DNA of 64,000 nt from Chiloscyllium plagiosum. Its lineage: Eukaryota. This document shows positions 1-64,000 of this stretch, in pieces (the stretch's first letter is position 1; each line of letters starts with the position of its first letter). The translations under genes were made by a program, and so were the position numbers. The notes under the pieces were generated by a model. The model was not told the origin of the DNA. It saw only the letters and a program-made list of their open reading frames with translations, and searched no databases. Location of the stretch: the NCBI RefSeq assembly GCF_004010195.1, contig NC_057738.1, positions 8,202,056-8,266,055 on the forward strand, written 5' to 3'.

Positions 1-1
1 T

Positions 2-237
2 TGTAATGATTGGAAGGAGGTCAGTTAGGTGGCCCTCATAGAATATGATTTTCCTGATTGGGACTGCTAACCTGGTCCAAACAGGGAGTTCTGGCTGACA
101 GATATAATTAGGAGTGACAAGGGTTTTGCTCACTCTCGGAGCTGGCTCTGAGCCAGCTGGGTCAGTGTCATGTAGTATGCACATGTAAATAAAGGGTGAC
201 TTGATGATGGGATAACGGCTTTTGTGGAGATATTACA
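2..237 (+). mobile_element. Short solo LTR
   Basis: TGTAAT...ATTACA inverted termini, a TATA-like GATATAA and AATAAA. Homologous inverted copies lie at ~44231-44791 and ~54707-54765. Confidence 0.7.
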
Positions 238-790
238 CCATTCATCTCATTTGAATGTGCTCCTCCATTCAATGAGATCACAGCTGATCTGATCATCTCA
301 CTCCATATTCATGTGGTTTCCCCATAATCTTTGATTCCCTTACCAATTAAAAGCTGCCAATCTCAGCCTTGAGTATACTTAACAACCCAATGTTTGTAGT
401 CCTCTTGTGGTAAAGAATTCTACAAATTCATTACCCACATGAAAGAAGAAATTCCTGCTCATCACTGTCTTAAATGGGTAACACCTTACTTTGAGATTAC
501 GCCCTCTTGTCTGAGACTCTTCCACAAGGGGAAATTTCTGCATCCAATCTATCAGGTCTCCGAAGTATTTGGTACATTTCAGTAAGGTTGCCACTCATTA
601 TTCTAAATTCCATGAGTACAGTCCCAACCGATATATCATCTCCTCATAAGACAGTCCCTCCATCCCTCCATAGCCCAGTGAATCTTCATTGGTCTGCCTC
701 CAGTGCAGATAAGAGGCCCAATGTAGATATACAGCTGCATAAAACTGTTCATAGCATTACTGTGCCTTGAGTAGTTTTTGCAAGACTTCC
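238..790 (-). mobile_element. Old CR1 LINE 3' remnant
   Basis: Antisense frame reads TRGRNLKVRCYPFKTVMSRNFF, resembling the CR1 ORF2 C-terminus, followed by a CR1-like 3' UTR. Confidence 0.75.
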
Positions 791-1393
791 CTAATTTTAT
801 GCCTTGCTAGAATTTCACACTCAGTTCAAGGGTGAGCAACTAGCATCTCAGACGAGTATTCCTGAGTTCGACATAAGCAATTAGATCGGCATGAGAATAG
901 ATTCTGCCCTACTTTCTGGGCAGAAAGACTAAATCATATGACAGTTGATGAGCAGTGGCAATTTTTTATGCAGATACTCAATTGTTCCCACAAAAATATT
1001 TTCCAGAAAGGAAGAGAGGTAGTAAATGGGAAAGCATCCATGGCTAAACAAGGAAGTTAAAGATAACATAAAAGACAAAAACTATATTGTATACTATATT
1101 GCAAAGGCCACTTGCAGGCTGGACAATTGGCTAAATTTTAAAGATCAACAAAAGATTACTAATAAAAAAAAGAAAAGAGTAAGGTACATTATGAAAAAAC
1201 TAGTACAAACTACAAAAATGTATAGCAAAAGCTTGTATCAGTATATGAAAAGGAAGATAGTGTTTAAGTGAATGTTGATTCCTTGGAGGATGAGTCTGGG
1301 GAGTTAATAGTGAGAAACGCAGAAATAGCAGAGACACTAAAGCAATATTTTGGCTCCACTTTCATGGTGGAGGATATTAGAACCTTCACAATA

Positions 1394-1545
1394 GTAAAAT
1401 AAGAAGGTAAAATTGCCACAGTTCTACAAATCCACAGGGCTGCTCTCTCATTGGAGAAGAATGATTGGTGTTGGCTTAACCTGAGGATCTCACAGCTTAG
1501 GCAAGGAGTAAGCTTGAGAAGAAAGAACCTTCATGGTAACTTCAG
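1394..1545 (-). mobile_element. Short SINE-like insertion inside CR1
   Basis: Interrupts CR1 sequence that is contiguous in the copy at ~15800; CAATAG is duplicated on both sides; a related fragment is at ~23328. Family identity and strand are inferred. Confidence 0.5.
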
Positions 1546-1798
1546 CAATAGGATCAAGTAATGCAAAGGTTATAGAAAGGGAGGAACTTAGAATAATCAT
1601 CATCACGAGAGAAAATGTGCGAGTAGCCTGTTAGGATTAAAAGCAGACAAGTAACCAGGGCCTAATGGGCTATAATAGGTCATAAAGTAAGTGGCAACAG
1701 AGATAGTGGCTCCATTTGTTATATTATTCTAAAATTTCCTGGATGTGAGAAAGATTCCAGGGGATTGGAAAAATCCTAATATAATACTCTTATTCAAG

Positions 1799-2290
1799 TT
1801 TGTGAGAAGATTTGTAGCTCGGATGCTCGTTGTTGTGGTTCTGTTTGCCGAGCTGGGAATTTGTGTTGCAGACGTTTCGTCCCCTGTCTAGGTGAGATCC
1901 TTAGTGCTTGGGAGCCTCCTGTGAAGCGGTTCTGTGATCTTTCCTCCGGCATTTATAGTGGTTTGTCTCTGCCGGTTCTGGTTGTCAGTTCCAGCTGTCC
2001 GCTGCAGTGGCCGGTGTATTGGGTCCAGGTCGATGTGTTTGTTGATAGAATCTGTGGATGAGTGCCATGCCTCTAGGAATTCCCTGGCTGTTCTCTGTTT
2101 GGCTTGTCCTATAATAGTAGTTTTGACCCAGTCGAACTCATGTTGCCTGTCACCTGTGTGTGTGGCTACTTTCGTTTCGTGGCTAGTTGGTGTTCATGGA
2201 TACAGATCGTTAGCTGTCTTCCTGTTTGTCCTATGTAGTGTTTTGTGCAGTCCTTGCATGGGATTTTGTAGCGAACAGAACCACAACAAC
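1799..2290 (-). mobile_element. Penelope-like element 3' portion: GIY-YIG endonuclease plus pseudo-LTR
   Basis: Minus frame reads YKIPCKDCTKHYIGQTGRQLTICIHEH...AREFLEAWHS (GIY-YIG). An inverted copy of the pLTR end is at ~2270-2290 and TTATTCAA is duplicated on both flanks. Confidence 0.9.
1868..1907 (-). ncRNA. Type I hammerhead ribozyme motif with mutated core, in the Penelope pLTR
   Basis: Minus strand GCA-CTAAGGA-TCTCACC TAGACA GGGGAC-GAAAC-GTC-TGC: stem I GCA/TGC, GUC cleavage triplet, CUGA changed to CUAA. Confidence 0.7.
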
Positions 2291-3471
2291 CTTTATTCAA
2301 AATTGGATGGAGGAAGAAAGTAAGAAATTGTAGACCACTTGCTACAATATCTATTGTTGGGAAATTTGTACAATCTATAATTAAGAAAATAATAACAGGA
2401 CATTTGGAGAGACAAAACCCAAAACATCAGAGTCATCATGGTTTTATGAACAAGAGATTGTGTATGATAAATTTGTAAGAGTTATTTGAAAATATAACAA
2501 ACAAAATGGATAATAGGTAACCTCTACATGTCAAATGCCTGGACTTCCAAAAAGCATTTGATAAAGTATCGAATAAAGGTAAATACACAAGATAAGATCA
2601 CAAGGGGTTGGGATAATTTGTTAAGCAGGATAGAAGATTGGTTTACCAACAGAAAGCAGACAGGTTGCATAAATGTGTCTTTTTCTAGTTGGCAAGGTGT
2701 AACTTGTGGGGTGCCTCAGGATTTTGTCCTTGGGTCCTGACTATTTACAATGTATATGACTGATTTGATAGAAGATAGTCCAGCCAAATTTTCAGATGAC
2801 ACTAAAATAGGTGGGAAAGTATGATGCATTAAGTATTAAGAAATTTACAAATGCATATGGATAGGTTAGCTGAATGGGCCAAAATTTAGTAGATGTAGTT
2901 TAACATAGATAACTGTAAGCTTATCCATTTTGGTCAGAAGAATAGAAAGGCATTTTTTCATTTAAATGGAGAGAGATTTTAGAGTGCTTCATTGCAGAGA
3001 GATCTGGATGTCCTTGTGCATGAATCACAGAAAACTAATATGCAGCTACAGCAGGTAATAAGGAAGGCAAATGGAATTTTGGCATTTGATGCAAAAGATA
3101 TAAAATATAAAAGGAAGTGTTGCTTCAACTGTACAAGGCATTAGTGAGACTGTACCTGGAGTTTTGTGTACAGTTTTGTTCCCCTACTTGAGGAGGAACA
3201 CAGTTGCATTGGAGGCAGTTCAGAGGAGGTTCACTTGATTGATTCCAGAGGTGATGGAAGTGTCTTCAGAAGAGACATTGAGGAGTTTAGGCCTACACTT
3301 TCTGTAGTTTGGAAGAATAGGAAGAGATCTAATTGGTCTGCATCAGACACAAAGAACATTGAAATGTAGACACAGAGAGATTGTTTCCATGTCTAGGCAT
3401 TCTAGAATGAAAGGTCATAGTTTTAGGACAAGGGGTAGCAGAATTAAAACAGAGATGAGGAGAAATTACAA

Positions 3472-4031
3472 AGAGTCATAGAGGTGTACAGTATGGAAAC
3501 AGGCCCATCAGTTCAACTTGTCCATGCTGAGCAGATATCCTCACCTAATCTAGTCCCATTTCCCAGCACTTGGCCCATATCCTTCTAAGCTCTTCCTAAT
3601 CATATACCCATCCAGATGGCTTTTAAATGTTGTAATTGTACCAGCCTTTACCACTTCCTCTGGTAGTTCATTCCATACACACACCACCCTCTGCATGAGA
3701 AAGTTGCCCCTTAGGTCCCTTTTAAATTTTTCCCCTCTCACCCTAAACCTATGCCCTCTAGTTCTGGATTCCCCCACCCCAAGGAAAAGAACCTATCTAT
3801 TTACCCTATCCATGTCTCTCATTATTTTATAAACCTCTATAAGGTAACACCTCAACCTCTGACGATCCAGGGAAAACAGCCCCAGCCTATTCAGCCTCTC
3901 CTTGTAGCTCCAATCCTCCAAGCCTGGCAACATTCTTGTAAAACTTTTCTGAACTCTTTCAAGTTTCACAACATTCTACTGATAGGAGGGAGACCGGAAT
4001 CATACAAAATAGACCAGAATTGCATACAATC
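3472..4031 (-). mobile_element. Younger HER1/CR1 3' end nested in the older CR1
   Basis: ORF MGESRTRGHRFRVRGEKFKRDLRGNFLMQRVVCVWNELPEEVV followed by a CTCTATGACTCT tail. Confidence 0.92.
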
Positions 4032-4984
4032 TTTCAAAGCGTTGTGAATCTGTGGAATTCAGTACTCCAGAGTGGAGTGGATGCAGGAACATTGAGTAAA
4101 TTTAAGGAGATAGACAGATTTTTATTTAATGATAGGTTAAAGGTTATGGAGAGTAAGCAGGAAAGTGTAGTTGAGGCCAAGATATAATGATACTGAATGG
4201 CAGGACAAGTTCTATGGCTGAATTCCTATCCCTGCTCACCGTTACTATGTTCTTGAATGTAGACATATTAGCAGAACAAACAGGGCACAAACAGAGAAGA
4301 AAGGGTTAATACAAATGGTCATCTTCCAGAATTACAAAAGAATCACACAGCTCGGTGAAACAATAACAATGCTGTATGAACGACGCTAGGCCGGGAGCAT
4401 ATTGTTCCTTTCCCATGAGAAAAAAGCCAGATGTGCCATCCTAAGACATTAAAACATCATACAGGGGCAATAAACAAATAGGGTGTTCCAGTCAGAAAAG
4501 ATTAGGATATCCCATCAAAACAAGATTAAAAACATAGCAATTGGCCATCTGTTTAGCTTCCATTCTCTTTCTGTACATATGCCCTGATATTAATTTACTT
4601 TTCAAACATCATAGATGGAATTTGACCATCATTAGATGAATATAATCATATGTATTGCAAACAGTTGGTACATTCAACTAATGTAACTTTCACATAAAAA
4701 GAACATAACATCACCGTTTTGTAACAGCTCTGGGCAATCCATTTTTCCCACAGGACAAATGGCTCTCCCTTACAAATGCACGAATGAACCTCAGTTAAGC
4801 TTTCAAGTGTCTGCATTTGGTTTTGTAAATGGAGTTAAAATAAGTAAAAACTTACCCTTTCTTCAAGCTTACATTATATTTCATTACACTGCAGCAAACC
4901 AGGTGTGTGGGTGGTGCATTAAAATGCTGGGCAACCAGAAAGTTGGGATGATGTTTGCAAACTTACAGGAGGCATCTCACAAAT

Positions 4985-5100
4985 CGCAAAGCAGCCACAC
5001 AGTCTGTATTGGTCACCTCAGAGAAGAGGAAGCTGTATTATGGGTAATAAATACAGTATCCGAAATGAAGTGGAAGTAAAGTCTTGCTTTTTACCTGGAT
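4985..5100 (-). mobile_element. Highly decayed Penelope GIY-YIG remnant
   Basis: Antisense sequence loosely resembles the YIGET-coding segment of GIY-YIG elements; weak by-eye match. Confidence 0.4.
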
Positions 5101-5584
5101 GCCTTACCTGTTGTGCCTTTATGCCTCCAAATTCAAACATGATACAGTAAGATTTTTAAATTAAAATCCTAAGTAATTGCTCACAAAAGATTTCTTTCCA
5201 GTCTTGATCATTTCCAGCCTTTTGCATTAAAAATGTAATTATTAAATATGTTGAATTAAGCGACATAAAGCAATGAATTGGGATTGCAGTCTTAGATAAA
5301 AGAAAACTATTGGAACATTTGAATTAAGTAACTCTGAAGTAAAAGTAGATAGTAAATGACTAAAAACTATAATTATGTTCCCAAAATTAATATTTTGAAA
5401 AAGACTATTTTTTAAAAACTTCAACAGATGTAATTGATATGCTGTTATAATACGCTCACTTTTGGAACTCAATACATAAACAACAAGATAAGGGAGTTCC
5501 AATTTTGATCAATAATTCATGTTGGCCATTATGACTAATCACAAGATAAACAGAATCATCGATTATGGCTACAGTCACATTTAG

Positions 5585-5809
5585 GAGAAAGTGAGGACTG
5601 CAGATGCTGGAGATCAGAGCTGAAAATGTGTTGCTGGAAAAGCACAGCAGGTCAGGCAGCATCCAAGGAACAGGAGAATCGACTTTTCAGGCATGAGCCC
5701 TTCTTCAGGAAGGGCTTATTCCTGAAGAAGGGCTCATGCCCGAAACATCGATTTTCCTGTTCCTTGGATGCTGCCTGACCTGCTGTGCTTTTCTAGCAAC
5801 ACATTTTCA
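5585..5809. mobile_element. Fold-back Penelope pLTR mini-element with hammerhead motifs on both strands
   Basis: ~94-bp inverted arms (5618-5711 / 5719-5812); 17-bp TSD GCTACAGTCACATTTAG at 5568-5584 and 5810-5826; CTGAAGA-A-GGGC-TCAT-GCCC-GAAAC at 5722-5746. Confidence 0.88.
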
Positions 5810-5819
5810 GCTACAGTCA

Positions 5820-6065
5820 CATTTAGTGGCAGTATATGGAAGAAATTACCAAAAAGCACCAAACTCATTTAACATACACATGAAAAGTGTTTTAGGGTCT
5901 TTTGTGTTTGCATTTTCTCTAGCTTAAGACTTATAAATTATAGATTTCCTTTGAACTTATTTTTAGTATTTTTCAACTGCACAACTTTAAAGGAGCTTGG
6001 TGCTTTTTGGTAGCAGCCCTGAGTTCTGGAAGTTGTTAACTTGTGCCATCAGCTGCCACTACATG
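5820..6065. repeat. MITE-like element with nested inverted repeats
   Basis: 5847-5872 is the reverse complement of 5987-6012 (24/26 matches); an outer imperfect inverted repeat pairs ~5820-5844 with 6041-6065. Confidence 0.55.
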
Positions 6066-6524
6066 GTATTGCAGCTTTAGCAATTGATTCCATTTGTTTT
6101 GTGATTGATTGCAATGATCAACATGAATTATTAAACAAAATTGTTCTATTTGTATAAGATCAATGTACTTCTACATCTGATTAAAATTTGGAGCAGTTCC
6201 CTCAGTTTCATTCTCTTGCTCACAGCTATTCTCCTGATAATTAGAGATCTCTGGTAAACATCAGCCAAAATCTACGAATGAAGGGTGTAAAACAATTTAG
6301 GGATGTACAGCTTAGTGCAGATACCATGTCAATTCCCAGAACAGCAGCTGACAGCTGTATTCTAACTTCTTGTCTTGCAATTTCCCATGCACGTCAGGAA
6401 TAACTGAAACTATGAAGATAACTTTCAGTTCAAGTAATTTTAGCTTCTGAGGTTATTTATTTCTTCATCCCACCCCAGCATTTACAAGAAAGATAAATAA
6501 TGCTGTTTAAATGCTGTGCCTTAC

Positions 6525-6606
6525 CTCTTCTCCTTTAGGTGTAGATAAATCCCCTTCCTTCAGAATCAGGGACAAGGGTGGGGGGGACTTGTAACATTGT
6601 ACCTTC
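6525..6606 (-). CDS. Candidate internal coding exon of an unidentified host gene
   Basis: ctctcattag acceptor, GAG|gtaagg donor, 82 nt, open as KVQCYKSPPPLSLILKEGDLSTPKGEE (phase 2 to 0), in non-repeat DNA. Confidence 0.45.
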
Positions 6607-7000
6607 CTAATGAGAGTTACTTAACTAAAAATTCGATAGACAATGCTGAATAATAATTTCATACAAAATGATCATAAAAATGAAAAGAAAGCTGTAATCT
6701 TACTGTCCTGTTGCTTTTCTTTTGGTAACTGATTTGATATTGAAATCATCTATTTTAATTAAAATTTCACACTCTGACCTGTATTGCTAGGATTAAATCA
6801 GAGAAAGTTGCTTGCTATCTTTACTCAGGTCTCAGAGACCTCATTGTGAAATTATTAGCTTACACTTTCACTAATCAGCCACTCAAAAATTTTACAACTA
6901 ATTATGCAATGACATGTCTAACAGATGTGCTTTTATAATTTTTTTTACTGCATCTATACCAATCAGGCAATTAGTTTGATCCAGATTTCTACAACATAGA

Positions 7001-9500
7001 AGGCTGAATATTACAGGGTTTTTTTTTGTCTAAGTCATGTCAGGTGTGGTGGAGTGACACTTGCTGAAAGATCAAGCAAGATTCTCGTTGTATCTTACCA
7101 AACTTGCCATATTAATTGGCATTTCAGCTCCATAGTGAGTATAATGTCTGACTTCTGCTCCACCTTTCCATGCACTGCTCACAAAGAAACTCACCATTCA
7201 CTGAATATTCGTCCTAAGACCAACACCCACTTCATCTGTGCTATCTTTCAAAGCCCACAGTGCACCTGCAGGAGTGCAGATATATGGAAGCAACCCTGCT
7301 CTGTCATGAGAGGAGTCAGGAGAGGATTTGGAGGTCCTTCTTGACAAAGTGATTGAGGCGAGAGAAGTTCTCTTTCCAGAGAATTGGCAGAGGACGCCGT
7401 GCCACCACACTGCACCAGCCTGATTGGAGATTGTCACCTGCATTAGCGTCATCTCCATGATGAGGACTAGTCTGCAGTGCAGGCAGAAGGTGAATGACCC
7501 TTTTCACTCTGCCATCCTAAGTGTCATACTCGTCTGTCTGCTATTTCACATTCACTCTATTTCTGCTACCAAACCTACCTCCCAAAAAGGCTCATCCTGA
7601 CACTCCCTTTGCTGCACGCAACAACTTCCCTCATTCGCCATCGTTACTTCCCTCATGCTTCCATGCCCACTAAGTCTGCATGCCCATCACACTGCCTCCT
7701 CACTCCCTCACAGCATCTCAACCCCCTGCCCCCCCATGTGTACCAGTCCTAATAGCCGTGCTACCCTCTTTTGTCTGAATCATTTGCGCGTTTCTGTCAT
7801 TACAAGAGAAGAGAGTCCATAACAGGACAGAGTGACTTGGACAGGTGGGTGGATGGGGAGGGGGGAGACGCTAGATATCTATGTCCTCGCTTCATCCAGT
7901 AAAGAGTATTTACCCTGACAGGAGAAGATTGGGACCGCTCCAATGGAGATGCAGAGACATTCATACCAACACCCAAAATAAGTGACATTTGTCATCCCCC
8001 TGCAATGGCCACATTAACCAGGCAGTCAGTGCAGTCTGCCTCCATGGACAGGGGAGCAATTCAACACCCTCAAAGGCTGATGGAGAGTTGACAATGGCTG
8101 CACTCCTTTGCCTCCTAGTACAGGTGACTCTCCCCACAAGGGGAAAGGATGGTGCCAGGAGGCACACAGTCAGAGGAGGAACTACACAAAAGCCTTTTGA
8201 TAATATCCACTTAGAAGACTGCAGAGCTAGTCAGGCCTTCCACCTCCAATTTGCCAGTCCACTCTCTGAGCCCTAGAAGTTACAGCCCAGGAATGTCTCC
8301 TTACAAGGGGTAAGCTCACCCTCAGCAGGCCTGGTCTGTCCAGACCCAAATGCCCCAAGGTCACTGAACCAAAGCTTCAAAACGGAAGAAGTTGCCTCTA
8401 CCACATTTGTGGTATGAGGGAGCTCAGTGCAGTGCAACAAGAGGGACAGGAAGATAAAAGTGTACTTAGGACACATGGGGGTAATGGCTAAAAATGTTTT
8501 ATATAGAGAGGTTTGTCTTCCACTATGCAAATAGTTTCTTCATTTCATGACCCTTGTTTATTTGCCATTCACATAGTTGTTCCCTGGGGCATAGGTGCTT
8601 CATTGAACACTGCGCCACGCCTTGACCATTAAGGAGGCATAAAAATTAAGGGGATTGTGATGAACACTAAATACATTATGTGAGAGCGGGGGCAACAATA
8701 CATGCATAGCATTGGCTGACTCTGACACCTTGTGTCTCCTCTCCTTCGACTTTGCCTCCTATCCGGCTGGCTGTGTGTGTGTGCAGGAGTATGTATCTCA
8801 GAGCGACAGTGCTAAGGAAAGCAAGACAGAGTGTCAATGTTGCAGGATGGTCAGGGAGTAGACTCCCTGAATACATGTGTTGCCAAAGTATCATGTATTC
8901 ATGGCCAATGTGATTCCCTTGCAAACACTCAGTGACTAGTTGCAAATGCAGTCCCTTCCTTCATCTGTTGGCTCACTTACGTCATTCACTGTGAGTGCCT
9001 CCTTGGCTGTTATTCCCAAAAGCTATGCACATTCTTCACAACTGGGATGCCAGAGAGTACTCCTTTGCCAGTGGCTTTCAGCTTCTATGTTAACATGCCA
9101 CTGCGAGCCCCAACACCACCTTCTCCTTTCAAGATGCCCTTTCTGTCCAACAGACAGATTTTATACTTCTCCAAATCATCACCCAATCTTTGGAATTGCA
9201 AACAACCTAACTACCTGTCCTTCCCGCTTTCCTCAGCACTCCTCTCCCTTAATTTCTATGAAAGGAGGCATGGGTGTCCCATAGATCTCAAGCAGCCTCA
9301 CCTGCCAGTGCTTGCCCTTACCTGCTGAGGCCCCAATCTAGTGGATACAAACATCCTTGATGGCATCATCGCTAACCCCTGTACTGGCCCCCATGTCGAC
9401 ATGGGACTGACTGTGACCTGTTCCTGGAGCAGAGTGGCATAGTGTCCCTGAGCAAAGCCACCCCGACCAGACATCTGACTGTGTACAAAGCCTGGAATTA
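7001..9500 (+). mobile_element. Decayed PIF/Harbinger-like element with a Myb/SANT-like gene remnant
   Basis: 7320-7515 translates EDLEVLLDKVIEAREVLFP..LEIV..S..RTSLQCRQKVND, and ~7803 reads QEKRVHNR after an intron-like spacer. Boundaries are approximate. Confidence 0.65.
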
Positions 9501-9589
9501 GTATGGGAGGCTGCCCTTAACTAATTGTACTGGGTCCCCTGACTGACAGTACCCTCAAGACTCACACTGTGGACTACTACCCTTAGACT

Positions 9590-9830
9590 TTTAGATGAGG
9601 CAAAAAGGAAAAGGAGGTGATGTAGCTTTTGTTAGGAAAGTGCCGTAGTGAAAAATGAGCACTGGAGATCAAGTGTTGAATTAGTCTGGGTAGAAATAAA
9701 AAAAATCAAAGAAAAAAGTCCCTGCTGGGAATAATCTATAGGTTCCCTAACAGTAGTCCTGCAGTGGGTACAAAATAAACCAGGAAATACTAGGGGCTTG
9801 TAAGAAAGTTACAGCAATAACCATGGCTAA
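9590..9830 (+). mobile_element. CR1 endonuclease fragment, left part of a copy split by L1
   Basis: KGKGGDVA..VELVWVEI..GIIYR-like motifs; the sequence resumes at 13932 after the TSD. Confidence 0.8.
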
Positions 9831-10660
9831 GTTAAAAAATACATATATTTCTATTGAAAAATTGATTTTTTAATATTACAACAAATACAAAACAATGCAA
9901 TTCAAAACAATACAAAGAAAGAACACCAAAAAAATTTTAAAAACCCAAACCGCCCTCAAGTACAAATGTATAAATATGTATAGAAAGATATTTAATAAAA
10001 ACCCCCAACTACTTAACTAAATAATAATAACTAACAACAAACTAATAAATAAAATAATACAGCTCAGCTAGACAAAACACTAACTCTCAAATATCGAGAG
10101 CATTAACTTTCACATATTCGTACGTTCGCAGCTCCCCCTCTCTGGATATTGGACTCATAAAGCACAATTATTACGGCTAAATAAAAGCCCTTATTAGTGT
10201 GGAAGTCAAATCTGTGTCCAGGTATTCCAAAAATGGCCACCATGTCTTCTACAAATTCTCAGTTTTGTGGTGTATCATACTTGTGAGAAAATCCAAGGGG
10301 ATATGCTCCATAACAATCTTCCACCAACCCAATAGTCCTGGGGATTTTTGAATACCCAACCTAGCAAGATTTTCTTTCTTGCGCAGAAAGTAAGGATGTT
10401 GAAAAGGTTTTCTTATGCGCATCTACAGGGATCACACTGGGCAGGCCAAGAAGAAGAGAGATCAGGTCCTTCTCCACCCTTACACCCAAAATCCCCTCCA
10501 TTGCACCTGCCGCAGCACTCCAGTATGTTTGAAGCCTGCCACAGGACCAGAGACAATGGGTAAGAGGGCCTGTACAGACCTTACACTTGGGACATGTTGA
10601 AGATACTCCTGGTTTAAATTTTGACAAACGATCCAGAGCCAAGTGGACCCTGTGGAGAAT

Positions 10661-10811
10661 TTGGCAGAGGGAAAAGTGTAGCTTTATTCCTGATGAAGGG
10701 CTTTTGCCCGAAACGTCGATTTCACTGCTCCTTGGATGCTGCATGAACTGCTGTGCTCTTCCAGCAACACTACCCAGAATCTGGTTTCCAGTATCTGCAA
10801 TCATTGTTTTT
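10661..10811 (+). mobile_element. Penelope pLTR mini-insertion inside L1
   Basis: 14-bp TSD ACCCTGTGGAGAAT at 10647-10660 and 10812-10825; same family as 5585-5809. Confidence 0.88.
10686..10721 (+). ncRNA. Minimal type I hammerhead ribozyme motif with intact core
   Basis: ATTC-CTGATGA-A-GGGC-TTTT-GCCC-GAAAC-GTC-GATT: complete CUGAUGA/GAAA core, 4-bp stem II, palindromic ACGU stem III and a GUC site. Confidence 0.8.
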
Positions 10812-13800
10812 ACCCTGTGGAGAATCTTCAACTGTAAAGCATGGGTCCTATTGCAAATTGATATCTTCCCATGCCTCTGAGGAGACCTCAACGCCTAGCT
10901 CTCTCTCCCACACACTGCAGAGTTGATCGAACTCATCTGAGGGGGAAACCCCCAATTGATGATATAAAGTGCTAACAGAAAGTATACTCTTAGCAGTGAG
11001 CACCCCCCTCTCCATGTAGGATTTGTAGGGATCAGTCAAAAGTGTAGTCTTTTTTTGAATAAAATCCCTAACTTGAAAAAACGAAAGAGGTCTCTGTTAG
11101 ATAGCTTGCATTTCCATGCTAACTGATCAAAGGCATCATTGTGTCTCCCTCAAATAAATCACCCATGCAAAACACACCCCTAGCGGAAATAGGGTCCCCA
11201 CAAGCCCAATCACTCACCTAAGATAAAAGCGAGCTTAGTTGATAGTTTTTAATGTCTGGGAGATCCACTGCACCCAATCTGTGAGGCAATTGCAGTTTAG
11301 CTAACTTCATAAGGGATCGCTTACGATGCCAAATAAAAGAGCTCAACCAGCTGTTCAGTCTCCTGAACCTTTGCTTATTGAAAATCAGGGGGAGCATCTG
11401 TATTGGGTATAATAGACGGGGGAGAATATTCATCTTAATAAGCACTATCTGACCTAACCATGAGACTGGAAGTGCCTCCCATCTTTGAATGTCTTGTTTG
11501 ATTTTGTCGAGTAATTGAACAAAATTAGCTTTTTAACAATCGATCAAGAACTGGAGTAATGAATATGCCCAAATATGTAAAACTCCCCTGTGACCACTAA
11601 GATGGAAATTGAAATTCACCCTCAAGACCTAGCACCTTAATAAGACCATCCATAGGCTTAGCCTCTAACTTTGCAAAATTTATCTTGTACCCCGAAAAAG
11701 TGCCAAACGAGCTGATGCATTGTTTCAGACGAGGCACCGAAACTGCTAGATTTGACAAAAAAAATGAGGACATTAGATCCAATAATTGTTTAGTTTGTAC
11801 AGAAAGTATCAGGGGGCCTTTGGGCAACCTGTCTACAGTGGGATCCATAAGACAATTAAAATCTCCCCCTATAATGACATGCCGGGACTCCAGACTGATC
11901 AATTTAAAGAACACATCTACCAGAAATTTGAGGGGATGGGCCGGAGGGCATTAGACATTTAAAACATCATATTCTTCTCCATTTATCAGGGCTTTGACAA
12001 TTACAAACCACCCATGTGTGTCTTTAACACACTCTAGTAACTTAAATGGGAGATTCCTCCTAAATATAGCCACTCCCCTACTTCTGGTAATAAAAGATGA
12101 AAAGTAAACCCAGTCAAAGCCATTCTGCTGTAGTTTCAAATGCTCCCCATCATCCAAGTGTGTCTCCTGTAATAAAGCAATATCTACCTTTTCCTTTCTA
12201 AGACTTGAAAGTATGTTCTTCTTCATAATTGATGAGTGACTCCCCTTGAAATTCCAGGTACACCATTTAATCAAGTCATTAGCCATAACCTTTTGCAGTA
12301 ACATTTAGATTCCAGAGAGGAGGAACCTGAATTACAAATCGCCAAGCCTTAGTGTCACAAGATCCATCAAACATAAAAATTACATAAACTAAACCCACTA
12401 CAGTTAACAAGCCTACAAAGCTATCAAAGATTATATAGAACAAAAACCAAAAAACAAACCAACATACAAAGCGCCAGTGACGCTGAATAGGGGAACTCAC
12501 CCCCTGCCCAAAGGGGGCATCTACACATCCCAGAACGCAACTTTCCATCCTGCTGCCAATACTGCAGCCAGGACATTTAAATACCTGAACCAGGCATAAA
12601 CTGCCTGTAAGTAGGCATCTGGCCATCCCAACTATTTTGCCTCCTCCTAGCTAGAGCCGCACCACAAATGCAAGCAGAAAAGAAAGAAAATACACCATGA
12701 AATGGCAATGTGAACAAAGAAATTTTGAAAAAAAAGGATAAGTACCCTACCCATCCTTTGGTATAACTTAACTTAGAAATTGAAAGTACACATCTCAACT
12801 GCTGCCAAACATAGTTTAGACGAGATTATTACCAATAAACAAATGAAAAAGAAAGCCTCAACCAGAGTTCCTTTTTTTAAATGAAAAACAGAGACATACC
12901 CAAACAACACTACTATTTGTACATACTATATTATTCAGATCAAGTTAATTTGTCCACAAAGTCTCTTGCTTTCTCTGACATGTCAAAGAGATGTACGGAT
13001 CCATCCAAGGTGACCCGAAGCAACGCCAGATACCTCAGAGAGTACTGGATCCCAAGCTCCCTCAGTCTTATCTTGATGCCGTCATAGGATTTTCTTTTCT
13101 GGATCACTGCCGCTGAGAAGTCATGGAAGAACATGATCTTCGAGCCCTTGTAAACTTCAGCCTTTGGACCCTTCCACTGGATTCTGGAAGCTTCCACAAT
13201 TCTCTCCTTATCTTTATGGTGATGTAACTGCACCAAGATAGGACAAGGAAGTTGGTCCAGACCTGACCTCCATGCCGTGACCCGTTGAGCCCTCTCGACC
13301 TTCAAGCCTCACATTCCAGCCTCCAAGTTAAGGAATTTCGGCAACCAGTCCTCAATAAATTCCACCAGCCGCTCGCCTTCCTTACCCTCTGGCAGACCGA
13401 CAATCCAAATACCTTTTCTCCTGCCCCTCGATGTTATCAACCTGGTCAAGCAAATTACAGACCTGCATCTCCAGGGCCTGGATCCTATCCTTGGAAGAAT
13501 TGGTATCAGCTTCCACCACTGCGACTTTGTGTTCTACCACAATCATCCTTTTCTCCAGGTCTCCCAGCTGCTGTTTATGCTTCTGCAGCATGAGAGAGAT
13601 CGGAGCCAGCTTCTCCTCTATCTGCTTGCCCAACATTTCACAAGATTTCGCGAGCTCCTTCACCAGGGCCTGGTAAGAAATCAAGTCCAGGGATCCTGCA
13701 GGCTGGGACGTGGGCCTGGCCTCAGATGTACCTCCTCACTTCTTCAGCATCCCTGGACAGCGAAAACTGAGGTAAGTTGCTCTCTGACCATTCTCTCGAG

Positions 13801-13915
13801 CTCAATGACATTTGCAGGGTCCCAGGATATCGTGGTGGTCTGGGTAGGATGCACTAGGCCTTCGTCCTGCTTGTGATGTGGTGCAGAACTCTGCAACACG
13901 ATCTTCCTAGATCGC

Positions 13916-13925
13916 TGCCATCTTG
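13916..13925 (-). promoter_or_regulatory. YY1-type motif at the L1 5' end
   Basis: The element starts GGGATCCAAGATGGCAGCG; CAAGATGGC is the YY1 core typical of L1 internal promoters. Confidence 0.6.
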
Positions 13926-14408
13926 GATCCCCCATGGCTAATTTTAACATACATATAAACCAAGTTAATTTAATTGGCAAGGGTAGCCTCAAGGGAGAGT
14001 TCATTGAATGCATTAGAGATTTTTATTTGGAGCAATATGTTGGGAAAACAACCAGGGATCAAACTATTCTGGATCTGGTATTATACGATGAGGTGGGTTT
14101 AATTAATGATCTAATAGCAAAACATCTTCTCAAGAAGAGTGACCAAACAATGCTAGAATTTCAAATTCAATTGGAGGGTGATAAACTGGAGTCCCATACT
14201 AGCATTCTGGAGTTAAATAAAGGCAATTATGTAGGTAAAGGACACATCTAGTTCTAGCGGACTGGAAGGGGAGACTAAAAGGTAGGACAGTTCATGAACA
14301 GTGGTAGATGTTTAAGGAGATGTGAGAATGCTCCCAACTAAAGTATATTCCAGAAGGAAAGAAAAGTTGTAAGAGGAGGGAAAATTTCCATAGTAAGCAA
14401 GGAAAATT

Positions 14409-14523
14409 TAAAGGCAAAATCTAAGGCATGCCATAGATATGGTATGATATCTATTATATACTAGACAATATAAAGGCAAAATCTTTATAGATAATGTAAA
14501 GGCAAAATCTAAGGCATACCATA
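14409..14523 (+). repeat. Local triplication within CR1
   Basis: TAAAGGCAAAATCT occurs three times within ~115 bp. Confidence 0.7.
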
Positions 14524-14727
14524 TGACAAAGACAGATGGGAAGCTGGAAGATTGGGAAACTTCTAGACATCAACAAAGGGTTACTAACAAAAAAAAGCCA
14601 AGTTAAATTATGCAAGAAACTAATGTCAAATATTTTAAAAAAGGAAAAGCTTCCATTAGTATATGAGAAGGAAGAGAGTAGCTAAAATGATTATTGGTTC
14701 CTTGAAGCTGACATTAGGGAGTTAATC

Positions 14728-15716
14728 TTTTTATTCACTCATGGTGTGTGGGCATCGCTGCCTGGCTAGCATTTATTGCCATGCATAGATGCCCTTGAGA
14801 AGTAATGGTGAGTTGCCTTTTTGAATCGCTGCAGTCCACATGCTATAGGTTGACCCACAGTGCCATCTCCATGATTTTGACCCAACAGTGAAGGAACAGC
14901 GATATATTGTCAAACCGAGGTGATGATTAACTTGCAGGGAACTTGCAGAGGGTGGTGTTCCCATGTATCTGCTGTTCTTGTCCTTCTAGATGGAAGTGGT
15001 TGTGTGTTTGGAAGATGCTGTCTATGAACCATTGGAGAATTTCTATAGTGCATCCTGTAGATATTACACATGGTTGCAACTGAGTTTCGGTGGTGGAGGG
15101 AGTGAAAGCGAGTGGATTTGGTACTAATCAAGCAGGTTGATTTTCTCTGAATGGTGTCAAGTTCCTTGAGAGTTATTGGAGCTGCATCCATCTAGGCAAG
15201 TGAGGAGTATTCCATCACACACCTGACTTGTGCCTTGTAAATGGTGAACAAACTTTGGGGAAATCATGAGGTGCATTACTCACCACAGTATTCCTAGCCT
15301 CTAACCTGCTGTTGTAGCCCCTGTAGTGAATCTAGTTGATTTTCTCATTTATGGTAACCCCAAGGATGTTGATCATGGGAGATTCAGTGATGCCAACACC
15401 ATTGAATGTCAAGGGGCAGTGGTTATTGGAGATAATCATTGCCTGGCATTTTTGTGGTGTGAATATTACTTGCCACTTGTCAGCCCAATCCTGGATATTG
15501 TTCAGATCTTGTTGGATTTGAACATGGACTGCTTCAACATCTGAAGAGTCACATTAGTGCTGAATACTGTGCAATCATCGGCAAACATCCAGATTTTTGA
15601 TCTTATGATGGAGGGAAGATCACTGATGAAGATGGTTGGGCCAAGAACACTACCCTGGCAACTCCTGCTGAGATACCCTGGAGTTGAGATAATTGATCTC
15701 CAACAACCACAACCAT
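14728..15716 (-). mobile_element. Second non-LTR family (CR1/Jockey-group, distinct from HER1), 3' part
   Basis: Antisense QGSVLGPTIF, MFADDCT and TLKELDTIQRK..HSLHHR; homologous to 20330-21880. Confidence 0.8.
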
Positions 15717-16451
15717 TATAGTGGAGAACACAGAAATGACAGAGTCACTAAATCAATATTTTGCTTCAGTTTTCACGTTAGAATACACTAGCACCATCCC
15801 AATAGTAATAAGTAATGCAGAAGGTATAGAAAGGGAGGAACTTATAACAATTATCTTCACTAGAGTAAAAGTATGAAGCAAATTATTGGAATTGAAGGCA
15901 GACAAGTCCCCTGGGCCTGATGGCTAAAGCAAGTGGCAGCAGAGATTTTGGATCCACTGGTTTTAATATTCCAAATTCCCTGGATGCAGGAAAGGTGCTA
16001 GTGGATTGAAACAATGCTCATCGAACATCTTTATTCAAAACAAGAGGGAGAAAGAAGTTAGGAAACTACAGACCAGTTAGGCTAACATGTGTCATTGGGA
16101 AACTGTTAGAATCCATTAGGAAGTAATAACAGAATATTTGGATGGTCAAAATTCAATCCATCAGAGTCAACATGGTTTTATGAAAAGTATATCATGTTTG
16201 ACTAAATTGGCAGTTAATGAAGTGTCACACAAAAGGTTAATACATAGGCAAGATCACATGGGGTTAGAGGTAATTTAATAGCTTGGATAAAGGATTGGCT
16301 AACCAACAGAAAACAGAGTCACGATAAATGGGTCTTATTCTGGTTGACAAGGTATAAATAGTGGAGTGCCACAGGGCTTGTTCCTCAGGGCCCAAAGTAC
16401 TTACAGTAAATGTATATTAGTGACTTGGATAAGGGGATAGAAACTATAGCC

Positions 16452-17297
16452 ACAAAAACAGATATAGCGGAGAAACTCAGCAGATTTGGCAGCATCTGTG
16501 GAGAGAAAACAGAGTTAACCATTTGAGCCTAGTGATCTTCTACAGAACTTAACAGCAGCTAGGAAAATGTGATACTTATGCAGAAACGTGTTGGTGGCAA
16601 GTAAAGTCCAGGAGAACCAATTAGTGTTGTTGGAAGGGAGAGAAGGGGTGATGGCAGGAGGTGTGGGAGAAAATGAATGAGTAGATAGGTGAAGACAGAG
16701 TTTAAAGAGACAGCAAGACAGCTAGGCAGACAAAGGGATAGCTTATAGCATGCCAAGGAAGGAGAATAGCTGATAATGGGAACAATGAGTAGGTGAAAAT
16801 GGTTGGCTGTGCTGATAGCAGCCCAAGTAATGATAGGGCCTGGATTGTGGGGGTGAGTAGAAGACATCGAAGGAGGTGTAACGGGCCGTAACATTATTGA
16901 ACTTGATGTTACTGCTGAAGGCTGCAGGTTCCCAAGCGGAAAATAAGATGCAGTTGTTCCAGTCTGCACTGAGCACTGCTGGTGCACTGTAGCAGGACCA
17001 AGACAGAAACGTTGACCAGGGAGTATGATGGTTTGTTTAAGTGGCAGAAAACTGGAAGCTTGGGGTCATTTTTACAGACAGAACCCAGTCTGCCTTTCAT
17101 CTTCCAATATAGAAGAGAGCACATTGTAAGCAAAGGGGCATGGATATCTATGAGTTGTTGCAATACATGTTGCCTGAAAGGAAAATAAAAGTTTCTTGTC
17201 AGCCATTTCTTGCATTTCTGCCATCACCCCTTCTCTCCCTTCCAACAACGCTAATTGGTTCCCCTGGACTTTACTTGCCACCAACACGCTTCTGCAT
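16452..17297 (-). mobile_element. Penelope-like element: GIY-YIG C-terminus, pLTR and inverted segment
   Basis: Minus frame HLNKPSYSL..VSVLVLLQC..QCRLEQLHLIFRLG; ~80-bp inverted repeat 16578-16658 / 17217-17297. Confidence 0.8.
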
Positions 17298-17677
17298 TCA
17301 AAGGATCATCAGCAACCATAAAGCCATAGAGTTATAGAGGTCTACAGCACAGTAAAAGACTCATTGGCCCATAAAATCTGCACTGCTTAAAAACAACCAT
17401 CTGTCTTGTCTGATCCCATTTTCTAGTGTTCTAATCCCATTTTCCTGCTGTTGTTTTCTAAATTTTAAATGGCTTGTTTTCTTTCCAAGTTGACTGGTTT
17501 TGTTCAGTATAAGATTTATGGATGAATGGTAGACAGATGTTTAGTTACTAAAATGCAAATGCTATATACAATTTGAATATTGGAAAATATGGAACAAAAG
17601 CACATCGCGGAAGGTCTGATAGTTACAGAAAATGGTTATGTATCTGTTTATCTACATGAAAAACATTTCAAGAGATG

Positions 17678-18431
17678 CAAATCAGAGCAGGACTTATACA
17701 CTTAATGTGGAGTGTTACTGAACAAAGAGACCTTGGAGTGTAGGTTCATAGTTCCTCGAAAGTGGAGTCACAGGTAGATAGGATAGTGAAGAAGGCATTT
17801 GATATATTTTCCTTTATTGGTCAGAGCACTGAGTATAGAAGTTGGGAGGTCGTGTTGCGGCTGTACAGGACATTGGTTAGGCCACTTTTGGAATATTGCG
17901 TGCATTTCTGGTGTCCCTCCTATCGGAAAGATGTTGTGAAACTTGAAATGGTTCAGAAAAGATTCAAAAGGATGTTGCCAGGATTGGAGGATTTGAGCTG
18001 TAGGGAGAGGCTAAATAGGCTGGGGCTGTTTTCCCTGGAGCGTCAGAGGTTGAGGGATGACCTTATAGAGATTTATAAAATCATGAGGGGCATGGATAGG
18101 GTAAATAGGGTCTTTTCCCTGGGGTGAGTGTATCCAGAAGTCGAGGGTATAGGTTTTGGGTGAGAGGGGAAAATTTTAAAAGGGATCTAAGGGGCAACTT
18201 TTTCATGCAGAGTGTGGTGCATGTATGGAATGAGCTGCCAGAGGAAGTGGTGGAGGCTGATACAATTACAACATTTAAAAGGCATCTAGATGGGTATATG
18301 AATAGAAAAGGTTTAGAGGGACATGTGTCAGTTGTTGGCAAATAGGACTAGATTAGGTTGGGATATCTGGCCAGCATAGATGAGTTGGACTGAAGGGTCT
18401 GTTTCCGTGCTGTACATCTCTATGACTACTA
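17678..18431 (+). mobile_element. HER1/CR1 3' end
   Basis: LYRTLVRPLLEYCVHFW..RLNRLGLFSLERQRLRDDLIEIYKIM followed by a CTCTATGACT tail. Confidence 0.93.
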
Positions 18432-19470
18432 CATAGGAAGATAACTTATATTGCAAGTGTCAATGATGCAAAAGTGTTAAGGGACTTGAGTAGACATCAC
18501 ATATTAACTTCATGGCCAGCATTGTGGAGTTTAGAAAGTTGTCATAGAGTCATAGAGATGTACAGCACGATGAAACCAATAGCCATGCAATGTTGCTTTG
18601 TTCCTCTCATGCACCTTATGTTTATTCCTCAGCGTAAAGCGAAACAGCACAAATCTGACCAAATCTGGAGACTCGAATGCTGGCTACAGGAATGTTGGAG
18701 CAGATGTAGGTGATTATATGTAATTAGATGGAATGCCCTATAAGTGTAACCATGTATAATTAGGAACAGTGTATAAATATATGCATGTAATAATATAACT
18801 ATATATTAAAATATAACCAATTGTATGTAATTATGTCAAAATATAATTTTATGTACTTCTGATTTCTTTCTCTGTTGCTCTTGTTCGGGTCACATTTGTT
18901 TATTTATTTTTGGTCTTTTTTGGTGACGTTCATATCTTTGCTCTTCTGCTGCTGAACTTTATGCTCAGTGGGTTTGAAAGAGGAGAGGTTTGTAAAATTA
19001 GACCTCCTTGCTTACCTATGCACCCATTTGGATGAAATTTTATGTTGGTGGGGAGATGCAGGATAGACACCTGGCTCCTATCCATCCTTGGGCCTATTGA
19101 GGTCATTAGTGACCAATAATAGCTAAATCTTGGCAACTAAGGTAAGCCTATCTCACTGGAAACCTTAGCTAAGCAGGCTGACATCTGACAATGGGGAGGC
19201 ATCCTATGAGATTTGTTTAAGGTCACCTTCCCCCTTAACTCACCCTCTCAGGCTCTCTCACGAAGATTCTTAACTTACCCAGGCTCTTCAGCAGCACGAA
19301 GCTGCCTCTAATCCCACCAGTAATCCTGAGCTGCCCCCTGACCTTTTAGCCAGGGCTGCAGCACCCCGTACAATCTAGCCTGACATTTTTTTTTCCTTGT
19401 AGACTGTTGGTTTTATTTGGAATGTTTGTTGAGTTGTTGGATTTTGATTTCTGTAGCAGTTTTCTTTTGA

Positions 19471-19794
19471 AGAATCCCTATAGTATGGAAACAGGCCATT
19501 CAGCCCATTGAGTCCACACTGACCCTCCGAAGAGCATCCCAAACAGACCCACCCTCTACCCTATCCCTGTAACCCTGCATTTTTCCATGGCTAATCCACC
19601 GAACCAGCATATTCCCAGACACTATTGGCAATCCATCTAACCTGCATATTTTTGGAAGGAAATCAGAGCACGTTGAGAAAACGCATGCAGCCACGGGGAG
19701 AAAGTACAAACTCTACACAGACAATTGCCCAAGAATGGAATCGAACACGGATCCCTGGCGCTGTGATGCTCACCACTGAGTCAGCGTGCCACCC
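19471..19794 (-). mobile_element. HE1-type SINE
   Basis: Antisense tRNA-like head (GGGTGGCACG..B box GTTCGATTCC), central domain, and HER1-like tail GCCTGTTTCC. Confidence 0.88.
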
Positions 19795-20329
19795 TTATTC
19801 ATTATGTTTGTGAAAGGAAATGCTAGGGGAGTACAAATCTGAATGTAAATGGTCTTAGAAGTATGAATGAAGAAAAAGAAAAAAGGGCTCCACTGAATGA
19901 AAATAGTTTGTAATATTATACAGTGGAATTGAAAACTCCAAAAGCAAGAGGGATGGAGTGGTCAGTGATGGGAAAGCATTCAGCGTGGGTTGTAAAGTAT
20001 AATCCATTGCAATAATTCCTTTTTAATTTATTCTTGGCTTACTACAACTCCTGAAACACATTCAAAATTATTGAGTATTCCAGATACTGAAAGTGAGCTA
20101 TACGAAAAGGAAGAAATAAAGTAACAGTAAAACCAAAAAATCATATTATTTTTAAAAGTCTTGTCCTGCAAAATAAATGAGAGCAAAATTGTCTGAGTAA
20201 AAGCTTTGACTGAAAAATCGCACAAAGAAAATTGCATCTCTGGCTTGTCAATGGAAAATTAATTCCAGTAACTGATTATCTAGAGAGATTCTCATGGATC
20301 AGCTCCTTTGCATGTATTCAATCTCCATA

Positions 20330-21880
20330 CTCAGTGGATCAACCTTTGCAATTTTTGCCACTTGCAGCATGAAGCCACCACTAACTTATCCAGCCCTGTA
20401 CCTCCCTATCATTATCACAGATTCCCTCAGTGACAGCACCCTGATCAAATATCTCCAATACAAGTACAACACCAGCATCCACCCAATAATGTGGAAAATT
20501 GCTCAGGTATGTCCTGTCCATAAAAAAAAGTAGGACAACGAAATATTTCCCAATCAGTCTGCTCTTGATTATGAGTAAAGCGATGGACAAGTAGTACTTT
20601 TTAACCAATATCCTGCACACAGTTTGAGCTCCGCCAGGGCCACTCAGCCCCTGACCTTATCTCAGCCTTGGTTCAAACATGAACAAAAGAACTGAATTTC
20701 AGAGGGAAAGTGGGAGTGACTACCTTGAGCATCGTGGTGCATTTGATTGAGTCTGGCATCGAGGTGTCCCACCAAAGCAGGAGTCAATAGAAATCAGGAG
20801 GAAACCTCTTTGCTGGTTAGAATCATTAGAAAAGCTAAAGGAAGATGATTGTGGTTGATGGATGTCAGTCATCCCAGCTCTTGGACATTTCTGCAGGAAT
20901 TTCTCAGGGTAAAGAGCTAGGCCCAACCATCTTCAGCAGCTTCATCAATGACCTTCCCTCCATCATAAGGTCAGAAGTGGGGGTGTTTGCTGATGATTGC
21001 ACAATTTCAGCACCTTTCATGATCTTCAGATATAAATGTAGGCCATGCCCAAATGCAGTAAGGCCTGGACAATATCCAGGTTTGAGCTGACAAGTGGCAA
21101 ATAACATTTGCGCCACACAAGTGCTGAGCAGTAACCATCTCCAACAAGAGAGAATCTAGTCATTGCTCTTGACATTCAAAGACATTACCATCACTGAACT
21201 CCCCGACTATCAACATCCTGATGTTGCCATTGGCAGGAGCTGAACTGGACCAACCAGGTAAATGCTATGGATACAAGAATAGCTCATAGGCTAGGAATAC
21301 AGCAGCAAGTAATTCACCGTCTGACTCCACAAAACCTCTCCGCCATCTACAAGGGACATGTCAGCTGTGTGATGGAATAATCCTTACTTGCCTGGATGAC
21401 TGCAGCTGCAACAATACTCAAGAAACTTGACACCATTTAGGACAAAGAAGCCTACTTGACTGGCACCACATCCACAAGCATTCCCTCCTTGTACCACCAA
21501 TACACAGAAATAGCAGTATGTATCATCTACAAGATGCATTGTAGAAATTCACCAAATCTCCTCAAGTAGCGCCTTCCAATGCATGATCACTACCATGTAG
21601 AAGGACAAGTGCGGCATATACTTGGGAACATCACCACCTGCAAGTTCCCCTCACCATTCTGATTTGGAAATATATCAACATCCTGTGAGTGTTGCTGGAT
21701 CGAAACCCTGAAACTCCCTCCCGAACAGTAATTTGTTTCGATCCTTGATAAATGGACTACAACAGTCCAAAAAGGTAGTTCATCATCACCCTCTCCAGGG
21801 CAATTAAGAATGGCCAAAAATGCCAATAATGCTTGCCTCCATTGCTGGCCACAGTGAAGTTCATATCCTATGAAAGCATA
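20330..21880 (+). mobile_element. Second non-LTR family, RT to 3' UTR
   Basis: MWKIAQVCPVHKK and ISAGISQGKELGPTIFSSFINDLPSIIRSEVGVFADDCT. Confidence 0.85.
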
Positions 21881-21884
21881 AAAG

Positions 21885-21970
21885 CCCCCATCAATTTAAT
21901 GTTATATTTCTTGCAGTTAATAGGTCAGTAAACCCCCATCAATTTAATGCTGTATTCCTTGCAGTCAGTA
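21885..21970 (+). repeat. ~48-bp tandem duplication
   Basis: CCCCCATCAATTTAATG(T/C)T(A/G)TATT(T/C)CTTGCAGT occurs twice. Confidence 0.8.
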
Positions 21971-22399
21971 TAACTTTAAGAGGCATGCTTACCACATGAT
22001 CCCTATATCATAGCATGTGACCATAGGGTATAAAGTTCTCAAATTCCAACTTACCTTGGACCTCTTTAAGAATGGCACATTACAGGAAGCATACTACTCT
22101 TTGTCATTGAACAGATTAATATTAGTGCACACACTTATGTATCTGTGAATATAATTTCTGTATATAATTGTTAGTTATAAAAAAATGTCTGTTGAATTTC
22201 TCAATATTGCAATGTCCACACATTGTGTTTCTAATGTGGGATAACATAACCATTGCCACATTAGGTAAAATTCTCTACTGGAGGCTAAATCATATAACCA
22301 AGATTACCTTTTTTTAATGTCGGATTCTGGGTCTGTTACTGACAATCTTCTTGACATTGGGGGAGATTGGATGATGGATTTGGGAAAAAAACCTCAGTT

Positions 22400-22970
22400 C
22401 AGTTCATAACCAAGGCTCTGAGCATTCAGTTCCCTATAATTTTAAGTCCCATGTGCTCTCACACTGGCCTCTCTCACCTTCATCTTCTGCAATGAAACTT
22501 ACTGTCGACTTGAGGTACGCACATCGTCTTCCAATTAGGCACATTATAGACTTCCAGATTCAATATTGGGAGGATCAATTTAAGTTTGTGGTCTCTGCTT
22601 GAATTTGTTTCTATTTTCTTTGCACGATTTGGTTTTATTCTTATTTTACTTTGGTTTTTGATTTCAGATGACAGCTGTTGATCATTCTGCAATTACAACT
22701 TTCTTAGAGACATCTCTTCACTCTTTACTTCCCATTACAAATCCTATCACTCTGCCCGACAATCATTTTTGTTATTTAATCTCTCGTGTCTTCCATTGTA
22801 TTACTTCTCTAGTGGCTTTTCCAATTCCCCCATTTCATTTGCTCAAGACCAATTACATTTTTAATTGCTCCCATTTCTGATGAAAGGTCATTGACCTGAA
22901 ATATTAATACTGTTTCTCTCTCCACAAATGGTGTCTTACCCTCCTGGATATTTCTTGCATTTTCTGTTAA
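22400..22970 (+). mobile_element. Older Penelope-like 3' remnant with a hammerhead-like motif
   Basis: HIVFQLGTL*TSRFNI resembles the GIY-YIG C-terminus; CTGATGA-A-AGGTC-ATT-GACCT-GAAA at 22877-22901. Confidence 0.7.
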
Positions 22971-25900
22971 ATTCCCTGGCCTTGCTTTCAATCCAGATGG
23001 TGGCTGTGTACTAATCAACTTCAACTAAAGCCATAGAGCAACTGATTTGTTGCAACTTTGAAATTATTAAATACAATTGCATTTCTTTCAATTTGGGAAG
23101 GATGCTAGATATTTGCTACTTGAAATCCCAATAGCATGGTTCTATATCTCTACACACAGGAAGTTTTATGAACATCTCAAAAGTAGGATAAACATTCTCA
23201 ATTTAACATTAGCAAAATTTGTAGGAAATGAGAGAGGTTCGGCTACTCTCCCTTGTACTGTTGCCCCTTGTGTTTAGCATGTTTCTCCAAAAAAAAAGTT
23301 GATCTTTTACTTGGCTTAACAATGGATAAAAGTAAAGTCACCTTAGTTCGAAAAGACCATACTTAATTTGTGTCAGACTGTTCGGAAAGCTGTGGTTGGA
23401 TGTAGTTGTCGCTTCTTATTTGCATTGTTTGATTGGTTTCCAGCTTTCATTTCAATGTTGAATTCTCACAAATTCACACTACCATGAAATACAAATTCCA
23501 GAATTGAAGCAAAGCATTCATTTTTACAAATTCACATTGTTTGGTTTCATGCTTATGTACACAAATGATTGTATCATTCATTGAATAAAATGTGCAATTA
23601 TTTCTGTGCAGACTGTTAAAGTTATTGCCACCTTGGTCAAATACAATGTAATGTTTGTAGAAAATTAACCTTCTACTGAATTTACAATGTTACTCCCCTC
23701 AAAATATAATTTTTTTTACCGGATTACCAGAAATAGCATAATATGGCAAATGTCCTTCTAGTATTGAACTGTGCTGAATGTAAAATGTTAACCAAATAGA
23801 CATGAATTATGACAATTCACTCACATGGCTGAATTACTATAATAGTCTTCATTTCACAACTTCATTTAAACCTAATCTCTACCAATTAGCTAGTTCATTT
23901 TTTAAACTATAATCAATGATTCATTAGTGTGGTGTTTCTAATTTAAAACAATGGCCAAATAATTGTTTAACCTTTTTTAAAATGAAATCTTACTTTCATT
24001 TTCCTACACAATTTTTAATGTATTAATTTGTTTGTTTATTGGTGAGGGAAATTCTATGTGAAGGGGCATATCTACATTCAGGGAACATTGTAAAACAAAA
24101 GAGATAATAAATTAATACTAATGCCAAAAATTGGTTTTAAAAGCGTGCAAATTATCAGAAAATGATAAGACTTAGCTATCACTCCTGTCATGCTTCGTAT
24201 TTTCCAGCATAGACAGCTGTGAAATAAATGAAAAATTGCTCAAATTATTTGTCAATGAAAACTAGTTTGCTGCACCAAGGGAAGCAGTTAATGCAGCACA
24301 TTTTCTTTCTAGTTTTCACTGTTGAACATTCACACTTGCTAATACTTCATTGTGATATGATGAGACCAACCTGAACTGATTGCAGTATTCATCTGCAATC
24401 ATGACACATCAACACTGATTTTAATTCAATTCTATTATATTTAAGACCTCAATCAATCTGTCTTTTGTGGTTGCTGTTTCTTTTATGTCAATTAAGCTTC
24501 TGCACCTCATTTGCCATACTAATTAGAAATCAGAAGGAAACTGACATATACCAGAACATAACCTCCAGCTAACAGTGAAGGAGAAGAGATGTCTAGTTTG
24601 AATCAGTCCTACCCTGATATAAAATGAACTGAGCTAAATATAGGTTTTCGTGCTAGAGTCTAATATAAATGAATGATATTTAATTTAACCTCACACAATC
24701 TCTCTGTGATATTATGTATGTACTCAGCTGCAATATCCTACCCATACAAAACACAAATAAAAATGATCTAGGGATACCTTACCAACAGAATACAACACAT
24801 ATGCATTCCCCAAGTGATTTTACAACATTAATCTCACATTAAAAACACTGTGGATTAAGGCATTGCACCATTTTGTTGTAAATGGTTTATTCCTGTTAAA
24901 CAACATAAAATGGTTCCTAACTGAATTTTAGATGTTTTAAACTACTAGCATGTCCGAACTCAGAAGTTTCAAATTTTCTTTCAGTTTGGTAAATATGGAA
25001 GTTGTTAGAAGAGTGCTTCTTGATTTGTGTATATAGTTAGTGAACCACAGGGTTTACTCCCTGCTTTCATAACTGCAGGTTTCTTTATAGCTGAGATACG
25101 TTGGGATGAGTCACGTTCATGGGAATCTGGTGACATTCCTTGTGGTATGAAGTGAATTAATTTCACATGCCCTCATGGACTGAGAAACACTTGTTAAAAT
25201 AAGGCTCACTTATGAAAAGTTGAGCTGCTTTATTTCACAGGAAGGGAATTAGCAGAGAAAGTTTTTTTATAATTTTACTTATTCCACCCACTCTCAGTTC
25301 TCTCCTTGAGAATACAGAAATGAAATTTGCCCTGTTTGACCTCAATTGTCATTTTAGGAGAATTCTGGGTGAAGTACATAGCATTCAGACTTCATCTGGC
25401 ATCTGCTGCCCAGCAAGGTAAGGAGGAACCTACAGTCATGTATGTACTAATTTTGGTGAGGCCAGGAGGAACATGAAGGATCCTCTGGGTTGCATAAAAT
25501 CAGCTCAGTCACATCTATTCTCCACTCTCACCTCCCCTTCTAAATCTACCTTCTTCCAGACCGAAGATTATAAGCTGTCACAGAGCATCAGATTCCCATT
25601 GGAGCTGCTGGCCTGATGTGAGTATGATTCCAGCACGTCAAGTGGACTGACTGCATCAACCACTTAATTGGTCAGCGATTTGATGCTTAAAATAGACTAT
25701 ATGATCTACATTAAGCAACTAAGCTTCAAAACATTCATCCTTCTTTAAAGCACTAAAAGTAGATTTAAATATTAGAGAATTGTTGAGGTGGAAATCAATC
25801 CCACAAAAAAATCTAGTTACTTATTGAAATAAGTTGTTCGTGTTATCAAACACAAATAGTTTTGTAAGTGTTGCACTAATAACCCACACTGTTATATGGG

Positions 25901-26309
25901 ATTATTCAAACATTTATAATTGATCTCCAGATGACGCACTTGAACATAAACTTTTACTTAACCTATTTTTCCTAATTAACCTGTTCAGAAATGTTATTAC
26001 ACACTTTTGGTGGGACATTTTGGTTCAGAGGTAGGGACACTACCCACCAGAGGGCATTTGATTCACCAAAGAACTGGGATCAAGTGCAGTGAGGTCAGGG
26101 GGGCAAGCATAAATCCCTCCCATTGGAACAGTTCCTACCGAGAAAAATCCTGGCCTTGTATAGAACCTCTACTATTAGACCATTGAGCCCTTGGAGAAGA
26201 CATTTGTCATAGAAAGTTAAAACAACATATCAAGTTTAATGCACATCTTACTTGAAAAGTTGTAAGTTTACTTTAAATAGGAGCCAGAGCTAACTAGCAA
26301 TCTCATTCT

Positions 26310-26700
26310 AGAGATAGTGAGGACTGCAGATGCTGGAAAGTTAGAATCGATAAAATGTGGAGCTAGAAAAAGCAGAGGAAGACAAGCAACATCAGAGGAG
26401 TGGGAGAGTCAATAATTCAGATCGGGACCTTTCATCAGGAAGTCTCACCTTCTCCTCTGATGCTATTTGACCTGCTGTACTGTTGCCAGTTCCACACTTT
26501 ATCGACTAGAAGTCTCATCCTCAAAAGTAATGTTCTATTGATCAATGCTACATAACAAAAACAGTGAAAAATCTTTTTCTGAAGAAGGGACACCGGACCT
26601 GAAATATTTCTTTTCACAGAACTGCCAGACCTGCTGAGATTTTATATGAATTTCTTTTTTTGTTTCAAATTTCCAACATTCACAGTTCTTTTGCTGTTTT
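26310..26700. mobile_element. Two decayed Penelope pLTR fold-back insertions
   Basis: GTGAGGACTGCAGATGCTGG start, inverted arms, and degenerate CTGATGA/CTGAAGA..GAAA motifs at ~26415-26438 (-) and ~26579-26605 (+). Confidence 0.65.
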
Positions 26701-27699
26701 TTAAAAAATATTTAATAACAATTCTAACTGTTTCTGAGTGCTGCACAACTATGAAAAAATACCATAAGGTGCCAGTGAAAGAACATAAATGTAATGCATG
26801 AAAATCTTGAAATCGTCATAACTGAGCTTTACAGCATCCATTATTCATACATAAAGTTACTAACAAAGCTCCCAATACTATTGGAAGGAGGCATACTTAC
26901 ATTTTCATAGAGAACTGTCAAACTGAATAACTCAGACATGCTCGCCATATGAAATACATGCTGCGAGCATTCAAAATACAGAACACTATATTTAAATTTA
27001 GGCTCCTGTGAATCTTGTAGGATCTATTCTTAGTTCTTGCCCATTCTTTAATTCACTCGTGAAATGCTGAACACATTGCACACAATGGTACTATCCAGCA
27101 AGAAGACCATCAATATTTGCCTAAGTGTGAAGCCAGGTGCAGCAGGGTGTTACTTCTCAACATATTTGAAAAAGATGGGCTATTTTCCTGCACAGGTCAC
27201 CAATTTTCATCCCCAGGACACAAGGTAATGATCCTGAAAGGGTTAATGATGTAGATTGCTTCAACTCAATAAGGTCCACCCAATCTGATGATGTCATACA
27301 GGCTTGAGTGGAAATAAGGAAGAACCTCTTAAGATCCCATGAAGTGAAGATCTATATCTTCGGCCTCCTTTCTGGGGATTGATCTTAACAGAAATTGGTT
27401 ATCATTTTTGGCAATTACTGTGGAAGGTTTTTCTTTGCAGAGTTTTATTGCACTATCTTCCCAAAGTTGTCTTATTCCCTATGCACCACACCACCATGGC
27501 ACCCCATTTATCCTATTCTCACACTTGCCATAGGTGAAAGTATTCACCACTGCTGGGACATCACAGGATTGCTGGCTTTGCCCTGGCACCATATTTGAAA
27601 GCTTATAGGGTTAATTCATATCACTGCAGAGTTGCCCTACGTAGTTCCTATGAATTTCCCCAGACATGGTAGACAGGGAACATGGGGTGGGGGGTGGGG

Positions 27700-28150
27700 G
27701 GGGGGTGCCAATTTGCAGTCAAGAAAATGGAGGGCCTGTTGCAGTTGGTGGAAAGTAAAGGCATCCTTTTTTTCCCAGGACCAGCAGAGGAAGCCAGAGA
27801 GGCAGATTCTACAACACTACGCAAAGTCACGAGTCAACTGAGAGTGCAAGCAAAAGGTCCCATTTTCCAACCAAGGATTGAACAGCAAGAGGTTTTTATT
27901 TATTAGCAAAGGGATAGGGTCTTTGATCTCACTTCAGGTGACCCTTCCTCAAAAGGGGAGAGGGTGGTGCCAGTAGGCATCCAGCTGGAAGATCAACCAT
28001 ATACAAGACCCTAGAAGTCTACTCTGATGACACACCACAGGTGACTTCCATGTCCACTTCCACCTTGCCCAATGGGGCTTAAAGATGAGAATGATGCACT
28101 TGCCACTGGGCAGGACACACTCAGCATGTCTGGGCTCTCCAGACACAAAT
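27700..28150 (+). mobile_element. Harbinger-type Myb/SANT remnant
   Basis: QFAVKKMEGLLQLVESKGILFFP resembles the motif at 7320. Confidence 0.45.
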
Positions 28151-28159
28151 ACCCCATTA

Positions 28160-31100
28160 CATTATGTTACAATAATCATGGATGACTTTAATCTTCATGT
28201 AGTATAAGAAAGTCAGATTAGCAGAAGTAGTGTATTTGGGAAAGTTTCCGAGGGCAATGTGTTGTAGATTCAACTAGGGAATAATATGTTTTGGATTTGG
28301 TAATGTGAAATGTTGCAAATTTAAGAAATGATTTCAGAGTAAAAGATCCCGTTGGAAATAGGGACCATAGGTGGTAGAATTTAGAATTCAGTTTGGGCCA
28401 GAGAAACTTTTGTGGAAACAACTACGCTAAACTTAAACAAAAGTAATTATGAAGGAATGAGGGCAGAGCTAGCTCAAACGGACTGGGAAAGGAATTTAAC
28501 AGCAAAGATGGCTGAGGCACAATGACAGACATTTAAGTAAATACTTTATTGCGCACAGCAAAGATATATCACAGTGAGAAAGGAGTATTCCAGGAAATGG
28601 ATAAGCTAATTGTGGTTGACAGAGAAGTTAAGGACAGCATCAAATTGGAAGAAAAAAACAAATGCTCTGGCAAAGATTAGTGGTACGCCAAAAGATTGGA
28701 AAAGCTTTAAAATCAATAATCAAATAAAAAAGAGGAAGAAGATAAACATTGAGGGTAAACTTGCAAGTAATAGCAAGTTAGACAGCAAGAGCTTATTAAA
28801 TATATAAAAGGGAAGCAAGAAGTCAAACCGAACATTAGCTCTTTAGAGAATTAGGCAGGGAAAATAACAATGGGAGGCAGAGAAATGGCAGAGGAGTTGA
28901 ATAAATACTTTGCGTCAGTCTTCATAGTAGAAGGTACTAATAGCATTCCAAAATTACTATGTAATCAAGGCAAAAAGGAGGAGAGAAGATAAATATAACA
29001 CCTATCGCCAGGGAAACTAATGTGGCTAAAGATTGGTAAGTCTTCTGGACCTGAGGTATACATACTAGGATATTGACAGAAGTGGCTAAGAGATAGAAAA
29101 AGAGATAATGGATACACTGATGGTAATCTTCAAAGAATTCTTAGATTCTGCAAAAGTCCGAGAGAATTGGAAAACTGCCAATGTAACACCCTTATTCAAA
29201 AAACAGGCTAACTATAGGCCAGTTGGCTTAATGCCTATTATTGGGAAATGTTAGAATCTATTATAAAGGATATAATAGCAGAGCATTTAGAAGTCTATGA
29301 TATGATCAATCAGATAACAAAGGGCTTCACAAAGTGGAGTCATGGCAAACAAATTTGTTAGAATTATTTTAGAAGGTAACAAACAGGATAGATAAAGGGG
29401 AGGCAGTGGATGTAATATATTTGGGTTTTCAGAAGGTGTTTGACAAGGCTGGCCTTGGTAATAAGATAATTGTCTGTGGTATTTGAGGTAATATATTAGC
29501 ATAAATGAATGATAAGATTTGAAAAAAGGAGTCTTTTTCGGATTGGCAACCTTTAAATAGTGGAGTGCCACATGGATCAGTGCTGAGCCGACAATTATTT
29601 ACAAAAATGGGTTGGAAGGCAATTGGTGAGGATGACACAAAGTGTCTGCAGAGGGACATAAATAGGTTGAGCAAGTGAGTAAAAGCTTGGCAGATGGAAT
29701 ATGCAAAATGTAATGTTATGCACTTGGGCAGAAAGAATAAAAGGAGCTGACTATTATTTAAATGAAGGAAGACTGCAGTAAATTATAGAAGCGAAGGAAT
29801 TTGGGGTCCTTGTCCATGAATCACAAAAAGGCAGCACCCAAATTTAGTGGGTAGAGGGAAGGCAAATAGAATGTTGGCCTATATTTCAAAGGGAATGGAA
29901 TATAAAATAAGGAGATCTTGCTAAAAATAAACAAGGCACTTGTCAGATCACAGCTGAAATGTTGTGAACAGTTTTGGATCCCTTATCTAGGAAAGATATA
30001 TAGCATTGGAGACAGTCCAGACAAGGTTCACTACGCTGATAGCACGTATGGAAAAGCTTATATAATTGGCCTGTACTCATTAGAGTTTAGAAGAATTCGA
30101 AGCAACCTAAATGAAACATATAAGATTCTGAAGGGAAAACATTTGGATGTGAACATAGGAGGTATAGTTAGTAAGTTGGCAGATGACACCAAAATTGGAG
30201 GTGTAGTGGACTGCAAAGAAGGTTACCTCAGAGAACAGAGTGATCTGATGGACCAATGGGTTGAGGAGTAGCATATGAAGTTTAATTTACATAGTGCACA
30301 GTGCTGCATTTTGGAAAAGCAAATCAGAGCAGGACTTAATGGTAAGGTCCTAGGGAGTGTTGCTGAACAAAGAGACCTTGGAGTGCAGGTTCATAGTTCC
30401 TTGAAAGTGGAATCGCAGGTAGTAGGATAGCGAAGAAGGTGTTTGGTATGCTTGCCTTTATTGGTCAGAGCATTGATTATAGGAGTTGGGAAGTCATGAT
30501 GCGGCTGTACAGGATATTAGTTAGGCCACTTTTAGAACATTGTGTGCAATTCTGGTCTCCCACCTATTGGAAGGATGTTGTGAAACTTGAAAGGGTTCAT
30601 AAAACATTTACAAGGATGTTGCCAGGGTTGGTGGATTTGAGCTATAGTGAGAGGCTGAATAGGCTGGGGCTGTTTTCCCCGGAGTGTTGGAGGCTGAGGG
30701 GTGACATAATAGAGGTTTATAAAATCATGAGGGGCATGGATAGGGTAAATAGACAAGGTATTTTCCCTGGGGTGGGGAAATCCAGAAGCAGAGTGCATAG
30801 GTTCAGGGTGAGAGGGTAAAGATATAAAAAGGGACCTAAAAGGCCACTTATTACATGCAGAGGGTGGTACGTGTATGGAATGAGCTGCCAGAGGAAGTGG
30901 TGGAGGCTGGTACAATTACATTTAAAAGGCATCTGGATGGGTATATGAATAGGAAGGGTTTAGAGGGATATGGGTCAAGTACTAGCAAATGGGACTAGGT
31001 TGGGATTTCTGGTCAGCATGGACGAGTTGGACCGAAGGGTCTATTTCTATTCTTATATCACTATGACTCTATTACTCTATTTGACAGGTTAGGTGTAGAA

Positions 31101-31420
31101 TGGCTGTTTCCTCTTGTGAGAGAGTCAAGGACCAAAGAGCATATCTCAGAATTTATCACAGACATGAGTAGGAATTTCTTCTCTTACAGGGTAGTGAATT
31201 TGTGGAATTCTTTATGATAGAGAGCTTGTAGAGACTGGTCACTAATTATATTCAAGGTTGAGAACAATAGACTTTTAACCAGTAAGGGAATCAAAGGGAA
31301 TGGGGAAAAGGCAAGAAAGTGAAGTTGGAGATTATCATGATAGCCACCATCTCATTAAATAGTGGAGCATACTTGATGGGTTGAATGGACTCGTTCCACT
31401 CTTACATCTTATGGCCTTTC
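28160..31420 (+). mobile_element. Degenerate CR1 ORF2 with a nested younger CR1
   Basis: IIMDDFNLH, KSSGPEVY, ENWKTANVTPLFKK, SGVPHGSVL and a 3' UTR ending ~31415. Confidence 0.9.
30136..31080 (+). mobile_element. HER1/CR1 5'-truncated copy nested in the same orientation
   Basis: SKLADDTKIGG..LYRILVRPLLEHCVQFWSP with tail CTATGACTCTATTACTCTAT; the host sequence resumes at TTGACAGG. Confidence 0.92.
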
Positions 31421-31756
31421 AGGTTGCGATACATTACTTGTACATCAGGGCTCTTAGTGGGATTGAGTCCTGATGTTGCATGTGGTCAAGAGGCTAGCAT
31501 TTGGACTCCATACAGTAGATTGATGCTGTTGACTGTCTTCATCTCAGACAACGGTTAACCTCAGTGAAAGTGAGTTTAGACCGCACAGAGTATTCTTTAA
31601 CTTAATCAATTCACTCTTTCATTCTCAAAAGTCTCAAAAGTATTAAGTATCAAAATATCACGTTTCAAAGTATCAAAAATATCCGAATATCAAATTATTC
31701 CCAAATACAAATTGAAAACAGGCAAAGGAAATCACACTAATAACTCCTCTTCTACC

Positions 31757-32756
31757 TGTTATGAAGTCAAAGATGTATACCGTATCTTTAAAAGAGAGTG
31801 AATGCTGGTCTGAACTGAGAGCTTACAAACACCTATGTATATGACCATATGTCAGTCTCAGAGTTTACTGGAAGATTGAAAATAAGCAACATTTGGCCAT
31901 GAAATGGATACCTGAGTTGGTTGCTGTTTTGAAAACAATTTGAATTTAACCAATCAGTTTAAACTATGCCCCAGGACACTAAAACCCAATCGAGTTTGAA
32001 TTTATTGTTTTGCCAACATTGAACCAATGAGACAATACAATGTTGGGGATATAAAAATGCAGGCATTTTGATGATTGGAGACAGAACAATTGCCATCAAG
32101 AGAGACCCAAGAAATTAGGAAATACTCTCTACCAAAGGTACCTTCTCATATGAAACATATTTGCAGTAAAATGAAAGAAAACCACCCAGGAAGATCTTCA
32201 GCCAGAAGAAGAAAACCACTGAAGATGACAGCCGCTGTGTGGTTTTGAAATTAAGTTGATGTAATTTAACTAATGACTTATTGGAACAGCATATTGCTAC
32301 AGAGCTGGAGGCAGATAATAAGAAGCTAAGAGAAAGAGGGGCTTAGAGTTGTGAATAGTTCTTGTTCAATGTTCACTTTTAGAGTTAAAAAGTGAATTGA
32401 TATTATTTTCTCTAAATAGTGGAGCTTACGAGTTCTCTGTCAGTCATATTTTAACAGCTAACAAGGCGAGGTGAGCTTTTCTGGGTGTTTGGTTTAATTA
32501 ATTGTGGGCGGCACGGTGGCACAGTGGTTAGCACTGCTGCCTCACAGTGCCAGAGACCCGGGTTCAATTCCCGCCTCAGGCGACTGACTATTGCCCGTAG
32601 TGTTAGGTAAGGGGTAGATGTAGGGGTATGGGTGGGTTGCGCTTCGGCGGGGCGGTGTGGACTTGTTGGGCCGAAGGGCCTGTTTCCACACTGTAAGTAA
32701 TCTAATCTAATCTAATCTAATCTAATCTTAACAGAGGGATGTGCTGTGTCATAACT
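31757..32756 (+). mobile_element. Solo LTR
   Basis: TGTTATGA...TCATAAC(T) termini, flanking TACC/TACT, CCAAT boxes and GATATAAAAA at ~32048; a SINE is inserted near the 3' end. Confidence 0.7.
32505..32728 (+). mobile_element. Young HE1-type SINE with a central deletion
   Basis: A box TGGCACAGTGG, B box GGTTCAATTCC, retained CpGs and a (TAATC)n tail; lacks the ~110-bp central block present in the 44290 copy. Confidence 0.92.
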
Positions 32757-33495
32757 TACTCCAATACTGCACTTAAATTGAAACAGATTTGCCAAGAATG
32801 TTTCATTGGCCAGACTGCACAGTTCCTTTGTTCACCTCCCCTCCTGGCAAAGGGTTGTTCATGCCTGTTTCTTTCCAGGAGTTATGCCAGAGGACTTAAA
32901 CGATACTGGGTTTTATCTCTTGTCTCTTATTGGTTTCCGTCCAATCAGAAATGTTCACATTGTGTTTCGAAGCACCAATCTTTCCAATCAGGTATCAGAA
33001 CTGCTTCTCTTCTCCTTCATTAGTCTGAGTAGTTGCCATTGTGTACATGATTGTAGCATGTCCATTTGTTCAGCTTAAGCAACTCAGTCTCTCCATTTGA
33101 GCTCTAACGTTTTGCAGTACCAGCCAACAATGTCGAAGGTTCACATAGTATGTATTGCTAACGTCTGCCTGTATAATCCAGTTGTCCTTTGATGGGCATC
33201 ACATGGTTCGAAAGTGAACCCCACTTCTCACAGCTCAAAACTGTCAGCCTGCCTACTTGGGGTGTGGTGGTAGTCATTTCTGGCTTTATTACATAGTAGT
33301 TAATTGCAGCACAAAGGAAGGAAACAGTGGATGCACTTCACACAGTGAGACTCAGACGCAGCCTCTTATCCATGGTGAAATCCCAAATGTAAAGATTCCC
33401 TTCTTTATAAATGTTTCCCATCAACCCTATCAACTTAGAACTTCCCCATATTCCCCAGCCCATCTACCTAACTCTTCAGCTTATCACGTTAATCC

Positions 33496-33585
33496 TGAAG
33501 AAGGGCTAATGCCCGAAATGTCGATTCTCCTGTTCCCTAGATGCTGCCTGACCTGCTGCGCTTTTCCAGCAACACATTTCCATCT
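33496..33585 (+). mobile_element. Penelope pLTR mini-insertion beginning at the hammerhead core
   Basis: 16-bp TSD CTTATCACGTTAATCC at 33480-33495 and 33586-33601; CTGAAGAAGGGCTAATGCCCGAAATGTC. Confidence 0.85.
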
Positions 33586-34689
33586 CTTATCACGTTAATC
33601 CCCAAGCTCCAGATGTATTGAGTCACTTTGCCAGATAAAGTAGTCCACTGACCTCCATCAAATCCAGAGTGTTGCTAATACCTCTTCTTGTGCATTATTC
33701 TTTTCCCTTATATGCCCTTTTGTTTCACTCTTTTATTTTGAGCTGTTCCCCCCCATTTGTTATCCTCCATTCCTTCCAACATATGGCCTCCAATCCCCAG
33801 AATTGTGTTCCCCAGTTCCCCTGAGGATCCAGTAACAGGAGCCGCTGATAACACACATTCATTTTTAATGGATGGATCCTCAGGACTGAACATGAGTTTG
33901 ATGAACTTGGACAGACAACTCCAAATGATGACTGAGCAGATCCATGGTGGACTTCCATGAAGTGCTCCAATTGATTTTGTGTGCTTCACTGGACTGGTTA
34001 CATTGGACTCACAGAGCTGACCAGGACACCCAGACTGTAGGCATACAGACACCCTGACCATCTCAAGTTGAGTACTGACCATTCCCAAGCCCTTGAACTG
34101 ACACCAGAGGCTGTTCTTGACTTAATGTACTGGAAAATTCTGGGTGAAGGGCATCTCCTTTCACTTATCTGATGACCATTCCCCTTAGACTTTGAAACAT
34201 GGTCTTTAGTTAATGCATATGCAGTATGTATGTGGCTGGCACACGGTACAGGTGTGTGAGATCACTTAGAACAGTTACATACAGCAACATATCCACCTCT
34301 TCACTGATCATTGCTGACAAACGTGACAAGTTGCCTGATTTATGTTTGTTAAAAGACAAGGCAAGTCAGAAGTAATGTTAGCCCTTAAGCTCTGACTAAG
34401 TGGGGGAGGGGGGGATGCAAAAAGGCAATACAATGCAAGACAAGGCAGTGATGATGTGTGCATTGAAGTTGATGTATAGTGAGTGAGTGCTAAAAGAACA
34501 AGCCAAGATACCTGAAGATGCATCTTGGTCAAATCCATGAGACGAGTGCCTGATCCTGTGCACAAAATGTCCTAGGAGCAGCATGTCAATGAGAAGTGTC
34601 AGTGTGTTCCAAAGTGCAGCTTTGAAATGCAGACATGTGTAAATGTCAAAATGATGTGGTGTATCTGGTAGGACCACAAAGGTTACTGC

Positions 34690-36450
34690 CTGTGCCACAC
34701 GCTAGTGAGGGCAAGAGTAGGAAGATATGGCAGACAGATGTGTGGCTAAAGCGTACCTGCAGGGGGCAGGTTTTCAGATTTGTGGATCATTGGGTTCTCT
34801 TCTGGGGAAGGTGTGACCTGTACTAAAGGGATGGGTTACACCTGAACCCGAGAGGGACCGATATCCTTGCAGACAGTTTTGCTAGAGCTATTGGGGAAGC
34901 TTTAATCTAGAGGGTTGGGAGCCAAGGCATCAGGTCAGAAGATCAGCGTTGGTGTAAAGGCAGTTGCAGTGAGCAGAGAGACTGTGAGGAAGGGTAGACT
35001 AAAACAGCAAGAGGATGGGAGTCTAGGTAGAAAGGCAGAAGGAAGCAATGCAGAGACTAGAGCAAAAATTAGAAAAGTAGGAAGTAAAATTGGGTTACAG
35101 AATCATATGCAAAAGACAGAGAGATTGCTAGATTCTAAAGGTACAATGAGTATAAGGGCACTTTATCTGAATGCCCGTAGTATTCAAAACAAAGTCGATG
35201 AACTTGTTGTGCAAATCAGTACAAAGGGGTATGATTTATTTGCCATTACAGAAACGTGGTTGCAGGGAATTAAATATCCAAGGGTATCAGATAATTAGGA
35301 AGGATAGGCAGGAAGGTAAGGGAGGTGGGGTCATGCTCTTAATTAAGGATGAGATTAGGGCAATAGGGAGAGGTGATATAGCATCCAATGAGCAAAACGT
35401 TGAGTCCATTTGGGTGGAGATCAGGAACAGTAAGGGGAAGAAGTCACTGGTGAGAGTAGACTATAGGGCACCCAATAATAATGCTACAGTGGAACAGGCA
35501 ATCAATCAAGAATAATCTGAAGCATGTAAGAATGTAATAGCAGTAGTCATGGGAGACTCTAACATGCACTTTGATTGGCCAAATCAAGTCGACAGAGGCA
35601 GTCTTGAAGAGGAGTTCATAGAAATCATCTGTGATAACTTTCTAGAACAGCATGTTAGCGAACCTACAAGGGCGCATGCAAACTTAGATCTGGTCCTTAG
35701 ACAGGTAAAAATTAATGATTTTGTAATTAAGGATCCTCTTGGAAAGAGTGATCACAGTACGATTGAATTTCAGATACAAATGGAAGGTGAAATACTATCA
35801 TCTAAAACTAGGGTATTGTGCTTAAACAAGGTAAACTATAATTGGATGAGGAATGAGTTGGCTAAATTAGACTGGGAGCACAAGTTTAATGGTGGAACAG
35901 TTGAGGAACAGTGGACGACTTTCACAGTGCTCAAGGAAAGTATATTCCGGTGAAAAACAAGGATAGCAAGGGTGGGAAGAGCCAGCCTTGGATAACCAAG
36001 GAAATAATGGAAGGCATCCAATTAAAAGCTCAGGTTTACAAAGTAGCCAAGAGTAGTGGGAAACAGGAAGATTGGGAAAACTTTAAAAAGCAACAAAGAA
36101 CCACAAAGCAAGCAATAAAGAAAGGAAAGATAGATTGTGAATGCAAACTAGTACAGAATATAAAAACAGGTAGGAAAAACTTTTATAAATATATAAAACA
36201 AAAAAGGCTAAAGTGGATGTATGTGTCTAGCAGGAAGAGAAAGAGGAATTACTATTGGGTAATGCCAAAATGGCCAAGGCGTTAAATAACTGTTTTTTGT
36301 CAGTCTTCACAGTGGAAGCTGTGTCTGACATGCCAAAGAATGATGTTAAGGATACAGTGGGAGGAGCTGAGACGATGGACAGTTCAGCCATGATCTTAAT
36401 GAAAAGCAGACTCAATAGACCAAATGGCCTACTCCTGCTTCTATTAGTAT
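34690..36450 (+). mobile_element. CR1 with ORF1 esterase C-terminus and ORF2 EN joined directly to the 3' tail (RT deleted)
   Basis: FRFVDHW..DLY*RDGLHLNPRGT (SGNH-type), ALYLNARSIQNKVDEL..AITETWL and LGKSDHS, then the 3' UTR AAATGGCCTACTCCTGCT at ~36425 with no RT motifs in between. Confidence 0.85.
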
Positions 36451-37249
36451 ACAACTATGAAACTATGAAACAAAAATGCAGTCAGCAGGCATACATGCAA
36501 GGATCAAAAAGGAGAAACAGCACTCGAGACTAAAATCCTTACTTCAGATGTGGTAACAGGTGCAGAAGAAGTTAGAAAGGGCTTAAAGACTAATTTCACC
36601 TGGTAGTGGACAGATTGATTCAGGAAGTGAATATTTGTAGGAGCATGTACAGTGTATAGGTATAGCTAGGGAATGAACATTTCAGAGCTCATGCCTAACA
36701 TTAAAAATCTCTGTTGGGCAAAAAGAAAAAAATATTTAAAGTAATGGCGCAAAAGACAATGTTGAAAAGGCTAGAAGTAGTAAAAACAGTACTTACAGTT
36801 CACAATGAACTATGTAAGTGAACACCACAAGGTGCAGCTGCAATAGAGAAATCCAGAATCTGAAAAGTACTTTGCACCAAAGTTGCCACACCTGGATTGT
36901 TATAAAGCAGAATTAAAACACTAAAAGGGGCAATTTGAAAGTTAAAACAAAGTTTAACAAAAGAACATGGGAGATGTCTAAGGCTACGATAAAGGCAGGA
37001 GAGCCATAATTTTAACTGGGCTCTGGTGGAAAGAATCTATTATGGTTGCAGGTAAGTTATTAAGGTCAAATTGTGGAAAAGAACAGACTTTGCATTTTGG
37101 CAGTGAAAGATTAGAAATTGCCCGTTAAATAGGGGGAAATCCTCAATTTTGGCCACTGAAGACAGAAAACCTACATATTGACCCCAAATAGCTGGGCATA
37201 CCCCAGCAAGCAGCTTGGCTACTCATTACTATTTCACAGAATGAAAAGT

Positions 37250-38900
37250 TTTAAAAGAAGAAAAACGTACAGTATTTCTTTACCGCAAAGTTTGAAAGCT
37301 CAAAGTCAAGGAAAATAGAGCACCATTCCATTTTACAGAAGTAAAATTCTTCAAGGGAAAAAAGAGTACAGGACCATTTTGAATGCTTTAAAGTAAGCAT
37401 AATAAATAATCACATTCAGCAGATCTTAGAAGAGAAATGACAGTACTTGCAAGATTTAATATCAAAAGTGAGCCAAATAGAACACAGGATTAAAGATCTT
37501 GGAGAAAACAGTTCTAAAGTTACAAAATTGTGTCAAATTGGAATTCTAAATCATAAACTGTTTACATGAATGCTCTGTTGTATTCCATTGAATTTATGTC
37601 ATATGACATGGTAAATCACCAAAGCGTACAGGAAGGCACACACATCTTTGAATAAGTTCTACAATCTTTTGCAATTACTATAACCTGGGAACAAATAAGA
37701 TCCCTGAAAGATCAATATTTAATCCAGGAAATTTATCAATATTTTAATTATTGTTCTCTCCAGATTTATTGCAGTTCAAAGAAGATTTTATTTTTGAGAT
37801 ACCTATTTAGATAGTGTTGGAAATATAAACCAGGAAGAATCACAGAGAAATCTTGTAGAGAGAAAGACAATCTTATCATTGGAAAACAGAAACATCCATT
37901 TTATAAGCTATAAGTACTTTAGAGACATAAGTGACAAGCCAACAGAAAGAGTACATACCAGATACCAAGAGTCAGTGTGGAAGAAAAAAGCCCCAGAGGC
38001 TCAAGCAGTACTCAGCTATCATGCACAGAAATAGCTTCAGAGTAGCAAGAAGTCAAATACCAGCTCATACTAAGATGTTCATTCAATAGATCCTCCAACA
38101 TTAGAAAAGATATATGATACATTTGTTGGGGATTTAAAGAGCTAACACACTCAAGTTTGACAGAACCTGTTTATGTCAATGGACATTAATTTCAAGATTG
38201 AAATAGGAGTAAGTGTCACTGTCTGTCAGACTTTGGTTTTGGAAACAGAAGCTATAACCTACATAGATGAAACTACATGATCTAAGTGGCAAAACTCTTA
38301 AGATTGAACATGTATTATATGTAACACAAAAAGCACGAGAATTGAGAATGACTTATAATCAATATTTCTCATTTTTGTGCCTGCACACAAGCCTTGACCT
38401 CAACATTCTTGAGGCAGCAGAAGGTTTTCAACTAGTTCCAAGAAAAAGCAAACAGATCAAGAGAAACCAAGTTGTGTTAAATTCAGAGTTATTAGTATCA
38501 CTGCCAGAGTTAATACAAAGAAAGCAAATGTTACTGAAGATAACAATTTGTCCAATGCTCCAATGCAACAATCACAAAAGCTGAGTGAAGATATCCAATC
38601 TAATCCACAAGATGGAAGTAAAGAGTTTACATACTTTAACATAGATCCATCAGCATTTTCAGAATAAAGTTGTTCTTGCACAAAAGGTTCCTCCTGATGA
38701 GGTAATATACCAGCCATCTGAGACAGCAGGAATGATGATCTTCTTGAAGGACATGCAAGGTTCTCCAAGGAGAGATAACTTATTGATCACACAGTTCAAG
38801 ACCAAAATCAAGATCAACAGTCCTCAAGATAAAGACATATGAAGTTTCCAAGTCCAAAAAGGTAAGACTGTTGAAGAGATGAGATGAGTTTATTCAAGAA
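37250..38900 (+). mobile_element. Highly decayed Ty3/Gypsy internal (gag-protease) remnant
   Basis: 38175-38225 reads VNGH/INFKIEIGVSVTV, resembling the FKxDTGAxVT aspartic protease motif, in A-rich gag-like context. Boundaries are approximate. Confidence 0.5.
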
Positions 38901-41169
38901 GAGATGAGATTATTAAAGGGATCATGGAAGGACTGTGAAATCTGCCAATAGCCTAAATTTATGAAGTCAGAGAGTTGAGAGGTTGATGAATGTTTAAATA
39001 TGTTAATCAGGGGAAAATAAACTTTAGGAGAGATATTGTGTAAGATAATGATTATGAAAGGGTTAATGTCAGAGGCAGCATTAAGCACCACTCAATCTGA
39101 TGATTTGATGCTGGCTTGGGTAGGGATAAAGCAGAACATCTTAGGATTCATGGAATGAGAATCTATATTCTAGATCTTCTCACAGTCTTAGTAATAATGT
39201 CTATCACTGATTTAGCTTGTACCTAATTGCCAGCATGCAAGAAACTATATTTTGTTAAGACAAGAGACTCTTTTGGTTGAGATTCAATAGTAGTTAATCC
39301 TCTTCCACTGTTAACTAAATAGGGCCTTAGACTTAGTCAAGGAAAGAAGATTGGTATACCTTCACCACAAATACCACAGCCGCTACCCCCACATCCAGTG
39401 CTGGCACCCTAATTGCATATAACCACTAACAAACCCTCTGATATCAGCCAAATCGTTCACTGCTACCAATGCAACTACACACCACCATCACAGTCAACCT
39501 GATCCCCCACCACAAACTTGCACACTACCACCATCCCAAATTCCATATTTTGAATTCATCTGTGCATCGTTGCATTGCAAATTATAATTTTTAGCATTTC
39601 TGTCATACTAGGGTAATAATGATTGTTTTATCCTTCCTCAACCACTAATTTTCAATGATGGACTGGTGGGGAGCTGACAGATCCCCAGCTACCAGCAAAT
39701 TTCCCTCTAACCTATTGGTGTTCCCACCACTTCTCAAAGTTGCCATGGGACAGTAGCAGCAAGACTGAGGAAATACCATTAACAATCCTGAGCACTACTA
39801 GTCCAAGGGAAAGCCTTCTTAAAGCTCTCCTGTCTCTTGATTCTGACTCCCACTTACACACAAGAATCAGGGTGCCACTGTCTTTCACCGGTCTGGCCAA
39901 TATTTTATGAGCTTCCCTGCTGAAACATTCCTGTGACTTTGCAGTCTCAGAGGAATCTTTCCAGAGTGCTACCATGTACACTGCATTAACTTAGAGAATG
40001 GGAACAGGTTGTATTGAACAGACAGACAAGCAGAAATCCCTCCCTCCTGGAACATTTACCAGTGAGGAAAATCCTGGCTATACAGAGCCATTGTGCTATT
40101 GAGTCCTTGTTGGAGACATCCATCATGGACACTTGCCTAGCAAAACCTCAAATCACTGTTGATCTTACTTTAAAACTTGTAAACTCACTTTAAACTGCAT
40201 TAATCCCAAACTGATATCACTCTAAAATAATGGTTTATCAATCAATGCTAGAGATTCGATAGTTAAACAAAGCCTGACCAAAGTGGTTCATACCTTGATA
40301 CTGAATTGGTATCTAAGCAACCAATCAATTGACACCACACATAAAAATCATCAAGGCTATAGAAAGTCAGTACATCTTAGGTTTGATGCTATATGGGCTA
40401 AATGATCTCAATCAGGGTGGCAAGGGGTATCTCAGTCACCCTTCATTCATGACAGGAAAAATTAGCTAGTAATATTGTTTTGATCACTATCTAATGACCT
40501 CTATTAACAACTGAGAGAACATTAAACCAGAACATGGCCCAGTTCAATCATTTGTCTTGTGTCACAATGTGTACTTGGTCTGGTGCAAGAGGGAGGCTGG
40601 CAGTGGGCAAACTTTGCAATAAACTACACTTTCAAGAAGAGACATTAAGAAATGAGATGGTAAATATAAATCCAACAAAAAAAAAGCCAGCCTGTTTAAA
40701 GCAACGAACACATTTATGTTTGTTTTTTATACAATATGGATATAGGTTTTGTTAAAATAAGCAATAAAGACTCAGGTTAGCATTGAAGTTCAATAACAAC
40801 ATGTAGGAAATTATATGGTGACCTCATGTCTAGGAACACTGTCGAGACTAAATAACAGTTGATATATGATGTACTTTAAGGAGTCTGGCTGAAGTTTTAT
40901 TGCTATTATAAAAATGGGCCTAAGTCCTTATAGCTGGATAGTATTTTCATAAAAGCAGAGTTTTATGGTGTGGAATGACATGGCTGACATATCAATGCAT
41001 TGCATTAACTGCAGCTAATGAGAAACAAAGAAATTTGATTGGGAAATGCCTTTGGCGATAATTATGTTCTTTGCAAAACTATAACTTGCATGTGAATTTA
41101 CACTTCTGTAAATGCACAAAGGTTACAACACAGAACCACTACCATACCTGTTCTTTTTTTAACTTTGGT

Positions 41170-41199
41170 CACTAACATTAATATTCTTTTCAGGTGAGT
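41170..41199 (+). other. Juxtaposed 3'/5' splice site (recursive-splice-like)
   Basis: CACTAAC branch point, TATTCTTTT tract, then CAG immediately followed by GTGAGT. Confidence 0.4.
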
Positions 41200-41729
41200 C
41201 AGTGTTTTAAATTTGCTGCAGTTAAGGACAATTCAAATACATTCCTTCTCCAAAGCTGGTATATCTGTGAAAAATTATACTTTGAACAAGTATATAAGGA
41301 GCTGTGATCCTGAATAACTGGTGAATTTAGCTTTCTATGCAATCATCAAGAAGAAAAATCATAACAGTTTACAAATGGAATTTTTAAAAAGTACATTTTA
41401 AGAACCAAAAGCATGTATTTTAATTGTAATTTAAAAGATTTTAACTTTTACAAACATTGCTGAGCCATCAAAAGCTTTCATAACTGCACAGAAAGTAAAG
41501 TAGTTAATATTAAGGAAAAGCATTCCACATGACACAATAGTGTAAGCGGCTTTGATGTCGTGTAGCACTTAAAATCATTAGACACTACAAGCTGTTTTAG
41601 GCCTAAAAACAGTTAAAACTTTCAACCTGTCTGTCCTGGTGAGTTTGAGAAGGAAAATGTTTGTTTCCATTCAACCTTCTACTCTACATGTCCTGATATC
41701 TCTGACTCAGATACTCTCTGATTACACTT

Positions 41730-42110
41730 AGAGTACTGTGAACTATTTGGGTTCTTCATTTTACAAAAGATGACAGAGGCACTGCAGAAAATCCCCCATA
41801 AAATCAACAGCATGATCATGAGACTGACTGAGAGACTATTATTGCCAGAAAAGGACTGAACAATCTGGGGCTCCCTTCTTTAGAAAAGGGAATGGTGAGG
41901 GGTGGTCAGATGAAATTACAAAGGTGCTTCATAAGATCAATGTAGAGGAGATGTTTCTGGCTGTGCAGCGAGTCTAAAACTAGGGATCACAAATCTACAC
42001 CATATGCTAATAAATTCCGTTGAGAATCCAGAAGGAATTCCTTCAGCCAGAGAGCTGTGAGAATGTGGACCCTGCTCCCAGAGCAAGTAGTTGAGGAACG
42101 CTGCTTGTTG
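41730..42110 (+). mobile_element. Very old CR1 3' remnant
   Basis: Degenerate LEYCELFG, RTEQSG..LEK and RAVRMWTLLPEQVVE. Confidence 0.65.
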
Positions 42111-42727
42111 AATGATTTATTCTGTTTTACGCAAACTAAGGTTATAGGAACAGTGGCACAGTTAGCCAAATTAAGATATAACTCTTCCAAAAGTACATTT
42201 CTAATTGTTTCTACTTCAGGAGTGACCAGGTGAAGATAATCTAAAGCCCAGGCCTTTGTACCTCCATCCATGTTGAAACTGAGGCAGAAAGGCTTTAAAA
42301 ATGGCAGATGGGACCTGAATTTTAGATTCCTGCCCTCATTCCTGTTTCTGACCATTTTTACCAGGCTATGATGAGGGTGCATGAGTCAAGACTGCATTCA
42401 GTACTCCCGACCTTGTTGGCTTCATTGCAGAAGTTAGCATTTAAGGCCTGTCACTAATTACACAGAGCTTGGCCAGTTTTGTTATGAGATGTGGTCAATG
42501 ACACCTTTAACAAGTTACGGACAATGGGGGAGATCTTGCCTTGAGTTGTGCATCAAAAACAAGGCATTCACTATTCCCTTTGAAAAATACTGCCCCTTTT
42601 AACTCCTCATAAAGCTGTCGATCCACTGCACGCATTGAACATTCTTTGAAGAAGCCTTTTATCTCCACACCCTTTAATCTTTTATAACTAAGTGTATAGA
42701 CAGTGAAAAATAAATCTTCAAAGAGGG

Positions 42728-42890
42728 ATAAATCAGCAAGTGCTAGAGATCTGAAACAAAAACAGAAATTGCTAGAGAAACTCAGCAGGTCGGCAGCATT
42801 TATAGAGAGAAAGCAGAGTTAATGTTTTGAGTCCAGTGATTCTTCATCAGCAACTCTGAGTTCCACCAGCAATTTATGCCTTTGTCTTCA
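42728..42890 (-). mobile_element. Older Penelope pLTR fragment
   Basis: AAACTCAGCAGGTC(T)GGCAGCAT..AGAGTTAA family; antisense CTGATGAAGAATCACTGGACTCAAAAC is a decayed hammerhead. Confidence 0.65.
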
Positions 42891-43240
42891 AAGGAGGATC
42901 AAGTTTTACAAGGTTATGAAGATGTCAATCAAACAAAGCTAGAAATCTCTTTGCAAGTGAGAAGACATATTCTGCTCAGCTTATCCTTAATCATTATTGG
43001 AGCACATCTAAAGATTCATAATGATACCATTTGGCACTGTTCAATCTGGCAGTTAATATAGTCACCAGATAGCATCATTATGAAGAATGTTTAAGGGAGT
43101 CAGGTCAGCAGGATCTGTTTATACAAATGCATTGAAAGAATTTTATTTGAATGACAGCTGTATGAGACTGCAGTATGCAATTCTCTCTTTGATCGGCATT
43201 CTCAATTATTATTTGGACAAAAATAAGAGATTTTTAAATA

Positions 43241-43611
43241 CAGTAGCGCCTCAACTTACGAACTTAATCCGTTCTGGGACCCGGTTCGCGAACCGAAAAG
43301 TTCACGTACTGAATCAATTTTTCCCATAGTTCGGATAGTGTAAGAATGCTTGAACGTAGCAACGAACAATGTTCACAGTGCGTGCCAAAGACGGACTGAA
43401 TGAGATCACGCAGGGCCTGAGAGCTTTTGTGTTCAAAGCGGCATAGCAAAGCAGAACAATGAAACCACATGGTCGCACACGGGCTTTTTGCCTTCGGACC
43501 TTCGTTCGTACCTTGAATTTCGTACGTACGCTGAAGCAAATTTTATGTACAATGCTGTTCGTAAACCAATTTGTTCGTGAACGGGGTCGTTCGTATGTCG
43601 AGGTGCTACTG
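43241..43611. mobile_element. Tc1/mariner (Tigger/pogo-like) MITE
   Basis: 23-bp TIRs CAGTAGCGCCTCAACTTACGAAC / GTTCGTATGTCGAGGTGCTACTG, TA on both flanks, CpG-rich. Confidence 0.92.
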
Positions 43612-44230
43612 TAGCTTTTTTTGTCACTGTTACCATGAATAGCTATCTGTCATTGACACATTTAAGAGGCTGTAAGATAAACAGTTATTTTCAAAGTATG
43701 TTTGCTTATTTTGTCAGCTTCAGGGGCATCTCAAAGACTTGTCAGTTTCTCTAACAACTCATTAGTTCTGTAAATTTTTAAGAGTGGGTGTGGAGAATGT
43801 ATAAGGGCATAGAAGGACCATGGAGTGTGGGGATATGAGAGGGCATGCAAAAACATGCTGGAGCTGATAAGTTTATTTGGACATAATTAATTGGGACATA
43901 GTTCACTTGTCATCATATGGGTTGGATGGGTGGACTGAGGGGGAGTGAGGACTTAGAGATCCTAACATCCGTGATTACAACTAGGCCAGTGTTCCACAGG
44001 CTAGCCTTCTAATCTGTAGGTTCACTAACCACCCATCTCTGGTGCTACTTTAGGCTTATCTCTGGAGGTAACAGACCATTTCTAGTACAAGTCTGCTTCA
44101 CCAATACAAAATTATGTCAGGCAGGTTTATCTGGGGTGAGAATGGAATCATGGAGTTGGGAAAATTCTGGACCCAATATCTGTCTCCATGATGAAAATCT
44201 ACTCACAAATCCTCTTACAGGAAATCCTAC

Positions 44231-44791
44231 TAAAATAACTCCATTTAGGCCAGTATCCAGTCACTAAGTCACCCCTGATTTACATGTGCTTAGTACTCAG
44301 TGGTTAACACTGCTCACTCACAGTGCCAGAGACCCAGGTTTGAGTCCAGCCTCACGAGACTGTCGGTGTGGAGTTTGCACATTCTCCCCATGTCTGTGTG
44401 GGTTTGCTCCAGGTTCTCTGGTTTCCTCCCACAATCCAAAGATGTGCAGATTAGGTGAATTGGCCATGCTATATTGCCCATAGTGTTCAGGAATATGTAG
44501 GTTAGGTGCAGTAGTCAGGGGGAAATATAGGATAATAGAGTAGGAGAATGGGTCTGGGTTACTCTTCGTAGGGTCAATATGGACTTGTTGGGCCGAAGGG
44601 ATTCTATTTCAAATTCTCTACTTGACACTGATCCAGCTCCCTCAGAGCCAGCTCTGACAGTGAACAGAACCTCTGACACTCCTGTTTATATCTGTCAGTC
44701 AGAGCTCCCTGATAGGATCAGGTTATCAGCCCTAATCAGGGAACTCATATTCGATGAGGTACACCGGGCTGACCTCGTTACCATCACTACA
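44231..44791 (-). mobile_element. Solo LTR of the 2-237 family, split by a SINE
   Basis: The reverse complement of 44621-44791 matches 2-170, and 44231-44288 matches ~180-237. Confidence 0.8.
44290..44612 (+). mobile_element. HE1-type SINE
   Basis: CAGTGGTTAACACTGC head, central GTGTGGAGTTTGCACATTCTCCCC domain and GGGCCGAAGGG tail. Confidence 0.9.
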
Positions 44792-45723
44792 CTACATCAT
44801 ACAACCGACAGTTGTCTCTGTGCTGTCTCTCAAATGGTGGAAAATATTGTCTGCTGCTGAAAACTGGCAGAAGCAATGTTTAAATCCAACTTGCATTGAA
44901 ATTGGTTTTAGATGCTGTTTATAAATGGTTTATTTCAGCAATTATATTGACAATGTGTGTAATCCAAAACTGGAAGACTGAGTAATGTGAACAATTTGCA
45001 GATTATAATATTTTGATAACACCATCACCTTGATCATCAAATAAATAAATTCTTGCATTTATACTCTGTCTTTCATAATTTCAGAACAATTCAAATTAGT
45101 CAGCTTATAATTAATTAGATTTAAAGAATAGTGAGTCATTGTAACTCACTGCTGTTCTGTAAGAATCAGCAGTGAATTGACACACTAGGGCCTACAAGTC
45201 GCAATAATAGATAATGTGTTCCAGATTGGTTGAGACACCAAGAGAAAATCTTTGTTATTCTGCAACTACCAAGGGGGGATCTTTACACATCCCCTCCCAA
45301 AGATGGCACATCAGAGCTGCAAATATTGTGAATATCCAAAGTTAGAGATTTTCTGTTGCGTGAGTCAAATCCTGAATGCAGTACTTTACACATTTGTTCA
45401 TGAAGGAAAGTGTTGCTAGTATAAGAAAAGAAAACATCTGGAAATGGTGATCTCAGGCCAGAGATGAAAGGTGTTGGTGGTAACATTAAAAGCAATGAGA
45501 CCAATACCGGCCAAAAATGGTCAACTTTGAAGGGCAAAAACTTTACAAGCCAAAATTTGAAAAGATCTAGTCATCTCTGCTTTTGATCAGGAAAATAGTT
45601 CAGGCAACAGAAGGATATTGAGCTTCCTACATTTACTTTCAAGTTACATTTGGAGATTAGTTTTTCTCTACTTCAGAAGAATGTGTACAGTTACCACTCA
45701 TCCCCTTTTGATTTCCAACTTAC

Positions 45724-45830
45724 TTTGCGAAGAAACTCAAAAAATCGTCCTTGCAACTGATGACTCCACGGAGGTTATTTTGCTTTACTTTGCACTTCTT
45801 ATTTACAGACATATCCTGATCTAGTTCCAT
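45724..45830 (-). CDS. Candidate coding exon of an unidentified host gene
   Basis: ttgctcattag acceptor, AAA|gtaagt donor, 107 nt, only one open frame MELDQDMSVNKKCKVKQNNLRGVISCKDDFLSFFA. It ends in phase 2, compatible with 6525-6606. Confidence 0.35.
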
Positions 45831-46275
45831 CTAATGAGCAAGCTGTGGTGTGTCCGCCTCCCTACTGTCTTAAACTGCAATCAGGATCTTCCTGATGGTG
45901 GACCACAACTTGCACAAATCGCATGGCCTCAACCTATTTTAGTAACCTCTAAAATTGTGCCAGTTAGAATCACACACAGGTAAGTAACCCATTTTAACTG
46001 CTCACAGGCCTAATTGCTACAACATGAGTAAAATAAAAATTAATTCTGAAATAACTCTTCAGAATCCAGCATTCCATCACCAATCACCCTCTATTTACAA
46101 ATGCGTAGCCATTGACATTAGCACTGCCTCTTGGACCAGATTAACAACCCCATTCTGGGAACTCACATTCTACAAGGTTCAGCTGGCTGACCTCATTACA
46201 GTCACTACCCACCCCATGTATCATTTACAATATCTAGTATCCTTCAAACAGTTTGTTCTTAAAAGGTATCAATGT

Positions 46276-47403
46276 AGGAAGAGTCTTGAGTCTTTGGATT
46301 GGAAAATCATTTTCAGTATGGGAAGAAGAGTTATGCTAATTCTGTCAGGCAAACTCTGATTGCTGTTTCTTACACAAATGTATTGCTGCAATCAAAAGCC
46401 CAGTCATTGCCATAATGTATCCTTTTGAAGCATTTTATGCAAACTCAGCATTTTGACACAGATGTCAAACTAAATTGGGCTGTGGTTAACTGCTCATTCT
46501 ACACAGGGTGCAAATACTTGGAAGCAACCTGCAAAACATGTGGTTCTACTGGTTGCCAGGACTTGAATGAAATTGGAGCCAGTTGCTTGTGATGTTTTTA
46601 AAATGCCCCTCCCTTTCAACCCACCACCATTTCCCCTGGCCAACATGATCCACAGGTGGGAAGACATCAAGTTGACAGTCTTCCTTTCAGCAAGAAACAT
46701 GGCATGGAAGTTTCAAATAGGAGGATAAAGGGCTTTTATTGGTAATTTTATGTACCAGGTTTTTAGATTTTACTATAGAAAAAGCTGAGTTTGTTTATTC
46801 ATAGTTTTTACTTCACTGAAAGAAATAAATCAAATGTAAAATACACAGAAGTCAGATTTCAATACGATCTTAATCTAGCCAGACCAAATATCATAGTCTG
46901 AAAATGGATCTCTGTCTGCAACACCTGCTTCACAGCACATCTTGCTGCAGTTAGCAATTTGAAAATATCTTTCGAGACTATTAAAACTGTGCACATAACT
47001 TACAATTACAGTGTGTTCTACTATAATGCGTATTTCTTCAATGCAAATTGGCTTTAACAAGATTGAAGAATTTAGACCGTTATTTGTAGAACACAAACTT
47101 TCGGGACTACAATGGGATTCCGGCCCGATTAGTTTAAATGGCGTGGCTATTGCACAATTTTCTTATAACGCAAGAATACACGAGAACAGAACTATCGCAT
47201 TATATCAGAAATGACTGCAGCATTTTAAGTTTACTTCAAAGCTTTGTTAGTAACACAGGAAGAGGTGGTTTTAAATAAAATGCAAACGGTCTGTATTCCT
47301 GTAAAAAAAATGTTTTTTTAATGAGGAAGAGTCTTGAGTCTTTAGATTGTAAAATCATTATCAGTATGGGAAGAAGGGCTTATGCTAATTCTGTCAGGCA
47401 AAC
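46276..47403 (+). repeat. ~80-bp direct repeat pair (46276-46354, 47324-47403)
   Basis: AGGAAGAGTCTTGAGTCTTT..ATGCTAATTCTGTCAGGCAAAC occurs twice with few differences. Confidence 0.85.
47009..47217. mobile_element. Tigger-like MITE
   Basis: TA-CAGTGTGTTCTACTATAATGCG ... CGCATTATATCAGAAATGACTG imperfect TIRs; same family as 48225-48425. Confidence 0.7.
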
Positions 47404-48224
47404 CCTATAATGAGGTCAGCCGGCTGGAAGACTTTAGTCTTTCTAAGTTGATGGAGTCCCTGTTCGCTACCTTAAGCAAGAAACCATTCCAATAGTGAAT
47501 TTGCCATTGGCTTGGTTAGACAGGTGCATGTAGCACCTAATCTGATGACAGCCTGTTTTGTAATGCCTTGAAGTCATTTGCGACAGATGCTAAATAGATT
47601 GCTGCTATTTCCCACATAGTTTTACTGGTTAAAATAAACTGGTGTCTTCATTTCTGGTGTGAGCTATTTATTTTTGAATTCTGCAGTATTCTTCTATAAT
47701 GGATATAAGTTGTTGGTTCCCTGAATACTTTCCTGCCTGATCTTTGTTCTGGTGAATGTTTTCTGAGTGGCCAGCATGTTGACCTCTGTTACGTTAATCA
47801 GGTTAACATCTGTCATCTGAAGATATTTCTTTACTAAACCTCCACATCCCCCTACCCTCAATAGAGGTTTTGTTTAAGAATTGCACTGTGATCCACCCCT
47901 TAAATTGTAAATTTTTTCTCATACTACTTCATTCTAAAGTCTGCTCTTTTTAATTATAATTAAATAAAATACAACACGTTGTCTACATGGACTTTAGTAA
48001 AACCTTTGACCAGGTTCCGCATGGTAGTCTGATTAGTAAAGTAAGATCACATAGATTCAGGAAGAGCTTGTCAATTGGATATAAATTGGCTTGACAATTT
48101 TGGACAGGAGGCTAATGACCAGCGGTGTTCTGCAATGCTCTTGTTTACATTTATATAAATGATTTGGGTGAGAATTTAGGAGGAACGGTTAGGAAGTTTG
48201 TGAATGACACCAAAATTGGTGGTA

Positions 48225-48425
48225 CGAGTCATTCTGTTATAATGTCCATTTCATCAATGCGAATTCGCTGTGACGTGATTGATGAACTGGGGACACTAAT
48301 TCTCCAGAGCGAACCTTTAGAACATGTGTTGGCTGGAACACTTTAAGCACTGTTTCTAAAGCATGATTATTGTCTAGTGCCGGTTGCACAAGAAAGCAAC
48401 CATTGCGTTACAGAAGAACTGATTG
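48225..48425. mobile_element. Tigger-like MITE inserted in CR1
   Basis: TA duplication splits the host GGTGGTATAGTAGAC; imperfect TIRs. Confidence 0.78.
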
Positions 48426-48695
48426 TATAGTAGACAATGAAGAAGATTTTTTATGATTAAAAAGAGAACTTGATCTGTTGGGCCAATGGGCTAACAAGTA
48501 GCAGATGGGGTTTAATTTGGATAAATGTGCGGTATTGAATTTTGGTAAACAAACAAGTTCAGGACTTCTAAATTAATGGTGGAGCCCTGGGAGTGTGGCC
48601 CAGAGAGACCAAAGGGGTTAGTTAGATAGTATTTGAAAATTGCCTAAAAGGGTGGTTAAGAAGGCAATTAGCAGGTTTACCTTCATTGCCCAGAC

Positions 48696-50882
48696 CAGGC
48701 CTGGAGAACCTTTTTACATTGGAAGGCCACATTTTATTTAACCGAGATCCTATTAGGCTGCTGCTAAGCATTTAACATATGCAACAAAATGTTATATTTT
48801 TGTCAACATATTTACTAATTTTAATTAAAGCCTGATGATGACTTTAAACAAAATTAAAATTCAACAAATACACATTTATTTGTTTGGCAAAGTGGACAAT
48901 AGAACTGATAATAAATGAAAACCTTAGACAACAAACCATTTAATGACTTTTTTGTAATTGCTTATTGCGAGATAGGAATCAGAAATTTGGTTCCAACATT
49001 GTTGACCATAGTTTTAATTCATCCTCCGAGTGAATATCTGTCATGTGAGATCTCAAGTGTGTTTTAATTTGTGTCATGTATGAAAATGTTGACTCACATT
49101 AGGTTTTGCCAAAACAAGACAGCATTTGATGAGTATGTTGACATAGACATGGATATTCAACAGCATTTTTCCATATTTCAATGGGATCCTGCTTTAGCAT
49201 CAAATAGAGACTTCAGAATGTTATCTTCTGAGAGCTCAACTGATTTCATCTGTAAGTCATTAGGTGCTTTGGAGGCATCAACCAGGTGTGGTTGAAAAGC
49301 TAGTTTCAGTGTGAGATCATGTTTCTCAAAATCAGCAAATCTTTCATTGTGTTCTTCAATCAGGGAGTCTAGAGCAGCTGTGTGTTTTTTTCACATCACA
49401 TTTCCTTAATGATTTGCTTGTATCCTGTTCAGTAATTACCTTTGCCAGTTCAGGAAAGTGTTCAGCTGTAAGCTCCAATCGAGTAAGGAGAGTTTTGAAA
49501 AAGATCAGCTTTTCGGAAATGCCTGGATTTTTAGTCACATATCATATATAGATTTAGTTTTACTTTGGAAAAAAAGATTCAGATCATTTTGCTTTGACAC
49601 AAAAATGCAACATTTATGCAGATATCCTCTTTTGACAATTCATATGGTTCAGTCAGTTCCTCAAAAAAACTTATTTATTTTTGCAAAGACAAAAGTTTTA
49701 CAAGTATTTGTCCTTGTGACAACCAGCGTACTTTCGAATGATATGGCAGATCCACACTGAATATTTCATCATCAAACTGAAGCATGTTGCAAAGTTGGCG
49801 ATGCCGTGATGCATTTGCACAAATGTAGTTTACAATACCTCTATCTTTCTTTAACATGTCACTTAAAACAGTAGGTTTGGCACATAGATTCTGTTAATGC
49901 AAAAGAGAACAAAAGCAAATCTAAGTATCTGGATCTTGCAATTGTTTTTGTGGTAACACAACAAATCCTTCACATATTCCTTTCATGAAAAGTGCACCCT
50001 CGTGCATATGCTCACTAAATTGCATAAATTCAGTTTTGCTTTACGGCATTTTCCTTTGAAGATAGTGAAGATGTCCATTCCACACTTCCTCGGCATAAGG
50101 GTACCCAAAGCCAGTAACTCCTTATGGCAATGAAAATCTGCAGTTATAACACAAATAAAAAATAACACCTGCACTGAGTCAGTGGATTCATCCAAGGCAA
50201 TCGAATAATGAATGTCTTCGCTTTGGCATATTGTATGAAGTTGTTCTATTATATTCATGGTTAATTCATGTTGCCAATCAGTTATGGTCCATCTTGAAAG
50301 AGGTAGTTGGTCATACTTATTAACCTTATCTGAATCTCAGCATCCTACAACTTCAACAATGCATTCTTTTATGATTTCCACATCGCTAAATGGCTTATTT
50401 TTTCTTCCACTATCCCTTCTTACATTATGTTATAAATTGCTTCAGTGATGTCAGTCCTTTGTCCTGACATTGTTTCAAATACTTGCTGCAGCTGCTTTTG
50501 ATCTTTCATTTTCTTAAGTGCAGATTTTCAGGCTTCTCCTTCCAGTTCAGCATGTTTGTGGTTCTTATGAGTTGCATAATGCTGATACACATTGTACTTC
50601 TTCATTGCTGCTAATTATGACATCGGAGAGCAAAAATGTCATTTTATCTTTCACAGCAACTGCATAATATTGCAATTCCCATTGTTCATTAACTACTCTG
50701 ATCTTTTCCATTAATGTTCTTTTCTTAGTTTTTGACATGACTGGGTTACCAGTAAAAGTTTAAAAAATAGTACATGGATTTAAAAAGGTGGATTCAGTAT
50801 TTGTGGACAAATAGGCAGAAGGCCGCAACTAGTACCTCAAATGGCCACATGCTGCTTTAAGGTCACAGGTTCCCCACCCCTG
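48696..50882 (-). mobile_element. Full-length decayed hAT transposon (Buster/SPIN/GTF2IRD2-like)
   Basis: Perfect 8-bp TSD GCCCAGAC (48688-48695, 50883-50890); TIRs CAGGCCTGGAGAACCT / AGGTTCCCCACCCCTG. Confidence 0.95.
48940..50738 (-). pseudogene. hAT transposase pseudogene
   Basis: MSKTKKRTLM..NEQWELQY, YSIALDESTD, ELLALGTL and HSKVRWLSQGQIL, with multiple frameshifts and stops. Confidence 0.9.
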
Positions 50883-50896
50883 GCCCAGACCATTGG

Positions 50897-50999
50897 CAGA
50901 GGAGTCAAAAGGTGTGGTGCTGGAAAAGCACAGCAGGTCAGGCAGCATCCGAGGAGAAGGAGCGTCGACATTTTGGGTATAAGCCCTTCATCAGGAATG
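50897..50999 (-). mobile_element. Penelope pLTR mini-insertion
   Basis: Antisense CTGATGAAGGGCTTATACCCAAAATGTC is a decayed hammerhead; CCATTG/CCACTG flanks. Confidence 0.75.
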
Positions 51000-51108
51000 C
51001 CACTGAGTAGAGGGGTTGGGACATCATGTTGAGATTGTTTAGGACATTGGTGAGGCCAATGTTGAAGTACTGTGTACAGTGCAGGTTGCCTTGCTATAGG
51101 AATGATAT

Positions 51109-51268
51109 GAAAGGAGCAGGAGAATCGACATTTCGGGCATGAGCCCTACTTCAGGAAGATGCCCGAAACGTCGATTCTCCTGCTCTTTGGATGCTGCCTG
51201 ACCTGCTGCGCTTTTCCAGCAACACATTTTCAGCTCTGATCTCCAGCATCTGCAGTCCTCACTTTCTC
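51109..51268 (+). mobile_element. Penelope pLTR fold-back mini-insertion
   Basis: 15-bp TSD CTATAGGAATGATAT at 51094-51108 and 51269-51283; inverted arms around ~51150. Confidence 0.88.
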
Positions 51269-51728
51269 CTATAGGAATGATATTACTAAATTGGATAGGG
51301 TTCAGAAAAGACTTAACAGGATGTTGCTAGACTACAGGGTTTGAGTTATTAGATGAGGCAGAATGGGCTGGAAAGGTTTTCACTGGAGGTTAGAGGATTC
51401 AGGGTCACCTTATAGCAGTTTATAAAATCAAGACGAGCAGAGATAAGGTGATAGCAAATGTCTTTTCTAGGGTGGGGGAGTTCAAAACTAGAAGGCATAT
51501 TTTTAAGGTGAGAGGAGAAAGATTTAAAAGGAATCTGAGGGGCAACTATTTCATACTGAGGGTGGTTCATATGTGGAATAAACTGCCACAGGAAGTGGTA
51601 AATGCAGGTACAATTACAACATTTATAAGTCTTTTGGACAGACACAAGTATAGGAAAGATTTGGAGGAATATTGGCCAAATGCAGGCAAGTGGACTAATT
51701 TAGTTCTGTTTGGCATGGATAAGTTGGA

Positions 51729-51885
51729 GGAGAAAGTGAGGTCTGCAGATGCTGGAGATCAGAGCTGGAAATGTGTTGCTGGAAAAGCGCAGCAGGTCAG
51801 GCAGCATCCAGGGAACAGGAGAATCGACGTTTCGGGCATAAGCCCTTCTTCAGGAAGAAGGGCTTATGCCCGAAACGTCGATTCC
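51729..51885 (-). mobile_element. Penelope pLTR fold-back mini-insertion with an intact minus-strand hammerhead core
   Basis: 15-bp TSD CATGGATAAGTTGGA at 51714-51728 and 51886-51900; perfect 30-bp inverted arms 51821-51850 / 51855-51884; antisense CTGAAGA-A-GGGC-TTAT-GCCC-GAAAC-GTC. Confidence 0.9.
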
Positions 51886-53315
51886 CATGGATAAGTTGGA
51901 CTAAAGGGTCTGTATCTGGGCTGTATGACTATATGACTCTGCCTAAATACAGGAGGGAGTTGGATTTGTTTATTTCTGAAAGGCTGCTTATTTTGGCTTA
52001 TTGGTTTTCTTGCCAAATTGAAGGCAATCTATATAGTTCTATTTACTTTGTAGCTTCAGTTTTATAAAGCAATAATAACTCCTACAAAATCAACATTATG
52101 ATAATGATCAGATAATCTTGATTTTATGTTGCTGATAACTGAATAAATATTAGACAGGACATTCTCCTGTATTATTAGTTTAATCTGATCCAAGAATTAC
52201 AAAATATAATCCCATTCTGACTGTTTTATTGCTTGAAGTTTAGTTCAATCTTTTCTTGGATCTTCAGATAATGTAATAGTGATCATAAAATGCAATGTAG
52301 ATATTTGCAGAACTATAATTACTTTATGGCAAATAACTTGGATGTATCCACTGTATGGTTAATATATAAAGGGTATAGCTGTAAAAATCAATCTCAAATA
52401 AAAGTAGACGCATGAAAAATTAAACCTTTTAATCTAAGTTAAATCAAGTCGACCTTCATTTCTCAGGGATTAGTCAAAAATTTGAGAACCAATGTGTAAT
52501 TGTGGAGTTGTTTAGAATGGTTTACAGTGCTAAAGATCAGAAGATAATTCAATAATCAAGACAAAATGCCTTTAGTCACAAGCACCAATTGCCCTAAAAT
52601 TCAGGTGCCAATAGATACTCAAAATGTCTTTGAAAAAGAGTATCAAGGAGCCAGCTGTATTTAAACTCAAAGTTAAACAATTACCCAAGGAGACAAAAAA
52701 TTGCGCAGTTTCAAGAAAGCTTAATGCTTTTGATCACTTAAAGACTGGAGAATGATATCAAGAAACAAGAAATGTCAAATTATTTTTATACTTTATTCCA
52801 TTGGTTATTTAAAAGATGAAAAATGATGGAGGAATATTATTGAAGAACAGACAAGGGAAATAATGACTGCTGACAGTCAAAAATAAATCTACAAAATGTT
52901 TAAGATGACAGAATAAAGTTTATCTTTGATTTAATTTGAGTTTTTATTTCATGCTATATGAGCCCAAATCACCTCTCAATAATATCATTCATATAAAATT
53001 TGAACTTTAAATTCTAGCTCAATATGTTTGAAAATTTGACTTTTCAGTTCGTATGTAATATAATTAGGACAAATACAGCCATGGAGTTAGCACAATCATA
53101 TACAACAACTGGCAGTGTTTCGGCAATATTGTTAATGTAGCTGTATTAACTGCAGCATGTTTGACGATAATTCAGCCAGAATTCTCCAAAATGCTATCGT
53201 TGCTGATCCTGTAAGATGAATCCTCACCATAGTTCATCATGGTGTAAGATCCATCTGGTAGATTTGCTGACACCATTTGCTTTCTTGGTAGGGGTCTACA
53301 GGTTTTCTTGGTAAT

Positions 53316-54210
53316 AGTCAGAGTTGTACAGCACAGAAACAGTCCCTTTGGTCCAACTTGTCCATGCCGACCAGATATCCTAAACTGATTTAGTCACAAT
53401 TGCCAGCATTTGGCCCATATCCCTCTAAACACTTCCTATTCATTGTCATAGAATCAAACAGAACAGAAACAGACCCTTCGGTCTGAACAGTCCATGTCAA
53501 ACTAACTAGTCTCACCTACCTGCTCCAGGCCCATATCCCTCCAAACCTTTCCAAATCATGTACTTATCCAAATATTTTATAAATGTTATAATTGTACCTA
53601 CATCCACCACTTCCAAAGTTCATTCCACATGCGATCCACCCTCAATGTAAACAATTTGACCTTTAGGTCGTTTTTAAATCTTTCTCCTCTCACCTTAAAA
53701 ATATGCCCCCCAGTTTTCAAATCCCCTATCCTAGAGAAAAGAAAACTATCATTAACTCTATCTATACCCCTCAATATTTTATAAACTTCAATAAGGTCGC
53801 CTCACAATCGGAATTCAATGTGCTCAGTTAAAGTGATGTATTGAAGTTGGGGGTTTGGGCATTTTCTTGTTAGAAATGGTCAATACTGACAAATATTGCC
53901 TGTCTTTGCTCACCCAATTGTTTATGTACCCTTCTAGATGCCTTTCAAATGTTGGAACTGTACCCACCTCCACAAGCTCCTCTGGCAGCTTGTTCCATAA
54001 AATCACTATCCTCTGTATAGAAAAGTTGGCCCTCAGGTCCCATTTGAATCTTTTCCCTCTCACCTTAAACTTATTTTCCTCTCATTCTTTTAAACTCAAG
54101 TGAGTATATTCCAAAACTGCCCAATCTCTTCTCATAAGACAAGCCTTTCATGTCTGGAATAAATCTAGTGAACCTTCTCTGAACTGCCTCCCATGCAATT
54201 ACATCCTTAA
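53316..54210 (-). mobile_element. Stack of nested CR1/HER1 3' ends
   Basis: Two CR1 tails start at ~53316 and ~53445; ORF RGKRFKWDLRANFSIQRIVILWNKLPEELVE. Confidence 0.85.
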
Positions 54211-54706
54211 TAGGTGGAATTCACTGTGAGTAAACCTGAGGTGTTCCAACCTGATCTGAGATAGATACATAAAAGTATATTCTAAATGGTGAGAAGCTGA
54301 GAATGGTGGAGGAAGAGGAGAAAGTGAGAGAGTTCAGAGTTCAAGTGCAGAAGTCACAAAGCCAGAGAACACACTTAACTGATTGCACTTTCAACTGCCC
54401 AAACTCAGCAGAAAACACATCAAACCTATACAGCCCAACTTCATAATTTAACCCTTTCAGCTCTTCCACCACCAACCAGAATCTTGTTCTAGCAAATCAG
54501 TACCTATTGATAGGTCACCCCTGTCAGGTAAAATGCATGATTGGTATCTCTACAGTATTTGGGGTTTTAACTAGGCTTTTGAGCACCTATCCCATCAACT
54601 ATATAAGTGGTTACAAATAGGTTTTCCAAAGCTCGAGGAGCTATAGAAGTGCAAGCTGTTATTTTTAAAACAACCATCAGTGAGGCCTTCAAACATGGGA
54701 AGTTTG

Positions 54707-54765
54707 AAGAGCCAGCTCTCGGAGTGAACAGATCGTCTGACACTCCTGTTTATATCTGTCAGTGG
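54707..54765 (-). mobile_element. Fragment of the 2-237 LTR family
   Basis: GAGCCAGCTCT..TGACACTCCTGTTTATATCTGTCAGT is shared with 44645-44699. Confidence 0.7.
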
Positions 54766-54929
54766 TTTACTTACAGACACATTGAATCTCTAATTGCAAC
54801 ATGTGTTTTTACAAGACATATAAAAGACAACTGGAGATGTGAATTCCATGGCTCTTTGCCAAAGCCCTGTGTGGATCAGACTAGGTCCTGAGAAGAATCC
54901 CGGAATGTCACACATGAAGGTGCCAATGG

Positions 54930-54989
54930 AATTTCAATCAGCAACCCTTCAAAAGGAGAATTTCAATCAGCAACCCTTCAAAAGGAGAA
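54930..54989 (+). repeat. Perfect 29-bp tandem duplication
   Basis: AATTTCAATCAGCAACCCTTCAAAAGGAG occurs twice. Confidence 0.9.
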
Positions 54990-55200
54990 ATGCAAATCAA
55001 AGCAAACTGAACAGTAATCTGTGGCTACAGGAAAAGTGAGCAGCTGATTGTTCCTTTTCACAGAATGCCATCTCTTGTGAATTACGTCCCAAACTGCAAA
55101 CAAGTTTGCATTTTATCCTTCCTGCAATATATAAAAAAGGGCCTAAAAACAGTCTCAACCTCTGGTCTGTGTAGGTTAGTGGGCTGAAATGCTAATTTAT

Positions 55201-55280
55201 ATTAGAATGCTATGAAATGCTAGTGAAATTAAATGCAATCAAATGCAATGAAATGCTAGTGTGGATTAGAATGCAATGAA
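55201..55280 (+). repeat. Degenerate AATGC(A/T)A minisatellite
   Basis: Repeated AAATGCAAT/AAATGCTA units. Confidence 0.6.
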
Positions 55281-55339
55281 GGTTTGACTTGAGGACAGCT
55301 GTTAGATATCTCTGCACTGCTGGAAGCTAGGTGAGCTAG

Positions 55340-55976
55340 TGGTATGGACTAGGCCAGACCACTCAGAACATTCTTGAGCCAGCAACCCAGACCATAACTT
55401 TGCAATTTGTTTTGCTAAGTGTACAGTGAAAGTTACCCGGAGTAAGCTAGTTAGGTTGACTACCGGGTTTTAAAACAGACAAAAAATATATTTGCAAAAA
55501 TCACACAATGAAACACAAAGAACAGAATAAAGAACCCCTACAGAACTCCATCAATCCAAACTAGACTTAATTATGCTGTTCCAAATATACACAACAGTCC
55601 CAATAAGTAAAACCTCTTAAAACACAGTAAAAAAAAAAGGAACAGATGCGTACAGGTTGAAGTTAGAAGGGTAGAAAGAGGGAGAGAGAGTTTCTACACT
55701 GCTCACTGTTGAACTCCCAACTAGTTCTGGACTGGACTGAACTGAACTGCTAGAGAGCTGACCACTCTCCTTTCATTTTACAGGTCACTTCTAAACATGA
55801 CCACTTTGGCCTGAAGTCTCATCTGTTTACATGTAAACAAAAAGGCCTCGCAATACCCTTTAATCTCTATACCAATCAGGAGCAGGAGATGTTTACAACC
55901 CCTATGAAAAAAACCAAGGACACAGTATCCTGAGAAAAGGAACAGCTTTTAGAAAATAGGGACCAGCTTTATGACA
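55340..55976 (-). mobile_element. Solo LTR
   Basis: TG...ATGACA termini with a perfect 4-bp TSD CTAG (55336-55339, 55977-55980). Strand is inferred. Confidence 0.8.
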
Positions 55977-56517
55977 CTAGTGAGGTCACAGTTAACAAGG
56001 AAACCAGGCAAAAGCCCTACTCACGGTTCCACGTTCCAGGGTTTCCAAAGGCCCATTTTAATGGAAGCAGCTGGTCATTTAAATGGAAACCTGCACCTGG
56101 GAACTGCATATGATGAAACAAGACCCACCTTCCAATACATTCCCACGAAATGAGAGTAACTGGTTTTGGGGGCAGGACTCATGACTCTGGCCATTTTTGC
56201 CAGGCAGAATGTCTCTCAACTCTGATGAAAATTGAGATGTGTGAGTTGTGAAAAGAAGTTATTTTTTCAAATAATATTATGTTTTTGAAATGATGACAAT
56301 GGAACTCCGTAGTACTAACAGTAATATTAAACCTTTGAAGTTTGTTTTTTGTAAAAAAAAAAGGGACATGCAGCCTAAAAATGGCTGCTGATATAAACTC
56401 AGTGATTATCTTAAGGAATTTCACAACCAATGAGATGTGAAGGAAGCTTCCAAGCTTGAAAGACAGAAGTGCAAGACAAACTGAACTGTCATCTCATGGA
56501 AGTTATGTGGAAGTTAT

Positions 56518-57799
56518 GTGCCTGATGGCATTTATCCTAGGATTCTCTGGGAAGCAAGGGAGGAGATTGCAGAGCCATTGGATTTGATTTTTATGTCCTC
56601 GTTGTCTACAAGAGTAGTGCCAGAAGATTGGAGGCTAGCAAATGTGGTTCCCTTGTTCAAGAAGGGGAGTAGGGATAACCCTAGTAACTATAGGCCGGTG
56701 AGTCTCACTTCTGTTGTGGGCAAAATCTTAGAGAGAATAGTAAGGGATAGGATTTATGCACATCTGGATAGGAATAATGTGATCAAGGATAGTCAGCATG
56801 GTTTTGTGAAGGGCAGGTCGTGCCTCACAAACCTTATTGAATTCTTTGAAAACGTGACGAAAGAGATTGATGAAGGGAAAGCGGTAGATGTGGTATATAT
56901 GGATTTTAGTAAGGCGTTTGATAAGGTTCCCCATGGTAGGCTACTGCAGAAAATACGGAGATATGGCATTGAGGGTGAGTTGGAGGTTTGGACTAGGAAT
57001 TGGCTGGATGGAAGAAGACAGAGGGTAGTAGTTGATGGCAAAGTTTCTTCATGGAGTGCCGTCACTAGCGGTGTTCCGCAAGGATCTGTTTTGGGACCAT
57101 TGCTGTTTGTCATTTTTATAAATGACATGGAAGAGGGGTTAGAAGGTTGGGTAAGCAAGTTTGCGGATGATACGAAAGTCGGAGAAGTTGTTGACAGTGA
57201 GGAAGGATGTGGCAGGTTACAGCAGGATATAGAAAAGCTGCAGAGCTGGGCAGAAAGGTGGCAGATGGAATACAATGTAGCTAAGTGCGAGGTGATTCAC
57301 TTTGGGAAGAATAACAAAAAGATGGGGTACTGGGCTAATGGTCGGATACTTGGTAGTGTGGATGAGCAGAGGGATCTTGGTGTCCATGTACACAGATCTC
57401 TGAAAGTTGCCACCCAAGTAAATAGTGCGGNNNNNNNNNNNNNNNNNNNNNNNNNNNNNNNNNNNNNNNNNNNNNNNNNNNNNNNNNNNNNNNNNNNNNN
57501 NNNNNNNNNNNNNNNNNNNNNNNNNNNNNNNNNNNNNNNNNNNNNNNNNNNNNNNNNNNNNNNNNNNNNNNNNNNNNNNNNNNNNNNNNNNNNNNNNNNN
57601 NNNNNNNGAGTCGTGAGTTCGTGGAATGCCCTGCCAGTAGCAGTGGTGGACTCTCCCTCATTATGGGCATTTAAGCGGGCATTGGATAGGCATATGGAGG
57701 ATAGTGGGCTAATGTAGGTTAGGTGGGCTTGGATCGGCGCAACATCGAGGGCCGAAGGGCCTGTACTGCGTTGTATTCTTCTATGTTCTATGTTCTATG
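56518..57799 (+). mobile_element. Young 5'-truncated CR1 with an uninterrupted RT frame
   Basis: PDGIYPRIL..NYRPVSLTS..QHGF..YMDFSKAFD..GVPQGSVLGP..FADD with no stops in the sequenced part; (TTCTATG)n tail. Confidence 0.97.
57431..57607. other. Assembly gap (N run)
   Basis: ~177 Ns inside the young CR1. Confidence 0.98.
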
Positions 57800-57824
57800 T
57801 CAGACTGTGAACCTTAGTATAAAA

Positions 57825-58165
57825 AGCCGTTCAAGCCTGCTCTGGCATTTGTTACAATCATGGCTGAACTCATCTCAGCCTCAACTCCATTTTCCTGTCC
57901 ATTGTCCATAACCCTTCAACACATTATTTATTAAAAACCTATCCGTCTTCTACTCAATGTCAGCATCCTCCGCACTCTGGAGTAATGAATTCCATAGATT
58001 CACGACCCTTTGAGAAAAATAATTTCAGCTCATTTCTGTTATAAATCTACTACTCCTTATCCTAAAACTATAACCTCCCATGCTAGATTACCCCACATGA
58101 GGAAGCACCTTTCTGCGACTACCTCGTCAAACCTCTTTAGCATCTTATATACAACAATCAGATGA
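57825..58165 (-). mobile_element. Old CR1 3' remnant
   Basis: Antisense TCAAAGGGTCGTGAATCTATGGAATTC (QRVVNLWN). Confidence 0.75.
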
Positions 58166-58399
58166 GAGAAAAGGTAGCAGTCTGGGCAAGAGGCGTATTT
58201 TATGTTTCCCTTTCAAGAATACACAAGAATAGGGGTTAAATGCCAATTTAATCGTGGTTGGTGTGCACGTGGATGAAGATGTGCTAGTGAACTAAAGTGC
58301 TCATGTGTGCCAATGAGGTGAGCTCCTTACGTGTACTATCCTGAATTCAAACATCTGTGTGCTGTGATGATCACAATCAAATAACTGCCCACTAGTTAT

Positions 58400-58935
58400 C
58401 ACTACGTTGTAAGGAAAGGACTCTCACTTTGTCCCCTAGAAATCAACTAACAAGCAAGCCAGTCAAAAATAAACAGGACAGAAAGATTTCAAATAACCTG
58501 GAAAGCTAGGAATGTAGAAATTAATTGTTCAACTATCAACATTCCATTATTTAATCTTCATGAAGGACCCATAGTGTCTGATCCATATCTGTAATTTTAA
58601 CTTCTTTTGTATTAACTTTTCAGTTTTAATCTGTGTGTATATGTGTTACATTATTATGTCTTCTTGCAATTAGTAATTAATAAACTCACTCATTCATTAA
58701 CTCTAGAAAGGCTGGTTAAATTGGTTCCTTTTAAATATAAATTCATTTGGTCTGGGAGAAATGCACAAGGAAAGGGATCCATTGTAAATTAATTTTTCTG
58801 CAACCAACTGAAGGGACGAGTGAACAAAGAAGTGGAGCCAATTCATCCTACCTCACCTAGGAACTTGACAGTTTAGAGTATCTTGTTCAGAATTGTAATA
58901 ACTTGGGGAATCAGACTTGGGATCTGGTCATGACA
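58400..58935 (+). mobile_element. Probable LTR 3' portion
   Basis: AATAAA at ~58679 and a terminus GGTCATGACA resembling other LTR ends here; the 5' end is not resolved. Confidence 0.4.
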
Positions 58936-59522
58936 GGAGGTCTACTCATGGATCTAATGCAGTGAGCTCAACATTTTTTCTGGCAAAATATTTTATATTT
59001 CATTCTTGCTTTGTCCCTGTGTGTGATGACATTGCAGTGGCATACGGACAAAGAATATTTGAGACGTAAAGTGTATTGTTAGATACGTTAAGCCAAATGA
59101 TGTAACATCGTTGACCACAAAACACTTATTAGCAATTCTGAGGTTGCGTAAAATGCTAAAGAAGTAATAGTTATTATTTTTCTTTCCTCCTTTCATTCAA
59201 AAAAGAGTATTTAAAGGTGAATTAGACATGTACATGAGGGAAAAAGGAAGAGAACAGAACGCTGTTAGATTTAGATGAAGTAGTATGGATGGAGCATAAG
59301 CAGCCAGACAAACCCAGGAGGTTAAATAGTTTTGTTTTTGTGCTGTTAATTCAATGTAATTTTTAAGTCATAAAGAATTAGGATTTCAAGTTCATAACTT
59401 CAAAGATTTTGGATAAATAATTCAATAAGTGTTTTCAAACATTACAATTTGATGTCACGAGGAAATTAAACATACTTTGAGTGAATATCTGTAACTGCTG
59501 TAGTAGCAAAATAAAACATTAC

Positions 59523-59588
59523 CTGCAGACTGAGTGCTAGTTATCCCGCAGGGCAGATCATTCCTATTTGCCAGACGGCTGATGTTCC
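59523..59588 (-). CDS. Candidate symmetric 66-nt exon
   Basis: ttttatattcaaag acceptor, CAG|gtaatg donor, only one open frame (phase 1-1) NISRLANRNDLPCGITSTQSA; locally GC/CpG-richer than its flanks. Confidence 0.4.
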
Positions 59589-60964
59589 CTTTGAATATAA
59601 AATGTAACACAATGAAGTAATTAAAGCACTTAAATGAGCTATTCTTGAAATAAATTAGGGAGGAGAAGAAAGTTTCTCCCTAGTCTCCTCACGTTTTCAA
59701 ACAACTGAAGCAAACGATAGTGAAATTCACATCTAAAGAACTTCCTCTAATGCCTCTGGTCATTGCACCTTCTCTATTAATTTCACCAATACTCTCAAAT
59801 TATAAATGCAAAACTACCCGCAATAATAATAATAAAAGGGTGGTTTGCAACACCTACAGGCATTATATAATACTTTTGATGTCGTAAACATCCCAAGGCA
59901 GATCAAATTAAGGTTGGCAGTGAGCCAACAAAGTGACTTTTGGACAGGTGGCTAAAGAGAGAGTAGGGTTTTAAGCAGCATCTTAAAGGTGGAAGGGCAC
60001 AGAGATTTGGGAACATATTTCCTGGTTTTCAATATTAAAACACAAGGGATTATTTGTAATGTCAATGCCAGTTAATATCTTCACAACTAATTGGTGATAA
60101 GTCTGTTACATTAATCTTTAATAATATTCACCAGCATCAGGAGGCATTAGGCCTTCACAACAGTTTCCTACAGGTCAAGGGATTTAGTAGTATTTCTTTC
60201 AGCAGAAGAATCCTCTGAAATCAACTGCTCTGTCAGAAAATGGTTGACCTTTCAAATGGGTAAAGAGTAGCTGTGTTTGCTAAGTCTAGTGAAATTATGA
60301 ACATTCATGTTGAATATACTGATGATTTAATTATACGTGGAGTTACCAAAGCAATTTTCTTGTTTTGGTGATCTGTATCCATCAACACATCACAGCTCTA
60401 TTTATCATTGGCTGCATCCCTTTATGAAGTCCTTTGATTGGCCTAAGGACCAGAAGGAAAATAATTGACATTTTCTGAGAATTCCATTGACTATTCCAGA
60501 GTGAAAATGTTTACAAAATGCGAGTGCGATTCCTAGTTAGTGCCAGAATAAAACTCTGAGTAGTTACAATGTAATTTGATGTTAAATACAAAATTGGTAC
60601 AATACTAAAGGTTATTTCATTTAAGAACCAGTATACATTTAGTCTTGGATTAGTGTGTGTCGTTATCATCAGCATTGGATTAAATCAGCAAGATTTTGAT
60701 TATTTGAATAGATGTTTGAAAGTTGCAAGTTAGCATTTATTTATGTCAGTAAGCTTCTTAATTTTTGATTTTTATTTTGCCCATTAATTGCATGTGGTAC
60801 TATTTTCTTCATTGCCTAATATTCTACACCAGTCTCAATACCCTAGTTACTCCTCTAACCTCCTATGTACTATTCTAGACTCTACGTACTCATATATGGT
60901 GCTAGCTCTGAGTCCACAGTGTTCTGCTGTAGACTGTGAATCCAGTCTTTTGCCCCAGTCTCTA

Positions 60965-61165
60965 AATAAAAATCAGAAGAACTGCTGTTGCAGAAAGAAA
61001 AATAGAGATTGCTGGAAAAGCTCAGCAGGTCTGGCAGCAATATAGAGAGAAATCAGTGTTAACACTTCAGGACAAGTGGCCCTTCCTAGAACAGTTGACC
61101 TAAAATGTTAACTCTGATTTCTCTCCACAGACCTGCGGAGCATTTCCAGCGATCTCTATTTTGGT
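60965..61165. mobile_element. Older Penelope pLTR fold-back
   Basis: AAAATAGAGATTGCTGGAAA ... TTTCCAGCGATCTCTATTTT inverted arms with decayed hammerhead halves. Confidence 0.7.
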
Positions 61166-61519
61166 TGCTCCAATCTCTACTGTACTGCAACAGCTCCAAG
61201 TAATAATCTGCTACATTCTCTTGAGTTAAGACAATGCCTTCAATATGTTACCTCAGCTCTTAGTTCCCATGTGCTACACCTGGTTTTGATCCTCAATATT
61301 CTTCTCTAGCCTCTGACTCACAGATACTTAGCTTCTTCTGTGTTCCTTCTTAAAACCAGAAAAAGCTGAAAAGAGCAGATTAAATTTAATGCAGACAAGT
61401 GTAAGGTGATACATTTTTGGAGGACCTGTGATTCATGTACATTGATCTTTGAATCTGGCAGGACCTACTAAGGAAGAGATTAGCAAAGTTTATGAGATCT
61501 TCATAAATTGAAGTACTGA

Positions 61520-62220
61520 GTGCACTACAATCTGTCTTCTGAAACCCCCCTCCCTGGCTCCTCCAAGCTGATGTCTAACAACAAATGTGAGGAGCTCATG
61601 GATTTCTTGTCATGAAGAATAAGACCATCCAACCAGTTCCCATTGTCACTTCACTTTTTCTTCCAGGTCACTTCCTCTAAACCTTTGCCCCCTGCCATGG
61701 CCCTGATATCACAACATCCTGTCATTTATTTTCTGGGTCTTCTGTGTAGTCTCTAAGCTTTATTTGGGACCCAACTCCTGCTCCATTGACCATATTCCAG
61801 CAATACTGTTGAGCATCTAGCCTCTCTACCTGGCCCCCTGTAAACTAATATTGTTAAAAGTTCTCTTTTTCAGACATTGCTCACCTCTCCTTCAAAGAGA
61901 TTTTCTCCCCCTTCCCTAAAGAAAACCTAATTCTCGACTTCTCTGCCCGGCAAAATATTGCCTCATCTCCAATCTCCTTTTCCTCTTCAACATGTTGTCA
62001 AATTTAAAATCAGTTCAACTCTTTCCCAATGTTCCATGTCTGAATTGTCATAATTCAGTTTCTTCCTCTGCCACAGTATGAAAATGAGTCACATCAAAAT
62101 CCCAAGTTGTACCTTATGTGACTGTGACAAAGTAAACTACCTTTGTGCTGGTTCACCTGACTAGAACCATTGACATAAATGACCATGACATACTCCTCCA
62201 TTATCACTCCATTGTCATCC
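61520..62220 (+). mobile_element. L2-like LINE RT remnant
   Basis: Degenerate PTSCSLDPIP, NYRPISNL, FRxxHSTE and DLxxAFDxxDHxIL-like motifs. Confidence 0.6.
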
Positions 62221-62299
62221 TGTCATCCAATGGGGAGGGGGGAGGTGTAATGCATATTACAAGGATGCAAACAAGGACAAATGTAAACCTTGCTCCACC

Positions 62300-62575
62300 A
62301 AGTAATAATGTCAGGACTGATCTAATTTAACCTCAACTCTACTTTTCTGGATCTCCCTGCTAACTTTTCCAACCCTTGGTAATCAGGAATTTTCCATTCC
62401 AGCCTTAAAAATATTGAAAGGCCACTGCCTTTTGACGAAGGGATTTCCAAACACTCAACACCCTCTCAGTGAAAAAAAAATTCTTCATCTTGGTCTTAAA
62501 TGAGCAATCCCTTCTTTTCAACCTATGACCCCAACTCCTAGATTCTCCCACAAGAGAAAACATGCTTTTGACATC
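62300..62575 (-). mobile_element. Old CR1 3' remnant
   Basis: MFSLVGESRSWGHRLKRR..NFFFTERVLSVWKSL. Confidence 0.75.
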
Positions 62576-63779
62576 GCCGGCTTCAGGGCGCACTGTATGG
62601 GTAAGGAGGTGAAGGGGACCAATGCTGTGAATGTAGGCTGGAGCATGTGATGCAGAGGGAACACGATGCATGGGATATGGTGTGCTGCAGGAGGGAAGAT
62701 AGATGATAGGCATGGCCTTGACAGACAGCAGTGCAGCATGCTGGAGGGTATCATCAAATGTTAGTCATGGGCTCACGGGTAGACAAGATATTGGAGTCTC
62801 AATTTGAGGTGATAGTGAGGACACCCAGGGTTTCAGTTGAGATGCATATGGTTTGGGGAGAGGGGGATATGATGACAAGGCTGAGCCTGGTACTCACAGT
62901 GTCCAGCATGACCTGTGCTGCCGTCTATGATCTGTGGATTGCTAAAAAGAGACTTGCAAATAGAAAATGGCTGCAAACACACTCAGTTCTGTGGAATGGG
63001 AGATTTTTCAAGTACCAATTGTATCAATTATGCACGTGCAAAGTGAAGGTTCACACTAGTTTCATTGATATCATGTGTGCATGTGAAACGCATGCAGAAT
63101 GTAAGTATTTAGGGTGCAAACGCAGGTCACAGGCAATGTTCACTATGTCCTTGGTTCTTGAAAATCGCAGATAGACACCACCATGCAGCATAACTATCAC
63201 AGACAACCTTAAAAGAGGCCCCTGTAGCCCACAATCAACATAATTAATGCAAAACCTATAAAGGTGTAAATATGATTCCTCAGCTGTAAGCAAAATGTAA
63301 GAACCCCCATTATGCAATGATGCCTTTCATGAGTGATGTGATGCTGGGGAGAGGGGTTCAATGCTCATGCAGCATTTATACTCTGTTATTATCTCTTTGC
63401 TACATGAGCAGTAGAACATTTGCCAAACTAAAATCCTATGTAGAACTATCAAAAATCTGTTATTCGACAACTCTCCCTATTGGAATGCAACATGTTTCAT
63501 TCTATGGAGAACCACTGGCTCTCATTTGTACGGGATGCGATGCTGATTATTCTCATTGGTACAAACCTGTTCTGTTCCAAATGTTCACGGCACAGATTTA
63601 CTGTAGGCATGACTGATGGACCCTGCCATAGCAGGAGTTATTATTGCAATTGCTGCCATGCAACAACAGTGAAGGGAGATGAAAGAGCAACAAACGGGCC
63701 AGCATGCCCTGGACCGGCAGCAATCTACAAGGAAAACTGAACAGCATCCACCACATGAGGAGGTCCAGAGTCAGAGACA

Positions 63780-64000
63780 GAGGAGGGCCTCAAGACATTT
63801 CCTCCAGATGAGTGAGCTGCAATGTCAGCGCAGGCTAAGGATGAGCGGGGAACTCTGACCGAACTATCACAGATGCTGGAGTGGGCTCTACAACCTGAAG
63901 TACTGGGTGGCCATCCTATTCTGTTTGCTGAAAAGGTCACAGCTACATTGACTTTCTATGTGACTGGGGACGTCGGTGGGAAGTCTCAATTGTCCACCCA
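63780..64000 (+). mobile_element. Harbinger (HARBI1-like) transposase remnant, continuing past the window end
   Basis: HFLQMSELQCQRRLRMS..TELSQMLEWALQPEVLGGHPILFAEKVTATLTFY; the element probably extends left to ~62580. Confidence 0.8.

Follow-up and report, generated by a model that had tools for sequence, protein, structure and literature searches.

What are the short hammerhead-bearing insertions that lie in one 64,000-nt stretch of the Chiloscyllium plagiosum genome (the window; NC_057738.1, positions 8,202,056 to 8,266,055), and does the ribozyme determine their ends? An earlier note, made from the sequence alone, took them to be either extreme 5′ truncations of a shark Penelope family or a non-autonomous ribozyme RNA mobilised in trans, with self-cleavage helping to define the inserted unit. 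Throughout, the C of CUGA is numbered 0 and the hammerhead cut falls at +27/+28.

The six related insertions that had been listed (5585, 10661, 33496, 50897, 51109 and 51729) were all located. They are about 90-225 bp long and lack coding sequence, and five of them are flanked by exact target duplications of 14-17 bp, as had been described (Table 1); at 50897, a search for duplications of at least 8 bp gave none. Three inserts (5585, 51109 and 51729) are pairs of arms on opposite strands, arranged head to head, and the arms of the last are joined through a 3-nt microhomology. It was also claimed that all of them contain the CTGA(A/T)GA core or a decayed version of it. Decayed forms are indeed present, but some arms begin inside the motif. 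The core (CUGA-N-GA...GAAACGUC) is intact only at 10661 and in the minus arm of 51729, two arms out of nine; the other seven show CpG decay, point changes or a 5′ start within the hammerhead motif. Bases 10661-10681 (21 nt) of the subfamily B insert are unexplained, and the older arm at 50898..50998 adjoins CR1-like LINE sequence.

Table 1. Inserts and related fragments in the window, with element positions counted from the C of CUGA
Feature	Position	Strand	Family	Element extent	Target duplication and remarks
Head-to-head insert	5568..5826	both	A1		17 bp, 5568-5584 and 5810-5826
Minus arm of this insert	5585-5711	-		+124 to -3, long tail	
Stem II piece between its arms	5712-5717				6 nt
Plus arm of this insert	5718-5812	+		-4 to ~+90, short tail	
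Single arm	10647..10825	+	B	-8 (10682) to long-tail end	14 bp, 10647-10660 and 10812-10825; core intact, 10690-10717
Single arm	33480..33601	+	A1	-2 to ~+92, short tail	16 bp, 33480-33495 and 33586-33601; 3 bases common to element 5′ end
Older single arm	50898..50998	-		start near -4	86% to A1 over 50913-50997; core broken
Head-to-head insert	51094..51283	both	A1		15 bp, 51094-51108 and 51269-51283
Minus arm of this insert	51111-51157	-		-3 to ~+43	
Plus arm of this insert	51159-51270	+		+14 to +125	
Head-to-head insert	51714..51900	both	A1		15 bp, 51714-51728 and 51886-51900
Minus arm of this insert	51729-51856	-		-3 to +125	core intact
Plus arm of this insert	51854-51884	+		+2 to +32	
Decayed head-to-head copy	26311..26500	both	older related family		absent from the earlier list
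Decayed hammerhead core	22877..22901	+	older family		stem II different, still pairing
31-bp unit fragment	61009..61039	-		+47 to +77	

By its sequence, the family motif is a minimal type I hammerhead: a conserved core, stem II, the palindromic 15.2-16.2 pair and a short stem I are all present, with self-cleavage putative. Across the 3.56-Gb genome, a 30-nt core pattern matched exactly 63,689 times and its reversed control never, so the repeats of the core are not due to chance. Counted in the same way, by exact sequence patterns, three young subfamilies gave about 130,000 matches. A scan with a minimal-hammerhead descriptor, run on 1.064 Mb of tiles chosen by position, returned 64 matches compared with 0, 0 and 2 in three shuffles; 50 of the 64 had 3/4 stem I pairs. 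The sequence of stem II differs between families and yet pairs. Rfam gave no hammerhead match in the window, only nine weak matches; the best of them, MIR6136, was under its gathering score and was rejected as a hairpin-driven artefact of a miRNA model.

Longer copies reveal the parent. They run 5′ through a UTR of about 160 nt into an ORF with RVT_1 and GIY-YIG domains, which bears out the proposal that the inserts are 5′-truncated pieces of a Penelope-like element (PLE). In one ORF (L171), RVT_1 was above the cut-off (E 4.9e-8) and GIY-YIG was below it (E 3e-4, 21.4 bits against 22.6); in another (L058), GIY-YIG was above it (23 bits, E 1e-4). Both have a C-X4-C-X2-C linker upstream of the GIY-YIG motif. 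A CX2-5CxxC linker between reverse transcriptase (RT) and endonuclease is the Neptune criterion in the portion of the survey drawn on here, where Nematis has the linker too (PMC8557442). We therefore assign the parent, by this linker motif that is common to Nematis, to the Neptune-type EN+ PLEs. The unit also stands after the ORF stop and contiguous with the ORF, and in four copies (L246, L221, L399 and L400) the tail continues 3′ into the beginning of the ORF, with 496 exact matches in the genome; the ATG lies about 36 nt beyond the long-tail site. Pieced together from separate copies, this suggests a pseudo-LTR arrangement with the same sequence upstream and 3′ of the ORF. The inserts are thus stubs of a known kind of retrotransposon; they refine the picture of its copying and reveal no new element.

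We mapped the ends of 211 sampled arms, most of the targeted copies being drawn from one contig's initial 6 Mb, using long copies matched by subfamily as references. A map against a single reference was rejected and redone, because UTR divergence between subfamilies had inflated its peak. The 5′ ends were not random relative to the motif, as had been suspected: 54 of the 211 lay at -5..-3, and the GUC site lies some 30 nt downstream of their cluster. At the cut itself (+27..+29) we found a single 5′ end among the 211, which goes against the idea that self-cleavage defines the inserted unit. Of these 5′ ends, 24 are censored by masked bases or by the end of the reference, and the arms are not fully independent, as a pair in which each arm matched contributed two. 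One outcome that the earlier note had set against its own reading was random breaks together with a smooth truncation series. The breaks were not random. A truncation series into the ORF was found: some 40% of arms extend into the 3′ UTR and ORF, and 15 of the 211 reach coding sequence.

In subfamilies A1 and A2, 109 arms reach -2, and 65 of these end within -2..-6, about 20 times the rate at neighbouring positions. This corresponds to 0.167 ends per nt (65 ends in 389 nt of exposure), compared with 0.006 at +32..+24, 0.007 at +23..+6, 0.010 at -7..-16 and 0.002 at -17..-56. For single arms alone the rate at -2..-6 was 0.108. The peak is broad, with a shoulder of 31 ends at +5..-1. Subfamily B, which is older and gave a small sample, stops there in only 5 of 33 arms (P = 7e-6) and shows a separate, weak cluster at +4..-5 (11 of 55 ends). 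It has the same ribozyme core, stem II and stem I, and reads TTTA(-4)TT, without the CA initiator. A1 and A2 carry CTCA(-4)TT, which we take to be a match to the Pol II initiator consensus. One leader-bearing copy (L400) begins at -4 and runs into the ORF; the 5′ ends of such copies come from four loci fetched among the 496 matches and a few copies found earlier.

Read by eye in the top 100 rows of a list of 12,763 matches, the base before A(-4) was G in 62, A in 23 and T in 15. With 43 matches adjacent to inverted arms and five long-copy variants removed, G was found in 26 of 52 (P = 2e-4), and with eight terminal re-copies also removed in 20 of 44 (P = 0.004). Among the sampled arms, an extra G occurred in 6 of 12 single arms versus 9 of 43 elsewhere. 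It could be an untemplated addition. Terminal bases were re-copied at the junction in three loci (L257, L374 and L377) and at 5712-5717 of the window, which fits run-off and re-priming. An intron 3′ splice site at -4 was rejected: there is no AG there, and the upstream AG is missing in A2. Raw reads of one poly(A) single-cell RNA run showed no peak of starts or ends, and 93-97% continued into unlike sequence, mostly of the host, on both strands.

Copies of the same parent could also owe this boundary to structured RNA or a bound protein at the hammerhead's 5′ foot that stops RT or blocks an exonuclease, since proximal stem I has its 5′ edge at -4. Bases -4..-1 form the 5′ strand of that stem and can pair with +28..+31, and the breadth of the peak, with its shoulder extending into the core, agrees with such a block. 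However, ends are rare at +31 and +19, at the helices that a polymerase travelling 3′ to 5′ on the RNA would reach before -4, and subfamily B shows a much weaker peak with the same core and stems. Moreover, the predicted minimum-energy fold of A2 is not the hammerhead (-8.7 versus -12.3 kcal/mol), and the excess of G before -4 is left unexplained. We consider this account possible but unlikely.

The 3′ ends are bimodal, at about +84..+94 and +121..+127, and match the two known tail start sites; among 113 single arms, 62 were short-tailed and 51 long-tailed. An inverted partner was found beside 98 of the 211 arms. Where both ends of a head-to-head insert were defined, a +90 end was paired with a +125 end in 57 of 59 (P = 2e-15). 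Alternatively, a single cDNA, or an antisense template, might have folded back at a palindrome and primed itself, which would yield both arms. The palindromic inverted junctions of rotifer Penelope were interpreted as self-priming (PMC3846280), and here 46 of the 98 inverted arms share bases with the partner arm, the overlap being 1-5 bases in 45 of these. Yet a fold-back copy has no reason to end at the other start site, as the arms do. In addition, both arms abut the target duplication (83 of the 98 arms; mode 15 bp), and the 5′ ends of the arms vary independently. Fold-back is therefore disfavoured, and we regard it as quite unlikely.

Could the hammerhead itself define the unit, as a retrozyme-like RNA moved in trans and possibly through circles? 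The motif is conserved across families with a covarying stem II, and two subfamily B arms begin at +28. An ORF-less derivative also exists, a 224-nt head-to-tail unit (-18..+203) with 40 junctions at 39 loci, for which a double-hammerhead fold is predicted 6.5 kcal/mol above the minimum. Thus a non-autonomous RNA mobilised in trans, as the earlier note had supposed, has some counterpart in this genome, but it includes none of the window's six inserts and is tiny beside the roughly 130,000 young arms. It resembles a retrozyme, with cleavage and circular RNA putative, and may overlap with what a retrozyme preprint (10.64898/2026.07.22.740005) tabulates for its one cartilaginous fish. Even in this lineage, 38 of the 39 loci have one exact junction match, whereas a circle predicts variable multimers. 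Each insert in the window is either a monomer or a pair of arms on opposite strands, and the head-to-tail arrangement of retrozymes was seen only in the 224-nt lineage. Motifs on opposite strands, in inserts predicted to fold as long hairpins, leave no cis double hammerhead. Units bounded by self-cleavage were not seen either: almost no 5′ ends lie at the cut, 3′ ends lie at +90 and +125 rather than +27, and the truncation series enters the ORF. Ribozyme mutants insert normally in the portion of the Anolis study drawn on here (PMC11167929). For the six window inserts this explanation is largely refuted, and in general we find it very unlikely.

Ordinary random 5′ truncation, with the pile-up as an alignment artefact of the conserved motif, is already contradicted and extremely improbable: UTRs upstream differ by subfamily, the one-reference first pass did exaggerate the peak and several of its subfamily B ends were reference artefacts, but the peak persists in young A1/A2 arms with matched references and the junction is directly abutted by target duplications or inverted arms.

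The inserts are therefore probably copies of the hammerhead pseudo-LTR and leader, run off the capped 5′ end of the RNA from two dual-primed start sites. Their parentage, end positions, end pairing and target duplications are observed; a transcription start at -4, copying up to the cap and dual priming are what we infer from them. The element's enzyme likely makes one nick in each target strand, with some 15 bp between the two, and copying on each strand likely begins at one of two internal sites (about +90 and +125) and runs off the capped 5′ end just ahead of the ribozyme. Since the cut site is copied through, the template would be uncut or rejoined there. Two cDNAs joined by a few bases of microhomology would give a head-to-head insert, and one cDNA a single arm. 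The longer arms may come from the 3′ copy of the repeat in read-through RNA, or follow a template jump. The portion of PMC11167929 used here reports that copying starts at two internal sites, that both strands are cleaved and extended and that ribozyme activity is dispensable in vitro; in those of PMC2377424 and PMC8557442, transcription starts within the pseudo-LTR.

In a more elaborate, strong-stop version, the capped RNA would begin 4 nt ahead of the hammerhead core, and a dimeric enzyme would prime both target strands at the two start sites, close to the 5′ end of this RNA. If the hammerhead of the downstream repeat were cleaved, 31 nt of terminal redundancy (-4..+27) would be left, and the cDNA would jump onto it to copy the ORF. 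If so, the more than 100,000 stubs would be failed transfers, and the role of the ribozyme would be 3′-end formation for strand transfer. No recombinants between subfamily UTRs and units occurred among 78 long copies, so jumps between different RNAs are not supported. Direct jumps from the -4 region to the ORF body were absent from 100 arms ending at +5..-6 and were seen only in two loci selected for their ORF (L144 and L186). As a whole, we judge this version unlikely.

Since the class has been published, as have the ribozyme, the tail and the inverted repeats, the family itself is ordinary. Its value to specialists lies in the statistics of a very large young family: copying stops at -4 and not at the cut, one short end is paired with one long end, and the subfamily contrast points to a transcription start. 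They sharpen two questions, the function of PLE hammerheads and the origin of pseudo-LTRs and inverted ends. A literature search, with subscription journals and Repbase outside its coverage, found no description of the -4 pile-up or of this family.

The following comparisons concern the portions of the cited papers drawn on here. Neptune-type EN+ PLEs (Craig et al. 2021, PMC8557442) share the RT, the CX2-5CxxC linker and the C-terminal GIY-YIG, heavy 5′ truncation with an adjacent inverted 5′-truncated copy, a 30-40 bp tail at one end and a hammerhead in the pseudo-LTR. They differ in that no microsatellite targeting was seen here and target duplications are clear (13-17 bp), and a fixed-site pile-up of 5′ ends ahead of the ribozyme is not described in that portion. 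Poseidon of Anolis carolinensis (PAc; Frangieh et al. 2024, PMC11167929) also has two internal start sites that bound the tail; both strands are cut and extended in vitro, and uncut RNA is the template. The ORF of PAc begins inside the ribozyme and its start sites lie in coding sequence, whereas here the ATG lies past the long-tail site. The pairing of short with long ends and the -4 boundary are genomic patterns of our family, unreported in what was covered for PAc.

The minimal type I hammerheads of metazoan PLEs (Cervera and de la Pena 2014, PMC4209133) equally lack a helix III beyond the palindromic 15.2-16.2 pair, and have one additional base before stem II and a short helix I. That study likewise describes thousands of dispersed single motifs, which it ascribes to PLEs that are truncated, as well as dual motifs that lie 100-700 bp from each other on opposite strands. 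Stem II has 4 bp here versus 7-8 bp in Schistosoma motifs, the copy number is higher (more than 63,000 exact cores versus about 2,000-9,000), and sharks are not named among the hosts in the part covered. Non-LTR retrozymes (PMC7761336; Li et al., bioRxiv 10.64898/2026.07.22.740005) are likewise ORF-less, carry a type I hammerhead and derive from PLE pseudo-LTRs. Unlike them, the six window inserts lack head-to-tail repeats; only the 39-locus lineage is similar, and its 224-nt unit falls within their 150-300 bp range.

All six hammerhead inserts that the earlier note had placed in the window were confirmed at their coordinates, and five of them had exact target duplications (17, 14, 16, 15 and 15 bp). 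At insert 50897, we looked for a target duplication of at least 8 bp and found none. Three of the six were head-to-head pairs of arms (an arm being one copy of the hammerhead unit) with both 3′ ends outward. The core motif described for these inserts was intact through GUC in two of the nine arms and not in the others. Two inserts were located inside LINE sequence, which we take to be CR1-like; the fragments of this LINE in the window include a 410-codon open frame. In addition, 21 bases at 10661–10681, between a target duplication and the element start, had no match in either flank or in the UTRs of the subfamily B copies seen.

Features in the window on contig C29, forward-strand window positions
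Feature	Position
Hammerhead inserts	5585, 10661, 33496, 50897, 51109, 51729
Older copies, now decayed, of related hammerhead families that differ in stem II sequence	22877-22901, 26311-26500, 26579-26604, 61009-61039
LINE fragments, presumably CR1-like	56485-57714, 17709-18427, 30136-31004, 51001-51705, 3474-4022
Inverted repeat of 80 bp (96% complementarity, copies separated by 560 nt), not related to the hammerhead unit	16578-16657 and 17218-17297

The 30-nt ribozyme core had 63,689 exact matches in the 3.56-Gb genome (reversed control, 0), and markers of the three young subfamilies of this Penelope-like element (PLE) had 79,142 (A1), 21,933 (A2) and 29,245 (B). In 1.064 Mb of position-chosen tiles, a descriptor of the minimal hammerhead picked up 64 motifs, compared with 0, 0 and 2 in shuffles; its matches in older families differed in stem II sequence and retained the pairing. 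Long copies, picked by an upstream marker, ran on 5′ of the unit across a pyrimidine-rich UTR of ~160 nt and into an ORF. Locus L171, with most of the ORF, encoded RVT_1 (E = 4.9e-8), a C-X4-C-X2-C linker and a GIY-YIG domain just below the cut-off (E = 3e-4); in L058, GIY-YIG scored above the cut-off. Judged by the linker, a criterion for the Neptune/Nematis type in the available portion of PMC8557442, the predicted parent is a Neptune- or Nematis-type PLE, assigned by motif rather than by tree. On its 3′ side, the unit led into the beginning of this ORF (L246 and L221), with the ATG ~36 nt beyond the long 3′ end, and this continuation had 496 exact genome matches. As the unit lies both downstream of the ORF and its UTR and directly ahead of the ORF start, it is the pseudo-LTR, serving as 3′ end of one copy and as leader of the next. 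A truncation series exists, because 15 of the 211 sampled arms reached coding sequence. The Penelope origin by 5′ truncation that had been suggested was thus borne out by long copies with an RT and GIY-YIG ORF contiguous with the unit, and the inserts are almost certainly PLE stubs. In the A2 ORF (L217-L246, L191, L205), the stretch separating the N-terminal domain from RT contained a Pro/Thr-rich tandem repeat of 36 nt (12 residues), which at some loci had grown to at least 11-13 units.

Arms were chosen by exact match to markers downstream of the ribozyme (+54 onward, counting the C of CUGA as 0), so the position of the 5′ end played no part in the choice. The sources were the window, 100 10-kb tiles and, on contig C1, the matches listed first. 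Duplicate removal left 215, of which four with short context were left out (123 A1, 51 A2 and 37 B remaining). The 5′ ends were mapped on long copies of the matching subfamily, and 24 adjoining masked bases or at the reference end were censored. The predicted cut lies between +27 and +28. Only 1/211 5′ ends fell at +27 to +29, compared with 54/211 at −5 to −3. Therefore, the 5′ boundary is not set by self-cleavage, and the proposal that cleavage helps define the inserted unit was not supported. In A1 and A2, the stop rate per nt was 0.167 at −2 to −6 (65 ends; 0.108 and 27 ends for single arms only), 0.034 at +5 to −1 (31 ends), 0.006 at +32 to +24, 0.007 at +23 to +6, 0.010 at −7 to −16 and 0.002 at −17 to −56. 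A weaker cluster of A1/A2 ends was observed at −57 to −106 (14 ends, 0.011 per nt), some of them ORF jumps or inversions. Subfamily B was remapped in a second pass (55 arms, two or three of them duplicates), because a variant absent from the references had produced false ends. Among arms reaching −2, 5/33 in B had stopped by −6 compared with 65/109 in A (P = 7e-6, or 3e-5 once two duplicates had been excluded); 11 of the 55 B ends were at +4 to −5 and three at +26 to +30. With an identical ribozyme core, A1 and A2 read CTCATT around −4 and B reads TTTATT. Presumably, the CTCATT of A1/A2 fits the Pol II initiator consensus.

Penelope transcription starts within the pseudo-LTR, according to the accessible part of PMC2377424. 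The element RNA would here begin at about −4 and be primed at +90 and +125, once per nicked target strand; copying would run off the RNA 5′ end, and the two cDNAs would be joined through microhomology. Parentage, end positions, end pairing and duplications are seen directly in the copies, and this run-off reading of the stubs is moderately probable. The base before A(−4) was counted by eye in the first 100 of 12,763 matches with a base other than the element's own C, giving 62 G, 23 A and 15 T. Many of these G derive from an adjoining inverted arm. Within the same first 100 of 12,763, G made up 26/52 after 43 inverted-arm rows and five long-copy variants were removed (P = 2e-4 against 0.26), and 20/44 after eight rows re-copying terminal bases were also removed (P = 0.004). 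In the arm sample, G preceded 6/12 single arms at −4 vs 9/43 elsewhere. Cap copying, known from LINE biology, would yield an extra G and could explain this excess; untemplated addition is an alternative. Short re-copies of terminal bases at several junctions also suggest a template end. Locus L400 starts at −4 and continues into the ORF, and L399 starts at +9.

Thirty loci chosen by an ORF fragment (L141-L170) comprised 15 direct internal jumps, four inversions, three continuous copies, five masked and three others; microhomology at the jumps was short or absent. The discontinuity of most of these ORF-bearing copies suggests frequent template switching. The jumps originated mostly in the UTR and seldom at −4, direct jumps into the ORF body numbered 0 in 100 sampled arms ending at +5 to −6, and there were no subfamily recombinants among 78 long copies. 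Had strand transfer been seamless, at a redundancy spanning −4 to +27, it would be invisible in the copies, so these counts speak neither for nor against it; we rate it as unlikely.

The 3′ ends were bimodal, near +90 and +125, and correspond to the PLE tail. In PMC11167929, the two ends of the tail are internal start sites, cleavage and extension occur on both strands of the target, insertion is normal with ribozyme mutants, and RNA-seq shows no reads ending at the cut. Of the 65 head-to-head inserts, 57 combined one short and one long end; in one insert both ends were short, in another both were long, and in six, one end fell elsewhere. Self-priming, proposed for such inserts in the portion of PMC3846280 available, fits this pairing (57/59, P = 2e-15) less well than two cDNAs primed on opposite strands. 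Target duplications flanked 83/98 inverted arms (mode 15 bp) and 32/89 uncensored single arms; 46/98 inverted arms overlapped their partner, 45 of them by 1-5 bases. Reads from one raw poly(A) run (2,138 and 484) matched two stretches in both orientations; 93% and 97% of them extended into unlike sequence, and neither starts nor ends formed a peak on these stretches. The reads look like passengers in host transcripts.

A ribozyme RNA mobilised in trans had also been offered for the inserts. This holds for a side lineage at 39 loci, but not for the six window inserts, which are single arms or head-to-head pairs rather than head-to-tail repeats. Locus L397 (G000:C1:26521850-26522500) has a 224-nt head-to-tail unit, equal to −18 to +203 of A2 and without ORF except the first codons; L398 and L295 show related jumps. 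The junction of the 224-nt unit had 40 exact matches, and only one locus had two junctions; L397 was inspected, and the remaining 38 loci are known from the junction match alone. The lineage was mobilised in trans; with a single junction per locus, a linear dimer is a better fit than a circle.

The hammerhead fold was not the predicted minimum for the monomer. Head-to-head inserts are predicted to form long hairpins on both strands and, so modelled, cannot provide a cis dimer. The minimal type I hammerheads in the available text of PMC4209133 have the same motif as here, need dimers and cleave poorly. The family belongs to a known class, and its value is as a mechanistic clue. The short/long pairing counts put numbers on the remark, in the part of PMC8557442 available, that the tail often occurs at just one end, and the 224-nt lineage looks like a small retrozyme as described in the accessible parts of PMC7761336 and the Li et al. 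preprint.
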